From Clostridiales bacterium (lineage in GTDB: Bacteria > Bacillota > Clostridia > Christensenellales > CAG-138), in assembly GCA_015056105.1 (NCBI GenBank), contig SVGX01000003.1, positions 128 through 64,127 on the forward strand: a DNA stretch of 64,000 nt, in the 5' to 3' direction. The notes under the pieces are model-generated. The model was not told the DNA's origin and ran no database searches. It saw only the letters and a list, made by a program, of their open reading frames with translations. Below, one piece after another: positions 1 to 64,000 of this stretch (within the stretch, counting starts at the first letter, position 1; every line of letters starts with the position of its first letter). Both the position numbers and the translations under genes were made by a program.

Positions 1-1069
1 CTTGCTGTTGAAAAATGCCACAAGCCCCGGTGCAAAGGCGATCACGGGCAGCATCAGAAGAAGCGTTGTCACAACGCCGATGCGCACCGCCGTTCCCACG
101 CCCTTTTTCGCCCGGGCAATATCGTTGATGCCGAGGTTCTGTCCCACGAAGGTGGTGGAAGCAAGGGCGATGGACTGCGCCGGCAGCAGGATAAACTGGT
201 CGATCTTCGCATAGGCGGTCCAGCCTGCCATGCAGTCCGCACCGAAATGGTTGATGTAGGACTGTACGAAAATGTTGGAGAAGGCGGTCACCGCCATCTG
301 CAGCGCCGCGGGGAAGCCCACCTTGATGATCTTGCCGAGGATGGCAAAATCCGGCTTGAGGTACTGGGGCGAAAGCTTGATGCAGGAATCGGTGCGCGCA
401 AGCACATAAAGCACCAATGCCGCGCTGATCGCCTGGGCAACGACGGTAGCAAGGGCAACGCCTTTTACGCCCATGTGGAACACCAGAACGAACAGAAGGT
501 CAAGCACGGTGTTGAGCAGCGCGGATACGATCAGGAAATAGAAGGGGCGTTTTGAATCGCCCACCGCGCGGAGGATGCCCGCGCCCATGTTGTAGACCAT
601 GAGCCCAAGGATACCGGCGAAATAGATGGTCAGGTAAGCGGAGGATTCCGGGAATACGGTTTCCGGCGTTTTCATCAGCCGCAGCATGGCCGGCGTCATC
701 AGAATGCCGATAGCGGTGAACAGCACGCCGAGCACCAATGTCATCAGAATGGCGGTATGCACCGTGGAGCGGACCTTGTCGTACCGCTTTGCCCCATAGT
801 ATTGGGAGATCACAACGCCGCTGCCCGTTGCAAGACCCGTGAAAAAGCCGATGAGCATGTTGATGATGGGCCCCACTGTGCCCACGGCGGAAAAGGCTTC
901 ATTGCTGACATAATTGCCCACCACCCAGGTATCCACGGTGTTATATAGCTGCTGGAACAGGTTGCCGAGCATCAGCGGCAGCGCAAAGCGGATGATATGC
1001 CCCATAATGGAGCCTTGGGTCATATCCACATCGCTGCGCTTTGCCCGGGACATGCGGCTGCTTGCCATG
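1..1069 (-). CDS. MATE family efflux transporter (N-terminal part; 3' end runs off the window)
   Basis: Absent from the ORF track because it has no in-window stop. Manual reverse translation from the ATG at 1069..1067 gives MASSRMSRAKRSDVDMTQGSIMGHIIRFALPLMLGNLFQQLYNTVDTWVVG..., a typical MATE N-terminus, open to position 1. AAGGAGA RBS lies upstream. Confidence 0.8.
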
Positions 1070-1256
1070 GTGTTCTCCTTTCAGCGTATCAAAACAGTGC
1101 GGGGGGAGGGTCGGCCTTTCCGCCCCATATTTTCATTATAGCACATTTGCCGCGGTTTTTCACAGCAAGGGGCGGATAAGGGCAAACAAAAGCAACATTT
1201 ATGCGGCTTCGTCACCTTTTTCCATAAAAAACCCGGCTTTGCAGCCGGGAAAGGGA

Positions 1257-1772
1257 TCAGTCTTTTTGTGTCATGTCCGGAAAAACGGCCTTTCCGGGTT
1301 CCGGGAGCCTGCCTTCCATGCCGCCGGTGTAAAAGGTGCCGGCGGCGGAGGCGATGGGCTTGCTTTCTTCGCCTTCCATATAGGCCTCTGCGGTAACGCT
1401 TGCAAGGGTGCTGCCGATGTGCAGCGCCCGTGCGCGCACGTGCAGCCTTTCGCCGATCCTTGCCGGGCGAAGGTAGGTCACGTTCAGGTTCACCGTAGGG
1501 GTGATGCTTTTTCCGGGGGAGCAGGCACGCACAAGAAGACCCATGCTCTGGTCGAGCAGCGTGGCGGTGATGCCGCCGTGTACCACGCCCGCCGGGTTGC
1601 GCATCCAGGGCTGTGTGATGTAAACGAGTTCAAGGGTACGGTGTTCATAATCCGCGCAGACAAGGGCAGGTTCCGTCATGCCGTGCACGGCGTCCGCCAT
1701 ATCCTCCGCAAAAAAGCGGATCCAGGCGTCAAGAAGCGCGCTGAATTCCGCAGGGCTGTTGATGCTGCTCAT
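1257..1772 (-). CDS. PaaI-type hotdog-fold thioesterase
   Basis: 171-aa ORF. The NPAGVVHGGITATLLD motif and its size are typical of PaaI/YbgC-like thioesterases. GGAGAA RBS. Confidence 0.7.
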   Translation of the reverse strand: MSSINSPAEFSALLDAWIRFFAEDMADAVHGMTEPALVCADYEHRTLELVYITQPWMRNPAGVVHGGITATLLDQSMGLLVRACSPGKSITPTVNLNVTYLRPARIGERLHVRARALHIGSTLASVTAEAYMEGEESKPIASAAGTFYTGGMEGRLPEPGKAVFPDMTQKD

Positions 1773-1808
1773 GGATGTTTCTCCGTTTCGTGTTCGGTGC
1801 GGCGGGTC

Positions 1809-2258
1809 TTATTTTCTTCCGGTGGAGCCGTAGCCGCCGTCGCCCCGCTTCGTATTGGAAAGGGTATCCGCTTCTTCAAAGGCGGCGGAAACATAGGGTG
1901 CGATAAGAAGCTGTGCCACCCGCTCGCCGTCGGCGATGGTCTCGGGCATATTGCTGTGGTTGTGGAGCGCCACAAGGATCTCGCCCCGGTAATCCGGGTC
2001 GATCACGCCGACCTTGTTGGCGGGGGCAAGGCCGCGCTTGGTGCTAAGGCCGCTTCGCGCATACACAAAACCTGCAAGCCCCGTGGGCAGCTCGAGGGCG
2101 ATGCCGGTGTGGATCAGTTTCGTTTCGCCGGGCAGGATGACCTCTTCCGGCGCATCAAGCAGCGCGTAAAGGTCAGCCCCCGCGGCAGCGCTTGTGCCGT
2201 ATGTGGGCAAAACGGCTTTTTCCTGCAGCTTTTTGATACGGATCGTTAGGTTTTCCAT
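1809..2258 (-). CDS. dut: dUTP diphosphatase
   Basis: MENLTIRIKKLQEKAVLPTYGTSAAAGADLYA...GVIDPDYRGEI...RGDGGYGSTGR are canonical trimeric dUTPase motifs. Start trimmed to the ATG at 2258. Confidence 0.9.
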   Translation of the reverse strand: MENLTIRIKKLQEKAVLPTYGTSAAAGADLYALLDAPEEVILPGETKLIHTGIALELPTGLAGFVYARSGLSTKRGLAPANKVGVIDPDYRGEILVALHNHSNMPETIADGERVAQLLIAPYVSAAFEEADTLSNTKRGDGGYGSTGRK

Positions 2259-2275
2259 GGGGATCTCCATTTGTC

Positions 2276-2809
2276 TTAGGTAAAACATTCAATATTGAGG
2301 GCGGTATGGGTGGCTACATCCTTCAGCGCGGTTACATATTCCGCAGGGGAGAGGATGGGGCTTGCATGCAGCCAGCGCAGCAGTGAACAGAAGAAGGCAT
2401 CCAGATAATAGCTCTCAAAGAAGGGGCTTTTTCCGGCGTTCGCCTCATATTTGGGCAGAAAAAATGGCGCTGCCACCGGACGGAGGAGCAGGTAGAACTG
2501 CTCAGCAAAGGCATTCTGCCCGCAGACGGTAAAGGCATTCAGATAAAAGGCTCTGTTTGCAAACAGATATTCGCACAGGGCGTGAACAAAATCCCACAGG
2601 GAGGAAAAGGTGGCCTGCTTTGCGGGAAGAACGAATTCCGTTTCAAAGATCCACCCAAGCAGTTCATATTTATCGCGGAAATGGTAATAGAAGCTTTTGC
2701 GGCTCATGCCGCATGCTTCGCAGATATCCCCCACTGTGATGCGGGTGAAGGGGATCTTGGCCATCAGTGTATGCATTGCGCTGCCAAAGGCATGTTTGGT
2801 ATCGTGCAT
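2276..2809 (-). CDS. TetR/AcrR family transcriptional regulator
   Basis: N-terminal HTH FTRITVGDICEACGMSRKSFYYHFRDKYELL. Start set at MHDTKH (2809), which has a GAGGAG RBS. Confidence 0.8.
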   Translation of the reverse strand: MHDTKHAFGSAMHTLMAKIPFTRITVGDICEACGMSRKSFYYHFRDKYELLGWIFETEFVLPAKQATFSSLWDFVHALCEYLFANRAFYLNAFTVCGQNAFAEQFYLLLRPVAAPFFLPKYEANAGKSPFFESYYLDAFFCSLLRWLHASPILSPAEYVTALKDVATHTALNIECFT

Positions 2810-2910
2810 GCGGTTCTCCTCGGGAAAAAAGCTTAAAATATGCAATAATATAATATGTTTCTTGCATTGTACACCTAAGGAAGCTTCGCTTCAAGCGCAT
2901 TGTGCGAAAA

Positions 2911-3891
2911 TTATCGATTTTTTTCGGAAACCGCGGCGCGAAGCGTTTCTGCGCGTACAAAAAAGGCAAGCAGTGCGGCCTGATACCGTTCAGGCTCCAT
3001 CAAAAAGCCCAATCCGTGCTCTGCTTCCGGGGAAAGGATCAGCTGCTTTTCCGCTGCTGCGGCGGCATGGTTCAAAAGAGTCATCTCCTTGGGTACAAAA
3101 CCATCCTTTTCCCCATGGGCAAACAGGATGGGCAGGGTGGTATTTTCTTTCAGGATCGAAGGTGCATGGCAATCCTCGAACCGAAAACCTGCAAGAAATC
3201 CTGCAAAATGGGAGGAAAGACGAAGGAGCGCTTTCGGGCAGCGCCCGAGCACCTCATCCGCCACCTTTTCGATGATCGCCATGGGGGAGGTGTAGCCGCT
3301 GTCTGCGATGATGCCGGCGGTGTTTTCGGGCAGGGGGCGCTCCAGCGCAAACAGCACCGTGGCCGCACCCATGGAAATGCCGTCAAGGTAAAGGGGCAGG
3401 TCAGTGCCGAAGCGGTTTGCGGCGTATTCCGCCCAAAGGCAGCAGTCTTCCCGTTCCTTTACGCCGAAGGTGATGTATGTTCCCTCGCTGCGGCCGCAGG
3501 CGCGCTGGTCCGGCAGCACGATATGGTAGCCCTCATGATGGTAGAAGGGCAGCACGCAGGAAAAATCCCGGGTACCGGCAGCCCGGTAGCCATGCATAAG
3601 CACCAGCATGCCTTTCGCTTCCTTTGCGGGCAGCACATAGGCGGAAAGGCGAAGACCATCCGCCGAGGTGATGGAAACGGTTTCCGGGTCCCTGGAAAGA
3701 AACCATTCCTTGCCGGCGTCCATTTGGGGGAAAAAGGGCTCATAGATCGCCCGGTTGACGGTAAAGGCTTCCTGCCCCTTCCGCCGGCGGCAGGCGATCA
3801 GAAAGACGGCCAAAGCGGCGGCTGCAAAGCACACCCCCGCAAGGATGGCGAGCGTAAGCACAACGGTCAGAACGGTGCGGATGAGCGGCAT
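2911..3891 (-). CDS. membrane-anchored alpha/beta hydrolase
   Basis: N-terminal TM helix, then LVLMHGY...GISMGAA (GxSxG nucleophile elbow). ATG at 3891 sits 8 nt after AAGGAG; the track's GTG start at 3900 has no spacing. Confidence 0.75.
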   Translation of the reverse strand: MPLIRTVLTVVLTLAILAGVCFAAAALAVFLIACRRRKGQEAFTVNRAIYEPFFPQMDAGKEWFLSRDPETVSITSADGLRLSAYVLPAKEAKGMLVLMHGYRAAGTRDFSCVLPFYHHEGYHIVLPDQRACGRSEGTYITFGVKEREDCCLWAEYAANRFGTDLPLYLDGISMGAATVLFALERPLPENTAGIIADSGYTSPMAIIEKVADEVLGRCPKALLRLSSHFAGFLAGFRFEDCHAPSILKENTTLPILFAHGEKDGFVPKEMTLLNHAAAAAEKQLILSPEAEHGLGFLMEPERYQAALLAFFVRAETLRAAVSEKNR

Positions 3892-3985
3892 ATGAAACAC
3901 TCCTTTTGCTGGCGGCCCTTTTTGCGGCCGATGAACGGATTATATCACATTTTTTGCAAAGGGCGAAGCATGCGCCCGGTGCGGA

Positions 3986-4018
3986 TAAAAAATCGCTGTG
4001 CACAGCATGCGCACAGCG
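3986..4018 (-). terminator. rho-independent terminator after proC
   Basis: 8-bp stem cgctgtgc/gcacagcg (3994-4001 / 4011-4018). The A-run at 3987-3992 is a T-run on the minus strand. Confidence 0.65.
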
Positions 4019-4039
4019 AAACAGTGAAAACCGTGTCCT

Positions 4040-4855
4040 TTATTCCGCATCGAACATGGCGGTCATGGCGTCGCTCTTTTCCACGGCGCGCCGGTAGCCC
4101 GCCGCCACGGATTCCATGAAGCCGGTCTCCGCCATCCTGTTGATGGCAGCTTCCGTGGTGCCTTTTTTGGAGGAGATGCGCCTGCGAAGCTCCGCCGGGG
4201 AAAGGTCGGCATCCGCCTTGAGGATCTCCGCCGTGCCGATAAAGGCTTCCCGGGCGAAGGACGCTGCGGAAACTTCATCCATACCGTCCGCCTTTGCTGC
4301 CGCCGCAAGGGCTTCGATGAGGAAGCAGAAATAGGCGGGGCTTGAACCTGCCGCGCCGATGACCTTGGCGATCTCATCCTCGCTTCCAAGGCGGATCGCC
4401 GTGCCGCCTGCCGCGCAGAGGGCGTGCATGAAGTTTGCTTCCGCTTCGGTGACGTTCTCACCGAGGGCATAGCCGGTCACGCCGCGCAAAACGCCCACGC
4501 CCATGTTGGGCATGCTGCGGACAAAGTGCATGTCTCCAAGCTCTTTTTTGAGCTTTTTGAAGCTGATGCCCGCCATCATGGAAAGCACAAGCTGCCCTTC
4601 CCGGAAATACTGCCGGTACATTGCGGCAGCTGCCGCAAAATCCTGGGGTTTTACGCCCAGCATCACCGCATCCGCGGCTGCGATCTCCTCCGGCGCCATA
4701 CAGGTAACGCCCAGCTTTTCCGCCGCCTGTATGCCGTGTTCCGGGCTGCGCGCATTGACGATGCCGATCTCGCTGCCCTGAAGAAGACCGGCAGCGAGAG
4801 CACTTTTGATCACCGCGCCCGCCATGTTGCCGGCGCCGATGCATGCAAGTTTCAT
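4040..4855 (-). CDS. proC: pyrroline-5-carboxylate reductase
   Basis: MKLACIGAGNMAGAVI Rossmann N-terminus, conserved C-terminal SSKKGTTEAAI motif, and position at the end of the pro operon. Confidence 0.9.
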   Translation of the reverse strand: MKLACIGAGNMAGAVIKSALAAGLLQGSEIGIVNARSPEHGIQAAEKLGVTCMAPEEIAAADAVMLGVKPQDFAAAAAMYRQYFREGQLVLSMMAGISFKKLKKELGDMHFVRSMPNMGVGVLRGVTGYALGENVTEAEANFMHALCAAGGTAIRLGSEDEIAKVIGAAGSSPAYFCFLIEALAAAAKADGMDEVSAASFAREAFIGTAEILKADADLSPAELRRRISSKKGTTEAAINRMAETGFMESVAAGYRRAVEKSDAMTAMFDAE

Positions 4856-4868
4856 TTCTTTCTCCTTT

Positions 4869-6116
4869 TCAGCCGCGGATCTGGCCGCTGCCGAGCACGA
4901 TGTATTTATAGGATGTCATTTCCCGAAGGCCGAGGGGCCCGCGGGCATGGAGCTTTTGGGTGCTGATGCCCATTTCCGCGCCGAAGCCGAACTCAAAGCC
5001 ATCGGTAAAGCGGGAGGAGGCGTTGTGGTATACCGCCGCCGCATCCACGCCGCGCAGGAAGAAGGCGGCGTTTTCCGCATCCTCCGTCAAAATGACCTCC
5101 GTGTGTTTGGTGCCGTGGGCGGCGATGTGGGCCATGGCAGCATCAAGGTTATCCACAACCTTCACCGCAAGCTCCGGCGCAAGGTATTCCTTGTCCCAAT
5201 CCTCATCCACAGCCGGGATGGCAAGGGGATCCATATCCTGCACCGTTTTGTCGCCGTGTACGGTGACGCCGAGGGTGTGCAGCTTCGCCAGCAGTTTTGC
5301 AAGATTGCCCGTGGCCCATACGGAATGGACCAGCAGCGTTTCCATGGCATTGCAGACGCTGGGGCGCTGCGTCTTGGCATTGACGACGATGCGCTCCGCC
5401 ATATCGTATTTTGCGCTTTCATCCACAAAGATATGGCAGTTGCCCACGCCCGTTTCGAGCACCGGCACGCTGGCGGTCTCCATCACCCGGCGGATGAGGC
5501 CTGCACCGCCCCGGGGGATGAGCACATCCACGCAGTCGTTCATGCGCACAAGCTCATCCACGCTCTTGTGGGCGGTATCTTCCACCACGGCGATCACATC
5601 TTCCGGAATGCCCTCTGCCCGAAGGGCATCGCGCATCACCTTCGCAAGGGCCATGTTGGAGCGAAGGGCATTGGCGCTGCCCCGAAGCAGGATGCCGTTG
5701 CCGGTCTTGAAGGCGATGGCAGCGGTATCCACCGTTACGTTGGGCCTTGCTTCATAGATCATGCCGATCACGCCGAGAGGCACCCGCACCTTGCGGATGC
5801 GAAGGCCGTTGGGCCTTGTGAATTCCTCCACCGTTTCGCCGATGGGGTCGGGCAGGGCGGCAAGCTGGCGTACGCCCTCCGCCATGCCTTCGATGCGGCT
5901 TTCGGAAAGGGCAAGCCTGTCGAGCAGCGAATCGCTCATGCCGTTTTCACGGCCCGCCGCCACATCAAGGGCGTTTTCGGAAAGGATCTCTTCCGTATGG
6001 TCGGTGAGCGCATCCGCAATGGCAAAAAGCGCTTTGTTTTTCTTTTCCGTATCCAGCAGCGCCAGTACCGCGCTGGCTTTTTTTACCGCAAGGGCCGTTT
6101 CACGAAGTTCTCTCAT
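4869..6116 (-). CDS. proA: glutamate-5-semialdehyde dehydrogenase
   Basis: 415 aa with GMIYEARPNVTVD, NAKTQRPSVCNAMETLLVH and STQKLHARGP, all characteristic of ProA. ATGA overlap with the proB stop. Confidence 0.92.
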   Translation of the reverse strand: MRELRETALAVKKASAVLALLDTEKKNKALFAIADALTDHTEEILSENALDVAAGRENGMSDSLLDRLALSESRIEGMAEGVRQLAALPDPIGETVEEFTRPNGLRIRKVRVPLGVIGMIYEARPNVTVDTAAIAFKTGNGILLRGSANALRSNMALAKVMRDALRAEGIPEDVIAVVEDTAHKSVDELVRMNDCVDVLIPRGGAGLIRRVMETASVPVLETGVGNCHIFVDESAKYDMAERIVVNAKTQRPSVCNAMETLLVHSVWATGNLAKLLAKLHTLGVTVHGDKTVQDMDPLAIPAVDEDWDKEYLAPELAVKVVDNLDAAMAHIAAHGTKHTEVILTEDAENAAFFLRGVDAAAVYHNASSRFTDGFEFGFGAEMGISTQKLHARGPLGLREMTSYKYIVLGSGQIRG

Positions 6117-7204
6117 CGGTTTTCCTCCACCCAGTTATCCCTGTGGATCGCCACAGCATTTTTGCCGCTGTCTTCCGGCGCATAGGTGCGCCTGAGCAGC
6201 TCTTCCTTATCGAACGCCACTTCGCCCCGGCCAAGGAGCACGTTGGTGCCCTGCCGGTAAACGCGGACGATGTCGCCTGCACGGAAATCGCCTTCCGCAG
6301 CTGCGATGCCGGAGGGAAGCAGGCTCTTTCCATGGTGAACGAGGGCTTCTTCCGCGCCGGCGTCGATGTAAAGGTTGCCCCGGGTCTCCGCATAGAAGGC
6401 CATCCACTGCCTGCGGTTGCGCATGCCCGTTTCGCTGGCGGCGAAATAGGTGCCGACGCTTTCCCCCGCCGCCGCAAGCTGCAGCGCATGGGGCTTATCG
6501 GTCTTTGTGATGACTACCGGCACGCCTGCCGCCGTGGCAAGCTTTGCAGCGCTCAGCTTTGTTGCCATGCCGCCGGTGCCGTTTTTCGTGCCGGCGCTGC
6601 CGCCAAGGGCCATCACTTCCGGCGTGATGTGCTCCACCCGCCCGATGGGCTTTGCATCGTCTGCGGTGCGCGGGTCGGCGGTATAAAGGCCGTCCATATC
6701 CGTCAGCAGCACAAGCAGCCCCGCATGCATCATGGCAGCCACCTGTGCGGAAAGGGTATCGTTGTCGCCAAGGCGCAGCTCATCGATGGAGACCGTATCG
6801 TTTTCGTTGATGATAGGCACCGCCCGCCGCTGCAGGATGATCTCAAGCGCGTTGAAGGCGTTCTTGTAGCGCCTGCGGTCCCGGAAATCATCCCTTGTGA
6901 GGAGGATCTGGGCACTGACGATATTTCTGGCCGCAAAAAAGCGGGTATACTCCTCAAGCAGCAGCCCCTGACCTACGGCGGCGCAGGCCTGCTTGGCGGA
7001 AATGCCCGTGGGCCGCTTTGTGTAGCCGATGCGGCGAAAGCCCGCCGCCACCGCGCCGGATGTGACAAGAATGACGTTGTGACCGCTGTCGTGCAGCGCT
7101 GCGATCTCATTGACGATATATTCGATTTTTCCGGCATTGATGCTGCCGTCGGCATCCGTCAGCGAGCTTGTGCCCACCTTGACGGTAATGAGTTTCTTTT
7201 CCAT
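6113..7204 (-). CDS. proB: glutamate 5-kinase (with C-terminal PUA domain)
   Basis: MEKKLITVKVGTSSLT...VTSGAVAAG...INENDTV...GTGGMATKL motifs. Start trimmed to the ATG at 7204. Confidence 0.9.
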   Translation of the reverse strand: MEKKLITVKVGTSSLTDADGSINAGKIEYIVNEIAALHDSGHNVILVTSGAVAAGFRRIGYTKRPTGISAKQACAAVGQGLLLEEYTRFFAARNIVSAQILLTRDDFRDRRRYKNAFNALEIILQRRAVPIINENDTVSIDELRLGDNDTLSAQVAAMMHAGLLVLLTDMDGLYTADPRTADDAKPIGRVEHITPEVMALGGSAGTKNGTGGMATKLSAAKLATAAGVPVVITKTDKPHALQLAAAGESVGTYFAASETGMRNRRQWMAFYAETRGNLYIDAGAEEALVHHGKSLLPSGIAAAEGDFRAGDIVRVYRQGTNVLLGRGEVAFDKEELLRRTYAPEDSGKNAVAIHRDNWVEENR

Positions 7205-7250
7205 AAGGGCCTCATCCCCCATGATGAGGGGGTATCTTGATTTTGTGTTT

Positions 7251-7279
7251 ATGATACGGGGTATCGCCTGCTTTGTCAA
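7251..7279 (-). promoter_or_regulatory. sigma-A type promoter for proBAC
   Basis: The minus strand reads TTGACA (7279..7274), a 17-nt spacer, then TATCAT (7256..7251), about 47 nt upstream of the proB ATG. Confidence 0.55.
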
Positions 7280-7508
7280 CTTTGGGAAGCTGACGAAGGA
7301 TGAAAACAGCGCCATGATGCAATGCCCGCAGCAAAGTTGACCGAAGGAGAGCCTTTGCCTTCGCTTCTTTCCCTCCGGTTTTGCTGCGCAAAACCACCTC
7401 CCTCATCAAAGGGAGGCTTGTTGAATTGCAGCAGCAAAGGAGGCACCCGCGGCGGCTCTGTTTCTTCATTCCACGCATCCGCACAGCCTTTTCAAACCGC
7501 TTTTCGCA

Positions 7509-7546
7509 GAAAAAAGCGCGCTGTGTGCGTTGCCGCACACAGCGCA
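7509..7546 (-). terminator. rho-independent terminator after the ACT-domain gene
   Basis: The minus strand reads gcgctgtgtgcg-gcaa-cgcacacagcgc followed by TTTTTT. Confidence 0.8.
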
Positions 7547-7551
7547 GGATG

Positions 7552-7989
7552 TTATTCGATGTCGATCAGTCCCGCCTTGTCCACGCCTTCCATGGCAAGC
7601 AGGTCTTCGAGGGTCTCGCTGAGACCCGTTTCAATGCCCGTGATGTCCATGGAGATGACCACGCTGGCCCTGTCGCCGATGGGCGGGTTCTGCATGATGG
7701 TCAGGATGTTGGCGCCAAGTTCGCTCAAGCGGTTCAGCACCCGGCTCAAAATGCCCTTTTCGTGGTTGAGGATGAGGGAGATGACCGCTTTTTTGCAGGC
7801 GCTGCCTTCGGAAGGGGTGAACACATAGTCCTTATATTTATAGTAGGTGCTGCGGGAGATGCCCACATGGCGGGCGGCCTCGCTCACCTCGCGGATCACG
7901 CCCCGGCGAAGGAGTTCCCGCGCTTCCACCACCTTTTCAAAATAGTCCGGCAGTATTTTTTTGTGTACGATCAGGTAATCGCTTTTCAT
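7552..7989 (-). CDS. ACT domain protein (UPF0735/PheB-like) with N-terminal HTH-like segment
   Basis: MKSDYLIVHKKILPDYFEKVVEAR...ISLILNHEKGILSRVLNRLSELGANILTI (ACT fold signature). Lies directly downstream of thrC. Confidence 0.7.
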   Translation of the reverse strand: MKSDYLIVHKKILPDYFEKVVEARELLRRGVIREVSEAARHVGISRSTYYKYKDYVFTPSEGSACKKAVISLILNHEKGILSRVLNRLSELGANILTIMQNPPIGDRASVVISMDITGIETGLSETLEDLLAMEGVDKAGLIDIE

Positions 7990-8017
7990 GGCCGTTCTCC
8001 TTTTGCGGGGGGGGATG

Positions 8018-9484
8018 TTACCGCCAGCTTTCCTGCAGGGACTTTTCCTCCACATAGGAAAGCATGGCCTTGGGGTCGATCACGTCTTTGTGGCGCACAG
8101 CCTTTTCCTTCAGGGAAGCGAGGCCCGCGGGCACGGGCACTCCCGTCCTTTCGTGGAGAAGCTCCATGGCACGGAAGCCGCTTTCCGGCACCTCGATGTG
8201 AAGGGCGGTCAGCATGGCAGGCGCGAACTTGTAGGGGGAGGCGGTGGAAAGGATCACCGCGCGGCGGCCTTCGCTCTTTTTGCGGTAGTCCTCATACACG
8301 CGCCATGCCACGGCGGTGTGGGGATCCATCAGATACTGTTCCTCTTCCCACACCCTGCGGATGGCATCGAAGGCCTGAGCATCATCCGCCTTGCCGCAGG
8401 CAAATTCGCTTTGGATCTTTTGGAGCAGCGCATCGGGCACCTTGTAGAAGCCCTTTTCGCTGAGGTCTTTCATCAGGGAAGCAACAAGGGCATCGTCCCC
8501 ATCGGAAGCGAAGTAGAGGAGCCTTTCAAGGTTGCTCGAAACGAGGATATCCATGGAGGGGGAGGCGGTCTTGTGGAAGGTGCGGCGGCGGTCATAAACA
8601 CCGGTCTGCAGGAACTCCGTCAGCACATCGTTTTCGTTGGAAGCGCAGACGAGGGTACCCACGGGCAGCCCCATCTTTTTGGCGATATAGCCCGCAAGGA
8701 TATTGCCGAAGTTGCCGGTGGGGACTACGAAATCCACCTGTTCGCCGGCTTTGACGGTGCCCTGCCGCCGAAGATCCGCATAGGCCTTGAAATAATAAGC
8801 CACCTGCGGTGCAAGACGGCCGATGTTGATGGAATTGGCGCTCGAAAGCCGCACATGGGTGCCCTTGAAGGCGGAAAACACTTCCTTGACGCCGCGCTGC
8901 GCATCGTCAAAGTTACCCTTAACCGCCGCAACGCAGACGTTATCGCCTTCTTGGGTGACCATCTGCGCCCGCTGTACTTCGCTGACACCGCCATCGGGGT
9001 AGAACACCATCACCCGGGTATGGGGTGCATTTGCAAAGCCTGCGAGGGCTGCCTTGCCCGTGTCGCCGCTCGTGGCGGTAAGCACGAGAACATCTTCCTT
9101 CTGCCCAACGGCCTTGCCGGATTCCGCCACAAGGTAGGGCAGCAAACAAAGGGCCATATCCTTGAATGCGCTGGTGGGGCCGTGGTACAGTTCAAGAACA
9201 TGCGCGTTTTGGACCGGCACCGTGGGGGTCAGGTCTTCCCCTTCGAACTTGCCGCGGTAGCCCGCTTCCACCGATGCGGCGATGTTCGGTACGCCGGGCA
9301 GAAGCTTCTTTAAAATATGCGCGGTGAGCGCGTATTGGTCAAGGGAAAGAAGCGCGGCGTCATCAAGCTGCGCATCGGGAATGGCTGCAGGCACATACAG
9401 GCCGCCGTCGGGCGCAAGGCCCTGCAGGATCGCTTCGGCTGCTGCGGCGGTTTCTGTTTTGCTGCGCGTGCTGAAATATTGCAT
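8018..9484 (-). CDS. thrC: threonine synthase
   Basis: MQYFSTRS...GGLYVP...HGPTSAFKDMAL (PLP-lysine motif)...TSGDTG. Start trimmed to the ATG at 9484, which has a GGAGAA RBS. Confidence 0.9.
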   Translation of the reverse strand: MQYFSTRSKTETAAAAEAILQGLAPDGGLYVPAAIPDAQLDDAALLSLDQYALTAHILKKLLPGVPNIAASVEAGYRGKFEGEDLTPTVPVQNAHVLELYHGPTSAFKDMALCLLPYLVAESGKAVGQKEDVLVLTATSGDTGKAALAGFANAPHTRVMVFYPDGGVSEVQRAQMVTQEGDNVCVAAVKGNFDDAQRGVKEVFSAFKGTHVRLSSANSINIGRLAPQVAYYFKAYADLRRQGTVKAGEQVDFVVPTGNFGNILAGYIAKKMGLPVGTLVCASNENDVLTEFLQTGVYDRRRTFHKTASPSMDILVSSNLERLLYFASDGDDALVASLMKDLSEKGFYKVPDALLQKIQSEFACGKADDAQAFDAIRRVWEEEQYLMDPHTAVAWRVYEDYRKKSEGRRAVILSTASPYKFAPAMLTALHIEVPESGFRAMELLHERTGVPVPAGLASLKEKAVRHKDVIDPKAMLSYVEEKSLQESWR

Positions 9485-9520
9485 GGTCGTATTCTCCGTA
9501 AAACTTTTTAAAAATAGGGC

Positions 9521-9549
9521 TTGCATTCCCCCTGCCAATATGATATATT
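9521..9549 (+). promoter_or_regulatory. sigma-A type promoter (extended -10) for hom
   Basis: TTGCAT (9521-9526), 17-nt spacer, TGaTATATT (9541-9549). Confidence 0.5.
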
Positions 9550-9626
9550 GTCCGCAACGAAAAAACAAGTGTTTTTTTCTGAAAAACACATTTTCCATAA
9601 AATGTTTTTGAAAGGCAGATTTTTCC

Positions 9627-10784
9627 ATGAAGATTGCACTCCTTGGTTTCGGTACGGTAGGTAAAGGCACCTACGAGCTTTCCCTTCTTCGCTCGGAGCA
9701 TGGCATCGAAGTGACCCGTGTTTTCGTGCGGCGGGACCACAAGCGCGTACTCGATCTCCAGACTTATGATATCAACGACATCATCTCCGATCCTTCCATC
9801 GATACCGTGGTGGAAGTGATGGGAGGTGACGAACCCGCCTTTTCCTATGTTAAGGCCGCTCTTCGCGCAAAGAAGAACGTTGTTACCGCCAACAAGCTCA
9901 TGCTCTCCCTTCATTACGAAGAGCTGATCTCCCTTGCCCGCGAAAACGGCGTGCATATCGCCTTCAGCGCGGCCGTGGGCGGCGGCATCCCCTTCCTTGC
10001 AAGCCTTCTTCGCGTGGGCCGGGTGGATACCGTGGACAGCCTCGGCGGCATCATGAACGGCACCACCAACTATATCCTCACCGCCATGCAGCAGGAAGGT
10101 GCCGATTTTGTGGAGACACTCAAAAAGGCACAGCAGATGGGCTATGCGGAAGCCGATCCCACCGCCGATATCGATGGCCTCGATGTGCGCGCAAAGCTGG
10201 CGCTGAGCGTGGATGTGGCCTTCGGCAAAATGGCCGATCCCGCCGCCGTTCCCGCCCTCGGCATCCGCCATATCAGCGCGGAGGATGTGGCCATCTTCAA
10301 ACAGCTTGGCCTGATCTGCCGCCTGATCGGCAAGGCGGAGCGCACCGTGAAGGGCGCTGCCGCCTATGTGGAACCCGCCCTGTTCGGGCAGGATGTGCCG
10401 GAAGCCGGCGTCAACGGCACGGGCAATGTGATCTCCTACCGCTGCCGCAGGCTCGGTATGCAGAACTTCTTCGGCCTTGGCGCGGGCATGAATCCCACCG
10501 CCTCCGCCGTGATGCATGACCTGATCGATATCTCCCTTGGCTTCTCCGCCTTCGACCTTGCCGCCTGCAAGGGCAGCTTCGTGCCCGATGCGGCGGAATC
10601 CGTGCACGGCTATTACCTTCGTACCGATGCGCCCGTCCCCGCCGGGTTTGTTTCCCGTACGCTGGGCGAAACCGCGGAAGGCACCGCATACATCACCACC
10701 ACCCTTTCCGTGGAAGCGATGCACGCATTCGTGAACGAAACGCTTGCAAAGGGCGGCAAAGCCTTCGCGGCGGCGCTTGCATAA
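9627..10784 (+). CDS. hom: homoserine dehydrogenase
   Basis: MKIALLGFGTVGKG NAD-binding N-terminus, GIMNGTTNYIL, and AQQMGYAEADPTADIDGLDVRAKLA, the catalytic-domain signature. Confidence 0.88.
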   Translation: MKIALLGFGTVGKGTYELSLLRSEHGIEVTRVFVRRDHKRVLDLQTYDINDIISDPSIDTVVEVMGGDEPAFSYVKAALRAKKNVVTANKLMLSLHYEELISLARENGVHIAFSAAVGGGIPFLASLLRVGRVDTVDSLGGIMNGTTNYILTAMQQEGADFVETLKKAQQMGYAEADPTADIDGLDVRAKLALSVDVAFGKMADPAAVPALGIRHISAEDVAIFKQLGLICRLIGKAERTVKGAAAYVEPALFGQDVPEAGVNGTGNVISYRCRRLGMQNFFGLGAGMNPTASAVMHDLIDISLGFSAFDLAACKGSFVPDAAESVHGYYLRTDAPVPAGFVSRTLGETAEGTAYITTTLSVEAMHAFVNETLAKGGKAFAAALA

Positions 10785-10801
10785 AAAACGGACCGCACAC
10801 A

Positions 10802-10833
10802 AATCCCCCGGGCAATCCGCCAGGGGGATTTTC
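10802..10833 (+). terminator. terminator-like hairpin after hom
   Basis: aatccccc / gggggatt 8-bp stem followed by TTTT. Confidence 0.5.
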
Positions 10834-10949
10834 ATATGCTCCTGCCGCTGCAGGGTTTGACAATGCGTATCGCATGCCCGTATAATAAATCTGTATGGTT
10901 TTCATTTCTTTGGTTGTAATCTCATATATCAAAAAGGAGAGCGATCGGT

Positions 10950-11789
10950 ATGTTTGAATTCTACAAAAAAGGCGTAAAGAAAGTTTTGAGCATCGGTGCA
11001 CACCCCGACGATGCGGATACGAGCGCCGGCGGCCTTGTGATGAAGCTGATTGAGGCGGGCTGGGATGCGCGTTTCGTTTCCGTTACCAACGGCTGCAGCG
11101 GCACATACCATGCGGATGTTCCCCCGGAAGAGCTCACCCTGCAGCGCCGGGCGGAAGCAGCGGCAAGCGCCCGGCTTTTCGGCGAAGGGATCCGCTATGA
11201 TCTTCTTCACCACACCGACGGCAGGCTGATGCCCACCCTTGAGGCCCGCGAGCACCTGATGCGCTATATCCGCCGCTATTCTCCGGATCTCATCATCACC
11301 AACCGCCCCAACGATTACCACGCGGATCACCGCAATACCTCCATCCTTGTGCAGGATTGTTCCTATCTTCTTACCGTGCCGAAGCTCTGTGAGGATACCC
11401 CGGCCATGGAGCATATGCCCGTCATCATCTACTGGAGCGACGGTTTCCACAATCCTCCCTTCCGCACGGATTACATCGTTCCCGTCACCGAGGAAAAGGT
11501 GAACCTGCTTGCGGAGCATGCTGCCTGCCACGAGTGCCAGTATTTTGACTGGATGCTCTGGCCCGATAACCTTGACAGGAAGAAGCTGCCCAAGGAGCAG
11601 CTGGTGGAAGACCTGAAGGCCCGTTTCCGCCGTTCCATGTCCCGCCAGGCCGATGAAAAGCGCGAAGCGCTTATCGCAAAGCACGGCGAGGCCGGCAAAG
11701 CCGTCAAGTATATCGAGCAGTATGAGCTTTGCGAGTTCGGCGCTGATATGACGGATGAGATCCTTGCGATCATCGAAAAGCCCGAATAA
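10950..11789 (+). CDS. PIG-L/LmbE family N-acetylglucosaminyl deacetylase
   Basis: VLSIGAHPDDADTSAGG (AHPDD motif) and HADHRNT zinc-ligand motif. Good RBS. Confidence 0.8.
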   Translation: MFEFYKKGVKKVLSIGAHPDDADTSAGGLVMKLIEAGWDARFVSVTNGCSGTYHADVPPEELTLQRRAEAAASARLFGEGIRYDLLHHTDGRLMPTLEAREHLMRYIRRYSPDLIITNRPNDYHADHRNTSILVQDCSYLLTVPKLCEDTPAMEHMPVIIYWSDGFHNPPFRTDYIVPVTEEKVNLLAEHAACHECQYFDWMLWPDNLDRKKLPKEQLVEDLKARFRRSMSRQADEKREALIAKHGEAGKAVKYIEQYELCEFGADMTDEILAIIEKPE

Positions 11790-11815
11790 AAATATAAAAG
11801 GAAGAGCGAACCGAT

Positions 11816-12538
11816 ATGAAGCTTACCCGAAAAGAAAACTACGAAGCCCTTTCCGCTGCGGCGGCAAAGGTGATTATCGATACCGTGAAGGCGAAGCCGG
11901 ACGCCGTTCTTGGCCTTGCCACCGGCTCGACACCCATCGGCACCTACAAATGCCTTGTGGCGGCTGCAAAGGCAGGCGAGGTGGATTTTTCCCGCGTGAA
12001 GACGGTAAACCTTGACGAATACCTCGGCCTTACCGGCGACCATCCCCAGAGCTACCGCTATTTCATGGAAACGAACCTGTTCCGCGAGGCCGGTTTTACG
12101 GCGGAAAACACCAACCTGCCCAACGGTGCCGCCGCGGATGCGGATGCGGAATGCAGGCGCTATGATGCCCTTGTGGAAGCGCTTGGCGGGATCGACCTGC
12201 AGCTTCTCGGCATCGGCAACAATGGCCACATCGGCTTCAATGAGCCGGATGATGTGTTTACCGTGAACACCCACACCGTGGACCTTGCTCCCGGCACCAT
12301 TGCCGCCAACGCACGCCTCTTTGCGGGCGGTGAAGCGGAAGTGCCGCGCCGCGCCGTCACCATCGGCATGGGTGCCATCATGAAGGCGAAAAAGGTGCTG
12401 CTCATCGCTTCCGGTGAAGGCAAGAAGGATGCCGTCCGCGGCATGCTTTACGGCCCTGTTACCCCGAAGATGCCTGCAAGCGTCCTGCAGCTGCACGGCG
12501 ATGCGGAAGCCATCGTGGATTTCGATACGGAAGCGTAA
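11816..12538 (+). CDS. nagB: glucosamine-6-phosphate deaminase
   Basis: LGLATGSTP...VNLDEY...LLGIGNNGHIGFNEP are canonical NagB motifs. Confidence 0.9.
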   Translation: MKLTRKENYEALSAAAAKVIIDTVKAKPDAVLGLATGSTPIGTYKCLVAAAKAGEVDFSRVKTVNLDEYLGLTGDHPQSYRYFMETNLFREAGFTAENTNLPNGAAADADAECRRYDALVEALGGIDLQLLGIGNNGHIGFNEPDDVFTVNTHTVDLAPGTIAANARLFAGGEAEVPRRAVTIGMGAIMKAKKVLLIASGEGKKDAVRGMLYGPVTPKMPASVLQLHGDAEAIVDFDTEA

Positions 12539-12549
12539 GGGGCGACACC

Positions 12550-13119
12550 ATGCGAAGGAAGCTGAAACTCACAGAGGGCATTTTTCCCATGCCCGTGCTG
12601 CTGGTGGCGACTTATAATGCCGACGGCACCGTGAATGTGATGAATGCCGCCTGGGGCATGATGCAGGAAAGCGGCTATGTGGCGCTGAACCTGACGGAGA
12701 CCCACAAGACCGTCGGGAACATCAAAGCCCGCGGCGGCTTTACCGTCAGCATTGCCGATGCGGCCCATGTGGCGGAAGCGGATTATTTCGGCATCGTTTC
12801 CGGCAAAACGGTGGCGAACAAGCTGGAAAGCGCCGGCCTTACCACAAGCAAAGCGGAAACGGTGGATGCGCCTGTGATCAACGAATTCCCGCTTTGCCTT
12901 GAGTGCGAATTTGTGGAATACCAAAGCAACGCTTTCGGCTGCGGCGTCATCGGCAAAGTGCTTTCCGTCACGGCGGATGAAAGCGTGATGGATGGCGACA
13001 AGGTGGATATTTCCCGGGTAAACGCCATTGCCTTCGATCCCTATACCCACGGCTATTACCGCGTGGGCGAGCGGGTGGGCGAAGCCTTCCGGGATGGGCG
13101 CAGGCTCATAACAAAATAA
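12550..13119 (+). CDS. flavin reductase-like (FMN-binding split barrel) protein
   Basis: The PMPVLLVATYNADGTVNVMNAAWG pattern is typical of the flavin reductase domain family. Confidence 0.7.
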   Translation: MRRKLKLTEGIFPMPVLLVATYNADGTVNVMNAAWGMMQESGYVALNLTETHKTVGNIKARGGFTVSIADAAHVAEADYFGIVSGKTVANKLESAGLTTSKAETVDAPVINEFPLCLECEFVEYQSNAFGCGVIGKVLSVTADESVMDGDKVDISRVNAIAFDPYTHGYYRVGERVGEAFRDGRRLITK

Positions 13120-13143
13120 AGCGCAGCAGGTTTTGCGTCAGAG

Positions 13144-13178
13144 AAAAGCCGTGTCCCTCAAGCGGCTTTTCTTTTTTG
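13144..13178 (+). terminator. rho-independent terminator
   Basis: aaaagccg / cggctttt stem followed by cTTTTTT. Confidence 0.65.
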
Positions 13179-13347
13179 TATTGCGGCTGCGCCCAACCTT
13201 CTTTTCCATTGCCTTTGCCGCGGCTCTGTGCGATAATAAAATGTAAGCCCAATCGCTGTTCACGGTTTGTTTGCTTTTCTTTTGTCCGGTTTTGCGGTAT
13301 ACTGCCGCTTGTTTTCCGATATGTTTCCATGAAGGAGGTTTTTCGTT

Positions 13348-13938
13348 ATGGCAGCTTTTTTTGAAGTGTTTTCCGATTTTCTCGCCAACTGCGGTCCCTG
13401 GGTGTATGTGATCATCTTCGCCGGCAAGATCGTGGAGGTATCTCTCGGCACGCTGCGCCTTGTGCTGATCAACAGGGGCGAGCGTGTGGTGGGCAGCGTC
13501 ATTGCGCTCATTGAGATCCTTCTTTGGCTCATCATCGCCGGCAATGTGCTTTCCGATTACCAGTCCGATCCCTTCAAGATGCTTTCCTATGCCTTTGCCT
13601 ATGCCCTCGGCAACTACCTCGGCAGCTGGCTGGAAGAGCGCCTTGCCTTCGGTCTGAGCAGCGTGCAGATCGTGGTGGTGGATAAGGAGACCAACGACCT
13701 GATCAGCGAAGCGCTTCGCAAAAACGGCTTCGGTGTTACGGAGCTTACTGCCCAGGGCAGGGATGATGAGACCCGCTATATGCTGCTTTCCACCCTGCGC
13801 CGCAAGCTTGCGGATGAAGCCATCGCCCATGTGCAGAAAATCGCCCCGAAGGCGATGATCACCGTCAGCGATGTAAAGAGCCAGCGCAGCGGCTATCTTC
13901 GCACAGCGCCTTCCCGGAAAAAGCGCAAAGGGCTTTGA
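13348..13938 (+). CDS. UPF0316/DUF2179 family membrane protein
   Basis: Three N-terminal TM helices (IIFAGKIVEVSLGTLRLVLINRGER) and a C-terminal soluble DUF2179-like domain. Confidence 0.65.
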   Translation: MAAFFEVFSDFLANCGPWVYVIIFAGKIVEVSLGTLRLVLINRGERVVGSVIALIEILLWLIIAGNVLSDYQSDPFKMLSYAFAYALGNYLGSWLEERLAFGLSSVQIVVVDKETNDLISEALRKNGFGVTELTAQGRDDETRYMLLSTLRRKLADEAIAHVQKIAPKAMITVSDVKSQRSGYLRTAPSRKKRKGL

Positions 13939-13962
13939 TGAAAACCGCATAAAAGAAAAACG

Positions 13963-14000
13963 GATCCGCCCTGTGTGCAAAAGCGCAGGGCGGATCTTTT
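13963..14000 (+). terminator. rho-independent terminator
   Basis: 11-bp stem gatccgccctg / cagggcggatc followed by TTTT. Confidence 0.75.
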
Positions 14001-14130
14001 GTGGGGCGGGTGCTGTCATGCTTTCCCCATGAGGGGAAGCCTTGGGGGGAAGCGTTTTCTCCCTTTAAAGGCCACGCTGCAATTCGCTGACAATCTGCCG
14101 GCTGCCATTTTGCTGTGCTCCACGGGCGGC

Positions 14131-14162
14131 AAAAAAAGCCGCTCCCGAAGGAGCGGCTTTTT
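14131..14162 (-). terminator. terminator after the nhaC-like gene (hairpin flanked by A- and T-runs, potentially bidirectional)
   Basis: agccgctcc-cgaa-ggagcggct stem-loop flanked by AAAAAAA and TTTTT. Confidence 0.8.
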
Positions 14163-14178
14163 GATGGCGCTAAGGTTT

Positions 14179-15804
14179 TTATGCCTTCTTGGAAGCGGCC
14201 TTCTTGTCGGTCAGGAACTTGATCAGGAAGATCACGCCGACCATGACAGCGATGGCGATCGGGAGAACGATGACGCTCTGCACGAAACCGGCCACGATGT
14301 ACATGACGAAGGATACGCCCGCAACGAGGAGCGCGTAGGGCAGCTGGGTGGAAACGTGGTTGATGTGGTTGCACTTGCCGCCCGCAGATGCCATGATGGT
14401 GGTATCGGAGATGGGGGAGCAGTGGTCACCGCAAACAGCACCGGCCATGCAGGCGGAGATGGCGATGATCATGATGGTAGAACCGTCCGCACCGAATACG
14501 CTTACCACAATGGGGATCAGGATGCCGAAGGTGCCCCAGGAGGTACCGGTGGCGAATGCAAGGCCGCAGGCCACGATGAAGACGATGGCGGGCAGGAAGT
14601 TCATGAAGCCGGCAGCACCGGATTCAACGAGAGCCGCAACATAGTCCGCAGCGCCAAGGCTGTCGGTCATGGCCTTCAGGGTCCATGCGAAGGTGAGGAT
14701 CAGGATGGCGGGGACCATGGCCTTGAAGCCTTCGGGGATGCAGTCCATCGCGTCCTTGAAGTTGATGACGCGGCGGCAGAGCAGGTAAACGATGGTGAAC
14801 AGAAGACCGATGGAGGAGCCGAACACGAGGCCCACGGAAGCATCGGAGCCGGAGAACGCTTCGACGAAGCTGGCACCGCTGAAGAAGCCGCCGGTGTAGA
14901 TCATGCCGACAACGCAGGCAGCGATGAGGACAACGATGGGGAGAACGAGGTCAAGAACCTTCGCATTGGTCTCAACTTCTTCCACGTTGCTCTCGGAGTA
15001 GGGACGGTCGGGAGTGGTGTAAAGGTCGCCCTTTTCAATGGCGTTCTTTTCATGGGTAGCCATGGGGCCGAAGTCCACCTTCAGAAGAACGATGGTGATC
15101 ATCATGGCGATGGTCAGCAGGGCGTAGAAGTTATAGGGGATGGCGTCGATGAAGAGGGAGAGGCCATCGTAACCATCGACAAAGCCGGTAACGGCAGCGG
15201 CCCAGGAGCTGATGGGCGCGATGATGCAGACAGGGGCTGCAGTGGCGTCGATCAGGTAGGAGAGCTTCGCACGGGAAATGTTGTGCTTATCGGTCACGGG
15301 CTGCATAACGGAACCGACGGTGAGGCAGTTGAAGTAGTCATCGATGAAGATGAGGCAGCCGAGGGCGATGGTGGCAAGCTGTGCGCCGGTACGGGTCTTG
15401 ATGTTCTTCGAAGACCACTTACCGAATGCAGCGGCGCCGCCCGCCTTGTTCATCAGGGCAACAACAGCGCCCAGCATGACGAGGAAAATCAGGATGCCGA
15501 CGTTCCAGCCGTCGGAAAGCTGTGCGATCATGCCATCCACGAACAGGTGGTTCATGATGCCTTCAAAATTGAAGTTGGCATAGAAGCATGCACCGACAAA
15601 GATACCGGCAAAGAGAGAAGAGTAAACTTCCTTGGTGATGAGCGCAAGGCCGATAGCGACGATCGGCGGCACCAGCGCCCAGAAGCTGTTGGCAAAGGGG
15701 CTTACGACTTCTTCACCCTCTGCAAAGACGGTGGCGGCGATCAGAACGGTAGCGATAAGCAGCACCGCAAGGATCGCTCTCCTTTTCTTGGAGATGTTTT
15801 TCAT
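14179..15804 (-). CDS. Na+/H+ antiporter NhaC family
   Basis: About 12 TM helices. The FIDDYFNCLTVG and SPISDTTI motifs are typical of NhaC-type carriers. Start at MKNISKK (15804) has a GAGGAGG RBS. Confidence 0.8.
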   Translation of the reverse strand: MKNISKKRRAILAVLLIATVLIAATVFAEGEEVVSPFANSFWALVPPIVAIGLALITKEVYSSLFAGIFVGACFYANFNFEGIMNHLFVDGMIAQLSDGWNVGILIFLVMLGAVVALMNKAGGAAAFGKWSSKNIKTRTGAQLATIALGCLIFIDDYFNCLTVGSVMQPVTDKHNISRAKLSYLIDATAAPVCIIAPISSWAAAVTGFVDGYDGLSLFIDAIPYNFYALLTIAMMITIVLLKVDFGPMATHEKNAIEKGDLYTTPDRPYSESNVEEVETNAKVLDLVLPIVVLIAACVVGMIYTGGFFSGASFVEAFSGSDASVGLVFGSSIGLLFTIVYLLCRRVINFKDAMDCIPEGFKAMVPAILILTFAWTLKAMTDSLGAADYVAALVESGAAGFMNFLPAIVFIVACGLAFATGTSWGTFGILIPIVVSVFGADGSTIMIIAISACMAGAVCGDHCSPISDTTIMASAGGKCNHINHVSTQLPYALLVAGVSFVMYIVAGFVQSVIVLPIAIAVMVGVIFLIKFLTDKKAASKKA

Positions 15805-16090
15805 GGGGAGCCTCCTCAATAAAGATTGATATTGGCAGCCGGTAAAAAGATGATAGCAAAAGCCGGATGCCGAATTTCCGCCCGTAAAAGCGGAAAATGT
15901 GATTCATTTTATTGTGTGTTTGCGCTGTTTATTTCGATTTCGCGAAGATAATAAATAAGAAAAACAAAGTTTGTGAATCAGTACAACAATGTTATCAAAT
16001 TGTGAGCGGAATGTAAACAGGGAAAATTCGAAAACCCGTAAGGCAGGATGAAAAATTTTCGGGAAAAAGCCGGAAAACGCCCTGTTTTCC

Positions 16091-16121
16091 TGAAAAAACC
16101 GCAGCGGATGGAACGCTGCGG
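16091..16121 (-). terminator. rho-independent terminator after the binding-protein gene
   Basis: ccgcagcg / cgctgcgg 8-bp stem. The plus-strand A-run at 16093-16098 is a T-run on the minus strand. Confidence 0.7.
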
Positions 16122-16174
16122 CGAAAAAATATATTATTTGAGTTTCACGGTGCGTAAAATTGCGGCGAACGGTA

Positions 16175-17128
16175 TTACCCTTTGAGCCCGTGCTGCGCAT
16201 ACAGCCTTGAAAGGGTGCCGTTTTGACGAAGCTCCTCAAGCAGCACATCCATGAGCGATGTCAGGGCGGGGGTGGCGCTTGATGCGGCAGCGGCATAGGA
16301 GATATTGCCGAGGGTCACGGCGCTGCGGTCGAACTCCCCTTCGCCGTCCAGCTTGTTCAGCGTAAGGTCATTGAGCACGATGGCGTCCACCTCTCCATCC
16401 CGCAGGGCATCGAAGAGCTCATCGTAGGAGGCGTAGGACAAGTCAATGGTATCCTCGTTGTATTTGTAGGTGGTGATAAGCCCATCCTCCGGGTGGGTTT
16501 CGAGATAGCTGTCGAGCATCGTTTCGTAAACACCCGTGGGCACATACAGGCCGGATGTGGAGGCGGACTGCAGGAAGCCGACCTTGATGTTCTTCACCGC
16601 CCTTTGCCCTTCGCCCTTTCGGAATACGAAGCGGCAGGGGTCTTCATAATAGGAAGAAGAATAGGCAAAACCGGTGCTGCCGCCCTTTGGCATCATGCAA
16701 AAAAGCATATCCACAGTGCCGTCGGTGAGCTTTGCAGCGGCAGTCATGGGGGTAACGGGAATAAATTTTACCGCATCCTGTCGCCTGTCCCATTTTTCAT
16801 CGGCGCTGAGGATCCTCTCGCCGAGAAGCTCCGCAAGGGCATACTCAAGGCCATCGCCATCAAGGCTCATGCCAGGCATATCCGTGCGAACGCCCACCTT
16901 CAAAATGCCGTTATCGTGAACGGTGGCTACCTCTGCGCTCGAGAGCAGTGAGGGCTCTACCCTCAGGGCGTTCGCCAGCAGAATAAGCAGCACAAATACG
17001 CCTGCGCCGATCAAAACCTGCCGCGGGCGTTTGCCTTCCTCTCCCTTAAAGGTGATGAGCGGGCGGTGCTGCTTTTTGCCGTTTGTGACGGTGCGCCGCC
17101 CGTGTCTTGTAAAAAGCCGGAATTTCAT
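16175..17128 (-). CDS. membrane-anchored periplasmic-binding-protein family 3 (amino-acid binding type) domain protein
   Basis: 318 aa from MKFRLF. TM anchor VLIGAGVFVLLILLANAL, then an SBP_bac_3-like domain (ILKVGVRTDMPGMS...DMLFCMM...VDAIVLNDL). The track's upstream extension would overlap the alaS promoter and gene. Confidence 0.65.
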   Translation of the reverse strand: MKFRLFTRHGRRTVTNGKKQHRPLITFKGEEGKRPRQVLIGAGVFVLLILLANALRVEPSLLSSAEVATVHDNGILKVGVRTDMPGMSLDGDGLEYALAELLGERILSADEKWDRRQDAVKFIPVTPMTAAAKLTDGTVDMLFCMMPKGGSTGFAYSSSYYEDPCRFVFRKGEGQRAVKNIKVGFLQSASTSGLYVPTGVYETMLDSYLETHPEDGLITTYKYNEDTIDLSYASYDELFDALRDGEVDAIVLNDLTLNKLDGEGEFDRSAVTLGNISYAAAASSATPALTSLMDVLLEELRQNGTLSRLYAQHGLKG

Positions 17129-17134
17129 GCTTCG

Positions 17135-17163
17135 ATTATACCCCGCCCGGGGCGCGTTGACAA
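17135..17163 (-). promoter_or_regulatory. sigma-A type promoter placing the transcription start at or next to the ATG of the binding-protein gene (leaderless candidate)
   Basis: The minus strand reads TTGTCA (17163..17158), a 17-nt spacer, TATAAT (17140..17135), then only 6 nt (cgaagc) before the ATG at 17128. Confidence 0.5.
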
Positions 17164-17186
17164 GGCGGCAGGGGCTGGGATATAAT
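17157..17186 (+). promoter_or_regulatory. sigma-A type promoter for alaS
   Basis: TTGACA (17157-17162), 18-nt spacer, TATAAT (17181-17186). Its -35 overlaps the divergent promoter's -35. Confidence 0.6.
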
Positions 17187-17261
17187 AACTTGATATGTAA
17201 AATTTTATGGAAAGCCGGGCTTTTTTGCGCCGGGCTGCCGAAGATAAATGAGGTATATAAT

Positions 17262-19046
17262 ATGAAAAATCTCACTTCCAAGGAACTTCGCGATCTTTTC
17301 CTCGCCTTCTTCCGTGAGCGTGGCCATGCGGTCATTCCTTCCGCATCGCTGATCCCCGAAAATGATCCCACGGTGCTCTTCACCACTGCGGGCATGCATC
17401 CCCTTGTGCCCTACCTGATGGGCGAAAAGCATCCTGCCGGCACCCGCCTTGCGGATGTGCAGAAGTGCGTGCGCACCGGCGATATCGACGAGGTGGGCGA
17501 CAGCTCCCACTGCACCTTCTTCGAAATGCTGGGCAACTGGTCCCTGGGTGATTATTTCAAGCAGGAATCCATCGCCTGGAGCTGGGAATTCCTCACCGAT
17601 GAAAAATGGCTCGGCATCGATAAGGACAGGCTGTATTTCACCTGCTTCGAGGGCGATGACAACGCCCCCCGGGATACCGAATCCTACGACCGCTGGGTGG
17701 AAATGGGCGTGGATCCTTCCCACATCTTCTACCTTGGCGCTAAGAACAACTGGTGGATCCCCGGCAACGCCGGCCCCTGCGGCCCGGATACGGAGATCTT
17801 CTTCGATACCGGCAAGCCCAAGTGCTCCGAAGGCTGCAGCCCCGCCTGCGACTGCGGCAAATACCTTGAGATCTGGAACAACGTGTTCATGCAGTATCAC
17901 AAGACCGAGGGCGGCCCCGTGACCCCCCTTGCGCAGCGCAACGTGGATACCGGCATGGGCCTTGACCGCACCATCGCCACGCTGCAGGGCGTGGAGAGCG
18001 TCTACGATACCGACGCCTTCACCGGCATCATCGCCGCCATCGCACAGCTTTCCGGCAAAAACTACAAGGACAGCGCCGAGACCGTTCGCGCCTTCCGCAT
18101 CATTTCCGATCACGTCCGCTGCGCCACCTTTATCCTTGGCGATCCGCGCGGCGTGACCCCCTCCAACGTGGACCAGGGCTATATCCTTCGCCGCCTCATC
18201 CGCCGCGCCATCCGCTACGCCATGCAGCTTGGCATGCCGGAAGACAGCCTGAAGGCAGTCGCGGAAGCCGTCATCGCCCAGTACGGCGACTTCTATACGG
18301 AGCTCAACGCCAACAAGGATAAGATCATGACGGAGCTTTCCCGCGAGGAGCAGCGCTTCCAGAAGACCCTTAAGAACGGTATCCGCGAATTTGAGCGCAT
18401 CAAGGGCAGCTTTGCCGATGGCCGCATCGACGGCACCTCTGCTTTCCGCCTTTACGATACCTTCGGCTTCCCCATCGAGTTCACCGAGGAAATGGCTGCG
18501 GAAAACGGCCTCACAGTGGATGTGGAAGGCTTCAAGGCTGCCTTCCAGGAACACCAGAAGAAATCCCAGGCCGGCGCGGAGCAGCGCTTCAAGGGCGGCC
18601 TTGCCGACAGCGGCGAAGCCACCGCGAAGCTTCATACCGCCACCCACCTGCTGCAGGCATCCCTCCGCAAGGTGCTTGGCGACGGCGTTGCCCAGCGCGG
18701 CAGCAACATCACCCCGGAACGCCTGCGCTTCGACTTCAGCTTTGAGCGCAAGGTCGCGCCCGAAGAGCTCAAAGAGGTGGAACGCCTTGTCAATGAAGCC
18801 ATCGCCGCGGATGCGGAGATCACCTGCGTGGAGATGACCGTGGAGGAAGCCATGGCTTCCGGTGCCATCGGCCTTTTCGGCGACCGTTACGGCGAGCGTG
18901 TCAAGGTTTACACCATGGGCGAATTCTCCAAGGAGATCTGCGGCGGTCCCCATGCCGCCCGCACCGGCGAGCTCGGCACCTTCAAGATCAAGAAGGAAGA
19001 GGCTTCCTCTGCCGGCGTGCGCCGCATCAAGGCCGTGCTGCAGTAA
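17262..19046 (+). CDS. alaS: alanine--tRNA ligase, short form (594 aa; catalytic, tRNA-recognition and editing domains, no C-Ala domain)
   Basis: MKNLTSKELRDLFLAFFRERGHAVIPSASLIPENDPTVLFTTAGMHP..., FFEMLGNWSLGDYFK, and the editing-domain motifs HTATHLL and CGGPH. The ORF stops about 30 aa after CGGPH. Confidence 0.85.
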   Translation: MKNLTSKELRDLFLAFFRERGHAVIPSASLIPENDPTVLFTTAGMHPLVPYLMGEKHPAGTRLADVQKCVRTGDIDEVGDSSHCTFFEMLGNWSLGDYFKQESIAWSWEFLTDEKWLGIDKDRLYFTCFEGDDNAPRDTESYDRWVEMGVDPSHIFYLGAKNNWWIPGNAGPCGPDTEIFFDTGKPKCSEGCSPACDCGKYLEIWNNVFMQYHKTEGGPVTPLAQRNVDTGMGLDRTIATLQGVESVYDTDAFTGIIAAIAQLSGKNYKDSAETVRAFRIISDHVRCATFILGDPRGVTPSNVDQGYILRRLIRRAIRYAMQLGMPEDSLKAVAEAVIAQYGDFYTELNANKDKIMTELSREEQRFQKTLKNGIREFERIKGSFADGRIDGTSAFRLYDTFGFPIEFTEEMAAENGLTVDVEGFKAAFQEHQKKSQAGAEQRFKGGLADSGEATAKLHTATHLLQASLRKVLGDGVAQRGSNITPERLRFDFSFERKVAPEELKEVERLVNEAIAADAEITCVEMTVEEAMASGAIGLFGDRYGERVKVYTMGEFSKEICGGPHAARTGELGTFKIKKEEASSAGVRRIKAVLQ

Positions 19047-19067
19047 ACCCATAGTATAAAAGAAAGG

Positions 19068-19106
19068 AATGCGCATCCCTCTCTGCGTGAGGCGGTGCGC
19101 ATTTTA
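19068..19106 (+). terminator. terminator-like imperfect hairpin after alaS
   Basis: aatgcgca / tgcgcatt outer stem with an inner cctc/gagg pairing, then TTTT. Confidence 0.4.
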
Positions 19107-19121
19107 AAGAAAGGAGATGCA

Positions 19122-19871
19122 ATGGCCCATATGCCGCAGTGGTTTGAGTATGACTGGCCCCTTGACGGCCGTGATGCCCGGTTTCGGGTGGACCTTGCCC
19201 TTGCTTCCGCCCCGCGGGAAGGAAGGCCGGTGCTGCTGTATGTGAGCTGCGAAAGCAAGCGTGCAAAGGCGGAAAGCCTCAATGCCCTTGAGATCGGCCG
19301 CGCGGAAGCCCTGTGCAAAAAGTGCCTGAAAGCTCTTGCGCCTTATTATGCCGGTTTCATTGAGACCGGCGCCCAGCGCCAGTATTATTTCTACGTAAAG
19401 GAAGCGGAGTTGCTTGACGAGGCGGATCGCATTGCGGAAAAGGAGCTGTTTCTTGACTGCCGTGCGGGCATGCAGCAGGAGCCGGGCTGGGCGACTTACA
19501 AAAAGCTGCTTTACCCCGATGCCGCCAAACTGCAGACCGAGGATAACCGCAAGCGCATCGCCCTCATGGTGGAGCACGGCGACAATCCCGCCGCCGCAAG
19601 GCGCATCGCGCTGTTCCTTTTCTTCCGGACGGAAACCGCCATGCTGCTTTTTTCCGAGCAGGCGCGCCTTTCCGGCTTTGCGGTAGGCGATTCCGTCTTT
19701 ACGCCGGAATTCGACCGGGCTTACGGCGTGCGCATCATGCGCATCGCCCCGCTCAAAAAGCCGGAGCTTGATGAGCTGACCACCCGCGCCATCCGCATCG
19801 CGGAAAAATTCGACGGCGAGCTCCGCTATTGGGAAGCACCCATGGCGAAGCGGGGCGGTCCGCTGATGTAA
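19122..19871 (+). CDS. two-domain protein, DUF695-like N-terminus plus RraB-like (ribonuclease-regulator family) C-terminus
   Basis: Start at the ATG at 19122 after AAAGGAG. The C-terminal half (MVEHGDNPAAARRIALFLFFRTE...FSEQARLSGFAV) resembles the RraB/DUF1260 pattern. Function is uncertain. Confidence 0.5.
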   Translation: MAHMPQWFEYDWPLDGRDARFRVDLALASAPREGRPVLLYVSCESKRAKAESLNALEIGRAEALCKKCLKALAPYYAGFIETGAQRQYYFYVKEAELLDEADRIAEKELFLDCRAGMQQEPGWATYKKLLYPDAAKLQTEDNRKRIALMVEHGDNPAAARRIALFLFFRTETAMLLFSEQARLSGFAVGDSVFTPEFDRAYGVRIMRIAPLKKPELDELTTRAIRIAEKFDGELRYWEAPMAKRGGPLM

Positions 19872-19901
19872 AGCTACACGCCTCGCTCCGTAGGGTGACA
19901 A

Positions 19902-20026
19902 GTGAAATAGCGGCTTTGCCGCTGTGAATTTTTTTGCTGTGCAAAAAGTTGAAATTCGCCTGCGGCGAGTGAAATTGCACCCTGGGGGTGCAGTAGAGGA
20001 AGGTTTGCCTTGCGGCAAACCTTTTT
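19902..20026 (+). repeat. array of five consecutive short stem-loops separated by GTGAAAT-like spacers
   Basis: GTGAAAT-agcggcTTTGccgct, GTGAATTT-ttttgcTGTgcaaaa, GTTGAAAT-tcgccTGCggcga, GTGAAAT-tgcacccTGggggtgca, GTAGAGG-aaggtttgccTTGCggcaaacctt-TTTT. The last resembles an intrinsic terminator. Confidence 0.6.
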
Positions 20027-20137
20027 ATATAGGCGGCCGTTCCTTCGGCGAAAACTCCGACTGCGGCGGGCGGGCGCGCCCGCCCTGCCGGAGCGCCCGC
20101 CTCCGCCCTTCTTTCCAAAAACTTTCCCTATCCTCCC

Positions 20138-20166
20138 TTGACAAATATATCGCTTTACGATATACT
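20138..20166 (+). promoter_or_regulatory. sigma-A type promoter for the padR operon with embedded operator-like repeats
   Basis: TTGACA (20138-20143), 17-nt spacer, TATACT (20161-20166). Inverted repeat TATATCG-5-CGATATA (20146-20164) overlaps the spacer and -10. Confidence 0.6.
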
Positions 20167-20221
20167 TTTGTCACGATATAACGGAAACCGATATAACGAC
20201 AAACGATAGGAGGGATCCCCC

Positions 20222-20542
20222 TTGCCTGAAAACATCGTGCTGACGGAAGCAACATATTACATTCTTCTATCCCTTGCGGAGCCCCGCCACGGCTACGGCA
20301 TCATGCAGCGGACGGAAGAGCTTTCCTTTGGCAGGGTGCACCTTGCGGCGGGCACCCTTTACGGCGCCCTCAATTCCCTCTGCGAAAAGGGATGGATCCG
20401 TCCCCTGCCCGGGGCGGAGGGCAGCCGCAAAAAGGAATACGAACTGACAGAAAAAGGCCGCGGCGTGCTCCTTGATGAGTTGATGCGCCTGAAAGAGCTT
20501 GTGAATAACGGAGAAACGGTGCTGAAAGGAGAAGAGAAATGA
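20222..20542 (+). CDS. PadR family transcriptional regulator
   Basis: LTEATYYILLSLAEPRHGYGIMQ...AGTLYGALNSLCEKGWI winged-helix PadR signature. TTG start after GGAGGG. Confidence 0.85.
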   Translation: MPENIVLTEATYYILLSLAEPRHGYGIMQRTEELSFGRVHLAAGTLYGALNSLCEKGWIRPLPGAEGSRKKEYELTEKGRGVLLDELMRLKELVNNGETVLKGEEK

Positions 20543-21045
20543 GCGAACGGAAAAAGATCGCCCGCTGGTTCTGGGTGTGGGAATTTGAAAAGGAAGAGCT
20601 GTGGCTCAATTCCATGGCCCTTGAAGGCTGGACCCTTGACCGGGTGGGCTTCTGCAAATATGAGTTTATCCGCACGGAGGGCGGCGCATATACCGTCCGC
20701 CTTGAAATGCGGGAGAAGGATGCGGATTATACCGCCTTCATCGAGGAAACGGGCGCAGAGTATATCGGCCGCGTTGCCCAGTGGGCCTATTACCGCAAAA
20801 AGACGGAGCTTGGCAGCTTTGACCTTTTTTCCGATCTTGATTCCCGCATCGCCCATCTTGACCGCATCGGGAAAGCGCTTACCGTTGTGGCCGCTGCCAA
20901 CATCGTCATCGGTTTGGCCAATTCTTTCAATTATGTTAATATCGGCTGGATCAATCTGCTTGTTGCAAGTTTGCCGGCCTATTGCGTCGGCCGCATCCAC
21001 AGCAAAAAGGAAGTGCTGGAACGCGAACGGGCGGTAAGGGAATAA
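20539..21045 (+). CDS. DUF2812 family membrane protein (usual PadR partner)
   Basis: FEKEELWLNSMALEGWTLDRV is the N-terminal signature of DUF2812. ATGA overlap with padR. Confidence 0.75.
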   Translation: MSERKKIARWFWVWEFEKEELWLNSMALEGWTLDRVGFCKYEFIRTEGGAYTVRLEMREKDADYTAFIEETGAEYIGRVAQWAYYRKKTELGSFDLFSDLDSRIAHLDRIGKALTVVAAANIVIGLANSFNYVNIGWINLLVASLPAYCVGRIHSKKEVLERERAVRE

Positions 21046-21050
21046 AAACA

Positions 21051-21095
21051 AAAAGGCGCTGCCTTTCAACAAAGAAAGGCAGCGCCTTTTTCTTG
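21051..21095. terminator. bidirectional terminator between convergent genes
   Basis: Long perfect stem aaaaggcgctgccttt / aaaggcagcgcctttt flanked by A- and T-runs. Confidence 0.8.
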
Positions 21096-21098
21096 CTT

Positions 21099-21971
21099 TT
21101 AACCGCGGCGGTCATGGGGTTCCGCGCCCATTGTGACGATGCGGGTACGGTAATCCGTAGGCGACATACCGGTGATCTTGACGAAATTGCGGTAGAAAGT
21201 GGAAAAGTCCTCATAGCCGACCTTTTTTCCGATATCGTTCAGGGAAAGATTGCTCAGGGACATAAACTGTATGGCTTCCCGAATACGCTTTTCTGTCAGG
21301 TATTGCTTCACGGTGCGCCCTGTGTAAGCCTGAAATGCCTTGTAGAAGGCGGACTTCGACAGCATCACCATCCGTGCCAGCTCATCGCTGTTGACAGGCT
21401 CGTCATAGTGGGCGTCGATATACTCAAGGCAGCGGAGCATGCTGGAAAAATCATCCTGCTTCGGGCGGATATCCGTCAAAAACAGCTCCACATAGACATC
21501 GCGCAGCATCATCATCAGCGCGGATACGGCAAGAAGATGCCCCGTGCAGTAATAGGGCACTTCCGCATAGGTCTGCTCCTCGATCAGGCAGGCGAGGGAT
21601 TGCTTCACGGCGGCATCGGTTTTTTCCGAAAGGCGCATGAGGGCGGGGAAGTTGGAAAAATCCGCCTTCAGCCGCGGGAAATAGGAAAGCAGCATATCCG
21701 CCACATTGCGTGAAAAGGAAAGGCAATAGTATCTCGTGCCTTCCGCGATATCAAGGCTGTGGGTCACGCCCGGGGCGGTGATAAAAACCTCCCCCGGGGA
21801 CTGCAGCACATCCTCGCCGTTCTGGTGCTGCACGATGCTGCCGGAGATCAGCAGGAGCACATGGTAAAAGCTGTGGTGATGGGGCGCAACAGTGCCCTGA
21901 AAACCGCTGCCGATGTAAACGTGATAGTCTTTTTTGTTGTCGAAAAGGAATTTGCGGAACCAGCTGTTCAT
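21099..21971 (-). CDS. AraC family transcriptional regulator (cupin sensor plus HTH)
   Basis: C-terminal LARMVMLSKSAFYKAFQAYTGRTVKQYLTEKRIREA...IGKKVGYEDFSTFYRNFVKITGMSPTDYR. Divergent from the peptide-transport operon. Confidence 0.85.
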   Translation of the reverse strand: MNSWFRKFLFDNKKDYHVYIGSGFQGTVAPHHHSFYHVLLLISGSIVQHQNGEDVLQSPGEVFITAPGVTHSLDIAEGTRYYCLSFSRNVADMLLSYFPRLKADFSNFPALMRLSEKTDAAVKQSLACLIEEQTYAEVPYYCTGHLLAVSALMMMLRDVYVELFLTDIRPKQDDFSSMLRCLEYIDAHYDEPVNSDELARMVMLSKSAFYKAFQAYTGRTVKQYLTEKRIREAIQFMSLSNLSLNDIGKKVGYEDFSTFYRNFVKITGMSPTDYRTRIVTMGAEPHDRRG

Positions 21972-22254
21972 GAAAACGTTCCCTCCCGGAATGGGGGCTA
22001 TGCCGCACATTCTGCAATGTATTTATACTGCTATGATACTGCCGGCGGAGAAAAAATGCAATGTCATTTGCGTGCGGTTTGGAGAAACTGCAATTGCCTG
22101 CTGTGCCGCAGAACGGATAGAATAATAAAACAGAGATTTTTGTCAAACCGTGTTATTAATGGAAAAGCAGACCCTAAATCAAACAGAATACCCCATCGTT
22201 TTTATTTGCGATACCGTAAAACAGAATAAACAGAGGAAAGGAAGAAGATTGCGG

Positions 22255-23100
22255 ATGAGAGTTTATATTTCCATGGATGCGGAAGGTATTTCCGGCATTT
22301 ACAAGCTCGGACAGGTCATGCCTTCCAACAAGGAATACGATTATGCAAGAAAGCTGATGGCGGGGGATATCAACGCTGCCGTGGCAGGTGCCTTCGATGC
22401 CGGTGCGGAAGAGGTATTCGTCAACGATGCACACAACGGCGGCGACAACCTGCACATCACCGATCTTGATGAGCGCATGATCCTCTGCTCCGGCGGGGAC
22501 AGGCCCCTCACCATGGCGGAAGGCTGCCAGGGCGAATATGACTGTGCGCTGCTCATCGGCTACCACACCCGTAAGGGCTCCAAGGGCGTCATCAGCCACA
22601 GCTACGCCTACGGTTCCATGATCGAGCTTCGGCTCAACGGCAAGATCATCTCCGAATATGAACTCATCGGCCATATGATCGGCCATTACGGCACCCCTGT
22701 GGTGTTCCTTTCCGGCGATGATATCGTCACCGCCGACGCAAGGGAAAACGTGCCCGGCATCCATACCGTGGCGACAAAGCGCGCCATCAGCAACGGCAGC
22801 GCCGCCTGTCTCCACCCGAACGTCACCGCCCGCATGATCCGCGAAGGTGTTAAGAAGGCCGTTGAAGATTACAGGAACATCAAGCCCATGCGGGTGGAAG
22901 GCCCCGTGCGGCTCGACTGCCGCTACAGCGCGGAAGCGCAGGCATGGAAAGCGATGATGGTGGGCGAAGGCAGGGCAGAGCGCCTTGATGAGGTCACCGT
23001 CCGCTTCCACGGCAAGGATTACAAAGAGGCCTATGAAGCCTTTGTTGCCGCCGCCGCCCTTGCGGGTACCTTCCGCGACGATGCGGAGCTTTACAGGTAA
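22255..23100 (+). CDS. dppA: M55 family D-aminopeptidase (DppA type)
   Basis: MRVYISMDAEGISGI...VNDAHNGG...GYHTRKG motifs of peptidase M55. First gene of the transporter operon, as in the B. subtilis dpp operon. Confidence 0.8.
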   Translation: MRVYISMDAEGISGIYKLGQVMPSNKEYDYARKLMAGDINAAVAGAFDAGAEEVFVNDAHNGGDNLHITDLDERMILCSGGDRPLTMAEGCQGEYDCALLIGYHTRKGSKGVISHSYAYGSMIELRLNGKIISEYELIGHMIGHYGTPVVFLSGDDIVTADARENVPGIHTVATKRAISNGSAACLHPNVTARMIREGVKKAVEDYRNIKPMRVEGPVRLDCRYSAEAQAWKAMMVGEGRAERLDEVTVRFHGKDYKEAYEAFVAAAALAGTFRDDAELYR

Positions 23101-23141
23101 AACCGTTTCTTTGAATCTGAAAAGAGAGGAGAGCGTCCACC

Positions 23142-24554
23142 ATGCAAGAAAAGCAGAGTCTGCTCAAACGCTTTGCCGCCAATTCGGCAAGAACGTTCGG
23201 CAGAATGTGGAATAACCGCATTTACTTCATTCTGATGTGGCTGTGCGGTTTCCTGACCCTGATCCCCGCTGCCGTGGTCAACCTGACAAAATACGGCATG
23301 CAGGGAAAGGGTGGAAAAGCCCGGCAAATGGCAGAATTCACCGCGACACCGGAAGCGAAAGCGTTAAAGGAAGAGGTGCGCGGGGAGATCCGCCGGAAAA
23401 ACGAATACTTCGACAAGCCTGTTTCCGGCGAAGAATTCGAAAAGGAAGTGGAAAAGGAATTTTCCCGTCAGGCACAGGCGCTGCTGGTGCAGAAGCACGG
23501 CCGCGGCAAAAAGGTCAGCGAAACGCTGGGGGAAATGCTGGAGAGCACGCCTTTCCTGCTTTATTCCGTGATCGTATCGCTGCCGATGTACATCGTCGGG
23601 GCGGTGTTCCAGCGGCCTTACCTCAAGTACATCCTTGAACGCATCGCCATGATGGCCTTTGTGCTCATGGGCGTTACCATCGTGGTGTTCAGCATCATTT
23701 ACATCTCCCCCACGGATCCCGCGGCCAGCGTTCTCGGCCCCGAAGCCACCAAGGAAGCGGTGGAAAACTTCCGCGAAGCTTACGGCCTGAACGATCCTTA
23801 TCTGGTGCAGCTTTGGAACACCTTCCGCAAGGTCATCACCTTCGACCTTGGCAACTCCTATGTGGGCAATCAGGATATTGCCGAAGCCATCGGCAGAAAG
23901 TTCCCGCCTACGCTGATCGTGGGTATTGCATCGCTGGCGGTGGCGCTGCTGATCGCCATGCCGGCGGGCATCATTTCCGCCATCAAGCAGTACAGCGGCC
24001 TTGATTATGCGCTGATGCTCATTGCGCTTCTGGGCCTTTCCATCCCGAACTTCTGGCTGGGCCTCATCATGATCCTGGAATTCTCCATCCAGCTCAAGTG
24101 GGTGCCGGCCATGTATCAGCCGGAAAATCTCATCACCATCATCATGCCCGCCATCGTGGTCGGCACGGGCATGAGCGCGCAGATCGCCCGCATGACCCGC
24201 TCCTCCATGCTGGAAGTTGCAAGGCAGGATTACGTCATGATGGCCCGCGCCAAGGGCCTGCAGGAAAGCAAGGTGGTCATGCGCTACATCCTTAAAAATG
24301 CGCTGCTGCCCATCATCACCGTTATCGGCATGTCCTTTGCGGCAACGCTCAGCGGCGCTGCTACCACGGAAAAGGTGTTCAACATCAAGGGTATGTGCGA
24401 ATACATCTCCTCGAGCACGTTGCTGCCGGATACCCCGGTGGTCATCGGCGGCGTTATCTACATCGCCGCAGCGATCTCCATTTCCAATCTGATCGTTGAC
24501 CTGATCTATACTTTTGTTGACCCGCGCCTTAAAACAAGGCTGCGCAACTATTAA
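23142..24554 (+). CDS. peptide ABC transporter permease (DppB/OppB type) with about 130-aa N-terminal extension
   Basis: C-terminal 330 aa match the BPD_transp_1 pattern (YVMMARAKGLQESKVVMRYILKNALLPIITV). Confidence 0.85.
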   Translation: MQEKQSLLKRFAANSARTFGRMWNNRIYFILMWLCGFLTLIPAAVVNLTKYGMQGKGGKARQMAEFTATPEAKALKEEVRGEIRRKNEYFDKPVSGEEFEKEVEKEFSRQAQALLVQKHGRGKKVSETLGEMLESTPFLLYSVIVSLPMYIVGAVFQRPYLKYILERIAMMAFVLMGVTIVVFSIIYISPTDPAASVLGPEATKEAVENFREAYGLNDPYLVQLWNTFRKVITFDLGNSYVGNQDIAEAIGRKFPPTLIVGIASLAVALLIAMPAGIISAIKQYSGLDYALMLIALLGLSIPNFWLGLIMILEFSIQLKWVPAMYQPENLITIIMPAIVVGTGMSAQIARMTRSSMLEVARQDYVMMARAKGLQESKVVMRYILKNALLPIITVIGMSFAATLSGAATTEKVFNIKGMCEYISSSTLLPDTPVVIGGVIYIAAAISISNLIVDLIYTFVDPRLKTRLRNY

Positions 24555-24571
24555 GAAAGGAGGAAAGCGGA

Positions 24572-26107
24572 ATGAAAAACAAAAAAACGGGCCATGGCAA
24601 GAAAACCGTTTCCGAGTTTTACAAGCGGTTCAAGAAGCAAATGGTGAACATGCACACGGAAAACCGTGCGCTCTCCATTGCCTGCGGCGCCACCGGCGTG
24701 TTCCTGCTGATCTTCCTTTTCAGCGCATACGACTTTTTCACCAAGACCTTCAGCACTTTCTTTGTTGCCATGGCCGGCATTTATGTGCTTGAACTGCTCT
24801 ACCTGCTCTTCGTCATGAAAAAGGTGCAGAAAGAGATCGTAAACGGCGGCATCAAAAAAGGCACCCGCTATCTTGGCATCCCCATGCTGCTTTTCCTCGT
24901 TTCGGGCAACTTCATGGCCTTTGCGGCGGGCGGCATCATGCTCAAGAAAGATCCCACCATCGAGTATCAGCTCTGCGTTTACATGATCATGACCAACCTT
25001 GCCTGCGCGCTGGTCAGCTGCCTGAACCTCTTCAAAGAGTATGTGGCGGGCACCTTCTTCCTGGGCCTGGGGCTTCTGGCGGCGCTTACGGTGTTCTACA
25101 TCGTGGCAACGGTGTTCGTGTGGCGCGGCATCACCCAGAAGGATATCGACAAGAAGCTTATCTGGCTCTCCGTTCCCCTGGCAGCCTCCGTCGTTTCGGG
25201 CAACATATTTGCCCTTGCGCTGGCGCTCATCATCTTCCGCCGCTGCAGGCAGGAAAACAAGGATGTTTCCATTAAATGGGTGGATATCGTCCGTCGCCTG
25301 TTCAAAAACCAGATGGCCGTTGCGGGCGCCTTCATTGTGGTGTTCCTGATCGCCATGAGCGTTTGGAGCTCCCTTACCTTCGAGGATTATGTGATCTTCG
25401 ATAACGATTATTACAACCTGCTGGTCAAGCCCTGCCTGCGCTATCCCTTCGGCACGGATGAATTCGGCCGCTGCGTGTTCTCCCGCATCATCTACGGCGC
25501 ACGCATCTCCCTGCTCATCGGCATTGCCTCCATCACCTACCCGATCTTCATCGGCGGTGCGCTGGGCGCGCTGGCCGGCTATTACGGCGGCAAGCTGGAT
25601 GATGCCATCATGCGCGTGATGGACGTGATCTACGCCATCCCGGGCGTGCTGCTCTCCATGGTCATCATCGCATCCTTCGGCGCAACGGTGCCAAACCTCA
25701 TCATTGCCCTCGGCGTGGGTCGCATCGCATCCTATGCCCGTGTGACCCGCGCAACGGTGCTCAACATGGCCAACGCGGAGTTCGTTGAAGCGGCAAAGGC
25801 CTGCGGTGCCAACGATACGGTCATCATCTTCAAGCACATCATCCTGAACTCCCTGTCTCCCATCATCGTCAACGCGACGATCGGCATCGGCGGCGTGGTA
25901 CTTTCCACCAGCTCCCTTTCCTACCTCGGCATCGGCATCCCCTCCCACATCCCGGAATGGGGCAACGTGCTTCGTGCCGGCAGCACCTACCTTGAGACCC
26001 AGCCCTATCTTGCGATCTTCCCGGGCATTGCGATCATCGTGCTGGTGCTGGCATTCAACTTTTTCGGCGACGGTGTGCGCGATGCGCTCGACCCGAAGCT
26101 GAAGTGA
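24572..26107 (+). CDS. peptide ABC transporter permease (DppC/OppC type) with about 210-aa polytopic N-terminal extension
   Basis: The C-terminal part carries FGTDEFGRCVFSRIIYGARISL and EFVEAAKACGANDTVIIFKHIILNSLSPI. The N-terminal part has several extra hydrophobic helices. Confidence 0.85.
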   Translation: MKNKKTGHGKKTVSEFYKRFKKQMVNMHTENRALSIACGATGVFLLIFLFSAYDFFTKTFSTFFVAMAGIYVLELLYLLFVMKKVQKEIVNGGIKKGTRYLGIPMLLFLVSGNFMAFAAGGIMLKKDPTIEYQLCVYMIMTNLACALVSCLNLFKEYVAGTFFLGLGLLAALTVFYIVATVFVWRGITQKDIDKKLIWLSVPLAASVVSGNIFALALALIIFRRCRQENKDVSIKWVDIVRRLFKNQMAVAGAFIVVFLIAMSVWSSLTFEDYVIFDNDYYNLLVKPCLRYPFGTDEFGRCVFSRIIYGARISLLIGIASITYPIFIGGALGALAGYYGGKLDDAIMRVMDVIYAIPGVLLSMVIIASFGATVPNLIIALGVGRIASYARVTRATVLNMANAEFVEAAKACGANDTVIIFKHIILNSLSPIIVNATIGIGGVVLSTSSLSYLGIGIPSHIPEWGNVLRAGSTYLETQPYLAIFPGIAIIVLVLAFNFFGDGVRDALDPKLK

Positions 26108-26122
26108 TCCGGAGGTGATCCT

Positions 26123-27091
26123 ATGAGCGAAGCTCCCCTTCTGAAAATCGAAGACCTCAGCGTGCAGTATATGACCGATGAGGATGTGGTCTATGCGGTA
26201 AACGGCCTCAGTGCAGAACTTTACCGGGGCGAAAGCCTTGGCTTCGTGGGTGAGACCGGCGCCGGCAAAACCACCACCGCCCTTTCCATCATTCAGCTTC
26301 TGCCGGAGCCTGCCGGCATCATCACCGGCGGCAGCATCTGGTTCAACGGCAGGAATCTGATCGAAAACAAAGAGAAGGAAAACCAGCTGATGCGCGGCGA
26401 CGGTATTTCCATGATCTTCCAGGATCCCATGAGCGCGCTGAACCCCACCCTCAGGATCAGCCGGCAGATGATGGAGGTCGTGGAATCCCACCGCAAGTGC
26501 TCCCGCAAGGAGGCGGAAGCCATCTGCATCGATATGCTCGAAAAGGTGGGCATCAAGCGGGACCGTTTCGATGATTATCCCCATCAGCTTTCCGGCGGCA
26601 TGAAGCAGCGCGTGGTCATAGCGATGGCGCTTCTGTGCAATCCTGAGGTGCTCATTGCCGATGAGCCCACCACCGCCCTTGATGTGACCATTCAGGCGCA
26701 GATCCTTGAGATCATCAAGCGGCTTATCAAGGAATCCAACATGTCCATGATGCTCATCACCCATGATCTTGGCATCGTGGCGGAGACCTGCGACCGCATT
26801 GCCGTTATCTACGGCGGCAGCGTTGTGGAAAGCGGCACCGTGCGCGAGGTCTACAAAAACCCGCGCCATCCTTACACCCGCGGCCTTTTCGCTTCCATCC
26901 CGAAGCTTGATACGGAAGAGGAAGAACTGCATCCCATCGAGGGCGAACCGCCGAACCCGGCACGCATGCCCTCCGGCTGCGCCTTCCATCCCCGCTGCCG
27001 CTACTGCAAGGACATCTGCCGGCAGGAGAAGCCCCCTGTACGGGGCGAAAGCCATCAGGTGCGCTGCCATTTTGACATAGAGGAGGAATAA
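26123..27091 (+). CDS. peptide ABC transporter ATP-binding protein (OppD/DppD type)
   Basis: Walker A GETGAGKTT, signature LSGGMKQR, Walker B LIADEPTTALD, and a C-terminal oligopeptide-type Cys/His tail. Confidence 0.9.
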   Translation: MSEAPLLKIEDLSVQYMTDEDVVYAVNGLSAELYRGESLGFVGETGAGKTTTALSIIQLLPEPAGIITGGSIWFNGRNLIENKEKENQLMRGDGISMIFQDPMSALNPTLRISRQMMEVVESHRKCSRKEAEAICIDMLEKVGIKRDRFDDYPHQLSGGMKQRVVIAMALLCNPEVLIADEPTTALDVTIQAQILEIIKRLIKESNMSMMLITHDLGIVAETCDRIAVIYGGSVVESGTVREVYKNPRHPYTRGLFASIPKLDTEEEELHPIEGEPPNPARMPSGCAFHPRCRYCKDICRQEKPPVRGESHQVRCHFDIEEE

Positions 27092-27095
27092 GCCC

Positions 27096-28082
27096 ATGAC
27101 GGAACAGAAGACCATGCTTGAAGTCCGGGGGCTGAAGAAATACTTCAAAGTGCCCAACGGCGGCAACCTCCATGCGGTGGATAACGTATCCTTTACCATC
27201 AACGAAGGCGAGACCCTTGGCATCGTAGGCGAATCCGGCTGCGGCAAGTCTACCCTCGGCCGTGTGATTTTAAGGCTCCATGAGCCAACCGCCGGCAAAG
27301 TGCTTTTTGACGGCATGAACATCACTGCCTTCAACAAGCAGGAAATGCAGAAGATGCGCAGCAAGATGCAGATCATCTTCCAGGACCCCTTCTCCTCCCT
27401 CAACCCCCGTTACACCGTGGCGCAGGCCATCGAAGAGCCGCTCAAGCTCAACGGCATCGGCGCCAACAGCGCGGAGCGCAAACAGCGCATTGAGGAGATG
27501 ATGGACCTTGTGGGCCTTGCGAAGCGCACCTACAACGCTTACCCCCATGAGTTTGACGGCGGCCGCCGCCAGCGTATCGTGATCGCCCGCGCGCTGGCGC
27601 TCAACCCGAAGTTCATCGTCTGCGACGAGCCCGTATCCGCCCTTGATATGTCCATTCAGGCGCAGATCCTCAACCTGATGATCAGCCTGCAGAAGCAGAT
27701 GGGCCTTACCTACATGTTCATTTCCCACGACCTGAGCGTGGTGAAGCACATTTCCACCGATGTGGGCGTTATGTACCTCGGCCAGATGGTGGAAAAGGCC
27801 CCGAAGGATGCGCTTTACAAAAAGCCGCTCCATCCCTATACGGTGGCGCTCCTGAGCGCGATTCCCATCCCGGATCCGGATGCCAACAGGAAAAAGATCA
27901 TCCTGCAGGGCGAGATCGCATCCCCCATCAACCCGAAACCCGGCTGCCGCTTTGCGCTCAGGTGTCCCTTTGCAAACGATACCTGCCGCAGCATTACCCC
28001 CGATCTTATCGAGGTGCAGCCCAGGCACTTTGTGGCCTGCCACCGCAGCGCCGAAATGCAGGAAGGCATCCTGCAGTACTGA
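27096..28082 (+). CDS. peptide ABC transporter ATP-binding protein (OppF/DppF type)
   Basis: Walker A GESGCGKST and Walker B FIVCDEPVSALD. The signature position reads FDGGRRQR (divergent). Confidence 0.9.
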   Translation: MTEQKTMLEVRGLKKYFKVPNGGNLHAVDNVSFTINEGETLGIVGESGCGKSTLGRVILRLHEPTAGKVLFDGMNITAFNKQEMQKMRSKMQIIFQDPFSSLNPRYTVAQAIEEPLKLNGIGANSAERKQRIEEMMDLVGLAKRTYNAYPHEFDGGRRQRIVIARALALNPKFIVCDEPVSALDMSIQAQILNLMISLQKQMGLTYMFISHDLSVVKHISTDVGVMYLGQMVEKAPKDALYKKPLHPYTVALLSAIPIPDPDANRKKIILQGEIASPINPKPGCRFALRCPFANDTCRSITPDLIEVQPRHFVACHRSAEMQEGILQY

Positions 28083-28153
28083 GTACCATTGCGTTTTTCC
28101 CAAAAGGAGAACGTGTGGATAAAACCCATGAAATATCATAAGGAGGAAAAAAC

Positions 28154-30010
28154 ATGAAAAAGAGGATCGCAATCCTTCTGTGCCTCGCACTGCTCGTAAG
28201 TGTTTTTGCAGGCTGCAACACGCAGACCCGTGAAGAAGCACAGAACCCTGTTACCAGCACTGCTCCCGAAAGCTCCGGCAGCAGCTCCGGCACCGCCGCC
28301 GAGCCCGCTCCTGCCCGTGAACCCGTTGAGCTGTCCCTTGTTACCCTTGCCTCTGACGAGAAGGTCGCCAACGTTATCCGCGACCAGCTCAAAAAGGCCG
28401 GCTTTGACGTGACCGTCAACGTCTTCCCGGACAGCGGTACCTTCAACGCTGCCGTTGAGACCGGTGAGCATGACCTTTCCATCTCCAGCCACTCCGGTTC
28501 CGGTTCCCCCGACGCCAACGTCCGCGGACCCTTCCACAGCGAAGGCGCCTGGAACCGCTACGGCTATAAGGATGCCGAGATCGACGCTTTGATCGATGAA
28601 GCTTCCGCTGCTGACGGTGAGCCTTCCCTTGATGCTTACAAGCGCTTCGAGATCGCCATGGTGGAAGAGAAGGCGTACATCACGCCTCTCTACAGCGCTC
28701 TTAAGACCTTCGCCGTCAACAAGAACGTTGTGGATGCGGATTCCATCGAGGCTTCCGTCGGCGGTGCCCGCTGGGTATGGAGCACCAAGTATGCCGATAT
28801 GTCCCAGGCTGAGACCCGCCATTACAAGATGGGTATCAACTGGGCCGGCCCCAACAGCTTTGACTGCTGCCAGGGCAGCAACGGTACCACCTATTATCAG
28901 CGTACCAACATCAACGTTCCCCTCATTCAGGTCGCCCAGGGCGGCGTTGTGACCACCCGCGGCTCCCTCACCAGGGCTTACACCGTCGGTGAAGGCAGCC
29001 AGGACCTCTATTTCGCTCTTCGTACCGATGTTAACTTCGGCGCCATGCAGAACGGCGAAGCCATCGACACCGGCCTGCCGGTAGCCGCTGAAGACGTGAA
29101 GTACACCTACGAGCGCGCCATGGACGGCTCCGTTCCCAACGGCGTCGGCGCCAGCTACCTTTCCTATGTTGATACCGTGAACATCGTTTCCGATATCGAG
29201 CAGCTGAAGTCCGCCAAGGCTTCCGACGGTTCCACCAGCGTTCTCGATGCCCTCAACGCGGGCCTCAAGACCCCCATCAGCAGCATCGCCGCGGATAAGT
29301 ATGCCGCCGATGAAGATGCCGGTGTTTACGAAGTTCTCCATATCCACCTGAAGTCCCAGTATCCGCAGCAGCTCCAGACCCTGTCCTCCGGCCAGATCTC
29401 CATCGTCTGCAAGCAGCAGATCGAAAAGATCAACGAAGGCATCACCGCTGAGAACTATGACCCCAACACCCATGTGCTCTACGGCGATCCTTCCACCCTG
29501 AAGGAAGGCGAAGACAGCGGCATGTACTTCTCCGGCCCCTATGTGCTCAGCCATGTTGACGATTACGGCTCCTACCTGGTCCGTAACCCCGGCTGGAACC
29601 CCGAGTCCGAAGATGCCGGCCAGATCAAGTACATCGACATGCTTGCCATTGCCGACAACAGCACCCAGACCGCTGCGTTCCGCAACGGCGAGCTTGACGA
29701 AGCAATGCCCGGCGGCGAAAACATCGCCCTCTGCGAAGCGGATGAGAACATCAACATGCTCAAGCGTCCCTCCGTTGGCGTATACTTCCTTGCCAACCTG
29801 CAGCTTGGCAACAGCAAGATGGTGGATGAGAACCTCCGCAAGGCCGTTCTCTACGCCGTCAACACCGATGAGATTCTCGCCGTTCTCGGCACCGAAAACT
29901 ATGTGCCTGCCGGCTCCACCCTCATCATGCTCAACACCGGCTTCCGCGTGATGGCCGATGCCGCCAAGAGCGCAGAATACCTGAACGCCTACTATGAGAG
30001 CCAGGAGTAA
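28154..30010 (+). CDS. peptide ABC transporter substrate-binding lipoprotein (family 5)
   Basis: Lipobox LLVSVFAGC, an S/A/P-rich linker, and a 600-aa SBP_bac_5-like body. Last gene of the operon. Confidence 0.8.
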   Translation: MKKRIAILLCLALLVSVFAGCNTQTREEAQNPVTSTAPESSGSSSGTAAEPAPAREPVELSLVTLASDEKVANVIRDQLKKAGFDVTVNVFPDSGTFNAAVETGEHDLSISSHSGSGSPDANVRGPFHSEGAWNRYGYKDAEIDALIDEASAADGEPSLDAYKRFEIAMVEEKAYITPLYSALKTFAVNKNVVDADSIEASVGGARWVWSTKYADMSQAETRHYKMGINWAGPNSFDCCQGSNGTTYYQRTNINVPLIQVAQGGVVTTRGSLTRAYTVGEGSQDLYFALRTDVNFGAMQNGEAIDTGLPVAAEDVKYTYERAMDGSVPNGVGASYLSYVDTVNIVSDIEQLKSAKASDGSTSVLDALNAGLKTPISSIAADKYAADEDAGVYEVLHIHLKSQYPQQLQTLSSGQISIVCKQQIEKINEGITAENYDPNTHVLYGDPSTLKEGEDSGMYFSGPYVLSHVDDYGSYLVRNPGWNPESEDAGQIKYIDMLAIADNSTQTAAFRNGELDEAMPGGENIALCEADENINMLKRPSVGVYFLANLQLGNSKMVDENLRKAVLYAVNTDEILAVLGTENYVPAGSTLIMLNTGFRVMADAAKSAEYLNAYYESQE

Positions 30011-30050
30011 GAATACTTTGTTCTCCGAATGATGGGGATGCATCATCCCC

Positions 30051-30086
30051 TGCACAGACGCCCCTTCGGGGCGTTTGTGCATTTTT
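30051..30086 (+). terminator. rho-independent terminator of the peptide transport operon
   Basis: tgcacagacgcccc-ttcg-gggcgtttgtgca followed by TTTTT. Confidence 0.8.
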
Positions 30087-30174
30087 GGGGGAAAACGGGA
30101 GCGGACTGCGCCTTGCGTCTGCCGCGCCGGGGTGTTATGCTAAAGCCGGACGCATAATAAGGAGCATTATCCCA

Positions 30175-31506
30175 ATGAACGATTTTTCCCAGGGTTCGAT
30201 CAAACGGTGTATCATATCCCAGACGATCCCGCTGACGGTGGCGCAGGTGGTGCACCTTCTTTATAACGTGGTGGACCGCATCTATATCGGGCATCTGCCG
30301 GAAATAGGCGAACTGGCGCTGACGGGTGTTGGCGTCACATTCCCCATTACGGTGCTTATTGCCGCCTTTACGGGGCTTTTTGGCAATGGCGCCATCCCCA
30401 TCTTTTCCATCCTGCGCGGCAAAAAGCAGGAGGCTGCGGCGCAGGAGATCATGGGCAATGCCTTTGTGCTGCTGCTTCTTGCATCCGTTGGGCTGTTCGG
30501 CTTCTGCTTTGCGCTGAGAAGGCCCATTCTCTTCCTGTTCGGCGCCAGCGAAGCATCCTGCTTTTACGCAAACCAGTATCTTGAAATATACCTCTTCGGC
30601 ACCGCCTTTACCATGCTCGCCACGGGCATGAACGGCTTTGTGAACGCACAGGGCTTCCCCAAAGTGGGCATGGTGACGATGATGCTCGGCGCGGCGCTGA
30701 ACATCCTTCTCGATCCGCTTTTCATCTATGTCTTTCATATGGGCGTCCGGGGCGCGGCCATCGCCACGGTCATCAGCCAGGCGGTCTCTGCCGCATGGGT
30801 GCTCGCCTTCCTGTTCGGAAAAAAACCGTCCCTCCGGCTCAAAAAAAGCTGCTTCCGTCTGCGGGCAGCCAATGTGAAGGAGATCACCGCCATGGGCGCC
30901 ACTTCCTTTGTGATGCAGGGCTCCAACTGCCTTGTGCAGGTAACTTGCAACAACATGCTGCAATCCTTCGGCGGCGACCTCTATGTGGGGATCATGACGA
31001 TCCTCAATTCCGTCCGCGAGGTGGTGATGCTGCCCGTCAGCGGCGTTTCAAGCGGCGCGCAGCCCGTGCTGGGCTTCAACTACGGCGCCGGCGAAAACGA
31101 AAGGCTGAAGGAAGGTGTCCGGTTCATGACGCTCATTCAGGGCACCTATACGCTTTTTGCCTGGCTTCTTATTATGCTGATCCCGAAAGCGATGTTCCGC
31201 ATCTTTACCACAGATCCGGAGACTGTTGCTGTGGGCGCAAAGATGCTTAACATTTACTTCTTTGGCTTTGTATTCATGACATTTCAGTTTGCGGGGCAGA
31301 CCACCTTTCAGGCCCTCGGCAGGAAAAAGAAGGCGATATTCTTTTCCATGCTCCGCAAGGTGATCATCGTGGTGCCGCTGACGCTGCTGCTTCCGCATTT
31401 CGGCCTTGGGGTCAGGGGCGTATTTCTGGCGGAACCCATCTCCAACGCCGTGGGCGGTACGCTTTGCTTTGTGACCATGTATCTGACAGAATACCGAAAA
31501 CTGTAG
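30175..31506 (+). CDS. MATE family efflux transporter
   Basis: MNDFSQGSIKRCIISQTIPLTVAQVVHLLYNVVDRIYIGH... with 12 TM helices. Start trimmed to the ATG at 30175. Confidence 0.85.
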   Translation: MNDFSQGSIKRCIISQTIPLTVAQVVHLLYNVVDRIYIGHLPEIGELALTGVGVTFPITVLIAAFTGLFGNGAIPIFSILRGKKQEAAAQEIMGNAFVLLLLASVGLFGFCFALRRPILFLFGASEASCFYANQYLEIYLFGTAFTMLATGMNGFVNAQGFPKVGMVTMMLGAALNILLDPLFIYVFHMGVRGAAIATVISQAVSAAWVLAFLFGKKPSLRLKKSCFRLRAANVKEITAMGATSFVMQGSNCLVQVTCNNMLQSFGGDLYVGIMTILNSVREVVMLPVSGVSSGAQPVLGFNYGAGENERLKEGVRFMTLIQGTYTLFAWLLIMLIPKAMFRIFTTDPETVAVGAKMLNIYFFGFVFMTFQFAGQTTFQALGRKKKAIFFSMLRKVIIVVPLTLLLPHFGLGVRGVFLAEPISNAVGGTLCFVTMYLTEYRKL

Positions 31507-31518
31507 GGGGAAACAAAC

Positions 31519-32163
31519 ATGAAACTTCTTTTGACCGCCTTTGACCCCTTCGGCGGGGCGGATGTGAACCCGGCGGAACGGGCGGTATCCCTTGTCGCCG
31601 AAAAGGTGGGCGCTGTGTCGGTAACAAAGCTCACCGTACCCACCGTGTTTTACAGGAGCATCGAGACCGTTGCTGCCGCCATTGTGCGGGAAAAGCCGGA
31701 TGCGGTGCTTTGCATCGGGCAGGCAGGGGGCTGTGCCGGCCTTGCGGTGGAACGCGTGGGCATCAACATCGACGACGCCCGCATCCCGGATAATGCCGGT
31801 GCGCAGCCCGTCGACAGGCCCATCTTCCCGGATGGTGAAAACGCCTATTTCGCTACGCTGCCCATCAAAGCCATGGTGAAAAATATCCGCGCGGCGGGGC
31901 TTCCCGCCACCGTTTCCAACAGCGCGGGCACGTTTGTCTGCAACCACCTGCTTTACGGCCTTCTTTATACCCTTGCAAAAAACAGTTCCCATATCCGGGG
32001 CGGCTTTATCCATGTGCCGTACCTGCCGGAGCAGGCTGCCGCCCTTTCATCGCCCGCATCGTCCATGAGCGCTGCCGATATCGCCCGGGGCATCGAAGCC
32101 GCCATCGCCGCCATTGGGGAATGCGAAAAGGATATTGCAGCGGCGGAAGGCGCATTGCATTGA
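31519..32163 (+). CDS. pcp: pyroglutamyl-peptidase I
   Basis: MKLLLTAFDPFGG...NPAE...SNSAGTFVCNHLLY (catalytic Cys) ...FIHVP. Confidence 0.9.
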   Translation: MKLLLTAFDPFGGADVNPAERAVSLVAEKVGAVSVTKLTVPTVFYRSIETVAAAIVREKPDAVLCIGQAGGCAGLAVERVGINIDDARIPDNAGAQPVDRPIFPDGENAYFATLPIKAMVKNIRAAGLPATVSNSAGTFVCNHLLYGLLYTLAKNSSHIRGGFIHVPYLPEQAAALSSPASSMSAADIARGIEAAIAAIGECEKDIAAAEGALH

Positions 32164-32236
32164 TCCCGCAAAAATTCCCCCTTGACCATGACGCTGCGTT
32201 ATGGTTTACAGTGGTATCACCGGGGAGGGATGATAC

Positions 32237-32974
32237 ATGATGACGGTACACGAGGTCAGCGAACTGACGGGGGTCAGCATCCGTACGCTGCGGTATTACG
32301 ACAAGATCGGCCTTCTGCACCCATCGGGGCGCACGGAAGCGGGCTACCGCCTTTACGGCGGGAGGGATCTTCAAAGGCTGCAGCGGATATTGCTCTTTCG
32401 CGCGGTGGAATTTCCGCTTAGGGAGATCAAAGCCATCATGGAAGATCCGGATTTTGACCGCACCGCTGTCCTTGAACAGCAGATCGAGCTTTTGACCCTT
32501 GAGAAGGAGCACATCGAAAATCTGATCTCCCTTGCCCGGGGGATCAAACTGTTGGGGGAGAATTATATGAACTTTACCGCATTCGACAGGAAGAAACTGG
32601 ACGATTACGCCAGAGAAGCAAAGGCTGCCTGGGGCAACACCGCCGCCCATAAAGAGTTTGAAGAAAAGAAGAAGGGCAGGTCGGAAGAAAAGGAGCAGGC
32701 CCTCGGCGCGGAGCTGATGGCGATCTTTGCGGAGCTGGGGCGGATCCGCCACAGTGATCCTGCCGCCGAAGAGGCGCAGCGCCTTGTAAAGAAGCTGCAG
32801 GATTTCATCGGCGAACACTATTATACCTGTACGGATACCATCCTGCTGGGCCTTGGAAAAATGTACGCTGCCGGCGGTGAATTCACGGAAAACATCGACC
32901 GCTGCTGCGGTGAAGGCACCGCGGTTTTTGTCTGCAGGGCCATTGAGGCAAAATGTGCCGCAAAAGGAAAATGA
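32237..32974 (+). CDS. MerR family regulator with TipAS-like C-terminal domain
   Basis: VHEVSELTGVSIRTLRYYDKIGLL HTH and a C-terminal TipAS-type helical domain (HKEFEEK...HYYTCTDTILLGLGKMY). Confidence 0.85.
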   Translation: MMTVHEVSELTGVSIRTLRYYDKIGLLHPSGRTEAGYRLYGGRDLQRLQRILLFRAVEFPLREIKAIMEDPDFDRTAVLEQQIELLTLEKEHIENLISLARGIKLLGENYMNFTAFDRKKLDDYAREAKAAWGNTAAHKEFEEKKKGRSEEKEQALGAELMAIFAELGRIRHSDPAAEEAQRLVKKLQDFIGEHYYTCTDTILLGLGKMYAAGGEFTENIDRCCGEGTAVFVCRAIEAKCAAKGK

Positions 32975-32990
32975 CCGGCGAAAAGCCCGA

Positions 32991-33022
32991 TAAAAAAGAC
33001 CCCAGAGGTCTTTTTTTTGTTT
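32991..33022 (+). terminator. rho-independent terminator
   Basis: aaaaaagacc-ccaga-ggtctttttt followed by a T-run. Confidence 0.75.
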
Positions 33023-33353
33023 TGGTCAATCCCGGGTTTCAAGCCGTTTTCCGTTGTTTGCATCCGCGGCGGTCAGGGCCCTGCCGTTGCCGGCGGCCGC
33101 GGTTCCGTGAAATCAGCCGCTTTGGTTTTTTGATATTACGAAGGCATTGATACCGTTCCGCAAAGGACCGCAAAATATATCACGCCGGATTTTTACCAGA
33201 TATGCATAAACAAGACAGCGGCGGCATATATTTGAAACAGTGCTGCCGCACAAATCGCAGCATCCGTTTGCCGCGGTGTGAACACCGTTCAAAACCCCGG
33301 CCTGCGGGGGAAAACCATAACATCGTCTTAACACTTTGCGGGAGGATAAAATC

Positions 33354-35498
33354 ATGGTAAAAACGCTCCGAAAGATCTTTGCAGCCGTAACGGTACTTTG
33401 CCTGAGCATCGCGGCTCTGCCGATCCCGGCTTTGGCTGCCGGGGACAGCCTTGCAACGACTGCCGCTGCCACGACCAGCACCGTGACCGATGAGGATGGC
33501 AATACCGTTGTGACCGTGACCGTTGAAAAGATAACCCATGGCACAACTGCCGAAGGTGTAACCGTGGAGAGGAAGGAAACCCACTCCGATATCACGAAAA
33601 CCGATCCCGACGGCAATGTGCTGGGCACAGGCTGTATGGATGAGGGTGTGGAGCACAGGAAATGGGATGAAGCGGTGAAGCCCGGCGAAGAGATGCGCGA
33701 AGTGAACGTGGAACTCAAGCCGGGAGAGATCACTGCGGGCTCCGCAGAGGAGACTGTCATCGGTGTCACGGGCGATGAACAGCAGGGCCCGGATGATAAA
33801 GACTATGACTTCACCACCACCGCCGCCACGGTCGATCGCACTGTTACGGCAGAGACCGCGGAGGCAGACATCACCGTGGATAAAGTCACTACAGATCTTG
33901 AGTCCGTTGCGGCGGATGATTATGAGGGAAAGGATCCCAATGTAATGGGCCCTGCCCTGAACTTTGTGGCGGGCACGGCCGATACCGTTCCCAAGCCTGA
34001 GGAGGAAGGCTACGACTACCAGCTCGTAGGCTTTGGCGATGCAACCAATGAGCTTAAGGTGCTGCGCGATTATATTACTTACAAGAAGGTCGACGGCAAG
34101 CCGGTGACCGATGCGGACGGCAACTTCATCATTGAGAAAATCGAAACGAAAGTGGATAATACGCCGATGCAGATCGCCCTTCGCAAGGATGAAAACGGAG
34201 AATATGCGTATTTCTTCGGATACTGTATCGATTCGGATACCGAAACCAAGGATGGCGCATGGTATAAAGTCTCCAATCTGGAGGACAATGATTATTACCC
34301 GGATCCGGATTCCGCTGCCAAGCTTCGCACCATTGTGTCCAACGGCTACTGGGGCACAGAAAACGGCATGGGTTCCATTGCGCAAATCAAGATGTTGATG
34401 AAAGAAGCCTGCGGTCCGGATGCTGTTATTACGGTTGAAACGGATGACAAGGGCGGTAAAGCTACCTATAAAATTGCGGATATTATCGACGGCTTGACCG
34501 AATCGGAAGCGCTGGCCGCCACGCAGGCTGCCATCTGGTGTTTTGCCAACGGCGATTCAAACACAAGGGATGGCAAAGATGGTTTCATTGCCCATGGCCC
34601 CGTCAATGTATATAAACCCAATCCGAACAGAAACGCCTATGCGCGGGAATATGTACCGGAAAGCGATGCCAGGGCAATGGCCGTGTTCAACTGGCTGCGC
34701 AGCCTTGATCCCGTTGCCGACACCGCAGAAGATATTGCCACCGTTATTAATGAGAAAAATGCTGTGGACAATATGTCGCTGACCGTGCACGACAAAGCGG
34801 AGGATCATGCCTGCAATATGGATGACAATGCCGATAACGATGTTTACAATGCCGATCTGAATTTTACACTGGCGTTTGTGCCGGATCCGGAAAAGGATGA
34901 TCTGCTGGTGTATCTGCTGGATAAGGATGGCAATCCCATCAATGATATGGATGGCGATCCTGTCATCAGGCGCCTTGCAGGCAGGAATTCCGAGGGCAGA
35001 ACCGCCGATTCCATCGAGCCCGATGAAAACGGCGTTTACACCCTGACGGATCTGCAGCTGAGCGAGAATGCAGATCTCAAATTTGATCTGCGCCTTGAAG
35101 GTACCCAGTACCTGAAGGAAGGCGTTTATATCTATACCGCACACGGCGGCAGCGACAAGTCCCAGTCCATCGTCGGCATAGCGCAAGGCACGCAAACGGT
35201 GGATATTTCCTTCGGCATGACCGTAAAGTTCGAGGTGGATGAAACCAGGCATGTTGTTGCGGAACGCGTTTGGCATACCGAAAGCGACCTTGGGAGCGAA
35301 ACGCCCGGGCCCGATGAAGCACCACCCGCACCCCCGGAGGAAGAACCTTCCCGCCTCGGTGAGACAGACAAAGAAGTGTATCTGGCAGATCCCGCAAAGA
35401 CCGGCGATGCGTCCTTTGTGTTTCTGGGCATGGCGGCTGCCGGTGCGGTAGGGCTGGCGGTCACCTGCATCCCGGGCCGCAAAGCGAAGGAAAACTGA
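33354..35498 (+). CDS. Cys-Gln thioester-domain (TED) surface adhesin with sortase sorting signal
   Basis: Signal peptide MVKTLRKIFAAVTVLCLSIAALPIPALA. GYCIDSD (thioester Cys context) and TQAAIWCF (TQxA[IV]W Gln motif). The C-terminus is PAKTGD plus hydrophobic FVFLGMAAAGAVGLAV plus RKAKEN. Confidence 0.8.
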   Translation: MVKTLRKIFAAVTVLCLSIAALPIPALAAGDSLATTAAATTSTVTDEDGNTVVTVTVEKITHGTTAEGVTVERKETHSDITKTDPDGNVLGTGCMDEGVEHRKWDEAVKPGEEMREVNVELKPGEITAGSAEETVIGVTGDEQQGPDDKDYDFTTTAATVDRTVTAETAEADITVDKVTTDLESVAADDYEGKDPNVMGPALNFVAGTADTVPKPEEEGYDYQLVGFGDATNELKVLRDYITYKKVDGKPVTDADGNFIIEKIETKVDNTPMQIALRKDENGEYAYFFGYCIDSDTETKDGAWYKVSNLEDNDYYPDPDSAAKLRTIVSNGYWGTENGMGSIAQIKMLMKEACGPDAVITVETDDKGGKATYKIADIIDGLTESEALAATQAAIWCFANGDSNTRDGKDGFIAHGPVNVYKPNPNRNAYAREYVPESDARAMAVFNWLRSLDPVADTAEDIATVINEKNAVDNMSLTVHDKAEDHACNMDDNADNDVYNADLNFTLAFVPDPEKDDLLVYLLDKDGNPINDMDGDPVIRRLAGRNSEGRTADSIEPDENGVYTLTDLQLSENADLKFDLRLEGTQYLKEGVYIYTAHGGSDKSQSIVGIAQGTQTVDISFGMTVKFEVDETRHVVAERVWHTESDLGSETPGPDEAPPAPPEEEPSRLGETDKEVYLADPAKTGDASFVFLGMAAAGAVGLAVTCIPGRKAKEN

Positions 35499-35663
35499 AA
35501 AACCGCGTGAAAAGGGATCATTTTAAGAGGATTGCGTTTTTCGCAGTCCTCTGCTCCGTTGGGAAACATGGAGCGTGACGGAATATGCCGCATCAAAAGC
35601 GTTCGGGATACCGCGTACAAGCGGCAGCGCCGCTGCGCGGGGCTATGCGGTTTTCGGGAGGTT

Positions 35664-36506
35664 ATGAATGGAAACATGATTCGAAAGATAATGATTGCTG
35701 TGTTCGGTTTGATGCTGGCAGTGAGCCTTACCCGGTTAGCGGCAATAGAAAGGCAGGAAAATGTGAGCAGCAGGGATTATGCGGAGGCGGTACGGCTTGT
35801 GCAGGCCCCGTCCCCCACTGTACCGGCACATTTGCCGGCGTCTGCGGCCGTGCCCGGCAGGACGGCCGGCCCGGAGCCCGGGCCAGCCGTGGCCGATGAT
35901 GCTGCCGATCCCGAGATCCATGCGCTGCAGCTTATGGATATTGAGGCGCTGCGGGAGGTAAACCGGGATGTGATGGGCTGGATCCGTATCCCCGATACGG
36001 ATATCAACTATCCTTTGCTTCGCGGGGAGGACAATGCACATTATCTCAAATATAACTGGAAGAATAAACCCAGCGCCGCCGGCGCCATCTTTATGGAGCA
36101 TGAAAATGCGGCGGATTTCAGTGATTTCAACACCATCATTTACGGCCATAATATGCGCAGCGGATCCATGTTCGGCGGCCTCAAAGCGTATCGCAGCCGA
36201 TCTTACTGGGAGGCACATCCGTCGATTTATATTCGCCATGACCATGGCGTTTGGCGTTATGATATCTTTGCTGCCCACAGGGTCCGGGTGGGAACGATCA
36301 CATACGCCATGCAAATCAAAGAATCCGATCAGCGGGAGGAATTCATTCGCTTTGCGTTGGATCATTCCGAAATCGATACGGGGATCGAGCCTGCTGCCGG
36401 GGATCACATTCTGACATTGTCGACCTGTACCGGCGATTACAGCACCCGATGGGTCGTACAGGGTGTGCTCAATGAAGCGCAGTCTTATGACGGGGAAACA
36501 CCTTAA
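35664..36506 (+). CDS. srtB: class B sortase
   Basis: TM anchor, NRDVMGWIRIPDTDINYPLLRGEDNAHYL, IYGHNMRSGSMF and TLSTC catalytic Cys motifs. Start at the ATG at 35664 after GGGAGG. Confidence 0.85.
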   Translation: MNGNMIRKIMIAVFGLMLAVSLTRLAAIERQENVSSRDYAEAVRLVQAPSPTVPAHLPASAAVPGRTAGPEPGPAVADDAADPEIHALQLMDIEALREVNRDVMGWIRIPDTDINYPLLRGEDNAHYLKYNWKNKPSAAGAIFMEHENAADFSDFNTIIYGHNMRSGSMFGGLKAYRSRSYWEAHPSIYIRHDHGVWRYDIFAAHRVRVGTITYAMQIKESDQREEFIRFALDHSEIDTGIEPAAGDHILTLSTCTGDYSTRWVVQGVLNEAQSYDGETP

Positions 36507-36921
36507 ATACGGTGGGATGGCAGGATACGGCTTCTGCGCCTGCAAAAGCCGTTCGCCGGTCATGCTGCGCCCGCGGTCGGTTCTCTGATCGTCCCCGCGG
36601 CACCTGAGAATGCACGCTGCACACGCGGTGATGCGGCGATCTTCGCTCTGCTTTTCTCCGTTTTGTGTGTGAAGAGCTGAATAAAAAATGAATAACAAAA
36701 TGAAACGATATTGCCCGCAGCAAAACGCTGCGGGCATATTGTCGTAAAAACGGGACTCTTTTGCACGTTTTGTCCCGCGGTACTTGCTTTCGGCACGAGC
36801 GCTGTAGTATGATGCAAAAGGGGATTTCTGCCGAAAATATGCTGCCCTTGGCGGCTTTTGCCCGGGGAACATCCTCTTGTATTTCGGAATATCATCATCT
36901 TTTTTTAAGGAACAGATCTCT

Positions 36922-38532
36922 ATGAAAAAAATCGTTGCCGCAAGTATCGTCCTCTGCCTTCTTCTTTGCCCGTTAACCGCTCTTGCCGCCGCCCTTACCG
37001 GCGTGAACATCAGCCAGACGGCACAGGCGGAGGATGCGCTTTATGTGTTCTTCGATGTGACCGATGAAACCGGCGCGCCCATTGCGGGCATCGGCGCGGA
37101 GGATGTGAGCATCTCCCTCGGCGGCCGGGATTTCGCGTCCAAAGTCGGCACGGTGGGCGGCAGCGGCCTTGGCGTGGGCTATGTGTTCGCGGTGGATATC
37201 TCCCGCTCGCTGAATGAAAAGCAGTTTGCCTATGTGCGCGAAGCCATCGGTGCGTGGATCGGCGCCATGGGCGAAAAGGATATGGCATCCATCCTCACCT
37301 TCGGGGATGAGATCACCATGCTCACCGATTTTACCGCCGATACCGATGCGCTTCTTTCCACCGTGGAGGGGATCTCCCCCACCGACGGCACAACGCAGCT
37401 GTATAACGGCATCATCCGCGCGCTGGATGTGGCAAAGCGCCAGAGTGCGGAGCTGCCTCTTCGCCGGGTGCTCGTCATCCTTTCCGACGGTATGGATGAC
37501 TATCCCGCCGGTGCCACCATGGCGGAGGTGACCGCCAAAGCGGAAGATGCGGGTGTTCCCATCTATGCGGTGGGCGTAAAGGGAAAAAACAACCAGAGCG
37601 AGCTCAACGAGCTTGGCAGCGTGGCAAGGCTTTCCGGCGGCGAGCTGTACCTGACGGAGCAGGACCAGCTGCGGGGTGGTTATGAGACCGTGTTTGACCG
37701 CATCCTGAACGGCTATGTGGCGGCTGTCGCCCTTGATGGCGCCGCAGCCGACGGCAGCGAGCAGGGGCTCATCCTTTCCGTGAAGCAGGGCAGCGTGTTT
37801 GTGGAGGATGGCGTGGATGTGCGTCTGAAGGCAGTGGCGGCAGCCACCGCAGCGCCGACGGAAGCGCCGGCAAATACTCCCGCGCCCACAAAGACGCCTG
37901 CGGCGATACCCACGACCGCGCCTTCGGCCCAAACGCCCAAGGCAAAGGGCGGCATGGCGCTGCCTGTTATTATTGCCGTTGCTGCGGCAGCGGCGGCAGG
38001 CATCGTGGTGCTCATCCTTTCCGCCAAAAAGCGCGGGGCGAAAAAGGCGGAGCAGGAGAAGCTGGAGGAGATCCGCCGCCGGCAGAAGCTGGATGAGCTG
38101 ATCGATGTGAAGGCGCCAAGGTCCGGCGGCAGCGCAACGGGTGTCCTTACGGACCGCACCGTGGCCCTTGATGATGAAAAGACCGTATCGCTGGGCGGCC
38201 CGCGGCAGCGGCGGCTCATGCTTTCCCTGGAGGATACGCGCAGCGGCGGCGAGCGCCGCTACACAGCGCCCATCGGCCGGGAACTGACGGTGGGCAGAAA
38301 GGCCGGCGAGGTGGATATCGAGATCCGTGACCGCTCCGTCAGCGGGCGGCACTGCGCCTTTGCGCTCAGAAATGAGCGGCTCTTCCTTTGGGATCTTAAT
38401 TCCACCAACGGCACTTATCTGATGACGCCGAAAGGAAAACAGCGCATCGGCGGCGAGGGCGCCCCGGTGAAAAACGGCGATGTGATCCTGCTTGGCGAAA
38501 CGGAGCTGGCGATTATCGTTTACGAGGATTGA
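36922..38532 (+). CDS. bitopic membrane protein: extracellular vWA domain (intact MIDAS), TM helix, cytoplasmic FHA domain
   Basis: Signal peptide; VFAVDISRS (DxSxS), GTTQLY and LSDGMDD for vWA; a P/T/A-rich linker; TM ALPVIIAVAAAAAAGIVVLIL. The FHA reads LTVGRKAGEVDIEIRDRSVSGRHCAF...DLNSTNGTYL, with the canonical GR, SxxH and NG residues. Confidence 0.8.
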   Translation: MKKIVAASIVLCLLLCPLTALAAALTGVNISQTAQAEDALYVFFDVTDETGAPIAGIGAEDVSISLGGRDFASKVGTVGGSGLGVGYVFAVDISRSLNEKQFAYVREAIGAWIGAMGEKDMASILTFGDEITMLTDFTADTDALLSTVEGISPTDGTTQLYNGIIRALDVAKRQSAELPLRRVLVILSDGMDDYPAGATMAEVTAKAEDAGVPIYAVGVKGKNNQSELNELGSVARLSGGELYLTEQDQLRGGYETVFDRILNGYVAAVALDGAAADGSEQGLILSVKQGSVFVEDGVDVRLKAVAAATAAPTEAPANTPAPTKTPAAIPTTAPSAQTPKAKGGMALPVIIAVAAAAAAGIVVLILSAKKRGAKKAEQEKLEEIRRRQKLDELIDVKAPRSGGSATGVLTDRTVALDDEKTVSLGGPRQRRLMLSLEDTRSGGERRYTAPIGRELTVGRKAGEVDIEIRDRSVSGRHCAFALRNERLFLWDLNSTNGTYLMTPKGKQRIGGEGAPVKNGDVILLGETELAIIVYED

Positions 38533-38601
38533 TGCGCCTGTGCCTGAAAGGCAATGCGCAGGAACATAACGATGCAATACCATTCTTTAGGAGGATGATC
38601 C

Positions 38602-41600
38602 ATGCGGTTTGTGATCATGGCCTATGCAAACGGCGCGTATGAGGAGTTTCGTTTGCCCGCGCTGAACGATGCGGATCATGAAATCCTGCTTTCTGCGGTG
38701 CGCTTTGGTTTGAAAAAAGACATTGCCCTGCGCTTTGAGGTGCTTTCCGGGGAGTGGAAAGTGCTTGGCGGCAAGGGCTATGCCCTGTTTGACCGGCAGG
38801 AGCAAAAGGAACAGCTGCCCCTTGCGGACGAGCTGACCTTCGGCGTCATCAGCGGTGCGGATCATGTGACGCTGATCGTGACCGGCGAGGCGGAAAGTCT
38901 GCCCTGCTTCCAGAAAATCGATATCTCCCGCCTGCGGGAGCTCACGGTGGGAAAACAGGAGGGCTGCCATATCCGCTATGATTTCCGTGGCCTTGTGAGC
39001 AAGCGCCATGCGGTGCTGGCAAGGGAGGCGGATGGTTCCATGCGCCTTACGGACCAAAGCACCAACGGCGTGTATGTGAACGGACAGCGGATACAGGGGG
39101 CAAGGCGCCTTGCTTTTGGCGATGTGATCAACATCCTCGGCCTGAAGCTCGTCTTCCTTGGCGATGCCCTCGGCGTGTATGCCCTTGGCAGGCAAGTGGA
39201 GATCGATCCGCGCATCCATATGCCCTATGTGCTGCCCCAAAGCGGCGAAAAGCAGCCCCCGGCGGAGGAGAGCCGCTTCAAGCGCGCCCCCCGCGCGGTG
39301 GAGGAGCTGCACCGGGAGCCGGTGGAGATCGAAGCGCCGCCGCCGCCCAACAAGCCGAAAAAGCAGCCGCTGCTGCTGACCATCGGCCCTGCCTTTACTA
39401 TGATGATCCCCATGCTGCTCGGTTCCGGCATGGCGATCTTCAGCGCCGGTGCCACCGGTATGGGAAGAAGTCCCTTCATGTTCACCGGCATTATCACGGC
39501 GGTATCCTCCGCTGCCATCGGCGTGATGTGGGCGCTCATCAACATGCGCCATGCGAAAAAGCAGCTTCGGGAGGATGAACTGCACCGCTTCAATGCTTAC
39601 CGGGATTATCTTGTCAGGATCGCGGATGAACTTAACGAGCAGTATCGGGATAACGCAAAGACCCTTAATGACCGCTATCCCTCCGCGGAGGCCTGTCTTC
39701 GTTACGGGGCGGATCCCACAAGGCTCTGGAACCGTAACTTTACCCATGATGACCTTCTTTTTGTGCGCCTTGGCATGGGCAGCATGCCCTTCCAGGTTCC
39801 CATCGGCATCCCTAAGGAGCGCTTTACGCTGGTGGATGATTCCCTTTCCGAAAAACCGAAGCAGATCTTTGATAGTTTCAGCACCCTGAGGGATGTGCCC
39901 GTGGGGGTGGACCTTGGGGCCGATCCCCTCTGGGGCATTTACGGCGGCGGCAGCATGGCGGAGGGCATCTCCGTGGCCCGCAGCATGGCTGTGCAGCTTG
40001 CGGCCAATACCTGCTATACGGATGTGAAGCTCGTCTTCCTTTACGAGAAGCAGTATGAGCGGGAATTTGCATTTGCAAAGTGGCTTCCCCATGTCTGGTC
40101 GGAGGATAAGAAGGTCAGGTATGTGGCTTCCGATAAAAACGAAGTCAGCGATGTGCTCTATGCCCTCGGCAGCACCCTCCGCATCCGTGCAGAGCAGGAA
40201 AACAGGCGCGGCGCCGCCCGCCCGCACTATGTGGTCTTTGTGTGCGACCCCGATCTTCTTGAAGGGGAACCGGCGGCAAAATATCTTCTTGAACCTGTGG
40301 AGGGGCTGGGCGTATCCACGGTGCTCATCGCGCCGGGCTATGAAGCGCTGCCCAACAGCTGCACCAACCTCATCGAACGGGATAAGCATTTTTGCGGTTT
40401 CTACGATGTGAGCACCGTGGAATCGAAAAAACGCGCCGTTGCCTTTGATGATGTAAGCGCCTTTGAGGCGGAGCGCTTTGCCCGCTGGCTTTCCGGCATT
40501 CGGGTAAAGGAGCTTGAGAGCGGCGGCGAGCTGGCGGATGCCGTTACCTTCTTCGATCTGTACGGCGTGCAGTCGTTGGCGGAGTTTGGCGTCATCGACC
40601 GTTGGCGCAAAAACAGAACTTATGAAAACATGCGCGCGCTGGTGGGCCAAAAGGCCGGCGGTGCCGATCTGTACCTTGATATCCACGAAAAATACCACGG
40701 ACCCCACGGCCTTGTGGCGGGCACCACGGGCAGCGGCAAAAGCGAAACGCTGCAGACCTATATGCTCTCCCTTGCCCTCAATTTCAGTCCGCTGGATGTG
40801 GGCTTCTTCGTCATCGACTACAAGGGCGGCGGCATGGCCAACCTGTTTTCCGACCTGCCTCACATGCTCGGGCAGATCTCCAACCTTTCCGGTAACCAGG
40901 TGCGCCGCGCCATGGTCAGCATCAAGAGCGAGATCAAGCGCCGCCAGCGCATTTTCGGCGAGTATGATGTGAACCATCTCGATCAGTATACGCGGCTGCT
41001 CAAAAACGGCGAAGCCGCCGTGCCGATCCCGCACATGGTCATTGTGATCGATGAGTTTGCGGAGCTCAAACGGGAAGAACCCGACTTTATGCGGGAACTG
41101 ATCAGCGTGGCGCAGGTGGGCCGAAGCCTGGGCATCCACCTGATCCTTGCCACCCAGAAGCCTGCCGGCACCGTGGATGACAACATCTGGAGCAACTCAA
41201 AATTCAAGCTCTGCCTCCGGGTACAGGATAAGCAGGACAGCATGGATATGCTCAAAAAGCCGGACGCTGCCTATATCACCCGGGCGGGCCGCTGCTACCT
41301 GCAGGTGGGCAACGATGAGATTTTCGAGCTTTTCCAGTCCGGCTGGAGCGGCGCGGCCTATGATGAGGATATGGCTGCCGCCAAGGCGGAAGTTGCCACC
41401 ATGCTTTCCAAAACGGGCCAGCCCAGCCTTGTAGGCAACCGCAGCAAGCTAAAATGGAAGGAGCAGAAGCGCCTCGGTTGGTTCAGCGAGATCTACGATT
41501 GCATCCTTGCCGCCGCCAAAGCGGAGAATAAGTCCCTTGATGCCATCCTTAAGGATGCACACGATAAGGATGCGGCGGTGGAAGCGGTGTTTGCCATGCT

Positions 41601-43566
41601 GGCCAATAAGGGGTATGAATACCCCGTCAGCCGGTATAACGCCAAGCGGCTGGAGGATTTCATGCTGCTGGCCGCCAAGGCGCAGGGCGTTGGTGATAAG
41701 GCAAAAACCCTTGATATCATCCGCAAAACCGCAGCCCTTGGCGGAATCAAACTGCCGGAGCTGAAGGAAAAGACCCAGCTTGCGGCGGTGGTGGAATACC
41801 TGAAGGAGCAGGCGGAAAAAAGCGGCATGAAGGCGGATCTGACGCTGTGGTTGCCGGTGCTGCCGGCGCGGCTGCACCTTGCGGAGCTTCAGGGCTTTGC
41901 GGGCGGTGCCTTCCGCAATGGCTGGCAGCCTGTTCTGCCCGGCCGCGAGTGGGAGCTGCGAGCCCCCGTGGGCCTTTGTGATGACCCGGTGAACCAGGCG
42001 CAGACGCCGGTGGAGGTGAACTTTGCGACCGATGGCCACATCGCCGTGTGCGGCATGGTGGTGAGCGGCAAAAGCACCTTCCTGCAGACGCTGCTCTACT
42101 CGCTGGCAAACCGCTATTCGCCGGAATATGTCAACTTCTATATCCTTGATTACAGCAGCAGGATGCTCGGCTGCTTCAAGGATCTCAAGCATTGCGGCGG
42201 CGTGGTCTTTGAAGACCGGAGCGACCGTACCGGCAAGCTCTTCGCCATGCTCAAAAAGGAGCTGGAACGCCGCAAAAAGCGCTTTGAGGGCGGCAACTAC
42301 GCCCAGTATGTGCGTGCCAACGGCCCCGTGGAGCCGGCGCTGCTGCTTGTGATCGACGGCTTTGCCAACTTTAAGGAAAAAACCGATAACCGCTATGAAG
42401 ATATGCTCATCGAGCTTTCCCGCGAGGGTGCCAATTACGGCATCTTCCTCGTGCTGTCGGCGGGCGGCTTTGGCGCGGCGGAGATCCAGAACCGCATCGG
42501 CGAAAACATCAAGACCGTGTTTGCGCTGCAGCTTGGCGACAGGCTCAAATACAGCGATACGCTGCGCCAGCGGGTGGATGTGATGCCGGAGGCGGATACC
42601 CTTGGCCGCGGCCTTGCGCTGGTGCAGGGAACGCCCCTTGAATTCCAGACCGCCCTTGCCCTTCCCGCAGAGGATGATTACGAACGGGCGGAGAAGATGG
42701 CGGCGGTGTTCGCGCGGATGAACGAAGCGTATCCGGGCAGGGGCGCAAAGCCCATCCCGGAGATCCCGGAAAAGCCCACTTTTGCTCTCCTGCGGGAAAA
42801 TGAGGGCTACAAAGTGCTGCTTGAAACGCCGGACCGCCTGCCCCTCGGCTACGTGGCGGCGGATGCGGATATTGCCGGCATCGATCTCAAACAATGCTTT
42901 ACGTACCTTGTGGCGGGGCAGGGCCGCACCGGCAAGAGCAATGCCCTTGCCTGCCTGATGCAGGCCGCCCATGACCGGGGCGGCAGCATCGCCGTGATCG
43001 ACAGCCGCAAAGGCGAGCTTGCCGCCATGGCGAAGGAGCTTGGCGCGCGCTATGTTTCCACCGAGGAAGAGCTTGCCGCCTTTGCGGGCGAGCTGTTTGA
43101 GCAGATGCGCGAGCGCAACAGCCTGAAGCGGGCGCTGCGGGCAAAGGGCGCGTCGGATGAGGAGATCTATGCGGCGATGCTCCAGTATCCCGCCTGCTAT
43201 CTCTTCATCGATGACATGGCGGAGCTGACGGAAACGCTGTATTCCGGCTCTGCGCAGATGCAGAACATCATCGGCTTTATGGAGAATTTCTTCGATAAGG
43301 GCGCGCTGCATAACATGTATGTGTTCGGCGCCGTGCCGCTTTCCGGCTACAGCATGGCCCTTGGCTACCGGGCTTTCCGCCTTGCGGCGGAACGGAAGAC
43401 CGGCCTGCTGCTTGGCGGCGATGCGGCGCGCCAGCAGCTGTTCGATCTTTCCGCGCTGCCCTATTCCGAGCAGACGAAGAAGTTCAGGCCGGGCATCGCG
43501 CTGCTGCCGCAGGACCATGAGCGGGAGCGGCCCGAAAAGATCGTGCTGCCCATTGCAAGAGGATGA
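38602..43566 (+). CDS. essC: type VII secretion FtsK/SpoIIIE-family ATPase EssC (YukB-like)
   Basis: 1654 aa. N-terminal FHA-like modules (LTVGKQEGCHIRYDFRGLVSKRHAVL...STNGVYVNG), 2 TM helices and three P-loop domains: GTTGSGKSE with VIVIDEFAEL, GMVVSGKST, and GQGRTGKSN with LFIDDMAEL. Confidence 0.9.
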   Translation: MRFVIMAYANGAYEEFRLPALNDADHEILLSAVRFGLKKDIALRFEVLSGEWKVLGGKGYALFDRQEQKEQLPLADELTFGVISGADHVTLIVTGEAESLPCFQKIDISRLRELTVGKQEGCHIRYDFRGLVSKRHAVLAREADGSMRLTDQSTNGVYVNGQRIQGARRLAFGDVINILGLKLVFLGDALGVYALGRQVEIDPRIHMPYVLPQSGEKQPPAEESRFKRAPRAVEELHREPVEIEAPPPPNKPKKQPLLLTIGPAFTMMIPMLLGSGMAIFSAGATGMGRSPFMFTGIITAVSSAAIGVMWALINMRHAKKQLREDELHRFNAYRDYLVRIADELNEQYRDNAKTLNDRYPSAEACLRYGADPTRLWNRNFTHDDLLFVRLGMGSMPFQVPIGIPKERFTLVDDSLSEKPKQIFDSFSTLRDVPVGVDLGADPLWGIYGGGSMAEGISVARSMAVQLAANTCYTDVKLVFLYEKQYEREFAFAKWLPHVWSEDKKVRYVASDKNEVSDVLYALGSTLRIRAEQENRRGAARPHYVVFVCDPDLLEGEPAAKYLLEPVEGLGVSTVLIAPGYEALPNSCTNLIERDKHFCGFYDVSTVESKKRAVAFDDVSAFEAERFARWLSGIRVKELESGGELADAVTFFDLYGVQSLAEFGVIDRWRKNRTYENMRALVGQKAGGADLYLDIHEKYHGPHGLVAGTTGSGKSETLQTYMLSLALNFSPLDVGFFVIDYKGGGMANLFSDLPHMLGQISNLSGNQVRRAMVSIKSEIKRRQRIFGEYDVNHLDQYTRLLKNGEAAVPIPHMVIVIDEFAELKREEPDFMRELISVAQVGRSLGIHLILATQKPAGTVDDNIWSNSKFKLCLRVQDKQDSMDMLKKPDAAYITRAGRCYLQVGNDEIFELFQSGWSGAAYDEDMAAAKAEVATMLSKTGQPSLVGNRSKLKWKEQKRLGWFSEIYDCILAAAKAENKSLDAILKDAHDKDAAVEAVFAMLANKGYEYPVSRYNAKRLEDFMLLAAKAQGVGDKAKTLDIIRKTAALGGIKLPELKEKTQLAAVVEYLKEQAEKSGMKADLTLWLPVLPARLHLAELQGFAGGAFRNGWQPVLPGREWELRAPVGLCDDPVNQAQTPVEVNFATDGHIAVCGMVVSGKSTFLQTLLYSLANRYSPEYVNFYILDYSSRMLGCFKDLKHCGGVVFEDRSDRTGKLFAMLKKELERRKKRFEGGNYAQYVRANGPVEPALLLVIDGFANFKEKTDNRYEDMLIELSREGANYGIFLVLSAGGFGAAEIQNRIGENIKTVFALQLGDRLKYSDTLRQRVDVMPEADTLGRGLALVQGTPLEFQTALALPAEDDYERAEKMAAVFARMNEAYPGRGAKPIPEIPEKPTFALLRENEGYKVLLETPDRLPLGYVAADADIAGIDLKQCFTYLVAGQGRTGKSNALACLMQAAHDRGGSIAVIDSRKGELAAMAKELGARYVSTEEELAAFAGELFEQMRERNSLKRALRAKGASDEEIYAAMLQYPACYLFIDDMAELTETLYSGSAQMQNIIGFMENFFDKGALHNMYVFGAVPLSGYSMALGYRAFRLAAERKTGLLLGGDAARQQLFDLSALPYSEQTKKFRPGIALLPQDHERERPEKIVLPIARG

Positions 43567-46196
43567 AAAAACATGATGCGGCGCCTTTACAGGCGCCGCA
43601 GCGGAGGATCACTGTGACAAAGCGTTATATCGCCGCCGCTTTGGCGGCATGCATGCTGCTGCTTGCGGGCTGCAGGAAGGGGCCGGAGCCGGCAGAGAAC
43701 CCATTCGATGCGGCAGCGGAGCTTGGCAAGGCCGAGCAGCTGTTTCTCGAAGGAAACTATGAAGAGGTGATCCTCACCCTTGAAACGGTGCTGGAGATCG
43801 AGCCTGCAAACGTGCAGGGTTATCTGCGCCTTTCGGACGCCTATCTGCTCCGCGGCGACAGGGAAAAAGCGCTGCAGCTTCTGCAAAAGGGCTTTGAATT
43901 AACGGGAGATGAGCAGATCGCCCAGCGCATCAAGGGCATGACGGAAGCGATCGAAGGCATTGTGCAGGTTTCCGGCGGCGATGAGGCATCAGCGCGGCAT
44001 ACGCTTCTTCTTAACGATAAGGGAGAGGTTTTCTTCATCGGCAATATGCAGCAGCGTGTCGGCGGCATCACCTATGATAACTTTGCCATGACGCCGAAAA
44101 AGATAGAGGGCCTGAGCAACATCCGCCGGGTCTTTGCGGGCAACCGCGGCTTCTTTGTGGGCAACTATGTGGATCTTGCCATCACCGAAAACGATGAGCT
44201 TTATATCTGGGGCCTTGATGCGGACAGGTTTTTTTCCGCCGATGACCACAACGGCAGCAAGCCTGCCCGGCTGATGGGGGATGTAAAGGATGCCTTCGTG
44301 GCGGATCACAACATTTATGTGATCAAAAACAGCGGCGAGCTTGTGGCCTTCGGCACAAACCATGACGGCCAGAAGGGCACCGGCAGCGCATATACGGAAG
44401 AGTTTTACGACCAGCAATGGATGCACGATTATGAGGAGTATCTGCGTGCCGCGCATGTGATGGACGGCGTTCAGAAAGTAAAGGCGGGCTTTGGGCGTTT
44501 TCAGGATGAACTTCTTGGCGATTCGGAAGGTTACTTCGCCTTTGCCCTTGATGAAGCAAACACCCTTTACGGCTGGGGTACCTTCGGCATTCGCGATGAG
44601 GGCGGCCGCATCGTAAAATGCTGCCTCAACGAGCCCACGGTGCTTGCAAGCGATGTGAAGGATATGGATGCCACCGGAAGCGATCTTTATATCGTGACCG
44701 CGGAGGGCAAACTGCAGAAAACGGAGCTTGAAGCCATCGGCAGGGATGGCCCCCTGTGGCAGGATATTGAGACCGGCACCGTGCCCATGGAAAAGGTATC
44801 CTGCGGCACTGCCCATTTTGTGGCGATGGATGCCCTCGGCGTGGTCTATACCGGCGGCGAAAACACGCTGGGCCAGCTTGGCGTGCCGGCAGAGACCACC
44901 GTGATGACCTATGAAGGCGAAAGCCTGAAGCCCCTTGGGGAAACGCGCTTTCTTGATGCGGTGGCATCGGATGAAAGCAGCTATGCCATCGATGGGAACG
45001 GCATGCTCCACTCCTGGGGCAACAACGATTGCGGGCAGCTTGGCAACGGCCGCAGGGGTCTGCAGAAAAATGCGGCCGAACCCACATTTTTGATGAGCGG
45101 CGTGAAAAGCACGCACGCCTACGGCGCGCGGGAAGTCTTTATCCTGATGGAAAACGGCGATCTCTATATTGCCGGCAGCGGCCATGTTGTGGAAAAGGTC
45201 ACCGGCGGCATGACGGAGGAAGCCTTTACCCCCGTTAAGATCATGGAGCAGGTCGCCATGGTGGAGCCGCAGGACGGCGGCGTGGTAAAAACCGACAACA
45301 CCCTTTGGCTTCCTACGGAAACCGGCTATGAAATGACCATGGAGGATGTGATCTTCTACACATCTTCCGATGAAAACAGCTTTGTGATCCGCGGCGACAA
45401 CAGCCTTTGGGGCTGGGGTAAAAACTATGGCGGGCAGCTGGGCCTTGGCTGGTACAACGATGTGGGCGCGGTGGAGGACAACTCCGTTTCGGAGCCCACG
45501 CACATCATGGACAACGTTGCCTCGGTATCGCTGATGTACAACGGCCCCTCCTCTATCGTGCAGGGCGGCGCCACCTTTATCCTCACGCTGGATGGTGCGC
45601 TGTACCATTGCGGCTACAGGGGGAACGCCACCATGTCAACGCCGGAAAATTACTGGGAACTTCCGACGGAAGCCATGTTTGCCCTTACACCGGAAAAGCT
45701 GGATGAGGATGTTGCCTATGTGTTCGGCTTCCGCGGTACCGATAAGATGTTTTATGTGAAGGAAAACGGCGAGCTCATCAGCTGGTCGGATTATACGGGC
45801 GGCATCTTCTATGACAGCGGGGCGCAAGATTATATGGAGAATGAGCACCGCAGCAGCATCCGCAGCAATGTCGCCATGGCGCAGGAGAGCATCCTTGTTG
45901 ACAGGGACGGAAAATGCTATATCTTCGGCGGACAGGTGATGGTAGGGTTCCTCGGCCTTGATGAAACGAAGTGGAAAGAAAAGGCAGCGGAATACGGCGA
46001 GGGCAAGCTCATCTGCCAGCTGATGCTGGAGGATGTGAAAGCTGTGGCCACATCCTGGGGCGGCGATGATGAAAGCTATTATGCCGTCAAAACCAACGGC
46101 GATCTTTATGTTTGGGGCAACAATATTTACGGCCAGCTGGGCCTTGGCGAAGCGGGCATCACCGAAAATATCTTTGCGGTGGCGCTCCCCGAATAA
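43563..46196 (+). CDS. lipoprotein with N-terminal TPR repeats and RCC1-type beta-propeller repeats
   Basis: ATGA overlap with the essC stop. Lipobox LLLAGC. TPR (EGNYEEVILTLETVLEIEPANVQGYLRLSDAYLLRGD). RCC1 signatures WGNNDCGQLGNG, WGWGKNYGGQLGLG, VWGNNIYGQLGLG and GENTLGQLG. Confidence 0.8.
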   Translation: MKKHDAAPLQAPQRRITVTKRYIAAALAACMLLLAGCRKGPEPAENPFDAAAELGKAEQLFLEGNYEEVILTLETVLEIEPANVQGYLRLSDAYLLRGDREKALQLLQKGFELTGDEQIAQRIKGMTEAIEGIVQVSGGDEASARHTLLLNDKGEVFFIGNMQQRVGGITYDNFAMTPKKIEGLSNIRRVFAGNRGFFVGNYVDLAITENDELYIWGLDADRFFSADDHNGSKPARLMGDVKDAFVADHNIYVIKNSGELVAFGTNHDGQKGTGSAYTEEFYDQQWMHDYEEYLRAAHVMDGVQKVKAGFGRFQDELLGDSEGYFAFALDEANTLYGWGTFGIRDEGGRIVKCCLNEPTVLASDVKDMDATGSDLYIVTAEGKLQKTELEAIGRDGPLWQDIETGTVPMEKVSCGTAHFVAMDALGVVYTGGENTLGQLGVPAETTVMTYEGESLKPLGETRFLDAVASDESSYAIDGNGMLHSWGNNDCGQLGNGRRGLQKNAAEPTFLMSGVKSTHAYGAREVFILMENGDLYIAGSGHVVEKVTGGMTEEAFTPVKIMEQVAMVEPQDGGVVKTDNTLWLPTETGYEMTMEDVIFYTSSDENSFVIRGDNSLWGWGKNYGGQLGLGWYNDVGAVEDNSVSEPTHIMDNVASVSLMYNGPSSIVQGGATFILTLDGALYHCGYRGNATMSTPENYWELPTEAMFALTPEKLDEDVAYVFGFRGTDKMFYVKENGELISWSDYTGGIFYDSGAQDYMENEHRSSIRSNVAMAQESILVDRDGKCYIFGGQVMVGFLGLDETKWKEKAAEYGEGKLICQLMLEDVKAVATSWGGDDESYYAVKTNGDLYVWGNNIYGQLGLGEAGITENIFAVALPE

Positions 46197-46217
46197 AAGA
46201 AAGAGAGGAAATGCGTT

Positions 46218-46466
46218 ATGATCATGGTGGATGTGCAGGTGCCGGCGCTGGATGCGTCCTATGATTTTTCCCTTTCGGAGCATGTGCGGGTCAGCGAGCT
46301 CATTGAGGAGATCGCCGAGATGATCTGCCAGCGGGAGAGGCTTCTTGCCCCGCGGGATATGGAAGGCTTCGCCCTTTGCGCCCCCGGCACGGGAGCTGTT
46401 CTGCCCAAGGGGCTCACCCTTTCCGAGTGCGGCGTGACAACGGGCAGCAAGCTGATGCTGCTTTAA
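46218..46466 (+). CDS. esaB: YukD/EsaB-like ubiquitin-fold T7SS protein
   Basis: 82 aa. VDVQVPALDASYDFSLSEHVRVSELIEEI...LSECGVTTGSKLMLL fits the EsaB/YukD pattern in size, beta-grasp periodicity and context. Confidence 0.7.
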   Translation: MIMVDVQVPALDASYDFSLSEHVRVSELIEEIAEMICQRERLLAPRDMEGFALCAPGTGAVLPKGLTLSECGVTTGSKLMLL

Positions 46467-46569
46467 TCCACTGCCGGCGAAAAAAGTTTATTCGTTTTAT
46501 TCGAATGATACCGACAAAATATATACATTTTAACGGAAGCAGGATATAATTTCCTTATGAGGTGCATCA

Positions 46570-46863
46570 ATGGATGTTTTTTTCTCGGCACATACCGGCG
46601 GTTTGCTGCAGGCGCAGGCGGAGTATGCCCGCTGCAGCGGCGTGCTGAGCGAAAAACTGCAGGAAGTTGAGCTTCTGAGCCGTCGCCTTGTCCCGATGAG
46701 GGGGCTGGAGGACTGCGCTGCGCAGCTGATCAAAAGCAAGGCGCAGCTGGAGGAAGCGCTTTTTACCCTTGGGCGGCTGCATGCCGTGCTGGAGGATGCG
46801 CTTACATCCTACCACGCCGCGGAGCGCAGCATCCAAGCGCGTTGCACCGATGGGGAAAGATGA
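46570..46863 (+). CDS. small helical-hairpin protein without WxG (T7SS-associated candidate)
   Basis: 97 aa with GAGGTG RBS, predicted all-helical with heptad-like pattern, and a C-proximal SYHAAE motif shared with neighbours. Confidence 0.55.
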   Translation: MDVFFSAHTGGLLQAQAEYARCSGVLSEKLQEVELLSRRLVPMRGLEDCAAQLIKSKAQLEEALFTLGRLHAVLEDALTSYHAAERSIQARCTDGER

Positions 46864-46923
46864 ACCGGTGGCGCAGCAAATGCGGCAGACACACAGGGAA
46901 CCAAGCAAAAAAGGAGAGAATCG

Positions 46924-47229
46924 ATGGCAGGAGTCTTTGTTGAAGTCGATACAGCGCAGATGGAGCGGGATATTGAATCCGTAAAAGAGCGGCTTCAAGC
47001 GGTGCGCAGTGCGCTTGAAGCGGTATATGCGCAGATAGAAGAGCTGGACGCCATGTGGGATGGCCCCGCAAACGATGCATTCCGCAAACAGTTTGCGTCC
47101 GACCGGGAGGAGTTTGCTGCCATGTGCAAGGAGATGGACAGCCTCGTGGAAAGCCTGACTTACGCCAAGTGGGAATACGAAAAGTGCGAAAGCCGGGTGA
47201 ATGCAGCGGTGGCTGCTATTCGGGTCTAA
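46924..47229 (+). CDS. WXG100 family protein
   Basis: 101 aa with central MWDGPANDAF and C-proximal EYEKCE. Strong RBS. Confidence 0.75.
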   Translation: MAGVFVEVDTAQMERDIESVKERLQAVRSALEAVYAQIEELDAMWDGPANDAFRKQFASDREEFAAMCKEMDSLVESLTYAKWEYEKCESRVNAAVAAIRV

Positions 47230-47239
47230 GGAGGAAAGC

Positions 47240-47671
47240 ATGGAACACAAAGAGATCAACATCCCCTTTACCAACCCCGATTCCGGCAAGAGCCTGCTGT
47301 GGTTCCCGGAAAACCTGCTGGAGCAGATCGGCTCTGCCCTTACACACCTGAAAACAGCCACGATGACCATCCGTACCTCTCCTGAGGTAATGCAGGCAAA
47401 GGCTGCCGAGGTGCATACCGCTGCGGCGGAGATCCGCCGGGAGTTTGAAGATCTGATCCGCGCTGTGGAAAGAACATCCGCCTATTGGAACGGCAACGCG
47501 GCAGAGCAGCACCGCCGGCGCGCCGCTGCCATGAAACCCAAAGCGGAGGATATGATCGCCTGCCTTGAGCAGCATGCGGCAAACCTGCAGCAAATCGCAG
47601 GCCTTTATACGGCGGCGGAAACAAAGGCGAAAAGCACGAGCGCTGCACTGCCCACGGATGCCATCGAGTAG
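47240..47671 (+). CDS. WXG100-like protein with about 40-aa N-terminal extension
   Basis: Start after AAGGAGGAAAGC. YWNGNAAEQH motif, LYTAAE, and C-terminal tail ALPTDAIE. Confidence 0.7.
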   Translation: MEHKEINIPFTNPDSGKSLLWFPENLLEQIGSALTHLKTATMTIRTSPEVMQAKAAEVHTAAAEIRREFEDLIRAVERTSAYWNGNAAEQHRRRAAAMKPKAEDMIACLEQHAANLQQIAGLYTAAETKAKSTSAALPTDAIE

Positions 47672-47682
47672 GAGGAAAGCGG

Positions 47683-47997
47683 ATGAAAACGAAAGCCGAG
47701 ATCGAGTTCAATTTTGAACAGGCGCGCCGCAGGGCTGCAGAGCTGGAGGAGATCGCACAGGATCTTGAAAGCCTTGCCAAAAGGGATATGGAGAACACCA
47801 GGGCGGAGCTTGCCGCCGCCTGGAAGGGGGAGAGCGCACAGCTTTTCTGCGGCAAAAGCGATAAGCTGCAGCAGGATATCGCTTCAACGGCAAAGGAGCT
47901 TGCGGCCGTAGCCGGCTCCATCCGTGAGATCGCCCGCCTTGTTTATGAGGCGGAGATGCAGGCGCTTCAGATCGCCGCACAGCGGGACTATGTATAA
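47683..47997 (+). CDS. WXG100 family protein
   Basis: 104 aa with AWKGESAQLF motif. AGGAGGAAAGCGG RBS. Confidence 0.7.
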   Translation: MKTKAEIEFNFEQARRRAAELEEIAQDLESLAKRDMENTRAELAAAWKGESAQLFCGKSDKLQQDIASTAKELAAVAGSIREIARLVYEAEMQALQIAAQRDYV

Positions 47998-48094
47998 CGA
48001 TCGCTTCGGCGCGAAGCGATGAAGAGGAAACCGGCGCTCCTTTTAGGGGGCGTAACAATACAGAGACCATCAATCCAACAGGAGGAAGAGAACC

Positions 48095-48400
48095 ATGGCA
48101 AACGGATATGTTGTTACCACTGCAGCCCTTCGCCGCACGGCACAGGAGCTCAGGGATCTGAACAGCCAGTACAGGACCCGTGTGGAATCCCTTGCGGGCC
48201 TTGAGCAGGAGCTGCGCAGCATGTGGGAGGGCGAGGCAAACATCGCGTTTCAGCATGCATTTGCCAGCGATAAGGTAAACCTTGACAATTTCTATTCCGT
48301 CATTGAGCGGTATGTGCAGGCGCTTGAGACTGCTGCTGCGGAATATGAAAAGGCAGAAGCGCAGGCCACCCAGACCGCAACCACCCGCACCTATCGCTGA
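48095..48400 (+). CDS. WXG100 family protein
   Basis: 101 aa with MWEGEANIAF motif and EYEKAE. CAGGAGGAAG RBS. Confidence 0.75.
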   Translation: MANGYVVTTAALRRTAQELRDLNSQYRTRVESLAGLEQELRSMWEGEANIAFQHAFASDKVNLDNFYSVIERYVQALETAAAEYEKAEAQATQTATTRTYR

Positions 48401-48439
48401 TAGGGTGCAGCCGGAGCAACGAGCGAAAGGAGACAAATC

Positions 48440-48754
48440 ATGGATGGTATTTTGAAAGTAACGCCTGCTGCACTGCGGGCAAAATCCGGTGAATTCGATC
48501 AGAACAGGGCTGCTGTGCGCGGTCTCATCGAGCAGATGAATGCCAAGGTCAGCGGTATGAACTCCGTTTGGCAGGGCGATGCGGCCACGGCCTATCAGAC
48601 TTCCTATAACGGCCTTCGCGATGACATTGAGCGAATGGACCGCATGATCGCCGAGCATGTGCGCGATCTCAACGAGCTGGCGGATGTTTATGCCAGGGCG
48701 GAGAGCGCAGTGGAAGCTGCCGCGCAGGCGCTTCCCAAGGATGCGATCCAGTAA
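48440..48754 (+). CDS. WXG100 family protein (most EsxA-like member)
   Basis: 104 aa. ILKVTPAALRAKSGEF..., VWQGDAATAY with W at residue 44, VYARAE, and C-terminal tail ALPKDAIQ. Confidence 0.8.
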   Translation: MDGILKVTPAALRAKSGEFDQNRAAVRGLIEQMNAKVSGMNSVWQGDAATAYQTSYNGLRDDIERMDRMIAEHVRDLNELADVYARAESAVEAAAQALPKDAIQ

Positions 48755-48770
48755 AGGGTAAAAAACAGCA

Positions 48771-48800
48771 AAGGCTGCCTCCTACGTCGGGGGCAGCCTT
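48771..48800 (+). terminator. hairpin after the last WXG gene (attenuator/terminator candidate, weak T-run)
   Basis: aaggctgcc / ggcagcctt 9-bp stem followed by gtgtg. Confidence 0.4.
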
Positions 48801-48838
48801 GTGTGCATGTCGGGAAGGTATATTGGGGGAGTGAGCTG

Positions 48839-50743
48839 ATGAAACGGATGATCATAGCCGCCCTGCTGGCAGTGGCTGCGTTTCTTTGTGCTGCATGCGG
48901 CCTGTTTCGGCCATCGCCGGAAAAGCAGCTGGGACTGCTTCTGGAGGATGCGGAGCGGCTCGAGCTTGCGGGCAATTATGAAGAGGCCGTTCTCAAATAT
49001 GAAGCTGCCATTGTGATAGAGCCGAAAAATGCGGCGCTTTATGCTGCTGCGGCTGCCGCCTATACCGAGATCGGCGACCGGGAAAATGCCGAAAAACACT
49101 ACAAGAACGCGATCCAATGCGAACCCGGCGCTGCAGAGCATTACCTTGCGCTTTCAGCGCTCTATGCCGCCGATGGGGATACGGGCGGTGCGGCGAAGGT
49201 ACTTCAGGCGGCGCATGTCGCCATACCGGAGGATGCTGACATCGTAAAGGGCATCAATGCCCTTGCGGAGGCAGCCTTCAGCCATTATCTCAACGAGCGG
49301 CTTTTGCCGCAGCGGGGACTTTCCTCCTTCTTCACTGTGGATATGGGCGGTTGGTTTCCCTGGCGGGCAGACGGCCTGATCGGCGCCTGCCTGTTCGATC
49401 TTGATCTTGACGGCATCGATGAGATGCTGCTGTTTGAGCATACCCTTGCCAACGATAAGACCGCACCCGCGGCGGGATACCGCACGGGAGAGTATGCACA
49501 GTATCTGGACGAAGGCACCGTGATACGTGTTTATGCCTATGAAGGCGGCATGGTCACGCAGAAGTCCTATATTATCCTGCCCAATGATTATTCCATCCAT
49601 GCGGAGCTTTTCCTTATCAAAGGGCAGGGGAAATGCTGCTTTGCGTTTTACCGGGAGGACAGCGAACACTATGATGAAATGGAAGTCTTTGCCTATGCGG
49701 AGCGGGGGCTTGAAACCGTTGTGGGGTATACCGCTTACGCGGGCGGCGTCGAAGCCTGGACCACAGGCGCAGAGCTGTTTCCTGCGGATGCGGCACTTCT
49801 TCGGGAATTTCAGCCCGGGGATGGAGACAGCGCACCTTATCTGCTGTTTACGATGCGGCAGTCGGAGTATGACTGGGATGAGATCATGAGTTATGAAGAA
49901 TTTGAAGCATCGCAGAAATACCCGGGCGTGCAGTCTGCTCTTGATGCACTTCTTCGCCCCATCGGCTTGAAAGCGCATCGTGATGCGAACTATGGCAGCA
50001 GCGGCGAAGTGCGTTTTTCCGCAATGCAGGGATACCAAAGGATCGATCTTTTGCGTGAGGTGCGTCCGTCCGATCAAAGCTGGGATTTTATCACCGACGG
50101 GCACCGCGATGTGCTTGGCGATGCTGTGCGCTGGCTGCCCCTTGGATCGGCGTCGGCGGATCCCAAGGATATGCGCGGCCGTGCGCTTGCCGCTTATGCG
50201 GCGCTTCTTCGCAGCGGCCCGGAGCTTTATGAGGGGGAAGGCTATTCCTATTCCCTTCTGCTTGATGCTTTTGCCCTTGTGGATATCAACGGCGACGGGA
50301 TAGAAGAGCTGATCGCCGGCGAGGTGGACGATCACCCATACGACGGCGTCATTTCGCAAGAGCCGAATGTGGACAACGTCAACATCTATACCTATACGGA
50401 TACTGGCATTCGTTTGCTGGATTCGGTCTTTATCTGCGCGCTGGAGCATGAGGGTACGGATAAACTCGACCTTGTGGACGGCTGCAGGCTGCTCACTTAC
50501 AATTACGGCACTTCGGGCTATCAGGGCTACTATTTCGGCGAATGGGATGGGACGGGCGAGCTTGTCTGGACGAGGTACAGCACATACCTTTCCGGTGATT
50601 ATGATAACGAGGTGACGGTTTATGCCCTTAACGAAGAGCCCATCAGCGAGCAGGAATTCAACAGCATGCCAATGGGCGATACGGTGCCCGTCAGATTTTA
50701 TTACAACAACGAAACGACCCGCGCGGAACTGCTCGGGGAGTAA
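48839..50743 (+). CDS. lipoprotein with TPR repeats and DxDxDG-type (FG-GAP/VCBS-like) motifs
   Basis: Lipobox FLCAAC, TPR (AGNYEEAVLKYEAAIVIEPKNAALY...), then FDLDLDGIDEMLLF and VDINGDGIEELIAG. Start trimmed to the ATG at 48839 after GGGGGAG. Confidence 0.65.
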   Translation: MKRMIIAALLAVAAFLCAACGLFRPSPEKQLGLLLEDAERLELAGNYEEAVLKYEAAIVIEPKNAALYAAAAAAYTEIGDRENAEKHYKNAIQCEPGAAEHYLALSALYAADGDTGGAAKVLQAAHVAIPEDADIVKGINALAEAAFSHYLNERLLPQRGLSSFFTVDMGGWFPWRADGLIGACLFDLDLDGIDEMLLFEHTLANDKTAPAAGYRTGEYAQYLDEGTVIRVYAYEGGMVTQKSYIILPNDYSIHAELFLIKGQGKCCFAFYREDSEHYDEMEVFAYAERGLETVVGYTAYAGGVEAWTTGAELFPADAALLREFQPGDGDSAPYLLFTMRQSEYDWDEIMSYEEFEASQKYPGVQSALDALLRPIGLKAHRDANYGSSGEVRFSAMQGYQRIDLLREVRPSDQSWDFITDGHRDVLGDAVRWLPLGSASADPKDMRGRALAAYAALLRSGPELYEGEGYSYSLLLDAFALVDINGDGIEELIAGEVDDHPYDGVISQEPNVDNVNIYTYTDTGIRLLDSVFICALEHEGTDKLDLVDGCRLLTYNYGTSGYQGYYFGEWDGTGELVWTRYSTYLSGDYDNEVTVYALNEEPISEQEFNSMPMGDTVPVRFYYNNETTRAELLGE

Positions 50744-50775
50744 GAACACGATAAGCTTGCGGAAAGGGAATCGGG

Positions 50776-52119
50776 ATGGCTGAGTTTTATGTCAAATCGG
50801 AAGGCCTTGACGCCTGTGCTGTGCGGTATGGGAAGCATACCGTGCAGCTTATGCATGCGCAGGATCGGATCCGCACCGTCAGAAATAAGCTGAGCGGCGC
50901 CTTGTGGGAAAAGTCCGGCCTGCGGGACAGCCTGAAAAAAACCGCTTCCGCCTGCGGTGACGGCGCTGCGGCCGCAGGCAAAATGGGGGTGGCGCTTTCC
51001 AAAGCCGCTAATTTATACAGCAAATGCGAGCGCGGCATCATCGCCTATGAAAAGGTGCAAAGGGAGCAGGAAGCGCTGAACGGGAAACATGAGGAGCTGC
51101 TTGCCTTTGTCAACGATCCCTACAGCAGTATCCTTTTTATCGATTTTAACCGCTACAGCGAGGAGATCAGCAATCTTGGCTTTAGTGATGCGTTGCTGCT
51201 GGCCGTCAATAACGGCTTTGGCCTGGATATCCTCATCGGAAATCTGCAGGGCAAGGATTACGAGACGGAGGTCATCAAAAGTCAGCTGGCGCAGATCCTC
51301 TGCAATATGGAGGGGCGAAGCGGCACCCTTGAAGTGCCAGATGAGGTCAAACTCCTTGTGGAGGGGCTGCAGGCGGGCGCCGAAAAGGGCCTTGAAAACG
51401 CGGATGACATCGCGGCGTTCCTTGCGGAAGCGGGCTTGAAGGATATCGATCCGAAGATACTCAAACAATACGCGGATATCCTCGACAAAGTGGATATCGG
51501 CCTCATTCTCGAATCCGGCGAAAAAGGCGTGCAGCTTCTCCAGTATGCCTTGACCGATTACCGGGAAAGCATCAAGACCCTTGAAGCTTTCCGCCAATTC
51601 GGCGGGGAAGGAAGCGTCAACGCGGCGGTGGATGATATGATCGCCCTGTATCAGAACAAGTTTATCGGCAGCCTGCAGCAAACGGCGGAGTTCGTGCATG
51701 AAAAAGTGGTGGAAAAGGGCGCGGAACTGGCCTTTGACGCGATGACGGGCGGCCTTTACAGCGCGGTGGATTTCGGCACGGAGCTTTTGATGGAGTTTTC
51801 CGGCCTGAGCGACACTGCGGATGCGAAGGAGTCGCTTATGGGCAACGCGATCCTTGAATACGATGTTTCTTCGGCCTATTCCGAGGCGCTCGAAGCCCTG
51901 CGGGACGGCAGCTTTACCGAGGCGGATGTGGATACCGCAAAGCGCATGTTCGAAATGCAGAAATCCATCAAGATCGCACAGTATGAAAACCTGCTGACGA
52001 TTTGTGATGATGCGCCCAGGGAAACAAAAAATGCCATCAAAAGCGAACTGGAGTTTATCAAATCGCTGCAAATGGATGTGGAGAGCATCGGGGCGGTGAA
52101 GCAAAGAAGAAATCAATAA
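50776..52119 (+). CDS. 447-aa all-helical protein with WXG100/LXG-like N-terminal hairpin (candidate T7SS substrate or adaptor)
   Basis: No signal peptide. The N-terminal 100 aa are helical, with LYSKCE at the end of the hairpin. The rest has no motif I recognise. Confidence 0.5.
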   Translation: MAEFYVKSEGLDACAVRYGKHTVQLMHAQDRIRTVRNKLSGALWEKSGLRDSLKKTASACGDGAAAAGKMGVALSKAANLYSKCERGIIAYEKVQREQEALNGKHEELLAFVNDPYSSILFIDFNRYSEEISNLGFSDALLLAVNNGFGLDILIGNLQGKDYETEVIKSQLAQILCNMEGRSGTLEVPDEVKLLVEGLQAGAEKGLENADDIAAFLAEAGLKDIDPKILKQYADILDKVDIGLILESGEKGVQLLQYALTDYRESIKTLEAFRQFGGEGSVNAAVDDMIALYQNKFIGSLQQTAEFVHEKVVEKGAELAFDAMTGGLYSAVDFGTELLMEFSGLSDTADAKESLMGNAILEYDVSSAYSEALEALRDGSFTEADVDTAKRMFEMQKSIKIAQYENLLTICDDAPRETKNAIKSELEFIKSLQMDVESIGAVKQRRNQ

Positions 52120-52142
52120 GGCATTGCCGGAAAGTTGACCCC

Positions 52143-52958
52143 ATGAAGAAAAAAATATGCGCAGCTGTTTGCGCTTTGATCATATTATTGTTGGCGGCGG
52201 GCTGCGGCACGCTGCCGGAAACCTTTGAAAATGAGAAAGAGATCGGACAGGAGGACAATATGGAAACGGTAAAGCTGACCAACGAGGAAAAAGAACTGCT
52301 TTGCAGCATGTATTCCGGAGAGGAGCGTATCTGCCGGGGCGATCTGCTGGACCATGAGATCGCGCTGCTGGAGCAGCTTCGTTTCGGCATGTCCTACCTG
52401 TCGGAAAAATACCCGAAGCATCGCTTTGAAATGACCGCCTGCATCCCGCAGGGCAAAATGGAGACGCATACCACCGTGTCCGTCTGTGCCGAAGGGGTGG
52501 ATGGCGTTTACACGCTGCGCCTTGAGACGCTCCCGGACGGTACATACCTTGCGGAGGATGATTTTTATGCTGTCACCATCCGGGAGGAATATACCGCCAT
52601 GCTCCGGGCTGCCGCCAAAGCGGCCGTGGCCGGGACCCTTGGCGTGTGGGCGGAGTTTCCGGGCCTTTACGGCATGGAATGCGGCGCTGCAGGATATGAC
52701 CTTGCAGCCGCCGCAAAGGATGGCAGCATGGTGTTTGCGGAGTGCGCCGTGTATGTGGACGGCCGCAGCGATGCTGCGCCCGATGCCGTTTCGGCAGCGC
52801 TGAAACAGGCGCTGGCGGATAAAGGCTTCCGCGGTAACTTCTATGTCTATGTGCTGGAAGAAGTGCCCGAGGACGATATCACGGATGAAGCCCTTCGTGC
52901 CTTTGTGAAGGAAAACGTGGGCGCCGATGCTTATGTGCGCGAAAAGTTTTCGCTGTAA
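52143..52958 (+). CDS. lipoprotein of unknown function (candidate immunity protein)
   Basis: MKKKICAAVCALIILLLAAGC lipobox. Sits between the helical protein and the hydrolase gene. Confidence 0.6.
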   Translation: MKKKICAAVCALIILLLAAGCGTLPETFENEKEIGQEDNMETVKLTNEEKELLCSMYSGEERICRGDLLDHEIALLEQLRFGMSYLSEKYPKHRFEMTACIPQGKMETHTTVSVCAEGVDGVYTLRLETLPDGTYLAEDDFYAVTIREEYTAMLRAAAKAAVAGTLGVWAEFPGLYGMECGAAGYDLAAAAKDGSMVFAECAVYVDGRSDAAPDAVSAALKQALADKGFRGNFYVYVLEEVPEDDITDEALRAFVKENVGADAYVREKFSL

Positions 52959-52982
52959 GCGGCGGGAGAGGAGGGCTATACC

Positions 52983-54632
52983 ATGGCACTGAGCAAAGAA
53001 CAGCTGCTGCTGCTTAACAACCTTATGTATCTTCCGGATATAAAAGCGGAGGATGGGCACCCCGTCAGCTATCCGATCCATAAGCTGCCCGATGATTATC
53101 AGACCGTGGGGGATATCGTCAACAACCTGCAGGCGAATTATGCCCATGTCGACAACAAAGGGGAATACGGCTCCTATACCTCCGGAACGGACTGGAAAAA
53201 CCTCATCAATGCCATCTCGCAGGATGAAACGCTGATGAACATGCAGATCGTTGCCACCCATGTGGATAATGGCCCCACCGGAGGCGGCGGTAAAAGCGCC
53301 CTGTTTGTGGACCCTGCAAACGGCGAAGCGGTAGTCACCTTCCGTGGCACAGCCAGCGGCGAGTGGAAGGATAACTTCGTGGGCGGCACCGCCACCAACG
53401 CGGCGGATGGTGTATCCACCCCCCACCAGCAGAACGCCCTTGATTGGTATGAGAGCCTCGATCTGTCCGGCTATGAGACCGTTACCGTCACCGGCCATTC
53501 CAAGGGCGGCAACAAGGCGAAGTATATCACCCTGATGGATGATTCGGTGGACCGCTGCGTTTCCTTTGACGGGCAGGGCTTTTCCGATGAATTTATCGAG
53601 AAATACGGCGATGCCATCACCATGCGCCAGCATAAGATCGAAAACCACAACGTGGATGGCGACTATGTCAACATGCTCCTCAACGATGTGGGCGAGACCT
53701 ATTATTACGATGCCTTCCGCGGCACGGACAGCTTCCTTGAAAACCACTGCCCCAATACGTTTTTCAAGTTTGACGCAAACGGCAACCCCGTCATGGTGCC
53801 GGGTGAGCGCTCGCCGGTGATCGCGGCGGTGGATGAGTTCCTCAACAGCCTGCTGCGCTCCGCTTCCCCTGCTCTCAAGAAACAGCTTCTTACCTTTGCG
53901 GGCGAGCTTGCGGACTGCGCCCTTGCGGGTGATTTTTCCGTTGATGACCTGATGGTCATCCTGCGGGATGAGGATTCCGTGGAAGCTGCCGGTTATCTTA
54001 TTGCCTATTTGCTGGAATACCCCACGGCCAATGCGGCCCATGACATCAAACAGTTCCTTTCCGATGTGGGGCTTGGCGATCTCAACTGGATCATCAGCGG
54101 CGTGGAGAAGCTGCTTGATTCGGATATTGCCGCCTGGATCGTGGAGCAGATCGCCGATGGCGGGGCCTGGGCGGTGGATGCCATTCCCGACTGGCTGTAT
54201 AAAAAGATAACGGGCTTTTTCGGCATCGATCTCAAAAAAGAGGATATCGTGTTCGTGCTGCAGCTGGTGGGTGCCACCTTTGATGCCAAGCAGCAGATCG
54301 AAGTGGTACCGGATTCCGGCAAGGATATCAGCCTGCCTTCCCTCGGGGGCACGCCTGCCTGCTTCAGCGTATATGCGGATACTCTGCGTGCGGCGGCGGA
54401 AAAGCTGGGGGAGGCCTCCTTTGACCTTGCCCGCAGTGCGGATGCCGTAACGGTGCAGCGGAAAAAGACGAGCCTTTTCCTCGGCGTGATCCGCATCCGC
54501 CTCGGCAGCATTGCAAGAAAGCTCGACAAGCAGAGCACCAAAGCCCGCAAAATGCAGAATACCCTCGCAAGCGTGGCAGAGCTGTATGAGAAGGCGGAAA
54601 AAGCCGCCGCAGCCCACGCAAACACAAAATAA
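52983..54632 (+). CDS. DUF2974/Mbeg1-like alpha/beta hydrolase (lipase/esterase fold) with C-terminal WXG/LXG-like helical domain
   Basis: VVTFRGTASGEWKDNF...TVTGHSKGGNKAKY (GxSxG). No signal peptide. The C-terminal 110 aa are helical and end ...ASVAELYEKAEKAAAAHANTK. Confidence 0.7.
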   Translation: MALSKEQLLLLNNLMYLPDIKAEDGHPVSYPIHKLPDDYQTVGDIVNNLQANYAHVDNKGEYGSYTSGTDWKNLINAISQDETLMNMQIVATHVDNGPTGGGGKSALFVDPANGEAVVTFRGTASGEWKDNFVGGTATNAADGVSTPHQQNALDWYESLDLSGYETVTVTGHSKGGNKAKYITLMDDSVDRCVSFDGQGFSDEFIEKYGDAITMRQHKIENHNVDGDYVNMLLNDVGETYYYDAFRGTDSFLENHCPNTFFKFDANGNPVMVPGERSPVIAAVDEFLNSLLRSASPALKKQLLTFAGELADCALAGDFSVDDLMVILRDEDSVEAAGYLIAYLLEYPTANAAHDIKQFLSDVGLGDLNWIISGVEKLLDSDIAAWIVEQIADGGAWAVDAIPDWLYKKITGFFGIDLKKEDIVFVLQLVGATFDAKQQIEVVPDSGKDISLPSLGGTPACFSVYADTLRAAAEKLGEASFDLARSADAVTVQRKKTSLFLGVIRIRLGSIARKLDKQSTKARKMQNTLASVAELYEKAEKAAAAHANTK

Positions 54633-54654
54633 AACGGTCCCGAAAGGAACTTTT

Positions 54655-56958
54655 ATGTCGGATATTCGCGATTTTGAGCCGCTTTTTGGCGAGTGGAAAA
54701 TTGAAGAAAAGCTTGGTGCGGGCAGCTACGGCAGCGTGTACAGCGCCGTGCGCACGGAGTTTGGCCGGGAATACCGTTCCGCCATCAAGCATATCAGCAT
54801 CCCCATCGGTCGGGATGAGCTCAACAGCATTTATGAAGAGGGCTATGCTTACGATGAAAACAGCGCCCGGCGGTATTATCAGCAGGTGCTCGTAGGGCTG
54901 ATCGAAGAGATCGAGCTGATGGACAGGCTCAAGGGCAACACCAACATCGTGGCCTATGAAGATCACAAGATCATCGAGAAAAAGGATATGCCCGGTTACG
55001 ATGTGTTCATCCGCATGGAATTGCTCAAAAACCTGCACCGCGCGCTGGGCAGCGGCCCCATCACGCCTGCGGAGGTATGCCGCCTTGGCATCGATATCTG
55101 CACGGCACTGGAGGTGCTCGGTAAGGAGCATATCGTGCACCGCGACATCAAGCCTGCCAACATCCTTGTCAATAACCTTGGCGATTATAAGCTGGCGGAT
55201 TTCGGCGTGGCAAGAAAGATGGAGCGTACCACCACCGTGATGAGCGTGAAGGGTACCTATACCTACATGGCGCCGGAGGTCTTCAAGGGCGAAGCGGCAG
55301 GCCCGGGGGCGGATATCTATTCTCTCGGCATCGTGCTGTACCGCCTGCTCAACAACAACAGGGCGCCTTTTGTCAGCGTCAATGCGGCGGAGGTCACCCC
55401 CACGGATAACGAGACTGCACTTGGCCGCCGGATGCGGGGCGAACCGCTGCCAATGCCCGCCCATGCGGATTCATGGCTCGGCAGCATCATCCTTACTGCC
55501 TGCGCCTTCCGGAAAGAGGATCGCTTCCTGTCGCCTACCGCCTTTAAACGGGCGCTGCAGGAATATCTTGCAAGCGGCGCCGCAGGCAAGGCTGCCACAG
55601 CTGCCGCACCGGCGGAAACGCCCTACGATAAGACCACAAAGCTTGACCCTACTGCCTATGGGCAGCGGAGTGCGGCGGATGAAGCGAAGCACAGGGCAGC
55701 GGAAGCGAAGAGCAAGGCCGAAGAAGAGAAAGCCGCAAAAAAGAAAGCGGCCGCTGCACGGGCGCAAAAAGAGGAAGCGGAAAAAGCCCGCCGCTATGCG
55801 GCTGCGGCAGATGCCGCAAAGCTGAACCGCCCTTCAAAGGAGCCCCTTCGCAGGCCGCAAACGCCGGAGGATGCCGCTGCCTCTGCCAAAATAGAAGAAA
55901 CAAGAAACCGAAAGGCCAAAAGGACGATGCTTTGGGCCATGCTGCCCTGTGCGCTGTTTGTAGCGCTGATATTATTGGGGAGATTACTGGCACAGCATTT
56001 TTCGGATAACATGAAAACGGAAACGACTGCGGGGGCGGCAATATCCTTTACGCCTCCTTCACAGGCTGTCGAAGCACCTGTTTCCACACCCGAACAGCAG
56101 AAACCTGCATTCAGCATCGATGAAAACAGCATTGTGCTGGCCCGGGGGCAGGAGCATGCGGTGGGCCTCCGTGCGGACGGCACGGTGGTTGCAGTCGGCG
56201 GCAGCCATGGCCAGGATGAGGTAGATACCTGGCAGAATGTGGTTTCCGTTGCGGCAGGAACTTTCCACACGGCGGGCCTTCGTGGGGACGGCACGGTGGT
56301 TGCGGTGGGTTCTGAGTGGGCATGCAAAAATGTGGCGGACTGGGAAAACGTGACCGCCATTGCCGCAGGCGGGGATTATACCGTTGGCCTTAAAAAGGAT
56401 GGCACTGTGGTAGCTACCGACATGGAGGGCCACGGCGCATGCGATGTGGCGGACTGGCGGGATATCGTGGATGTGGCGGCTGGCTATTGCCACACGGTCG
56501 GCCTTCGCGCGGACGGTACCGTGGCAGCGGTAAGCAATATTGACAACGAAGCGTGTGATGTTGCCGCATGGCGGGATATCGTGGATGTGGCGGCGGGCGA
56601 ATTTTCTACCTTTGGTCTTCGTGCCGACGGCACCGTGGTCATGGTGGGAACCGCCACCGAGATGACCAAGGAGCAGATCGCAGCGCTGCAGGGCGTGGCG
56701 GCCATCCATGCGGATAGCGAGCATGTTTTCGCCCGGCTGCAGGACGGCACTTCCGTGATCATATCGGACAATAAAGAGATACAGCCGCTTTCCGGCAGAC
56801 AGGATGTTGCCTTTGTTGCGGGAAAGTATGATATCTCCCTCCTCCTTAAAACCGACGGCACGGTGGAGCTTCTTTGCAGCCAATATGTGACGGAGGAAGA
56901 AAAGGCATATTTTGCGGAAGTTCTGAACTGGCGGCTGGCCGTACCGGGCAACAACTGA
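54655..56958 (+). CDS. Hanks-type Ser/Thr protein kinase, TM helix, extracellular RCC1-like beta-propeller repeats
   Basis: GAGSYGSVY, AIKHI, HRDIKPANIL, DFG and MAPE; a K/A/E-rich linker; TM MLWAMLPCALFVALILLGRLLA. Then 5-6 repeats of AAGxxHTxGLRxDGTVVAVG. Confidence 0.85.
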   Translation: MSDIRDFEPLFGEWKIEEKLGAGSYGSVYSAVRTEFGREYRSAIKHISIPIGRDELNSIYEEGYAYDENSARRYYQQVLVGLIEEIELMDRLKGNTNIVAYEDHKIIEKKDMPGYDVFIRMELLKNLHRALGSGPITPAEVCRLGIDICTALEVLGKEHIVHRDIKPANILVNNLGDYKLADFGVARKMERTTTVMSVKGTYTYMAPEVFKGEAAGPGADIYSLGIVLYRLLNNNRAPFVSVNAAEVTPTDNETALGRRMRGEPLPMPAHADSWLGSIILTACAFRKEDRFLSPTAFKRALQEYLASGAAGKAATAAAPAETPYDKTTKLDPTAYGQRSAADEAKHRAAEAKSKAEEEKAAKKKAAAARAQKEEAEKARRYAAAADAAKLNRPSKEPLRRPQTPEDAAASAKIEETRNRKAKRTMLWAMLPCALFVALILLGRLLAQHFSDNMKTETTAGAAISFTPPSQAVEAPVSTPEQQKPAFSIDENSIVLARGQEHAVGLRADGTVVAVGGSHGQDEVDTWQNVVSVAAGTFHTAGLRGDGTVVAVGSEWACKNVADWENVTAIAAGGDYTVGLKKDGTVVATDMEGHGACDVADWRDIVDVAAGYCHTVGLRADGTVAAVSNIDNEACDVAAWRDIVDVAAGEFSTFGLRADGTVVMVGTATEMTKEQIAALQGVAAIHADSEHVFARLQDGTSVIISDNKEIQPLSGRQDVAFVAGKYDISLLLKTDGTVELLCSQYVTEEEKAYFAEVLNWRLAVPGNN

Positions 56959-56994
56959 TATTTCTTTTCTCATAGTTCCAAGGAGCAGAACAGC

Positions 56995-58956
56995 ATGAAA
57001 CCCTACGAACAAACTTATCAGATCCTCTCCACGCTGGGACGCGGCGGCATGGGCGCGGTGTATCTTGTAAAGCACCTGCGCCTCGGCACGCTGTGGGCCC
57101 TTAAGGAGATCGATAAAACAGCCGGCGGGCAGGTGGACCTGCTTGCGGAAGCCAACATGCTCAAGCGGCTTTCCCATCCGGCGCTGCCCCGCATCATCGA
57201 TATTTATGAGGATGCGGCGAGCATCTATATCGTGGAGGATTATATCGAGGGCGTCAGCCTGGATAAACGCCTTCGCGAAGCGGGCAGGTTCCCCGAAAGC
57301 ACCGTGCGCCTTTGGGCGGAGGAGCTTTGCGGCGTGCTTCGCTATCTGCACGAGCAGCAGCCCAACCCCATCATTTACCGGGATATGAAGCCCGGCAACG
57401 TGATGATCACGCCGGATAACAAGGTGAAGCTCATCGATTTCGGTATCGCCCGGGAATTCAAACAGGAAAGCAGCGGCGATACCACCAGCCTCGGCACCCT
57501 TGGCTATGCGGCGCCTGAGCAGTACGGCACCGCCCAGTCCGATGCAAGAACGGATATCTACAGCCTTGGCGTAACGCTTTACCATGCCGTGACCGGCAAA
57601 AGCCCCAAGGATCCACCCTATGAGCTTCTGCCCATCCGCCGCTGGGATGCTTCCTTCTCGGAAGGGCTTGAATACATCATCGCCAAATGCACCCGCACCA
57701 ACCCCAATGAGCGCTACCAAAGCATCGCGCAGCTGCAGGCGGATCTGAAGAATATCGACCGTTTTTCTGCTTCAAGCCGCAGACGAAAGGCGGTGGATGC
57801 GCTCAAACTCACCGCCTGCGCGCTCATGATCCTCGGCGGCGCTGCTTTTATGCTGGCGGGCTATGCCCAAAAAGGCGTTGAAGCGCAGGAAGCATACCGT
57901 GCCCGCTATGAAGAAGGTATTGCGCTGGTGGAAGCGGGGGATATGGATGCGGCCCGCCTTGCGCTGACGGATGCGGATGCTTCCCTGCCCGGCAGCACGG
58001 ACGGCCGCTGCGCTTATCTTGCGGCGCTCATCAATGCGGATGAAACAGCCGCTGCGGCTTCCTTCGGCGCGGAGGCTCTCTCTAAAGATGCCGCTCTTGA
58101 ACTGGATGCGCGCTTCAACTACTATTACGGCGTGGCGCTCGAAGCGGAGGGCAACATACACGGCGCTGTTGCGTGCTTTGAAAACGCAAACATGATGGAG
58201 CCCGGGCAGCTTCTCTATATGCGCTCCCTTGCCCGCGCCTACGCGGCGGCGGGAGAACTGGACCTTGCCAATGCGCTGTTCTCGGAGATCGCCATCATGG
58301 CGGATAACGGCACCACTGCCTTTGTTTATGCCGGCATTCTTGAGGCACAGGGCGAAGCGGAACAGGCGGAAACGGAATATCGCCGCGCCATTGAGAACGG
58401 CACGGATGAGGATATCCGCATCGCCGCGTTTAGGGCGCTTGCCACCATGCTGAGAAGCGGCCGCGAAGGGGATCCTGCCCTTGTGGAAAAGGAGATCGAA
58501 ACGCTGCTTTCCATGCAGCGCACCTTCCCCGATAAGGAGGAGGCCTTCATCCTTGAACGGCTGGGCGAAGCCTATTTCGCAAGAGGCGTTCTGAGCGGCG
58601 CGGAAGCGGATCTTGAAGCGGCGGCGGACAGCTTCCGCGCGCTGATCGACCTTGGCTACGGCCGCGCCAGCACCTATCTCAACATCGCCGTGATCGAACA
58701 GCGGCGCATGGATTACGCTGCGGCGGAGGAAACGCTGCTGACGCTTCTTGACCGCTATCCCAACAACGGGGATGGCTGCATCCAGATGGCGTTTCTCATC
58801 GCGGAGCGGGAGGGGCAGAAGCCCCAGAGCGAGCGCGATTATGCTCCCGTGGTGGAATATTACGAGCGGGCAAAGCTTTGCGGCGCAGCGGGTGCGAACC
58901 TGCAGCGGCTTGAAGGCGTGATAGAAGACCTGAAGTCCGGCGGCTGGATAGCGTAA
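56995..58956 (+). CDS. Hanks-type Ser/Thr protein kinase, TM helix, extracellular TPR repeats
   Basis: GRGGMGAVY, ALKEI, YRDMKPGNVMI, DFGIARE and AAPEQ; TM LTACALMILGGAAFMLAGYA; then TPR-like helical repeats. Confidence 0.85.
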   Translation: MKPYEQTYQILSTLGRGGMGAVYLVKHLRLGTLWALKEIDKTAGGQVDLLAEANMLKRLSHPALPRIIDIYEDAASIYIVEDYIEGVSLDKRLREAGRFPESTVRLWAEELCGVLRYLHEQQPNPIIYRDMKPGNVMITPDNKVKLIDFGIAREFKQESSGDTTSLGTLGYAAPEQYGTAQSDARTDIYSLGVTLYHAVTGKSPKDPPYELLPIRRWDASFSEGLEYIIAKCTRTNPNERYQSIAQLQADLKNIDRFSASSRRRKAVDALKLTACALMILGGAAFMLAGYAQKGVEAQEAYRARYEEGIALVEAGDMDAARLALTDADASLPGSTDGRCAYLAALINADETAAAASFGAEALSKDAALELDARFNYYYGVALEAEGNIHGAVACFENANMMEPGQLLYMRSLARAYAAAGELDLANALFSEIAIMADNGTTAFVYAGILEAQGEAEQAETEYRRAIENGTDEDIRIAAFRALATMLRSGREGDPALVEKEIETLLSMQRTFPDKEEAFILERLGEAYFARGVLSGAEADLEAAADSFRALIDLGYGRASTYLNIAVIEQRRMDYAAAEETLLTLLDRYPNNGDGCIQMAFLIAEREGQKPQSERDYAPVVEYYERAKLCGAAGANLQRLEGVIEDLKSGGWIA

Positions 58957-58989
58957 GGCTGCCCTTGCTGATCAAGAAAGGATACATGT

Positions 58990-59310
58990 ATGAGCGGAAA
59001 TACTCTTATGCTGATCGGGATCGCTATGGCGGCCCTTGGCGTGCTTCTGCTGTGTTTGCAGCTTGCTGCCATGAAAAACCGGGGAAAACGGGCAAAAAAA
59101 GCATCATCGGCGGCGGATCTGCCCGCGGCTCCCGTTGTGTCAGCCCCGCGCCGGGCCGAAAAACCGGCTGCTGCAGCTGTGGCGGATGAAGCCACCGTGA
59201 AGCTTTCCTATGCAGCGGATGAAGAGAAGAACGTGAAACTTTCTTCCGCGGCGGAAAATACCGCTGCAAGCGGGAATGAAGCGGATCAGACTGTCCGTCT
59301 GGAGGGATAA
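58990..59310 (+). CDS. small single-pass membrane protein with three [TN]V[KR]L repeats in a cytoplasmic tail
   Basis: 106 aa with good RBS. TM LMLIGIAMAALGVLLLCLQLAA, then KNRGKRAKK, then a low-complexity tail with EATVKLS, KNVKLSS and QTVRLEG. Confidence 0.55.
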   Translation: MSGNTLMLIGIAMAALGVLLLCLQLAAMKNRGKRAKKASSAADLPAAPVVSAPRRAEKPAAAAVADEATVKLSYAADEEKNVKLSSAAENTAASGNEADQTVRLEG

Positions 59311-59315
59311 GGCCG

Positions 59316-60116
59316 ATGAAGCTGAAGGTCAGCGCTGCGGTGTGCAGCCATAAAGGCAAAATACGGGGCAACAACGAGGATGCCTTCCTGCTCAACGGCG
59401 TTTATCTTCCTCTGGAGAAGATGGACGAAGGCGGGCTGTTTACGGCACAAACAGAGACTTCCTTCCAGCTTTATGCCGTTTGTGACGGCATGGGCGGCGA
59501 GGAGGCGGGGGAGCTTGCTTCCTTTGCAGCGGTGGAGACCTTTGCGAAGCTTCTAAAAGATGCTTCGCGAAAAACGGATGTCCGGCCTGCTATTGACAGC
59601 GCTGTGCAGCAGGCCAACGGGGCTGTGCTTGCCCTTGATAAAAATGCGGGCTGCACCATGACGCTCCTTTGCCTGCAGGGCGGAAAGGCGACCGTAACGT
59701 GGCTGGGCGACAGCCGTATTTACCTTCTGCGCTGCGGCGAACTGCTGCGTCTGAGCGAAGATCATACCCAGGCCCAGCGGCTGCTGAACATGGGCGTGTT
59801 CGATGCGCTGACTGCAAAAACGCATCCTTCAAGCCATGTGCTGACCCGCTATATCGGCATGGAAACGGAGGGCTTCGCGCTGCAAAGCGCCTACGGGGAA
59901 ACGCTGACCCTCAAGGCGGGGGATGTGTTCCTCCTTTGCAGCGATGGCCTTACCGACATGGTGGAAGAGACGGAGTTTGCCGCTCTTCTTAATAAAGATG
60001 CTAAGAGCGCTGCGGAAGAGCTTGTGAGCGCGGCGCTTGCAAACGGCGGCCGCGACAATGTGACCGCCATGGCAGTCAGGGTAGAGCAAGTGAAGAAAAA
60101 CATCTTTGGCCGGTAA
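59316..60116 (+). CDS. PP2C-family Ser/Thr phosphatase
   Basis: RGNNEDAF, AVCDGMGG, LLCSDGLTD and NGGRDNVTAM metal-binding motifs. Confidence 0.9.
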   Translation: MKLKVSAAVCSHKGKIRGNNEDAFLLNGVYLPLEKMDEGGLFTAQTETSFQLYAVCDGMGGEEAGELASFAAVETFAKLLKDASRKTDVRPAIDSAVQQANGAVLALDKNAGCTMTLLCLQGGKATVTWLGDSRIYLLRCGELLRLSEDHTQAQRLLNMGVFDALTAKTHPSSHVLTRYIGMETEGFALQSAYGETLTLKAGDVFLLCSDGLTDMVEETEFAALLNKDAKSAAEELVSAALANGGRDNVTAMAVRVEQVKKNIFGR

Positions 60117-60211
60117 CGGTTCGCCATAAAATCGAAACAACACCGATAAAGCAGCAATTTGTAACAGCAGAACTGTGGCGTTTGCAGCTTGATCATACAC
60201 GGAGGGATCCA

Positions 60212-62749
60212 ATGAAACACACCATGAAAAAAGCCAATGCACTGATACTGGCGGCGCTTTTCGTTTTTACACTGCTCCCCATGTCTGCCATGGCAGGCGT
60301 CAGCACCGAATATATCGGTATGACCGGCGTAAGCTTCAGCCATAACATGTTCATCGACGGCACATGTGAAACCGAGTGGGAGGGCAGTGCCGAGCAGCCC
60401 ATGCTGTCTCTTTTGGTGTACAGCACCGATACCCTTCCCACCGATGCATCGGGCAATTACCGTTTTCCCATCAACATCACGCTTCAAAAGCCTGCCGGCA
60501 TTTCTGAGGATGCGCTGCCATTCCTTCTTGAAAGCGATCATGCTTACTCCGCCTCCCCGCTGCCTTTCGGTTCCACATCGCAGCAGATCGATCTTATTGC
60601 CGACAAAGAGACTTTTACAGAAAGCTTCGTTGTCGGCGAACTGGTCATCCACTGGCTGGAAGGCACCGACATCGCCGCCGTTACCAAACTTTCCTACGGC
60701 ATATTCAACAAAACAGGCCCCGCTGTCAGCGCTCCCGATGGCAGCCGCGTCAGCTTCGCCTTCCCCATTGATGGCGTAGCGTCCGAGTACAGCAACGGCA
60801 CGCTGACGCTCACTTTGAACGAGACATCCGTTGATCAGATCGCCGCGGTGTATACCCCGGGACTTCAGTTCCTGCGCGGCACAGTCAGCGTGAGCGCACC
60901 CTCCGGCACCGAATCGTTCTGGGCCGGAAGCATGGACCATGCCTATTTTACAAACGGGTACATCAACAGCTCCAACTATAAAACCGGCAGCGGATATTCC
61001 CACGCCATCGACCTGCACCAGATCAATTCTTCCGATTCCGGCATAACCGTTATTCCCCTTGACAACGCAGGCAACAACAACGTCATCTCCCTGTATTTTG
61101 CATGGAAGGACAGCTCCGGCAGCATCACCGCCGAAAAAGTGAATGTTGTTGTCAAGCTCGGCACTGCAAAGGTTACGAAAGTGCCTTCCTCCGCATTGCC
61201 TGCCATTTGCGCAGTGCCCGCCGACCGCATGGCCCGCGCTTCGTTAATGATGGACCGTGCCGACGGCGCCGGCATCACCTTCAGCTATTCCGAGACCGAC
61301 GGCATTGCAAAGTTTTTCCACAGCAAAACGCCTGCCGCCATTTCGGAATATGCATTTTCAAAGGCCGGTGAGTGGGGCGATAAGGAAGCCCTCATCCCCC
61401 TGGGTGTACAGATCACGGCTCCCGATGGATTTGATACCTATGCCCTCATCATTAACGGCAGCGAAAGTGCCCCCTCGCCTGTTGACAGGAAGCTGAAGGC
61501 CATGTTTTACTCTACCGTGCTGTTTTCCGCGCGGAACGGCATTACGACAGATGATACGGATATCACCATAAAGTGGACGTCCACGACCTCCAATGCTGTG
61601 AAGTACGAGCTCTTCACTTTCTGCACCATCTTTGACAGCTTTACCTGGATGGATAAATACTGGGCACCAGCACCCGCTGCCGCTTTGGAGACCAAACCTA
61701 TTGTGGAAGCTTTGAAAGACGCAGGCCTTGAAGTGAAAGTTGAAACGGGAGCGATCAAGTGCTCCTTCAAAGAGGGCTACCTTCCCACCGTTGCGCAAAT
61801 GCAGAAGATCCGAGGTGCCGAGTTTACCGTCACAGCGCCTGCCAATGCCGCAGCCAAGCGCATTGCGGGTTCTTCCTACAATGATACCGCTTACAATGAC
61901 AGCCGTGCCAACAGCGCAAAATCTACCATAGACAGCACACCTGCTCTTGCTATCGACACCATGTGCGGCGGTATCTGCCCTATTCAGAAGGTTGAAATAG
62001 ACGGCATTTCCTACTACAACACGCTGAATGACGGTGCAAGGCAGGTGCTCGTTCAGTTTTATGATAATGCAGGCAATCTGATCACAGTTGACGGCGCAAA
62101 CGGTGAAAAGCTGAACGGCTATTATGTCCGCATCGAAGTTGAACCCTTTGAATACACGATCGAATCGGAAGTTGTGCCGGAGATAACCTCCCCTGCCGAT
62201 ATTCCCGTTATGGTATGCGAGCGTAAGCCCGGCAATAAATACAGCCTGTTCGTTAAGCTTTATCCCCAGGAAGGCAGCAACAAAAAGTACTTCCTTAAGC
62301 TTGAGACAGATCTGGAAGAGTCCGATATGCAAAACGGCGTTGATGTTTACATCCCCTATCACTACATCGACCCCAATATGACCTATGAAAAGGCCATTGC
62401 CGACAATACCGTCTTCAAGGTCAAGCATTATGACAAGCATAACACCTTCAAGGAGGAGCTTGTCGGTACACCCACGGAAAACGGCATCAAATTCACCGTT
62501 ACGGATCTCAGCCCCTTTGTGATTGAGGCTGCCGAAGGCTCCGGCAGCAACAGCGGATCCGGTCCGCTTTACGGAGATGCCAACTGCGATGGCGAATATA
62601 ACCTGCAGGACGTGGTATTTGTGGCTGTCTGTGCAAAAGGAAACGCTGCCATCACCGAGGCCGGCAGACTTAATGCGTCGATCGCAGCAGGTGCCGCACC
62701 TACCGCGCTTGATTCCCTACGGCTGGCAAAAGGACTGCTGTTCCAATAA
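60212..62749 (+). CDS. large secreted protein with C-terminal dockerin-like Ca-binding module
   Basis: Signal peptide MKHTMKKANALILAALFVFTLLPMSAMA. The body (about 780 aa) has no motif I recognise. The C-terminus has LYGDANCDGEYNLQDVV (DxNxDGxxxxxD loop), but the second loop is degenerate. Confidence 0.6.
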   Translation: MKHTMKKANALILAALFVFTLLPMSAMAGVSTEYIGMTGVSFSHNMFIDGTCETEWEGSAEQPMLSLLVYSTDTLPTDASGNYRFPINITLQKPAGISEDALPFLLESDHAYSASPLPFGSTSQQIDLIADKETFTESFVVGELVIHWLEGTDIAAVTKLSYGIFNKTGPAVSAPDGSRVSFAFPIDGVASEYSNGTLTLTLNETSVDQIAAVYTPGLQFLRGTVSVSAPSGTESFWAGSMDHAYFTNGYINSSNYKTGSGYSHAIDLHQINSSDSGITVIPLDNAGNNNVISLYFAWKDSSGSITAEKVNVVVKLGTAKVTKVPSSALPAICAVPADRMARASLMMDRADGAGITFSYSETDGIAKFFHSKTPAAISEYAFSKAGEWGDKEALIPLGVQITAPDGFDTYALIINGSESAPSPVDRKLKAMFYSTVLFSARNGITTDDTDITIKWTSTTSNAVKYELFTFCTIFDSFTWMDKYWAPAPAAALETKPIVEALKDAGLEVKVETGAIKCSFKEGYLPTVAQMQKIRGAEFTVTAPANAAAKRIAGSSYNDTAYNDSRANSAKSTIDSTPALAIDTMCGGICPIQKVEIDGISYYNTLNDGARQVLVQFYDNAGNLITVDGANGEKLNGYYVRIEVEPFEYTIESEVVPEITSPADIPVMVCERKPGNKYSLFVKLYPQEGSNKKYFLKLETDLEESDMQNGVDVYIPYHYIDPNMTYEKAIADNTVFKVKHYDKHNTFKEELVGTPTENGIKFTVTDLSPFVIEAAEGSGSNSGSGPLYGDANCDGEYNLQDVVFVAVCAKGNAAITEAGRLNASIAAGAAPTALDSLRLAKGLLFQ

Positions 62750-62847
62750 GAATAACACGGAAGGTGAATTGCCAAACTTCGTGCAACCGGCAGAAAGTTC
62801 AAAGCCACAGAGAAACTGAGCAGAGCGAAATGGAAGAACCTTACGGG

Positions 62848-62880
62848 ACCCGGCGGTGAGCAACGCCGGGTTCTTTTTTA
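62848..62880 (+). terminator. rho-independent terminator
   Basis: acccggcg / cgccgggt 8-bp stem followed by TCTTTTTT. Confidence 0.75.
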
Positions 62881-63027
62881 GCGCTCCGTGCCACGCAGAA
62901 AATGAGGCCCTTGAGGTAAAACATGCAAAGCGGTGCTGATCGCGTTGTTTATTTTTGTCATGCATGGCAGCATGGATCCCTTTCTGCAACTTCCATATAT
63001 GCACCAATATACGCGTTATTTTAAAAA

Positions 63028-63048
63028 TGCAGTAAATTTGTAGTAAAT
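63028..63048 (+). repeat. two direct TG(C/T)AGTAAAT repeats 11 bp apart
   Basis: tgcagtaaat (63028-63037) and tgtagtaaat (63039-63048). The same 9-mer is clustered at 63740-63783. Confidence 0.6.
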
Positions 63049-63434
63049 CGGCATGAATGTGTGAGAATTTGGGCCACAGATTTGAGAATAGAATCGAGGT
63101 AAAAGCACCCCGGTTTTTGCATCGCTGCAGCAGAATATGGCGTATAGTTCTGAAAAGCAAAAAACCGGAAAAGCGCTTGTTTCTCTGGTTTTTTACGCAC
63201 TTTGCACGATTATCCGCCCGCATTTTACCGCAAATAAAAAAGATATTGTGATGCATGCTGCGCCGCAGGCGCATGCCGCAAAAGGTTGGTAGCGCAGCGG
63301 AGGCGTTATGCCTGCGTTTACAAGGGCATAGCCGCAGCAAGCGTGACCTTTTGCGGAAAGGAGGAGCGACGGAACGGGTGAGAGATGATTTTTGATAAAA
63401 AATCGTCGCGAACTAAGAGTAGTCCGCGACGACG

Positions 63435-63453
63435 TGGCACACCCGGCGCGATT
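63435..63453 (-). repeat. 19-nt duplicate of the tRNA 3' end (secondary att-like repeat)
   Basis: tggcacacccggcgcgatt is identical to 63588-63606. Confidence 0.7.
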
Positions 63454-63562
63454 ACCCAAGGGTATCCCTCCGACTAACAAAAATTCATCGCCTAAGGCTC
63501 GAATTTTTGAAGTCTCCGGTATCTCACGGCGCGTTCTCATCTGCTGCCGCGGCAAACAAAAA

Positions 63563-63587
63563 AGCCATCGTAAGATGGCTCTTTTGT
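63563..63587. terminator. stem-loop flanked by A- and T-runs (bidirectional terminator-like)
   Basis: agccatc-gtaa-gatggct with AAAAAA upstream and cTTTTgTTT downstream. Confidence 0.6.
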
Positions 63588-63632
63588 TTGGCACACCCGG
63601 CGCGATTCGAACGCGCGACCTTCCGCTTAGGA
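63588..63632 (-). pseudogene. 3' half of a tRNA (anticodon loop to CCA; anticodon CCU, Arg-like), an att core remnant
   Basis: The minus strand reads ctCCTaa-gcgga-aggtc-gcgcg-TTCGAAT-cgcgc-cgggtgt-g-CCA. The upstream 31 nt cannot form the acceptor or D arms. Confidence 0.7.
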
Positions 63633-63739
63633 GGCACATGCCCTGCCATGGGCAAAACCATAGAGAATCACCGAAAAAATCCCTGTTTACGGGCTTTTTC
63701 TGCATTTCTATCCTGTCCATAGTTTCCATAAAAGTCGGG

Positions 63740-63783
63740 TTTACTACAGGATTTACTACAGCGTGTGTAGTAAAAATGTAGTA
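63740..63783. promoter_or_regulatory. cluster of four TGTAGTAAA sites (two inverted, two direct): candidate integrase arm-type or repressor sites
   Basis: tttactaca (63740-48) and tttactaca (63752-60), a 5-bp spacer, then tgtagtaaa (63766-74) and tgtagta (63777-83). The middle pair is a perfect 9-bp inverted repeat. Confidence 0.55.
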
Positions 63784-63796
63784 TAGCCACGGAAGA

Positions 63797-64000
63797 TTAC
63801 GGCTTATCCAGATGCGCGTTCAGCGAATCGATGGCGGCGTTCTGCTTGAAGCGGGAAAGATGGGTGTAGATGCCCAGCGTCATCTCAAGGCTTGCGTGAC
63901 CTAGGAACAACTGCGCACTTTTCACATCCACGCCCGCATCGTAGAGCATGGTTGCGTAGCTGTGCCGCAGCATGTGCGCGGTGATGTTGTCGATGACCTG
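63797..64000 (-). CDS. tyrosine recombinase/phage-type integrase (C-terminal 67 aa; 5' part outside the window)
   Basis: Manual reverse translation gives ...ITAHMLRHSYATMLYDAGVDVKSAQLFLGHASLEMTLGIYTHLSRFKQ...DKP*, with the HxLRH, GH and catalytic Y motifs. Confidence 0.85.
   Translation of the reverse strand, partial: QVIDNITAHMLRHSYATMLYDAGVDVKSAQLFLGHASLEMTLGIYTHLSRFKQNAAIDSLNAHLDKP

What the first reader, a model, noticed from the sequence alone, without database searches (positions are those of the whole stretch)
36922..60116. T7SSb-like locus without recognisable EsaA/EssA/EssB, rebuilt around FHA, vWA, RCC1, Hanks-kinase and PP2C genes
Seen: 19 same-strand genes with short gaps. They include EssC (three P-loops, N-terminal FHA-like modules), an 82-aa YukD/EsaB-like protein and five WxG proteins. 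Established: the firmicute T7SSb core is EsxA, EsaA, EssA, EsaB, EssB and EssC. None of the other products looks like EsaA (about 1000 aa, polytopic) or EssB (pseudokinase-TM). EssA, a small single-TM protein with no diagnostic motif, cannot be excluded by eye (see the 106-aa protein at 58990..59310). Instead the block has a vWA-TM-FHA protein just upstream of essC and an RCC1/TPR lipoprotein overlapping the essC stop. It also has a second TPR lipoprotein, two TM kinases, a PP2C and a small TM protein. Inference: a distinct T7SS architecture with different membrane partners and phospho-control.
Basis: partly seen in the sequence, partly recalled or inferred. Interest (0 to 1): 0.9.

Follow-up and report, generated by a model that had tools for sequence, protein, structure and literature searches.

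The report
Clostridial type VII secretion variant, phospho-regulated
This is a real type VII protein-secretion gene cluster from an uncultured rumen/gut Clostridiales bacterium that lacks the usual Firmicute membrane partners and instead carries kinase, phosphatase, FHA, vWA and beta-propeller surface-protein genes; the general idea was published in 2024, but this lineage and gene set are not among the described subtypes.

Summary
Window 36922-60116 carries 18 (not 19) same-strand genes with gaps of -4 to 103 nt. They are: vWA-TM-FHA, EssC, a TPR+RCC1 lipoprotein, YukD, a WXG-like 97-aa protein, five WXG100 proteins, a TPR lipoprotein, three cargo/immunity-like genes, two intact receptor Ser/Thr kinases, a small TM protein and a PP2C.

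No product matches the EssB, EssA or EsaA profiles.

The EssC belongs to a large, mostly uncultured clostridial lineage. That lineage is 100% monophyletic and only 29-39% identical to all ten published TsxC representatives. Its conserved core is EssC-LytTR-~230aa-YukD-~120aa-WXG(n).

A membrane-anchored FHA protein, PP2C and kinases recur in about half of the related loci. The vWA ectodomain and the RCC1 lipoproteins are confined to a small subclade. The window itself lacks the otherwise constant LytTR/~230-aa pair; an independent MAG confirms this.

T7SS variants with kinases, phosphatases and FHA proteins were already described (T7SSc-j, 2024). An analogous beta-propeller/vWA/kinase/FHA pathway that gates Esx was reported in Actinomycetes (2026).

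Verdict: new variant of a known kind. The likely mechanism is pThr-FHA gating of EssC by surface sensors, and this is inferred, not shown.

The parts
36922..38532 (+). vWA-TM-FHA protein (536 aa). Layout: signal peptide, extracytoplasmic vWA domain with MIDAS motif DISRS, Pro/Thr-rich linker, TM at residues 349-367, cytoplasmic linker with three TxxL motifs, then a C-terminal FHA domain.
   Evidence: Pfam VWA 2.2e-18 and FHA 3.5e-14. TM segments. MIDAS and FHA pThr-binding residues are invariant in 15 homologues. TxxL motifs are conserved in the subfamily. Homologues at >=47% identity lie in T7SS loci.
38602..43566 (+). EssC-type T7SS ATPase (1654 aa). It has an N-terminal FHA region, two TM helices and three Walker A P-loops.
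   Evidence: TIGR03928 1030 bits, FtsK_SpoIIIE 9e-53, FHA 1.3e-12. Walker A at residues 707, 1151 and 1439. FHA motif is GK/SxxH/NG, so the Arg is not conserved in the clade. Separate lineage.
43563..46196 (+). Lipoprotein (877 aa) with a conserved N-terminal TPR module and two tandem RCC1-type beta-propellers. The propellers are hypervariable between relatives.
   Evidence: Pfam WD40_RLD 2.7e-71 and TPR_19. LAGC lipobox. AF2 pLDDT 74 with Foldseek matches to UVR8/RCC1 at E~1e-17. Mean pairwise identity is 76% in the TPR module and 41% in the propellers. Only 32% identical to the L002 orthologue where EssC is 79%.
46218..46466 (+). YukD/EsaB-like ubiquitin-fold protein (82 aa).
   Evidence: Pfam YukD 1.2e-12. 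Syntenic in all related loci.
46570..46863 (+). 97-aa helical WXG100-related protein without a WxG motif. It belongs to the conserved ~120-aa family that follows yukD, and is shorter at the C-terminus than its relatives.
   Evidence: tblastn to L002_122 at 35% identity, E 1.5e-13. Custom p120 HMM 5.9e-33. C-terminal YHAAE. No Pfam hit.
46924..48754 (+). Five WXG100 genes: 46924-47229, 47240-47671, 47683-47997, 48095-48400 and 48440-48754.
   Evidence: Pfam WXG100 from 3e-06 to 9e-16. TIGR03930. WxG in all five and YxxxD/E in four.
48842..50743 (+). Probable lipoprotein (633 aa) with an N-terminal TPR module and a C-terminal region of about 480 aa of unknown fold.
   Evidence: TPR Pfam hits. 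N-terminal hydrophobic segment ending in Cys. TPR lipoproteins sit in the same position in L211 and L212. The AF2 single-sequence model is unusable beyond residue 130.
50776..52119 (+). 447-aa candidate T7SS substrate. It has an LXG-like N-terminal helical targeting domain and an unknown C-terminal domain.
   Evidence: The N-terminal ~100 aa match a profile of the 334-386-aa proteins that sit beside DUF4176 in related loci. No Pfam or PDB match. A 448-aa gene is syntenic in L211.
52143..52958 (+). 271-aa probable lipoprotein, a candidate immunity protein.
   Evidence: Signal/lipobox-like N-terminus. No family hit. Syntenic 278-aa gene in L211. The immunity role is inference.
52983..54632 (+). 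549-aa Mbeg1-like (lipase-like, GHSKG) protein with a C-terminal helical tail ending in YEKAE. This makes it a candidate 'reverse' T7SS lipase toxin.
   Evidence: Pfam Mbeg1-like 1.3e-08 and a weak T7SS_ESX_EspC match at residues 462-548. Weak match to a T6SS lipase effector. YxxxE at residue 535. Reverse lipases are known at variant T7SS loci (PMC11217815).
54655..56958 (+). Receptor Ser/Thr kinase (767 aa): cytoplasmic kinase domain, TM at residues 428-446, extracytoplasmic RCC1 repeats.
   Evidence: Pkinase 1e-36 and RCC1_2 4.9e-22. Gly-loop, HRD, DFG and APE motifs intact. Two tandem STK-RCC1 genes lie in the related locus L090.
56995..58956 (+). Receptor Ser/Thr kinase (653 aa): cytoplasmic kinase domain, TM at residues 267-285, extracytoplasmic TPR domain.
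   Evidence: Pkinase 1.8e-48 and TPR hits. YRD, DFG and APE motifs intact. The orthologue in L006 is 60% identical where EssC is 61%.
58990..59310 (+). 106-aa protein with an N-terminal TM helix and a basic, Ala-rich cytoplasmic tail. It resembles TsxK/TsxH in topology.
   Evidence: TM at residues 5-23. No family hit. Small ORFs of 46-48 aa follow the kinase gene in L006 and L004.
59316..60116 (+). PP2C/PPM Ser/Thr phosphatase (266 aa).
   Evidence: PP2C 1.1e-17. Stp1/IreP family 1.9e-50. Metal-binding motifs RxxxED, DGMGG, SDG and GxxDN are present. 54% identical to the L006 PP2C.

Best explanation
The block is a genuine type VII secretion locus of a clostridial EssC lineage that is neither T7SSb nor any of the published T7SSc-j subtypes.

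Secretion core: the FHA-bearing EssC ATPase, YukD, a WXG-related ~100-aa protein and five WXG100 proteins. No EsaA, EssA or EssB is present.

Ser/Thr phospho-signalling set attached to the core:
- a membrane protein with an outside vWA/MIDAS domain and an inside FHA domain
- two catalytically intact receptor kinases, with outside RCC1 and TPR domains
- a small TM protein
- a PP2C phosphatase

Surface lipoproteins are also present. They have a conserved TPR module and hypervariable RCC1 propellers.

Proposed mechanism (inferred):
1. The surface domains detect an extracellular cue.
2. The kinases phosphorylate threonines, with the three conserved TxxL motifs in the vWA-TM-FHA linker as candidate sites.
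3. FHA domains, on EssC and/or on vWA-TM-FHA, bind the phosphothreonines. This promotes assembly or activity of EssC.
4. PP2C resets the switch.

The 447-aa LXG-like protein and the 549-aa reverse lipase are cargo. The 271-aa lipoprotein is a candidate immunity factor.

Shown: gene content, domain integrity, lineage separation, recurrent co-location.
Inferred: topology, phospho-targets, direction of signalling, cargo roles.
For: Domains and motifs.

No EssB/EssA/EsaA profile hits in any of the 18 products.

Lineage:
- More than 1000 EssC relatives at E<1e-50, about 1650-1680 aa long. Named sources include Lachnospiraceae, Blautia, Eubacterium, Ruminococcaceae and Anaeromicropila herbilytica.
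- Window clade bootstrap is 100%. Identity to the ten published TsxC representatives is 21-39%, against 26-43% between the published Bacillota subtypes themselves.

Core synteny EssC-LytTR-~230aa-YukD-~120aa-WXG is seen in L002, L006, L087, L088, L089, L090, L211 and L212. It is also seen in 62 of 120 metagenome loci.

FHA membrane protein:
- It lies immediately upstream of essC in 12 of 23 evaluable loci.
- It lies among the WXG genes in others.
- vWA-TM-FHA+PP2C(+STK) recurs downstream in L108 and L191 and upstream in L006.
- STK and/or PP2C appear in about 10 of 22 loci with at least 5 kb of readable downstream sequence.

Co-evolution with EssC: STK-TPR is 60% and PP2C 54% identical where EssC is 61%.

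Sensor-like behaviour of the RCC1 lipoprotein:
- 32-34% identity where EssC is 68-79%.
- TPR module 76% versus propellers 41%.
- Tandem paralogues, up to three, in L089 and L211.
- The same fold is fused to kinases.

Conserved TxxL motifs lie between the TM and the FHA domain.

Precedents:
- T7SSc/d/e/j carry kinases, and T7SSc/e/f/j carry a PPM phosphatase (PMC11217815).
- The Esr pathway in Actinomycetes links a surface beta-propeller, vWA, a kinase/phosphatase pair and an FHA output. It gates Esx post-translationally (PMC13622651).
- In the T6SS, PpkA (vWA ectodomain), PppA and Fha1 act together (PMC3224232).
Against: - No experiment bears on this locus; phosphorylation targets and cues are guesses.
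- The EssC FHA has Lys, or other residues, in place of the canonical Arg. Its pThr binding is therefore uncertain.
- A 30%-identical vWA-TM-FHA sits with kinases and PP2C beside BREX genes with no T7SS nearby. The module is portable and not T7SS-specific.
- Only about half of related loci show PP2C or STK within the readable span. A. herbilytica shows none within 10 kb.
- The window lacks LytTR and the ~230-aa protein that are otherwise constant. Its 97-aa protein is C-terminally shorter than its relatives. This particular system might be impaired.
- Only 64 kb of the genome is visible, so canonical partners elsewhere cannot be excluded.
- The EssC tree rests on OCR-derived reference sequences, one per subtype, and on neighbour-joining.
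Confidence: 0.6

Rival explanations
1. The kinase/PP2C/FHA/vWA genes are a general or independent signalling (or conflict) cassette that merely sits next to the T7SS genes. It might control transcription or envelope homeostasis rather than the secretion machine.
For: - A related vWA-TM-FHA/STK/PP2C/trypsin-FHA block occurs beside BREX genes without any T7SS.
- The module's position relative to essC varies: upstream in L006, downstream in L108, L191 and L088.
- About half of related loci show no PP2C or STK in view.
- The PP2C and the kinases score best on the housekeeping Stp1/Stk1 families, below their cutoffs.
- Esr1 in Actinomycetes acts transcriptionally.
Against: - EssC itself carries an FHA domain throughout the lineage.
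- A TM-FHA gene abuts essC in 12 of 23 loci.
- STK-TPR and PP2C identities track EssC identity.
- The module is embedded within one same-strand, tightly spaced block.
- The window has no LytTR regulator through which transcriptional control would most simply run.
Confidence: 0.2
2. The TPR-RCC1 and TPR lipoproteins are not apparatus or sensor parts. They are polymorphic surface proteins: immunity proteins against envelope-acting T7SS toxins, adhesins, or themselves effector-related.
For: - Tandem arrays of divergent paralogues (three in L089, three in L211) and 32-37% identity between orthologous positions are typical of immunity or effector polymorphism.
- They are confined to a small subclade of 15 homologues.
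- Most loci of the lineage do without them.
- The window encodes a lipase-like toxin, whose known immunity factors in S. aureus are lipoproteins (own knowledge, not tested here).
Against: - Proteins of 820-880 aa are far larger than typical immunity proteins.
- The first copy is wedged between core genes, essC/~230aa and yukD.
- The TPR module is strongly conserved at 76%.
- The same RCC1 fold forms the ectodomain of the locus kinases.
- A beta-propeller protein (TsgL) is already counted as a T7SSg component.
Confidence: 0.25
3. The window's locus is a decaying or non-functional copy. It has lost two otherwise constant genes (LytTR and the ~230-aa EsaE/EspG-like candidate) and has a truncated ~120-aa family member.
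For: - 62 of 120 metagenome loci have LytTR directly after essC; 50 have yukD first (a different, shorter EssC type), 5 end too soon and 3 show nothing recognisable.
- None of the 120 shows the window's essC-RCC1 junction.
- tblastn finds neither gene in the 64 kb.
- The 97-aa protein lacks about 25 C-terminal residues of its relatives.
Against: - All 18 ORFs are intact, with catalytic and nucleotide-binding motifs preserved.
- The junction is a clean 4-nt overlap.
- The same arrangement persists in a second MAG at 97.9% identity.
- The missing genes may lie elsewhere in the genome.
Confidence: 0.15
4. It is an ordinary T7SSb whose EsaA, EssA and EssB are encoded elsewhere in the genome or are too divergent to detect.
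For: - EssC passes the NCBIfam 'EssC, Firmicutes' model.
- Only 64 kb of the genome is visible.
- The two kinases share EssB's topology of kinase fold, TM and ectodomain.
Against: - No EssB, EssA or EsaA profile hit at permissive thresholds in any product.
- The custom HMM scan found no further copies of the gene families seen at related T7SS loci in the rest of the window; it did not include EssB, EssA or EsaA models.
- EssC groups with T7SSb EssC in 1% of bootstraps.
- Eight related loci read in detail show the same absence.
- The kinases retain catalytic motifs, unlike the EssB pseudokinase (PMC11217815).
Confidence: 0.05

Closest known systems
T7SSi (Vallitalea) of Garrett, Higginson & Palmer 2024 (PMC11217815)
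   Same: - FHA-bearing TsxC.
- A YukD-like protein.
- Several WXG100 genes without a fixed EsxA position.
- In the window's relatives, a LytTR-domain gene right after essC (like TsiN) and a soluble ~230-aa protein that may correspond to the EspG/EsaE-like TsiG (weak DUF5081 hit, E 0.012).
- TsiC is the most similar published representative, at 37-39% identity over 987 columns.
   Different: - The clade groups with TsiC in only 7% of bootstraps.
- No TsiM (ParA-like protein with a C-terminal TM) was seen in any locus.
- T7SSi is not reported to carry TM-FHA, vWA-TM-FHA, PP2C, kinases or RCC1 lipoproteins.
- The window itself lacks the LytTR and ~230-aa genes.
T7SSj / T7SSe / T7SSc (same paper)
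   Same: - Membrane Ser/Thr kinase; TsjD has a TPR C-terminus like the window's STK-TPR.
- PPM phosphatase (TsxF).
- A separate FHA protein (TsxJ).
- A small single-TM protein (TsxK/TsxH).
- A vWA protein in T7SSc (TscE).
- The authors propose phospho-control.
   Different: - TsjC is only 29-31% identical and TscC 32-34%.
- TsxJ has DUF6382, not vWA, and Pfam finds no DUF6382 here.
- TscE is cytoplasmic, whereas here the vWA domain is extracytoplasmic and fused to FHA.
- There is no Ig-like TsxI.
- TscC lacks FHA.
Esr (epibiont sensing and response) pathway of Actinomycetales (bioRxiv 2026, PMC13622651)
   Same: - Surface beta-propeller protein, vWA protein, Ser/Thr kinase(s), a phosphatase and an FHA output protein, encoded next to esx genes.
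- The FHA output is sometimes fused to EccC.
- The propeller is the most diversified element.
- Esr2 gates secretion of a subset of substrates post-translationally.
   Different: - Esr is reported as effectively confined to Actinomycetes.
- It requires MoxR and a transglutaminase, and its EsrA is an Ig-repeat filament.
- Here there is no MoxR or transglutaminase among the 18 products.
- The vWA is outside the cell and fused to FHA.
- The propellers are RCC1-type lipoproteins and kinase ectodomains.
- Homology of the parts was not tested.
T6SS threonine phosphorylation pathway (PpkA-PppA-Fha1, Pseudomonas aeruginosa)
   Same: The domain logic matches: a Hanks kinase with an outside vWA sensor domain, a PP2C antagonist and an FHA protein. 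Phospho-dependent binding of the FHA protein recruits the secretion machine (PMC3224232).
   Different: - A different secretion system and phylum.
- vWA is fused to the kinase there, and to the FHA protein here.
- This is an analogy only.
Canonical T7SSb (S. aureus Ess, B. subtilis Yuk)
   Same: - EssC with an N-terminal FHA region and three P-loops.
- YukD/EsaB.
- WXG100 substrates.
- LXG-like and reverse-lipase cargo.
   Different: - No EsaA, EssA or EssB.
- yukD lies downstream of essC.
- Five WXG100 genes instead of one.
- EssC is about 170 aa longer and is phylogenetically separate.

Membership tests
Type VII secretion system (any subtype) | Membrane FtsK/SpoIIIE-type EssC/EccC ATPase with multiple P-loop domains | tested here: met
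   TIGR03928 1030 bits (cutoff 778). FtsK_SpoIIIE 9e-53. Walker A at residues 707, 1151 and 1439. Two TM helices.
Type VII secretion system (any subtype) | WXG100-family protein(s) encoded at the locus | tested here: met
   Five genes with Pfam WXG100 from 3e-06 to 9e-16, each with a WxG motif.
Type VII secretion system (any subtype) | YukD/EsaB ubiquitin-like protein (in most subtypes) | tested here: met
   Pfam YukD 1.2e-12.
T7SSb | EssB/YukC pseudokinase-TM protein | tested here: not met
   No PF10140 or TIGR03926 hit in any of the 18 products, at Pfam E<=0.1 and NCBIfam E<=1. The two kinase-TM proteins keep their catalytic motifs. The rest of the genome was not testable.
T7SSb | EsaA/YueB large polytopic membrane protein | tested here: not met
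   No profile hit. No product has more than two TM segments apart from EssC.
T7SSb | EssA (signal peptide plus C-terminal TM) | tested here: not met
   No profile hit. The only small TM protein (106 aa) has an N-terminal TM and a cytoplasmic tail. EssA has weak sequence signatures, so this test has low power.
T7SSb | EssC groups with T7SSb EssC | tested here: not met
   32% identity. The clade groups with S. aureus EssC in 1% of 300 bootstraps. The reference sequences are OCR-derived.
T7SSi (Garrett et al. 2024) | TsiN LytR/LytTR regulator at the locus | tested here: not met
   Absent from the 64-kb window. Present directly after essC in every related locus read in full and in 62 of 120 metagenome loci.
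T7SSi (Garrett et al. 2024) | TsiG EspG-like chaperone | tested here: inconclusive
   Relatives carry a soluble ~230-aa protein with only a weak DUF5081 hit (E 0.012). It is absent from the window.
T7SSi (Garrett et al. 2024) | TsiM (ParA/MinD-like protein with a C-terminal TM) | tested here: not met
   No such product in the window or in the Pfam-annotated related loci.
T7SSi (Garrett et al. 2024) | TsxC clusters with TsiC | tested here: not met
   37-39% identity, the best of the ten representatives. Sister grouping occurs in only 7% of bootstraps.
T7SSj / T7SSe | TsxD membrane Ser/Thr kinase and TsxF PPM phosphatase | tested here: met
   Two TM kinases, one with a TPR ectodomain as in TsjD, and one PP2C. 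This is a domain-level match only; orthology was not tested.
T7SSj / T7SSe | TsxJ: DUF6382 N-terminus plus C-terminal FHA | tested here: not met
   The FHA protein here has a vWA N-terminus and a TM. There is no DUF6382 hit at E<=0.1.
T7SSj / T7SSe | TsxI: large Ig-like secreted protein with a C-terminal TM | tested here: not met
   None of the 18 products fits. The large secreted proteins are TPR/RCC1 lipoproteins.
T7SSj / T7SSe | TsxC clusters with TsjC or TseC | tested here: not met
   29-31% identity to TsjC and 34-36% to TseC. Grouping with TseC+TsdC occurs in 19% of bootstraps.
Esr pathway (PMC13622651) | MoxR AAA+ ATPase and transglutaminase EsrD alongside vWA, kinase, phosphatase and FHA | tested here: not met
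   No AAA+ MoxR or transglutaminase domain among the 18 products. vWA, STK, PP2C, FHA and a beta-propeller are present.
Esr pathway (PMC13622651) | Threat-dependent Thr phosphorylation of the FHA output protein that controls Esx | not testable with these tools
   Needs phosphoproteomics and genetics. Conserved TxxL motifs in the vWA-TM-FHA linker are only suggestive.

The most novel reading that the evidence does not exclude
This lineage carries a Bacillota counterpart of the actinobacterial Esr threat-sensing pathway, assembled from different parts. Hypervariable RCC1 beta-propeller lipoproteins and RCC1/TPR receptor kinases would recognise a competitor, epibiont or phage at the cell surface. 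The kinases would phosphorylate TxxL threonines in the vWA-TM-FHA (or TM-FHA) protein. The FHA domain of EssC would read this mark to switch on a T7SS whose only integral-membrane machine parts are EssC and the FHA protein. If so, it would be a minimal, sensor-gated T7SS, widespread in gut and rumen Clostridia.
Probability: 0.3. Interest if true: 0.8.

Novelty: new variant of a known kind. Interest (0 to 1): 0.55.

Why it matters
T7SSs of Firmicutes are studied almost entirely as T7SSb. Here the EssC lineage has over 1000 relatives at 90% clustering, many from human-gut and rumen metagenomes. It appears to run without EsaA, EssA and EssB.

That raises the question of what forms the channel and how firing is controlled in abundant commensal Clostridia.

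The recurrent pairing of EssC with a membrane FHA protein, PP2C and receptor kinases gives a concrete, testable model for post-translational gating of T7SS in Bacillota. In one subclade these are joined by an outside vWA domain and fast-evolving RCC1 propellers. The model parallels the Esr-Esx link just reported in Actinomycetes and the PpkA-Fha1 switch of T6SS.

A cultured relative, Anaeromicropila herbilytica, carries the core plus TM-FHA and vWA-TM-FHA genes. It could serve for experiments.

Tried and rejected
It gave no orthologues.

2. The first metagenome scan, with the EssC D3 alignment, picked short degenerate patterns and returned no relatives. I replaced it with a hand-designed 45-nt degenerate DNA motif. 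All 120 of its hits were EssC.

3. The single-sequence AF2 model of the 633-aa TPR lipoprotein had pLDDT below 50 from residue 131 onward. It gave no fold assignment, so I ran no fold search.

4. PDB sequence searches of the 633-, 549- and 447-aa proteins found only TPR repeats, an insignificant T6SS lipase match (E 0.15) and noise.

5. PADLOC matched only generic kinase models (mad6, PD-T4-6) and gave one weak PP2C hit. This is not evidence for a defence system.

6. The promoter/terminator scan gave no clear operon boundaries. The one exception is a promoter-like site between yukD and the 97-aa gene.

7. I considered that the STKs might be divergent EssB. Topology matches, but there is no profile hit and the catalytic motifs are intact. 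I kept this as a functional analogy only.

8. I considered assigning the locus to T7SSi on the strength of the LytTR gene in relatives. I rejected it as a membership claim: the EssC grouping is weak (7%), TsiM is absent, and the window lacks LytTR.

9. A. herbilytica EssC accession WP_271715220 does not appear in the stored supplements of Garrett et al.. Some of those files were truncated when stored, so this is weak evidence.

Full report
**1. What is in the window**

Window 36922-60116 holds 18 genes on the + strand. Gaps run from -4 to 103 nt.

In order, the products are:
- EssC, 1654 aa. It scores 1030 bits on TIGR03928, has an FHA at residues 115-178, two TM helices and Walker A motifs at residues 707, 1151 and 1439.
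- An 877-aa lipoprotein whose start overlaps the essC stop. It has an N-terminal TPR module and two RCC1-type propellers. Support comes from Pfam at 2.7e-71, an AF2 model with pLDDT 74 and Foldseek matches to UVR8/RCC1 at about 1e-17.
- YukD.
- A 97-aa helical protein without a Pfam hit.
- Five WXG100 proteins, each with a WxG motif.
- A 633-aa TPR lipoprotein.
- A 447-aa protein with an LXG-like N-terminus.
- A 271-aa lipoprotein.
- A 549-aa Mbeg1/lipase-like protein with a C-terminal helical YEKAE tail.
- Two single-pass receptor kinases with intact Gly-loop, H/YRD, DFG and APE motifs. One has an RCC1 ectodomain and the other a TPR ectodomain.
- A 106-aa protein with an N-terminal TM helix.
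- A PP2C with all metal-binding motifs.

Upstream lie an unrelated thioester-domain surface protein and a sortase. Downstream lies a dockerin-like secreted protein.

**2. Test for EsaA, EssA and EssB**

None of the 18 products hits an EssB/YukC, EssA or EsaA/YueB model. Thresholds were Pfam E<=0.1 and NCBIfam E<=1. Apart from EssC, no product has more than two TM segments.

The 106-aa protein has an N-terminal TM followed by a basic, low-complexity tail. EssA has the opposite layout, a signal peptide plus a C-terminal TM. The 106-aa protein instead resembles the TsxK/TsxH proteins of Garrett et al..

The custom profiles found no further T7SS or signalling genes elsewhere in the 64 kb. The rest of the genome cannot be seen.

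**3. Source organism**

The window is part of a 74.5-kb JGI metagenome contig. Its EssC is identical to NCBI MBE5784367.1 from a 'Clostridiales bacterium' MAG.

A second MAG contig, JAFQFU010000089.1, aligns without gaps at 97.9% identity over 4093 nt across essC-3'/RCC1 lipoprotein/yukD. The unusual junction is therefore real.

**4. The EssC lineage**

EssC has more than 1000 relatives at E<1e-50. Nearly all are 1650-1680 aa long and 46-49% identical to it. A closer set of about ten is 56-79% identical.

Named sources are Lachnospiraceae, Blautia, Eubacterium, Ruminococcaceae/Oscillospiraceae, Anaerosporobacter and the cultured Anaeromicropila herbilytica.

[quoted passage not shown] 2024. 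Over 987 aligned columns:
- The window clade is 54-87% identical within itself.
- It is 29-39% identical to the nine FHA-type and other Bacillota/Actinomycetota representatives (best: TsiC at 37-39%) and 19-21% to EccC.
- The published subtypes differ from each other by similar amounts, for example TseC-TsiC 43%, TsfC-TsiC 42% and TsdC-TseC 37%.

In 300 neighbour-joining bootstraps:
- The clade is monophyletic in 100% of replicates.
- It groups with TsiC alone in 7%.
- It groups with T7SSb EssC in 1%.
- It lies in a loose {TsiC, TseC, TsdC} group in 52%.

Caveats: the reference sequences carry OCR noise, there is one per subtype, and the method is distance-based.

**5. Conserved neighbourhood**

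I read eight related loci gene by gene with precomputed Pfam annotation: L002/L212, L089, L006, L090, L087 (A. herbilytica), L088 and L211.

All share essC, then a LytTR-domain protein (~237 aa), a soluble ~230-aa protein, yukD, a ~120-aa helical protein and 2-5 WXG100 genes. An LXG-like 330-390-aa protein plus DUF4176 often follows.

The window's 97-aa protein belongs to the ~120-aa family (35% identity, E 1.5e-13). That family is WXG-related.

A hand-designed degenerate DNA motif from the EssC C-terminus retrieved 120 metagenome loci, all of them EssC. Among these:
- LytTR is the first gene after essC in 62.
- yukD is first in 50; these carry a shorter EssC of about 1538 aa and represent a different architecture that I did not pursue.
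- 5 end too soon and 3 show nothing recognisable.

None reproduces the window's essC-RCC1 junction. tblastn finds neither LytTR nor the ~230-aa gene anywhere in the window. The window's species has therefore lost, or moved, two otherwise constant genes.

The ~230-aa protein gives only a weak DUF5081 hit (E 0.012). I suspect it is an EsaE/EspG-like chaperone, but I could not test this.

**6. How constant are the 'new partners'?**

*FHA membrane protein.* Among LytTR-type loci with readable upstream sequence, 12 of 23 have an FHA membrane protein ending within 135 nt of essC. Eleven are short TM-FHA proteins of about 180-230 aa. Only one (L196) has the vWA ectodomain. In others the TM-FHA gene sits among the WXG genes. 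A. herbilytica has both a TM-FHA gene upstream and a 536-aa vWA-TM-FHA gene at the end of the cluster.

*vWA-TM-FHA.* The family is rare, with 21 hits. Members at >=47% identity are always in T7SS loci. A 30%-identical member sits with two kinases, two PP2C and three more FHA proteins next to BREX genes, with no T7SS. The vWA-FHA/STK/PP2C set is thus a portable cassette.

*Position of the cassette.* It recurs with this T7SS in different places: upstream in L006 (STK-TPR, PP2C, vWA-FHA) and downstream in L108 (vWA-FHA, PP2C, STK), L191 and L088. About 10 of 22 loci with at least 5 kb readable downstream show PP2C and/or STK.

*Co-evolution.* The identities of STK-TPR (60%) and PP2C (54%) to their L006 counterparts track that of EssC (61%).

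**7. The RCC1 lipoproteins**

The TPR-RCC1 lipoprotein family has only 15 full-length members. Every context examined is a T7SS locus of this subclade. Copies are often tandem: three in L089, three in L211.

Between the window and L002, EssC is 79% identical, vWA-FHA 70% and YukD 66%, but the RCC1 lipoprotein only 32%. Within the family the TPR module averages 76% pairwise identity and the propeller region 41%.

The same RCC1 fold forms the ectodomain of kinases in the window and in L090. This pattern of a conserved anchoring module and a diversifying propeller is what one expects of a surface receptor in an arms race. It is also compatible with polymorphic immunity or adhesin proteins (a rival explanation).

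**8. Phospho-switch clues**

- Both kinases and the PP2C look catalytically competent.
- The FHA of vWA-TM-FHA keeps all canonical pThr-binding residues.
- The EssC FHA keeps SxxH and NG but has Lys or other residues in place of the Arg across the clade.
- In the window's vWA-TM-FHA subfamily, the cytoplasmic linker between the TM and the FHA carries two to three positionally conserved TxxL motifs. This is the classic FHA ligand form when phosphorylated. More distant homologues lack them.

These are suggestive, not proof.

**9. Comparison with published work**

Garrett, Higginson & Palmer (2024, PMC11217815) defined T7SSc-j from RefSeq. They noted that kinases, PPM phosphatases and FHA proteins are frequent and may regulate secretion.
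- By gene content, the window resembles T7SSj/e in its signalling genes: a TPR-tailed kinase, PPM, a small TM protein and a separate FHA protein.
- Its relatives resemble T7SSi in having a LytTR gene and no fixed EsxA.
- No described subtype has a vWA-TM-FHA or TM-FHA protein of this kind, TPR-RCC1 lipoproteins, or this EssC lineage.
- Full-text searches found no later paper adding subtypes.

A September 2026 preprint (PMC13622651) shows that in Actinomycetales an 'Esr' pathway senses Saccharibacteria. Its parts are a surface beta-propeller protein, MoxR, vWA, a transglutaminase, kinase(s), a phosphatase and an FHA output. It is encoded next to esx genes in 40% of cases. In its Esr2 form it gates secretion of some substrates post-translationally. 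The FHA output is sometimes fused to EccC, and the pathway is described as confined to Actinomycetes.

The window's domain set is strikingly parallel. However, it lacks MoxR and the transglutaminase and is wired differently, so I treat it as an analogue and not a member.

The T6SS PpkA (vWA ectodomain)-PppA-Fha1 switch is a further analogue.

**10. Verdict**

This is a distinct T7SS architecture with plausible phospho-control. However:
- It belongs to a pre-existing conceptual class.
- The vWA and RCC1 components are subclade-specific additions to a more widespread TM-FHA/PP2C/kinase theme.

I rate it a new variant of a known kind, of moderate interest. It has a testable and more novel reading: a Bacillota counterpart of Esr that gates a minimal T7SS. 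The present evidence neither establishes nor excludes that reading.

Noticed in passing
window 33336-36506: A thioester-domain (TED) surface protein (about 715 aa) is followed by a sortase, immediately upstream of the T7SS block. They are on the same strand but unrelated by family.
   Followed up: partly
window ~60212-62749, and G+C profile from 60 kb onward: A secreted protein of about 845 aa with no Pfam hit. It has a C-terminal dockerin-like segment (GDANCDGEYNLQD), which hints at a cellulosome-type organism. G+C falls from about 0.59 to 0.50 after 60 kb.
   Followed up: no
window 50776-54632; L211 18699-22511: A conserved triad: an LXG-like 447-aa protein, a 271-aa lipoprotein and a 549-aa Mbeg1/lipase-like protein with a C-terminal YxxxE helical tail. 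This looks like a 'reverse' lipase toxin with candidate immunity. The same triad is syntenic in a 79%-EssC relative.
   Followed up: partly
metagenome loci L091-L210 (e.g. L117, L165, L167, L177): 50 of 120 loci retrieved by the EssC C-terminal motif carry a shorter EssC of about 1538 aa. It is followed directly by yukD, WXG100 and an LXG-like gene, without LytTR. This is a second, different architecture.
   Followed up: no
L004 3316-13937 (and L005): An FHA / vWA-TM-FHA / STK(FGE-sulfatase) / PP2C / STK(Lcl_C) / trypsin-FHA / PP2C / FHA block lies next to BREX genes (BrxA, B, C, E, PglX-like). No T7SS genes are nearby. The signalling cassette exists independently of T7SS.
   Followed up: partly
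window 37990-38240 (residues ~385-415 of the vWA-TM-FHA protein): Three TxxL motifs (TGVL, TVAL, TVSL) lie in the cytoplasmic linker. They are positionally conserved in all homologues at >=41% identity and absent from distant ones. They are candidate phospho-acceptor and FHA-ligand sites.
   Followed up: partly
window 43563 (essC/RCC1 junction); L213: The window lacks the LytTR and ~230-aa genes that follow essC in every related locus read in full and in 62 of 120 metagenome loci. Here the RCC1 lipoprotein start overlaps the essC stop by 4 nt. The same junction occurs in an independent MAG at 97.9% identity.
   Followed up: yes
L089 16379-23801; L211 3287-15114; L090 21647-24953: Tandem paralogue expansion: TPR-RCC1 lipoproteins (three copies each) in L089 and L211, and STK-RCC1 receptor kinases (two copies) in L090. 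L211 and L212 also carry a 47-aa RCC1 gene fragment.
   Followed up: partly
window 46522-46550: A promoter-like site (TATACA-17-TATAAT, 10 of 12 matches) lies in the 103-nt gap between yukD and the 97-aa gene. It may be an internal promoter for the WXG cluster. The scan as a whole was not enriched over shuffles.
   Followed up: no
window 49400-49450 and 50290-50340 (TPR lipoprotein residues ~195-210 and ~485-500): Two DxDxDG-type segments (DLDLDGIDE, DINGDGIEE) resemble FG-GAP/VCBS calcium-binding loops. They lie in the otherwise unassignable C-terminal region of the 633-aa lipoprotein.
   Followed up: no

Follow-up and report, generated by a model that had tools for sequence, protein, structure and literature searches.

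The described T7SS variants include T7SSc-j, whose loci encode PPM phosphatases and a separate FHA protein, TsxJ, besides kinases; Garrett, Higginson & Palmer proposed in 2024 that threonine phosphorylation controls them. FHA proteins, kinases and phosphatases are carried by T7SSe/f/j, and the FHA domains of T7SSb EssC lack phosphothreonine motifs, which were counted in 0/0/21% (PMC11217815, the latter in its Table S1). In Actinomycetes, a vWA/kinase/FHA pathway (Esr) controls Esx secretion: its FHA protein is phosphorylated on a threonine within a disordered stretch, one pathway gates Esx secretion after translation, 40% of Esr clusters adjoin esx genes, and some FHA outputs are fusions with EccC (2026 bioRxiv preprint, PMC13622651). 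T6SS activation involves binding of Fha to pT14 of TssL (PMC3953482), and PpkA bears an extracellular vWA domain (PMC3224232), while the binding of ArnA to ArnB in Sulfolobus is phosphorylation-dependent (PMC6509490, PMC12852372). For related systems, kinase/phosphatase control of T7SS has thus been put forward before and demonstrated in part, and the locus described here would be a variant of that principle. An earlier note on this DNA knew of no such role among the described T7SSb components; in view of the T7SSc-j and Esr reports (PMC11217815, PMC13622651), the idea itself is not new.

The window, which is the whole 64-kb stretch of Clostridiales DNA analysed here, comes from an uncultured Clostridium of gut or rumen and contains a T7SS locus with the following genes.

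36922-38532, + strand: vWA-TM-FHA gene (NCBI MBE5784366.1, labelled there just 'VWA domain-containing protein')
38602-43566, + strand: EssC-type T7SS ATPase of 1654 aa (FHA at 113-185 with GK/SxxH/NG, two TM helices, FtsK/SpoIIIE ATPase domains)
43563-46196, + strand: extracellular TPR + RCC1 beta-propeller lipoprotein (lipobox LLAGC; NCBI start 17 codons later)
46218-46466, + strand: YukD/EsaB ubiquitin-like T7SS protein (PF08817)
46570-46863, + strand: small helical protein, kept after yukD in sister loci
46924-48754, + strand: five WXG100 genes in tandem (PF06013 five times), at 46924-47229, 47201-47671 (later start probable), 47683-47997, 48095-48400 and 48440-48754
54511-56958, + strand: receptor Ser/Thr kinase with an extracellular RCC1 propeller (juxtamembrane 'DKTTKL', TM 476-494; real start probably near 54655)
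56995-58956, + strand: receptor Ser/Thr kinase whose ectodomain is a TPR domain, laid out as TsjD
58990-59310, + strand: 106-aa single-TM protein (cytosolic tail with 'ATVKL', 'KNVKL', 'QTVRL')
59316-60116, + strand: PP2C (PPM) phosphatase

The gene downstream of the vWA-FHA gene is a true EssC, scoring 1030 bits against the NCBIfam EssC equivalog TIGR03928 (cut-off 778). It begins 69 nt further on in the same orientation; the gap contains an AGGAGG ribosome-binding site, and no terminator is predicted in it. This bears out the position directly upstream of essC given in the earlier note. The EssC N-terminus, previously described as FHA-like, does match the FHA profile (Pfam E 1.3e-12) and retains SxxH (S133) and NG (N155), but GK replaces GR, with Lys (K118) standing for the phosphate-contacting Arg; zero threonines are present in the cytosolic stretch between this FHA and the TM. 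The 64 kb contain only two FHA domains, one in EssC and one in the vWA-FHA protein. Hydropathy makes EssC the sole polytopic membrane protein of the locus, the rest being bitopic, and both Hanks kinases of the operon look active from their sequences. An EssC ATPase, a WXG100 substrate and YukD/EsaB, as expected of a T7SSb, are all present; no ORF of the locus has a Pfam/NCBIfam match to EssA, EssB/YukC or EsaA/YueB, and therefore the locus is not a T7SSb, contrary to the assignment made earlier.

Gene content is mixed, with LytTR in sister loci as in T7SSi, and a kinase, PP2C and FHA like those of T7SSe/j. The gene for the TPR-RCC1 lipoprotein is kept after essC in sister loci, and a LytTR regulator and a 225-aa protein, which occur downstream of essC there, are both missing from the window. 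When the N-terminal 590 aa of EssC were compared with TsxC representatives whose sequences had been reconstructed from an OCR reading of Fig. S2, the comparison leaned weakly to TsiC (192 bits, 28% identity) over TseC (177), with TsjC at 150, TsfC at 148, TsdC at 140 and S. aureus EssC at 97 bits. With its kinases and FHA proteins, the window locus is similar to the T7SS variants that Garrett et al. described in 2024 (PMC11217815): TsxJ loci, too, encode a TM kinase (TsjD, with a TPR ectodomain), a PPM phosphatase and YukD along with an EssC that bears an FHA, and the TsxJ proteins (TseJ/TsfJ/TsjJ) share with the window protein a C-terminal FHA with GR/SxxH/NG. However, TsxJ proteins have an N-terminal DUF6382, are cytoplasmic or have two TMs with both domains inside, and are without the vWA, signal peptide and extracellular part that the window protein has. 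DUF6382 was not found in the window ORFs scanned with Pfam, which recognised VWA and FHA as the domains of the vWA-FHA protein. Esr is alike in its surface beta-propeller, vWA, kinase/phosphatase pair, FHA and esx neighbours, all of which have counterparts in the window in a different arrangement, but the Esr pathway includes a MoxR ATPase and a transglutaminase, keeps its vWA in a protein of its own, and was reported as confined to Actinomycetes, whereas in this clostridial host the vWA lies outside the cell and is joined to the FHA via a TM. A MoxR AAA+ ATPase was sought since Esr and the Aravind ternary systems carry one, and neither it nor a transglutaminase was found in the ORFs scanned across the locus and its flanks, a subset of the window ORFs.

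The vWA-TM-FHA ORF is open throughout and encodes 536 aa, in which we distinguished the following parts.

36922-36987, + strand: signal peptide, aa 1-22 (hydrophobic core 4-22, cleavage after ALA and before A by inspection)
36997-37836, + strand: ectodomain, aa 26-305 (Pfam VWA, residue conservation, AF2, Foldseek)
37837-37959, + strand: disordered P/T/A-rich extracellular stalk, aa 306-346 (AF2 pLDDT below 50)
37960-38028, + strand: single TM helix, aa 347-369, then KKRGAKK (positive-inside; hydropathy, AF2)
38029-38103, + strand: cytosolic juxtamembrane helix, aa 370-394, with the conserved motif I-K-R-R-x-x-L-D-x-L-I-D-V (AF2, alignment)
38131-38196, + strand: conserved T-x-x-L motifs of the disordered linker, three in all: T406/L409, T413/L416 and D419-x-T421/L424 (column conservation, enrichment, shuffle test)
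38215-38526, + strand: FHA domain, aa 432-535, with G458-R459, S474-x-x-H477 and S494-T-N496-G-T (Pfam, alignment, AF2, PDB sequence search)

Hydropathy, read by inspection, gives an N-terminal hydrophobic stretch at 4-22 and one TM at about 347-369, and since KKRGAKK follows the TM, the vWA should lie outside and the FHA inside. The AxA pattern of the signal peptide is kept across an alignment of 15 homologues; a lipoprotein N-terminus (LLLC16) was considered and ruled out because its -1 position is unlike a lipobox. The AF2 model (mean pLDDT 78.6) places a beta-sandwich formed by residues 27-77 and 265-301 around the vWA fold at 85-263, which is alpha/beta Rossmann-like with pLDDT of about 90, and has the P/T/A linker disordered at 312-346, the TM helix extending as a cytosolic helix to 394, a disordered linker at 394-430 and the FHA sandwich at 432-535. 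Pfam VWA (PF00092) matches residues 88-236 with E 2.2e-18, its 67.5 bits lying well above the cut-off of 23.8, and Pfam FHA (PF00498) residues 456-525 with E 3.5e-14 (53.4 bits, cut-off 20.7); a further Pfam match, to Yop-YscD_cpl, has E 1.4e-7. The signal peptide, MIDAS vWA, P/T/A linker, one TM and C-terminal FHA that had been read from the sequence are all borne out by Pfam, hydropathy, alignment and AF2.

Residue conservation was scored on the 15-sequence alignment of homologues, with identity down to 28%. The MIDAS is complete, with D92/S94/S96 (VDISRS), T158 (GTTQ) and D189 (SDGMDD) invariant or nearly so, and DxSxS was found in 137/141 representatives of the vWA-TM-FHA family; metal binding by the extracellular vWA is predicted from these residues. 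The FHA domain is canonical and predicted to bind phosphothreonine: G458, R459 and S494-T-N496-G-T do not vary, and conservation of S474 and H477 is at least 90%. Every motif quoted earlier (VDISRS, GTTQ, SDGMDD, GR, SGRH, TNG) is thus present and invariant or nearly so in the 15 homologues, and the preset test of pocket conservation does not refute the proposed role since the FHA residues are kept in orthologues. Foldseek with the model returned vWA proteins and the ArnA FHA domain; the ectodomain matched ITIH1, ArnB and integrin I domains (the last with TM-score 0.75-0.78, normalised to target), its vWA plus beta-sandwich resembles ArnB, one of the best fold matches, and ITIH1, and the vWA fold is also akin to the vWA domains of TRAP/MIC2 and anthrax receptors. 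The best PDB sequence match for the FHA is ArnA (E 5.6e-6), followed by GarA (PDB 5a8i, 8s05, 2kfu). The Sulfolobus proteins ArnA (FHA) and ArnB (vWA + beta-sandwich) are accordingly the nearest solved relatives of the two halves (PDB 5a8i, 8s05), but they are two soluble cytoplasmic proteins regulating the archaellum, whereas the window protein has both domains in one chain and on opposite membrane sides, so that its vWA and FHA cannot bind each other, unlike ArnA and ArnB.

The feature that we report as new is the set of three conserved TxxL motifs before the FHA domain, which are enriched in T7SS-linked members of the family. T406, T413 and T421, together with the leucines at +3, are the best-conserved columns of the linker (8-11/11 sequences) within a variable segment, and the shuffle test on the motifs gave 0.5%. 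With linkers delimited by an FHA-only HMM, the density of Txx[LI] was 2.19 per 100 aa in T7SS-linked members versus 0.86 across the wider family, a modest enrichment among sequences that are not phylogenetically independent (Fisher p 5.7e-5; 0.018 without the window's own clade). GarA and OdhI of Actinobacteria have an ETTS threonine motif in the disordered segment before the FHA domain; once Hanks kinases have phosphorylated this motif, the FHA of the same protein binds it. As a small, soluble regulator of metabolic enzymes, GarA has neither membrane anchor nor ectodomain. The window protein resembles them (PDB 2kfu, 6i2p) in having its threonine motifs in a disordered segment N-terminal of the FHA. 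T406, T413 and T421 are candidate kinase sites and candidate phosphothreonine docking sites and, likewise on sequence grounds, possible equivalents of the threonine phosphorylated in the disordered region of the Esr protein. TxxL-like motifs also occur within the operon, both in the 106-aa TM protein and in the juxtamembrane segment of the kinase, as well as in the related loci L091 (DKTVVL, DKTIML) and L093 (GETSLL, GETTLL, DDTTVL) and in published TseJ, whose TTVL motifs (GTTVL twice) stand just N-terminal of its FHA. In the AF2 model, contact between linker and FHA is not confident (linker pLDDT below 50), and the model is uninformative on docking in cis.

On balance, we think it somewhat probable that the vWA-FHA protein is a bitopic, phospho-dependent outside-in adaptor and part of a kinase/phosphatase switch on a non-canonical T7SS. 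The adaptor role suggested in the earlier note is supported in part, by topology, MIDAS, pocket, synteny and the kinases and PP2C; a placement in T7SSb does not hold, and the protein is no core component. In the proposed mechanism, the signalling cassette with which the vWA-TM-FHA family normally occurs (Hanks kinases, PP2C and other FHA proteins) would have become part of a non-canonical T7SS operon (EssC, YukD, WXG100) in this Clostridia clade, and the two receptor kinases, with RCC1-propeller and TPR ectodomains, would be activated from outside, possibly via contacts involving the MIDAS face of the vWA and the TPR-RCC1 lipoprotein. The kinases may then phosphorylate the TxxL threonines of the vWA-FHA protein, together with comparable sites in the 106-aa TM protein and in the kinase juxtamembrane segment; these marks would be read by the protein's own FHA (in cis, like GarA, or in trans) and by the EssC FHA, a reading that may cluster or release EssC and so switch secretion on after translation, and PP2C would reset the switch. 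Such a pathway would, in our proposal, be a Gram-positive, T7SS-linked counterpart of the T6SS PpkA/PppA/Fha and the actinobacterial Esr pathways. The T6SS is similar in that a Hanks kinase, PP2C and FHA switch secretion on after translation and the FHA binds phosphothreonine of a membrane core protein, but it is another secretion system, of diderms, with the vWA on the kinase and a soluble Fha, and the comparison is one of analogy only. Several observations go against the adaptor reading, namely the absence of confident linker docking in AF2, the Lys in the EssC FHA, the threonine-free segment between EssC FHA and TM, the 10/33 essC loci with full flanks that are without a large FHA protein, the placement directly before essC, in which the window clade is an exception among related loci, and the location of most family members away from any T7SS.

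The window's own clade comprises the window and seven related loci, whose vWA-FHA proteins are 47-70% identical, and in 8/8 of these loci the gene lies just upstream of essC, with 0-2 genes between. We therefore considered whether the vWA-TM-FHA protein might instead be a structural core subunit, that is, a permanent and phosphorylation-independent partner of EssC in a T7SS without EssB/EsaA, with the vWA forming an extracellular ring or conduit; parallels would be EssB, which binds the FHA domains of EssC, and YscD/PrgH of the T3SS, whose cytoplasmic domain has an FHA fold. The constant position before essC in the clade, the Yop-YscD_cpl match and the lack of any polytopic membrane protein beyond EssC favour such a subunit, as does the fact that the window gene fills the slot held by a small TM-FHA protein in 43/70 related loci. 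T7SSb EssB/YukC is comparable as a bitopic membrane partner of the FHA-bearing EssC N-terminus, although it is a pseudokinase and no EssB is present in the window locus. However, the phosphothreonine pocket is intact, unlike those of the degenerate T7SSb EssC FHAs (PMC11217815 Table S1), and kinases and PP2C are encoded alongside. Out of 33 loci of the essC family with full flanks, 14 have vWA-FHA, seven have a trypsin-TM-FHA protein instead and 10 have neither. Co-occurrence with essC is complete in the window clade; among related essC loci, roughly one third to one half are without vWA-FHA, and the protein is therefore accessory rather than core. Across related loci TM-linker-FHA is constant while the ectodomain is swapped (vWA or trypsin-like) or missing, and an interchangeable ectodomain on a constant TM-linker-FHA fits a receptor or adaptor. 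With the vWA-TM-FHA family also found mostly without T7SS, we judge the core-subunit explanation to be unlikely.

The wider family bears on a second alternative. A profile search gave 2,429 clusters (50%-identity) at E <= 1e-30, the best 150 of which were nearly all full-length; members have about 480-600 aa with an N-terminal signal/anchor, MIDAS vWA, one TM and C-terminal FHA, an architecture that the window protein fits, and they cross phyla, Acidobacteriota and Desulfovibrio included. Since most members are not near T7SS but in kinase/PP2C/FHA modules, a general envelope-signalling role could apply to the window protein too. Under this explanation, a general envelope or threat-signalling module would be merely co-located with the T7SS, its output being transcription, cell-wall processes or a defence response, and besides the phylum range it has in its favour that distant homologues lie in FHA/vWA-FHA/kinase/PP2C/trypsin-FHA clusters without T7SS, twice adjoining BREX genes, and that Esr1 of Actinomycetes works on transcription (PMC13622651). 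A defence-gene label was not adopted, as neither the vWA-FHA protein nor its distant homologues were matched by PADLOC, in which the kinase matches were generic, although two distant homologues adjoin BREX. Mere co-location is harder to reconcile with a co-oriented gene so close before essC without a predicted terminator, with an EssC FHA that keeps SxxH and NG, and with an association that recurs in 21/33 full-flank essC loci (vWA-FHA and trypsin-FHA jointly) despite shifts in gene order, and we hold it to be improbable. A further alternative, a surface adhesin or contact receptor whose MIDAS vWA would bind a ligand exposed by a target cell or by the host while the FHA merely tethers it to the apparatus, so that contact would position secretion with no kinase input, draws on the complete and conserved five-residue MIDAS, the integrin I-, TRAP/MIC2- and anthrax-receptor-like fold and the flexible P/T/A stalk, but it leaves the phosphothreonine pocket, TxxL threonines, kinases and phosphatase unexplained, overlaps the adaptor reading, which already permits ligand input, and seems to us very improbable.

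The adaptor reading could be extended to a self-contained, surface-sensing threonine-phosphorylation pathway, consisting of the receptor kinases, vWA-TM-FHA with its multi-site TxxL linker, the small TM protein and PP2C, that gates an unclassified clostridial T7SS after translation. Here vWA-FHA or trypsin-TM-FHA would take the place of EssB as membrane partner of the EssC FHA, the pathway would be the Bacillota counterpart of Esr and the T6SS, and TxxL might be a phospho-code shared by T7SS, TseJ included; this extension is tentative, and we regard it as rather doubtful. Should the vWA-FHA protein indeed be the link between an outside signal and EssC, we would learn how a Gram-positive secretion weapon fires only on contact or threat, a behaviour established for the T6SS and, in a recent report, described for actinobacterial Esx; a nameless family of about 2,400 protein clusters would also gain its first function. 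T7SS variants of gut and rumen Clostridia are frequent in metagenomes, and, to our knowledge, none of the members of the window's EssC family has been studied experimentally; T406, T413 and T421, like the FHA pocket and the MIDAS, offer precise targets for cheap mutational tests. One scan gave 309 confirmed matches for this EssC family. When GTDB species genomes were scanned with the family alignment, almost all of the matches listed were generic FHA proteins in kinase/PP2C clusters without EssC, with no close orthologue of vWA-FHA among them. Anaeromicropila herbilytica (AP024169, locus L091) is a cultured relative in which the same parts are found.

On balance, the 536-residue product of the vWA-FHA gene is probably a phospho-dependent regulatory adaptor of the T7SS encoded in the window. 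The gene (36922-38532 (+)), stop-free on translation, is annotated only as 'VWA domain-containing protein' in the source MAG, an uncultured 'Clostridiales bacterium'. Pfam matches to VWA (residues 88-236, E 2.2e-18) and FHA (residues 456-525, E 3.5e-14) are far above the curated cut-offs. Hydropathy, read by inspection, reveals an N-terminal hydrophobic stretch (residues 4-22, ending ALA-A) and one TM segment (residues about 347-369) ahead of KKRGAKK, which therefore places the vWA domain outside and the FHA domain inside. An AlphaFold2 model built from a 15-sequence alignment (mean pLDDT 78.6) contains the following parts:

aa 27-77 and 265-301: beta-sandwich surrounding the vWA fold
aa 85-263: vWA fold
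aa 312-346: disordered P/T/A stalk
up to aa 394: TM helix, extended into a cytosolic helix
aa 394-430: disordered linker
aa 432-535: FHA sandwich

Translation, Pfam, hydropathy and the model thus bear out the architecture read in the earlier note (signal peptide, MIDAS-bearing vWA domain, P/T/A linker, one TM helix and C-terminal FHA domain). Foldseek searches of the PDB with the model retrieved ITIH1, the archaeal vWA protein ArnB, integrin I domains and the FHA domain of ArnA, and the nearest solved FHA domains by sequence are those of ArnA and then GarA. In the alignment, the MIDAS residues (D92, S94, S96, T158 and S188-D189-G190) and the FHA residues (G458-R459, S474, H477 and S494-T-N-G-T498) show complete invariance or at least 90% conservation among sequences as low as 28% identical; the loss of pocket residues in orthologues, which the earlier note had named as evidence against its proposal, was not seen.

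The gene lies directly upstream of essC, as had been noted, with a gap of 69 nt, an AGGAGG site ahead of essC and no predicted terminator. The essC product scores as an EssC equivalog under the NCBIfam model and carries an FHA domain at its N-terminus. The operon reads, in order:

36922-38532 (+): vWA-FHA gene
38602-43566 (+): essC
43563-46196: TPR and RCC1 beta-propeller lipoprotein, directly after essC (4 nt shared with it if translation starts at the ATG)
then YukD and a small helical protein
46924-48754 (+): five tandem WXG100 paralogues
then a TPR protein
50776-54632 (+): three uncharacterised proteins, one helical (447 aa), one a lipoprotein (271 aa) and one Mbeg1/DUF2974-like (lipase fold, 549 aa)
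then a kinase with an extracellular RCC1 propeller and a kinase with extracellular TPR
58990-59310 (+): 106-aa single-TM protein
then PP2C

EssA, EssB/YukC and EsaA were not found in the window locus, which is therefore not T7SSb, the label that it had first been given. The N-terminal 590 residues of EssC show a weak preference for TsiC (28% identity) as the nearest published representative, ahead of TseC, in a comparison with references taken from OCR text. A LytTR gene follows essC in sister loci, as in T7SSi. Each sister locus examined (L001, L086, L088, L090, L091, L092 and L093) has this gene and one for a roughly 225-aa protein after essC; the window has neither. Sister loci carry, in place of the trio at 50776-54632, a protein of about 330-390 aa, its C-terminus glycine-rich and hydrophobic, and then DUF4176; the three genes of the trio may encode effector and immunity proteins. 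An equal run of five WXG100 genes occurs in L090, and the window WXG100 ORF at 47201 overlaps the preceding gene, its start probably lying about 50 codons later.

Only two FHA domains are encoded in the 64-kb window, those of the vWA-FHA protein and EssC. The latter (aa 113-185) keeps SxxH and NG, which are invariant in the EssC family, and has GK in place of GR, as do all orthologues and the majority of the wider family. This Lys sits at the phosphate-contacting Arg position of FHA domains. The cytosolic segment of the window EssC from FHA to TM contains zero threonines. In L087, essC (11669-16642) is broken inside the FHA domain into ORFs of 125 and 1512 aa by a frameshift or assembly error.

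In the window's own clade (the window, L001, L086, L087, L088, L090, L094 and the identical L002), the vWA-FHA gene lies 0-2 genes upstream of essC in every locus, and its products in the other loci share 47-70% identity with that of the window. Related EssC proteins, with 43-50% identity, are numerous in Lachnospiraceae, Blautia, Eubacterium and Ruminococcaceae. A vWA-TM-FHA protein of the same architecture (about 22-25% identical to the window protein) is encoded at the distal end of the T7SS cluster in Anaeromicropila herbilytica and in one metagenomic locus, and one Ruminococcaceae locus has trypsin-TM-FHA, TM-FHA, PP2C and kinase genes where vWA-TM-FHA would be. We used home-made HMMs to survey this EssC family in 80 metagenomic loci. 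Full flanks (2 kb or more upstream, 7 kb or more downstream) were present in 33, of which 14 encode a vWA-FHA protein (11 downstream, 3 upstream), seven a trypsin-TM-FHA protein, two another large FHA protein and ten none. Association with essC, for which the earlier note suggested profiling, held throughout the clade and failed in part of the wider family. A small TM-FHA gene directly precedes essC in 43/70 loci, a slot filled by vWA-FHA in the window clade. The census and the swapped ectodomain therefore indicate that the vWA-FHA protein is a frequent, exchangeable accessory with a constant TM-linker-FHA part and a variable ectodomain, as expected of a receptor or adaptor and not of a core structural part. 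It is rather unlikely that the protein is a phospho-independent structural partner of EssC. The trypsin-like domain replaces vWA on this chassis in L093 (20501-22940) and 12 other loci (e.g., L114, L118, L136 and L147), often with small TM-FHA, PP2C and kinase genes after it.

The family itself is large. A profile search of 1.84 billion representatives gave 2,429 clusters at E <= 1e-30; nearly all of the top 150 are full length (480-600 aa), and 137/141 representatives (length filter 450-700 aa) keep DxSxS. Named members come from Blastocatellia and Desulfovibrio. Distant homologues (28-30% identity) lie in FHA/vWA-FHA/kinase/PP2C/trypsin-FHA clusters with no T7SS, a GTDB scan gave only generic FHA/kinase/PP2C loci and none with EssC among the matches listed, and a 35%-identity homologue does not adjoin essC within its own short 4.2 kb contig. 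That the vWA-FHA protein, kinases and PP2C form a general signalling module merely co-located with the T7SS is a still less probable reading. The distant clusters (L003 3316-13937, L004 and L005 1477-8947) also contain small FHA genes; those of L003 and L004, with identical vWA-TM-FHA proteins, lie directly beside the BREX genes BrxA/B/C/E and PglX, and L005 has a gene of the BrxC/BrxD family a few kb downstream of its cluster. PADLOC has no model for these homologues.

FHA domains commonly select phosphothreonine with a hydrophobic residue at +3. The most conserved columns of the linker among 11 clade members are T406 and L409 (10/11 each), T413 (8/11), L416 (9/11), D419 (10/11), T421 and L424 (11/11 each), which thus form three T-x-x-L repeats, making T406, T413 and T421 candidate phospho-sites. 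Only 0.5% of shuffled window linkers contain three such motifs. GarA, among the closest solved FHA domains by sequence, and OdhI likewise have a threonine motif in disordered sequence shortly ahead of the FHA domain. With linkers delimited by an FHA-only HMM, T7SS-linked vWA-FHA proteins contain 2.19 Txx[LI] motifs per 100 aa (at least two motifs in 13/27) and the family at large 0.86 (16/135); the sequences are not independent, and Fisher p values are 5.7e-5 and, without the window clade (7/21), 0.018. Similar motifs occur in the RCC1-kinase juxtamembrane segment (DKTTKL), in the A. herbilytica distal vWA-FHA protein (DKTVVL, DKTIML), in the L093 trypsin-FHA and TM-FHA proteins (GETSLL, GETTLL, DDTTVL) and in published TseJ (GTTVL, twice). 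The 106-aa protein, encoded between the TPR kinase and PP2C, has one TM helix and a cytosolic tail of three repeats (ATVKL, KNVKL and QTVRL) resembling those of the linker, the first and third being TxxL-like. It may be a counterpart of the single-TM TsxK/TsxH components; a truncated homologue in L086 (7198-7344) ends after the TM helix.

Garrett, Higginson & Palmer 2024 (PMC11217815), who defined T7SSc-j, found kinases and PPM phosphatases to be frequent, along with separate FHA proteins (TsxJ: DUF6382 plus FHA), and the phosphothreonine motifs of the EssC FHA to be retained in kinase-bearing subtypes, and proposed T6SS-like control by threonine phosphorylation; the sole vWA component there, TscE, is cytoplasmic. 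The Esr pathway, reported to be confined to Actinomycetes (2026 preprint, PMC13622651), combines MoxR and a vWA protein with a beta-propeller sensor at the surface, a kinase/phosphatase pair and an FHA protein phosphorylated on a threonine in its disordered region, and one copy gates Esx secretion post-translationally. The vWA domain of PpkA, in T6SS, is extracellular (PMC3224232), and Fha there binds to pT14 of TssL (PMC3953482). The outside-in adaptor for EssC proposed in the earlier note is therefore partly supported: it is sound as a general idea but not new, with comparable roles on record for other T7SS variants, Esr and T6SS, and does not concern T7SSb. The fused, membrane-spanning vWA-FHA protein in a T7SS locus does not appear in these papers.

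Domains, topology, conserved pockets, synteny, co-encoded kinases and phosphatase, and conserved threonines are all established. The individual steps that follow are less certain than a role as regulatory adaptor in general. The receptor kinases would phosphorylate the TxxL sites; the FHA domains of the vWA-FHA protein (in cis or trans) and of EssC would read these marks, so that EssC is assembled or released; and PP2C would reset the switch. The vWA MIDAS might make a contact outside the cell, perhaps to a target surface or to the TPR/RCC1 ectodomains. That the protein is instead a contact adhesin seems improbable. The window locus offers a clean, testable example and an initial lead to the function of a large unnamed family, with no new principle.

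Just upstream (33336-36506 (+)), and set off by a strong hairpin at 36712-36736, lie genes for a thioester-domain (TED) surface protein (720 aa, signal peptide, C-terminal anchor) and a sortase, which appear to be an adhesin/sortase pair unrelated to the T7SS operon. At 60182-62749 (+), an 855-aa secreted protein has zero Pfam matches, and its C-terminus (GDANCDGEYNLQDVV) resembles one dockerin-type calcium-binding repeat.

Follow-up and report, generated by a model that had tools for sequence, protein, structure and literature searches.

[quoted passage not shown] The components of T7SSj and T7SSe comprise TsxC, which carries an FHA domain, TsxB, TsxA, the kinase TsxD, the PPM phosphatase TsxF and the FHA protein TsxJ, and the T7SSj kinase (TsjD) has a TPR C-terminal domain (PMC11217815). 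In the H1 type VI secretion system (H1-T6SS) of P. aeruginosa, secretion is gated by a Hanks kinase, a PP2C phosphatase and an FHA protein (PpkA-PppA-Fha1), with the lipoprotein TagQ and the extracytoplasmic TagR upstream of these three (PMC7817224). At the S. aureus T7SSb, the Til1/TilA (DUF576) and Til2 (DUF1433) proteins are extracytoplasmic, membrane-tethered and present in several non-identical copies, and their arrays, which lie beside T7SS substrates at recombination hotspots, vary in copy number and contain pseudogenes (PMC13560087).

The window, by which we mean the whole stretch of 64,000 nucleotides that was analysed, contains an island that resembles T7SSe/T7SSj by domain content, the subtypes themselves being defined by EssC phylogeny. 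It shares with them an ATPase with an N-terminal FHA domain, a YukD-like protein, WXG100 proteins, a membrane Ser/Thr kinase, a PPM phosphatase and a separate FHA protein, and its kinase 2 has a TPR C-terminal domain like that of the T7SSj kinase; unlike them, it has an extracytoplasmic VWA domain on the separate FHA protein where they have DUF6382, and five WXG100 genes. EssC is genuine (TIGR03928, 1030 bits against a cut-off of 778), and of the WXG100 genes the last scores above the TIGR03930 cut-off of 44.85 (56.9 bits) and the first just below it (44.1 bits), PF06013 being recorded in the orthologues of all five. The locus thus has both the EssC ATPase and the WXG100 proteins of an EssC-type T7SS. 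In the FHA domains the motifs are GR / SxxH / NG in the VWA-FHA protein, which hydropathy places in the membrane through a signal/TM segment at residues 19-37 and a TM helix at 364-382 and which is 65-69% identical in relatives, and GK / SxxH / NG in EssC. Between essC and yukD lies a gene for a lipoprotein whose family is an extracytoplasmic element, a TPR handle followed by RCC1 propellers, that is absent from the 2024 subtype description, in which no lipoprotein, TPR-handle family or RCC1 propeller component appears (PMC11217815). The features of the island are collected in Table 1.

Table 1. Features of the T7SS island, in window coordinates.
Feature	Position	Strand	Basis or remark
Membrane protein, extracytoplasmic VWA + cytoplasmic FHA	36922..38532	+	Pfam VWA, FHA; hydropathy
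essC, T7SS FtsK/SpoIIIE ATPase, N-terminal FHA, 1654 aa	38602..43566	+	TIGR03928 T7_EssCb_Firm; Pfam FtsK_SpoIIIE, FHA
ATG overlapping essC TGA (ATGA), not the true start	43563..43565	+	ATA in L011; homologue starts 17 codons downstream
GC-rich hairpin, 10-bp stem + 4-nt loop, essC-lipoprotein intergenic	43577..43600	+	-22.9 kcal/mol, z -2.7; sequence conserved in L011
Shine-Dalgarno GGAGG, spacer 6 nt to GTG 43614	43603..43607	+	Read from sequence; kept in L011
RCC1 lipoprotein CDS (TPR handle + tandem RCC1)	43614..46196	+	860 aa from GTG start
Lipoprotein signal peptide MTKRYIAAALAACMLLLAG, then C; lipid-anchor Cys = residue 20	43614..43673	+	Lipobox L-A-G-C; Cys 16/16
TPR handle, residues 30-112, best-conserved part of the protein	43701..43949	+	Pfam TPR_19; identity; omega
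RCC1-like propeller region 1 (predicted), boundary approximate	43950..45053	+	WD40_RLD E 4e-31 alone; AF2 strand pattern; Foldseek UVR8/HERC2, ~400 columns
RCC1-like propeller region 2 (predicted), including conserved last blade + C-terminus	45054..46193	+	WD40_RLD E 3e-24 alone
Conserved last blade + C-terminus, residues 821-860	46074-46193	+	C-terminal 40 aa: mean 73% identity family-wide
YukD/EsaB-like ubiquitin-fold protein	46218..46466	+	PF08817 YukD in orthologues; NCBIfam match weak
WXG100-family genes, n=5 (46924-47229, 47240-47671, 47683-47997, 48095-48400, 48440-48754)	46924..48754	+	TIGR03930; PF06013 in orthologues; 51-85% identity in relatives
Second lipoprotein, related lipobox-TPR handle, other C-terminal domain	48839..50743	+	Pfam; handle comparison
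Kinase 1, Hanks kinase + TM + seven-bladed BLIP-II/CRINKLY4-type propeller (predicted)	54655..56958	+	Pfam, motifs, AF2/Foldseek
Kinase 1 TM helix, residues 426-447	55927..55992	+	One TM helix
Kinase 1 propeller repeats	~56137-56877	+	Seven repeats, ~38 aa each
Kinase 2, Hanks kinase + TM helix + TPR ectodomain	56995..58956	+	Pfam; 71-77% identity in L008, L014
PP2C/PPM phosphatase	59316..60116	+	Pfam PP2C; 61% identity in L008

The open reading frame of the lipoprotein on the + strand runs from 43563 to 46196, and a preliminary description of this DNA had taken its first ATG, which does overlap the essC stop, as the start of a gene translationally coupled to essC. The overlap exists but this ATG is not the start codon. 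A GTG at 43614 lies in the same frame behind a perfect GGAGG, and in a 97.4%-identical relative (L011, GCA_017398525.1), where the essC–lipoprotein junction reads ...GGATAAAAT..., the essC stop is TAA, the overlapping ATG is ATA and GGAGG-N6-GTG is intact. The NCBI annotation of the L011 lipoprotein is the 860-aa form, and in 15 of 15 homologues the N-terminus is M-K/R-R, about 20 residues ahead of the lipobox Cys. With the start at GTG 43614, the gene is separated from essC by 47 nt and has its own ribosome-binding site, and translational coupling is therefore rejected.

The signal sequence (MTKRYIAAALAACMLLLAG-C) has a positive n-region, a hydrophobic h-region and a lipobox (LLLAGC) of the form [LVI][ASTVI][GAS]C, with a Cys that is invariant in the 16 family members. 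Export by Sec/Lsp is predicted, with a lipid on Cys20 anchoring the protein at the outer face of the cytoplasmic membrane, in a host presumed to be a single-membrane bacterium (a close relative is annotated 'Clostridia bacterium'). The handle follows about 10 residues from the lipid anchor and consists of ~80 aa with three TPRs (TPR_19, 29.8 bits; curated cut-off 25). The remainder matches the WD40_RLD / RCC1-like domain PF25390 (241.2 bits, cut-off 150, E 2.7e-71), RCC1_2 PF13540 (86.6 bits, cut-off 22) and RCC1 PF00415 (69.3 bits, cut-off 21.7), and contains the signature WGxNxxGQLGxG three times in exact form (residues 468, 601 and 834) and twice in part, so that the lipobox, TPR repeats and RCC1 signatures that had been noticed by eye are confirmed. 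An AF2 model of moderate confidence (pLDDT 74.6, pTM 0.70) has ~53 strands, which would make ~14 blades in two domains, both the count and the boundary between the propellers being approximate. Foldseek matched half of the β region of this model to the RCC1-like domains of UVR8, HERC2 and RPGR (E 1e-18, TM 0.65-0.71; best PDB matches UVR8 and HERC2) and the full-length model to tandem double propellers, and the family profile finds UVR8 in the PDB at E 1e-48. The blades, of 50-60 aa and four strands, are those of canonical RCC1-like domains, two in tandem, and the lipoprotein is thus predicted to comprise two seven-bladed RCC1-like propellers. It has in common with the RCC1-like domains of RCC1, UVR8, HERC2 and RPGR (PF25390/PF00415) the seven-bladed propeller and the GxNxxGQLG signature; it differs from them in being bacterial, lipid-anchored and extracytoplasmic, with two tandem propellers behind a TPR handle, and there is no evidence of a GEF or photoreceptor function.

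The family is small, with 15 homologues, each of which has the lipobox, the TPR handle and tandem RCC1 propellers, and a search of 185,579 species-representative genomes did not find it. Wherever the surroundings of a full-length homologue were examined (15 of 15), it lies inside the same type of T7SS island, and in the loci of this clade one copy always stands between essC and yukD, immediately ahead of yukD and the five WXG100 genes. The preliminary description had linked the lipoprotein to the secretion machine through its essC neighbour, and this association holds in part. Each of the three lineages with an EssC of 75% identity or more has the gene, but it was not found within the 21.6 kb sampled at L013, a locus with an EssC that is 46% identical, which retains EssC, YukD, five WXG100 genes, the VWA-FHA protein, a kinase and PP2C; this contrast sets three close lineages against one distant locus, with 10 kb of flank on each side. 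The lipoprotein is therefore a real, clade-specific accessory of a kinase-controlled T7SS gene cluster of an uncultured Clostridia bacterium, and not a core part of it.

The two parts of the protein evolve differently, the mean pairwise identity in the family being 77% for the handle and 38% for the propellers. Between lineages the handle shows pS 0.63-0.83 and pN 0.08-0.18 (omega ~0.05-0.10, with saturated synonymous sites), and in the comparison with the close relative the handle has an omega of 0.08, whereas that of the propellers is 0.31. These substitution patterns show strong purifying selection on the handle. The propellers form three classes, so divergent that they are only 25-31% identical to one another, and loci have one to three copies plus 47-aa C-terminal remnants. 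In L001, two adjacent paralogues are 100% identical in nucleotide sequence from about -100 to about +365, after which identity falls abruptly to ~55-65%, a sharp breakpoint of gene conversion where handle and propeller meet. The propellers thus vary in copy number and are reshuffled by recombination at that junction. Several other lipoproteins of the island, among them the second lipoprotein of Table 1, whose C-terminal domain matched no family, bear a lipobox-TPR handle akin to this one (motif G(D/N)YEE..I...IEP.N).

Two kinases are encoded downstream. Kinase 1 has the catalytic motifs (Pkinase 127 bits; HRDIKPAN, DFG, APE), the single TM helix and the predicted extracytoplasmic propeller of a Hanks-type Ser/Thr kinase with a propeller sensor. 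Its ectodomain scores 77.5-87.6 bits for RCC1_2 (cut-off 22), and the searches with the RCC1 and RCC1_2 models that had been proposed therefore place both this ectodomain and the lipoprotein above curated cut-offs; where five or six extracellular blades had been counted, however, there are seven. The blades are compact, three-stranded and 38 aa long, and the AF2 model (pLDDT 87.6) has a BLIP-II-like fold, with Streptomyces β-lactamase inhibitor protein II (BLIP-II) as the top structural match (1jtd_B, TM 0.69-0.74, rmsd 2.7 Å) and the ectodomain of the receptor kinase CRINKLY4/ACR4 (7a0j) as another. BLIP-II and CRINKLY4 likewise have seven repeats of ~38-39 aa and three-stranded blades (PMC4617170), and in ACR4, as in kinase 1, the propeller is joined to the kinase via one TM helix, although sequence identity with these proteins is only 15-26%. 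The module is very common and promiscuous, with 2209 matches at E<=1e-5 among the candidates scored and repeats of its type fused to many unrelated domains. No orthologue of kinase 1 was found in L008 or L014, related lineages that are both sequenced across that interval, and among the loci compared only the window's lineage has it. The conserved kinase of the island is kinase 2, which in these comparisons is retained together with PP2C in the lineages without kinase 1.

The preliminary description had suggested a common ligand for the lipoprotein and kinase 1, or direct contact between their propellers, with kinase 1 regulating the T7SS through the lipoprotein. Both ectodomains are indeed predicted to be seven-bladed propellers of the RCC1 superfamily, and both genes belong to a single co-oriented island within the window. 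Of the two outcomes that would have overturned the suggestion, unrelated folds and free absence of the lipoprotein gene from homologous essC loci, neither was obtained outright. The subtypes differ, however. The lipoprotein propellers belong with the canonical RCC1 type, which is longer, and not with the compact BLIP-II/CRINKLY4 type, BLASTP between the two finds no similarity (best E = 1.1), and only a profile-profile comparison joins them, at 11% identity, so that they are related at the superfamily level only. Given also that the kinase-1 module is generic and very widespread, that L008 and L014 keep lipoproteins, kinase 2 and PP2C while lacking kinase 1, that no such lipoprotein is present in the 21.6 kb sampled at L013 and that the coupling to essC is rejected, we regard the proposed partnership as highly improbable; neither a common ligand nor direct contact finds support, and the pairing should be dropped whichever of the following readings holds.

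Our tentative preference, which we would put no higher than a serious possibility, is that the lipoprotein acts in trans as a binding module, docked through its handle, that provides the input to a kinase/PP2C/FHA switch. The handle would hold the lipoprotein near the membrane surface by docking it to a conserved extracytoplasmic element that the island encodes; kinase 2, through its TPR ectodomain, and the VWA-FHA protein, through its VWA ectodomain, might be considered as candidates. The exchangeable propellers would bind a variable ligand in the space between membrane and wall, and their occupancy could be relayed to a Thr-phosphorylation switch, formed by kinase 2, PP2C and the FHA domains of EssC and the VWA-FHA protein, that gates secretion. 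The switch is suggested by the conservation of kinase 2 and PP2C and by the FHA motifs kept on the VWA-FHA protein and EssC. The lipoprotein would then be a sensor supplied in trans, analogous to the TagQ lipoprotein and TagR upstream of PpkA-Fha1-PppA in type VI secretion, a likeness in working mode and not in family membership given the different secretion system and the double-membrane envelope of the latter; kinase 1 would be an independent version with the propeller fused in cis, and not the partner of the lipoprotein. This trans/cis reading is drawn from L013, which is without the lipoproteins and has a kinase with a PQQ/BamB-like propeller of its own as ectodomain, and from what lies between the Mbeg1-like gene and kinase 2, namely kinase 1 in the window and TPR-handle lipoproteins in relatives. 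On the other side, the ectodomain of kinase 2 is 61% conserved against 72-77% for the handle; the correlation between kinase ectodomain and lipoprotein is a single contrast of three close lineages with one distant locus; and multiple non-identical copies, remnants and recombination equally mark T7SS immunity arrays (PMC13560087).

Those last features are the strength of a rival explanation that we consider unlikely, in which the propeller lipoproteins form an immunity-like array that binds and neutralises, at the membrane surface, envelope-acting T7SS exports of the cell itself or of rival strains, as Til1/TilA does with the TslA lipase of S. aureus, the propeller serving as a tight inhibitor in the manner of BLIP-II. 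The non-identical copies, variable number, remnants and recombination breakpoint reproduce the pattern of immunity genes (PMC13560087, PMC11217815), the predicted location is extracytoplasmic and membrane-near, BLIP-II (PDB 1jtd/3qi0) is a proven picomolar enzyme inhibitor with an RCC1-superfamily propeller, and the island encodes a candidate lipase effector, the Mbeg1-like/DUF2974 protein. If the propellers did neutralise effectors, no earlier immunity family with propellers and an anchoring handle would be known to us. However, the Mbeg1-like gene already adjoins its own lipoprotein (p271), and this pair is seen beyond T7SS loci as well; no polymorphic toxin turned up near the lipoprotein genes, whereas the Til proteins have a shown cognate lipase toxin; and the WXG100 proteins are 51-85% identical in relatives, with p447 conserved evenly along its length. 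Til proteins are small and single-domain, while an 860-aa protein with two propellers is far bigger than known immunity proteins, among which β-propellers had not been found according to Zhang et al. 2012 (PMC3482391), and the purifying selection on a conserved handle is unexpected for a purely immunity role.

That conserved handle implies a conserved partner, which could equally belong to the machine itself: the lipoprotein might be an extracytoplasmic scaffold at the exit of the EssC channel that partly replaces EsaA/EssA/EssB, its variability reflecting phage exposure or differing cell-wall chemistry. We hold this structural role to be about as unlikely as the immunity-like array. It agrees with the one copy invariably found between essC and yukD in the clade and with the scan of the locus proteins, none of which matched the EssA, EssB or EsaA families, and it has a parallel in TsgL (DUF5050), a β-propeller protein listed as a core component of the non-canonical T7SSg cluster (PMC11217815), although TsgL belongs to another propeller family and another subtype and is not described as a lipoprotein, multi-copy or variable. 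Against it stands L013, which keeps the other shared genes but lacks the lipoprotein in the 21.6 kb sampled; moreover, copy number varies and the family splits into three deeply divergent classes, which is unusual in a machine part of fixed stoichiometry. At the opposite extreme, the TPR-handle lipoproteins could be passengers, ordinary surface binders (of glycans or nutrients, for example) with no link to the T7SS. They fill three variable slots of an island that is flanked by recombinase/integrase genes in L008 and L015, and RCC1-like propellers are common among bacterial surface proteins; but the confinement of every full-length member with readable context to this island type, the failure to find the family in the representative genomes and the fixed copy directly upstream of yukD make this improbable.

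Returning to the trans-acting sensor, a more specific form of it, unlikely as it stands, is a 'plug-in' system in which a shared TPR handle would dock on the kinase ectodomain or the VWA-FHA protein while exchangeable propellers or other heads recombine at the junction, so that strains could re-programme the envelope or competitor cue that triggers Thr phosphorylation of the FHA partner and EssC firing. If true, this would be the functional equivalent of T6SS TagQRST-PpkA with swappable sensor cassettes. The family, known to date from a single island type of this kind, is a concrete candidate for the extracytoplasmic part and the trigger of kinase/phosphatase/FHA T7SS subtypes, and if the handle docks on the kinase or on the VWA-FHA protein, the signal that fires a Gram-positive T7SS would become directly addressable.

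The hairpin between essC and the lipoprotein gene falls within the N-terminal extension that had been supposed for the lipoprotein. It has no T-tract on the + strand, and hence is not a + strand terminator.

The gene downstream of essC encodes a lipoprotein in which a TPR module precedes a long β region. The reading frame, the lipobox (LLLAGC), the TPR module and the strong RCC1 matches are present as the preliminary description had them, with three exact copies of the WGxNxxGQLGxG signature, and the gene upstream encodes a true EssC, scoring 1030 bits with TIGR03928 (cut-off 778). Pfam matches on the lipoprotein were TPR_19 (29.8 bits), RCC1_2 (86.6 bits), RCC1 (69.3 bits) and WD40_RLD (241 bits, cut-off 150, E = 2.7e-71). 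Counted from the GTG start, the 860-residue protein opens with a signal peptide with Cys20; a linker of 10 residues leads to three TPRs at about residues 30–112 (the handle), and some 720 residues of β structure follow. The AF2 model (pLDDT 74.6, pTM 0.70) contains about 53 strands. In Foldseek, single seven-bladed RCC1-like domains (UVR8, HERC2 and RPGR; E = 1e-18, TM 0.65–0.71, ~400 columns) cover half of the β region, and double-propeller proteins align with the whole of it. Each half matches WD40_RLD separately (E = 4e-31 and 3e-24), and a family profile searched against the PDB found UVR8 at E = 1e-48. We therefore read the β region, as modelled, as two tandem RCC1-like propellers with approximate blade count and boundary.

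It had been proposed that the lipoprotein gene is translationally coupled to essC through an ATGA. The essC TGA does overlap an ATG at 43563, but translation does not start there, and five observations concur on this. An in-frame GTG at 43614 follows a GGAGG at a spacing of 6 nt. The relative L011 (97.4% identical; GCA_017398525.1, contig JAFQFU010000089.1; junction sequence GGATAAAAT) has TAA as its essC stop and ATA in place of the ATG, while GGAGG-N6-GTG is unaltered, and the NCBI annotation of this relative gives the 860-aa form. All 15 homologues have an M-K/R-R start about 20 residues ahead of an invariant Cys, and a stable hairpin (−22.9 kcal/mol, z −2.7) lies within the would-be N-terminal extension. 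The longer form of 877 aa, called in the source contig (L015, JGI 3300031555), is an artefact of gene calling. Since the two genes point the same way with 47 nt between them, they are probably co-transcribed, with no coupling by overlap. The hairpin, which is conserved and GC-rich with a 10-bp stem, falls between the essC stop and the lipoprotein Shine-Dalgarno and has a terminator-like score on the minus strand; because no T-tract follows it on the plus strand, it may serve in mRNA processing or stability, or modulate translation.

A search of 5.8 billion proteins returned only 15 full-length homologues (816–862 aa), one 96% identical to the window lipoprotein (P0001) and the other fourteen 32–37% identical, beyond which scores dropped sharply to generic RCC1 proteins. 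When 185,579 species-representative genomes were scanned with the handle patterns of the family, we found no family member, no cultured host and no taxonomic spread, and a single unrelated TPR match in a Bacteroidetes MAG. The 115-aa handle, searched against 1.84 billion cluster representatives, matched mostly multi-repeat TPR proteins; only about nine clusters had a single-stretch N-terminal match at 48% identity or more, which supports a narrow family. The family is indeed narrow, and spans three lineages of uncultured Clostridia.

Family members lie in the same island in every context that could be read. With genes found in some loci only in parentheses, its order is VWA-FHA, EssC, (LytTR regulator and a 225-aa protein), (TPR lipoprotein), TPR-RCC1 lipoprotein, YukD, a 97–122-aa protein, five WXG100 genes, a variable block, p447, the p271 lipoprotein, an Mbeg1-like/DUF2974 protein, (TPR lipoproteins), kinase 2, a small ORF and PP2C. 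The variable block holds, in some loci only, a PdaC-domain protein, a 47-aa RCC1 remnant, one or two TPR-RCC1 paralogues and TPR lipoproteins. In relatives the TPR-RCC1 gene is not beside essC, and it is always immediately upstream of yukD. Family scans of the island proteins gave no match to EssA, EssB or EsaA. VWA-FHA begins with a signal/TM segment followed by an extracytoplasmic VWA domain; a Pro/Ala/Thr-rich linker then leads to a second TM helix and a cytoplasmic FHA domain whose GR / SxxH / NG motif is intact.

Coordinates of the features discussed, each in the numbering of its own locus
Feature	Locus	Position
TED surface protein and sortase	window	33336–36506
VWA-FHA	window	36922–38532
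EssC	window	38602–43566
TPR-RCC1 lipoprotein, open reading frame	window	43563–46196 (+)
TPR-RCC1 lipoprotein, from GTG	window	43614–46196 (+)
Hairpin	window	43577–43600
97-aa ORF	window	46570–46863
Other lipoprotein with related handle	window	48839–50743
p447	window	50776–52119
p271/Mbeg1-like pair	window	52143–54632
p271/Mbeg1-like pair	L009	9122–11629
p271/Mbeg1-like pair	L010	9204–11635
Kinase 1	window	54655–56958
Kinase 2	window	56995–58956
PP2C	window	59316–60116
p855	window	60182–62749
47-aa ORF	L001	9792–9935
47-aa ORF	L005	16507–16650
47-aa ORF	L008	1393–1536
Serine recombinase	L008	17281–18930
Kinase	L013	3061–5973
Tyrosine integrase	L015	19143–20264

Identity between the window and its relatives is 75–79% for EssC, 65–69% for VWA-FHA, 51–85% for WXG100, 71–77% for kinase 2, 61% for PP2C, 50–56% for the Mbeg1-like protein and 32–37% for the TPR-RCC1 lipoprotein. 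Part of this last, low value reflects ancient paralogy and not rate, because the propellers fall into three divergent classes (the window protein with P0001; P0002–P0011; P0012–P0015) with a mutual identity of only 25–31%, and the class of the window is not among the relatives. Mean identity within the family is 77% in the handle, 73% in the last 40 residues and 38% in the propellers. Between lineages the synonymous sites of the handle are saturated (pS 0.63–0.83) while pN is low (0.08–0.18), so the handle is kept by selection and not by mere recent copying. Against the close relative, the handle and the 3' end of essC both had an omega of 0.08 and the propellers one of 0.31; overall positive selection on the propellers was ruled out, as 0.31 is not above 1, and the value reflects relaxed constraint or fast evolution. 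Recombination also acts on the family: two adjacent paralogues in locus L001 show 100% identity between about −100 and about +365 nt, a stretch that takes in the ribosome-binding site and the signal peptide with its lipobox as well as the handle, and then fall abruptly to ~55–65%. Loci carry one to three copies plus C-terminal remnants, and a related lipobox-TPR handle is found on other island lipoproteins with different C-terminal domains. The 47-aa ORF, directly after the PdaC-domain gene, resembles the TPR-RCC1 lipoproteins in their conserved C-terminal blade alone (63% over 38 aa) and looks like a remnant of displacement or recombination.

Kinase 1 is a Hanks kinase in which the HRD, DFG and APE motifs are intact. 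It has one TM helix and the propeller ectodomain attributed to it, built of seven ~38-aa repeats matching RCC1_2 and not of the five to six blades first counted. The ectodomain model, a confident one (pLDDT 87.6, pTM 0.85), best matches BLIP-II (1jtd_B, TM 0.69–0.74, rmsd 2.7 Å) and the CRINKLY4/ACR4 receptor-kinase ectodomain. Propellers of this type are compact and seven-bladed, with ~39-aa repeats and three-stranded blades, and RCC1 is distantly related to them (PMC4617170). The fold said to be shared with the lipoprotein is common at the level of the RCC1 superfamily, but the subtypes differ; BLASTP between the two propellers found no similarity (E = 1.1), and profile-profile comparison alone joins them (probability 97%, 11% identity). 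Together with the evidence on the reading frame, lipobox, RCC1 repeats and EssC, these data therefore bear out the descriptive part of the preliminary description. The kinase-1 propeller module occurs very widely, in fusion with many partners (2209 matches at E ≤ 1e-5 in the set scored); orthologues are not separable from these generic RCC1_2 matches, and conservation was assessed by walking from the Mbeg1-like gene. In the related loci L008 and L014 the interval from this gene to kinase 2 holds TPR-handle lipoproteins and no kinase-1 orthologue, so among these loci kinase 1 is lineage-specific, and kinase 2 and PP2C are the conserved putative switch.

A more distant locus, L013 (EssC 46% identical), keeps a kinase, EssC, LytTR, YukD, five WXG100 genes, VWA-FHA and PP2C. 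The 21.6 kb of it that were covered contain neither a TPR-RCC1 lipoprotein nor TPR-handle lipoproteins, and its 970-aa kinase has a PQQ_2/BamB-like propeller ectodomain, not TPR. The lipoprotein is not universal in the subtype. A DUF4176 gene, of a family known from T7SSb loci, lies downstream.

The protein is by sequence a lipoprotein with a constrained handle and exchangeable propellers, linked exclusively to the island in the contexts read. Its short linker would hold it at the membrane surface, the handle would dock on a conserved extracytoplasmic island component, for which the TPR ectodomain of kinase 2 and the VWA ectodomain are candidates (conserved at 61% and 75%, respectively), and the propellers would bind a variable ligand. 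The lipoprotein would then act as a sensor or co-receptor in trans, feeding the kinase-2/PP2C/FHA switch; the FHA motifs are GR / SxxH / NG in VWA-FHA and GK / SxxH / NG in EssC. The contrast with L013, and kinase 1 standing in the lipoprotein slot, fit a propeller supplied in trans or in cis, and we favour the sensor reading only tentatively because very few loci lie behind this picture.

An immunity-like array would agree with the genetics (PMC13560087), but we consider it unlikely, as no polymorphic toxin was found in the neighbourhood, the size of the proteins is very large, the handle is constrained, and propellers were not found among immunity proteins by Zhang et al. 2012 (PMC3482391). 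It is similarly doubtful that the lipoprotein is a structural accessory of the secretion machine, given its absence from L013 and its variable copy number, and that the genes are simply passengers seems improbable. The pairing with kinase 1 suggested earlier is very improbable, since L008 and L014 keep kinase 2 and PP2C where no kinase-1 orthologue is found.

The island resembles T7SSe and T7SSj (Garrett et al. 2024) in its kinase/PPM/FHA make-up, and the T7SSj kinase carries a TPR C-terminal domain (PMC11217815). The same study reports no lipoprotein or RCC1 component, its sole propeller being the DUF5050 TsgL of T7SSg (PMC11217815), and the island FHA protein is the membrane VWA-FHA whereas TsxJ of T7SSe/f/j is a cytoplasmic DUF6382-FHA protein. 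A precedent for a sensor upstream of a kinase/PP2C/FHA switch is TagQ-TagR/PpkA-PppA-Fha1 of type VI secretion (PMC7817224). Each ingredient is known by itself (RCC1 propellers, TPR lipoproteins, and T7SS variants under kinase control); full-text search found no paper that connects T7SS with RCC1 propellers or with TPR lipoproteins. Within the searchable literature, the lipobox/TPR-handle/tandem-RCC1 architecture is new, as are its exclusive linkage to a T7SSe/j-like island and its cassette-like evolution.

Several other genes of the region deserve mention. The thioester-domain (TED) surface protein, which carries a signal segment at its N-terminus and a hydrophobic one at its C-terminus, and a sortase lie immediately upstream of the island; they are probably not part of the T7SS because relatives carry TPR proteins there. 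Past PP2C/p855, a tyrosine integrase (L015) and a serine recombinase (L008) suggest that the distal edge adjoins mobile DNA; p855 itself is not conserved in L008. The 97-aa ORF that follows yukD, ahead of the first WXG100 gene, has no family match and a 35%-identical counterpart of 120–122 aa in relatives. p447, likewise without a family match, is soluble, with no TM segment by hydropathy, and is present in all related islands (33–55% identity), with a Gly-rich C-terminal tail in relatives; it could be a conserved component or substrate of the T7SS that has gone unrecognised. The idea of p447 as a polymorphic LXG-like toxin pairing with the lipoproteins was rejected because its conservation is even along its length. 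Neither p447 nor the Mbeg1-like protein had a significant match in PDB sequence searches, where the best was a T6SS lipase effector (E = 0.15). The 549-aa Mbeg1-like α/β-hydrolase (hydrolase match at residues 112–214) forms a two-gene pair with p271 that is also found in Lachnospiraceae-type contigs outside T7SS islands, and by analogy with TslA-TilA the two may represent a 'reverse' lipase toxin and its lipoprotein immunity partner.
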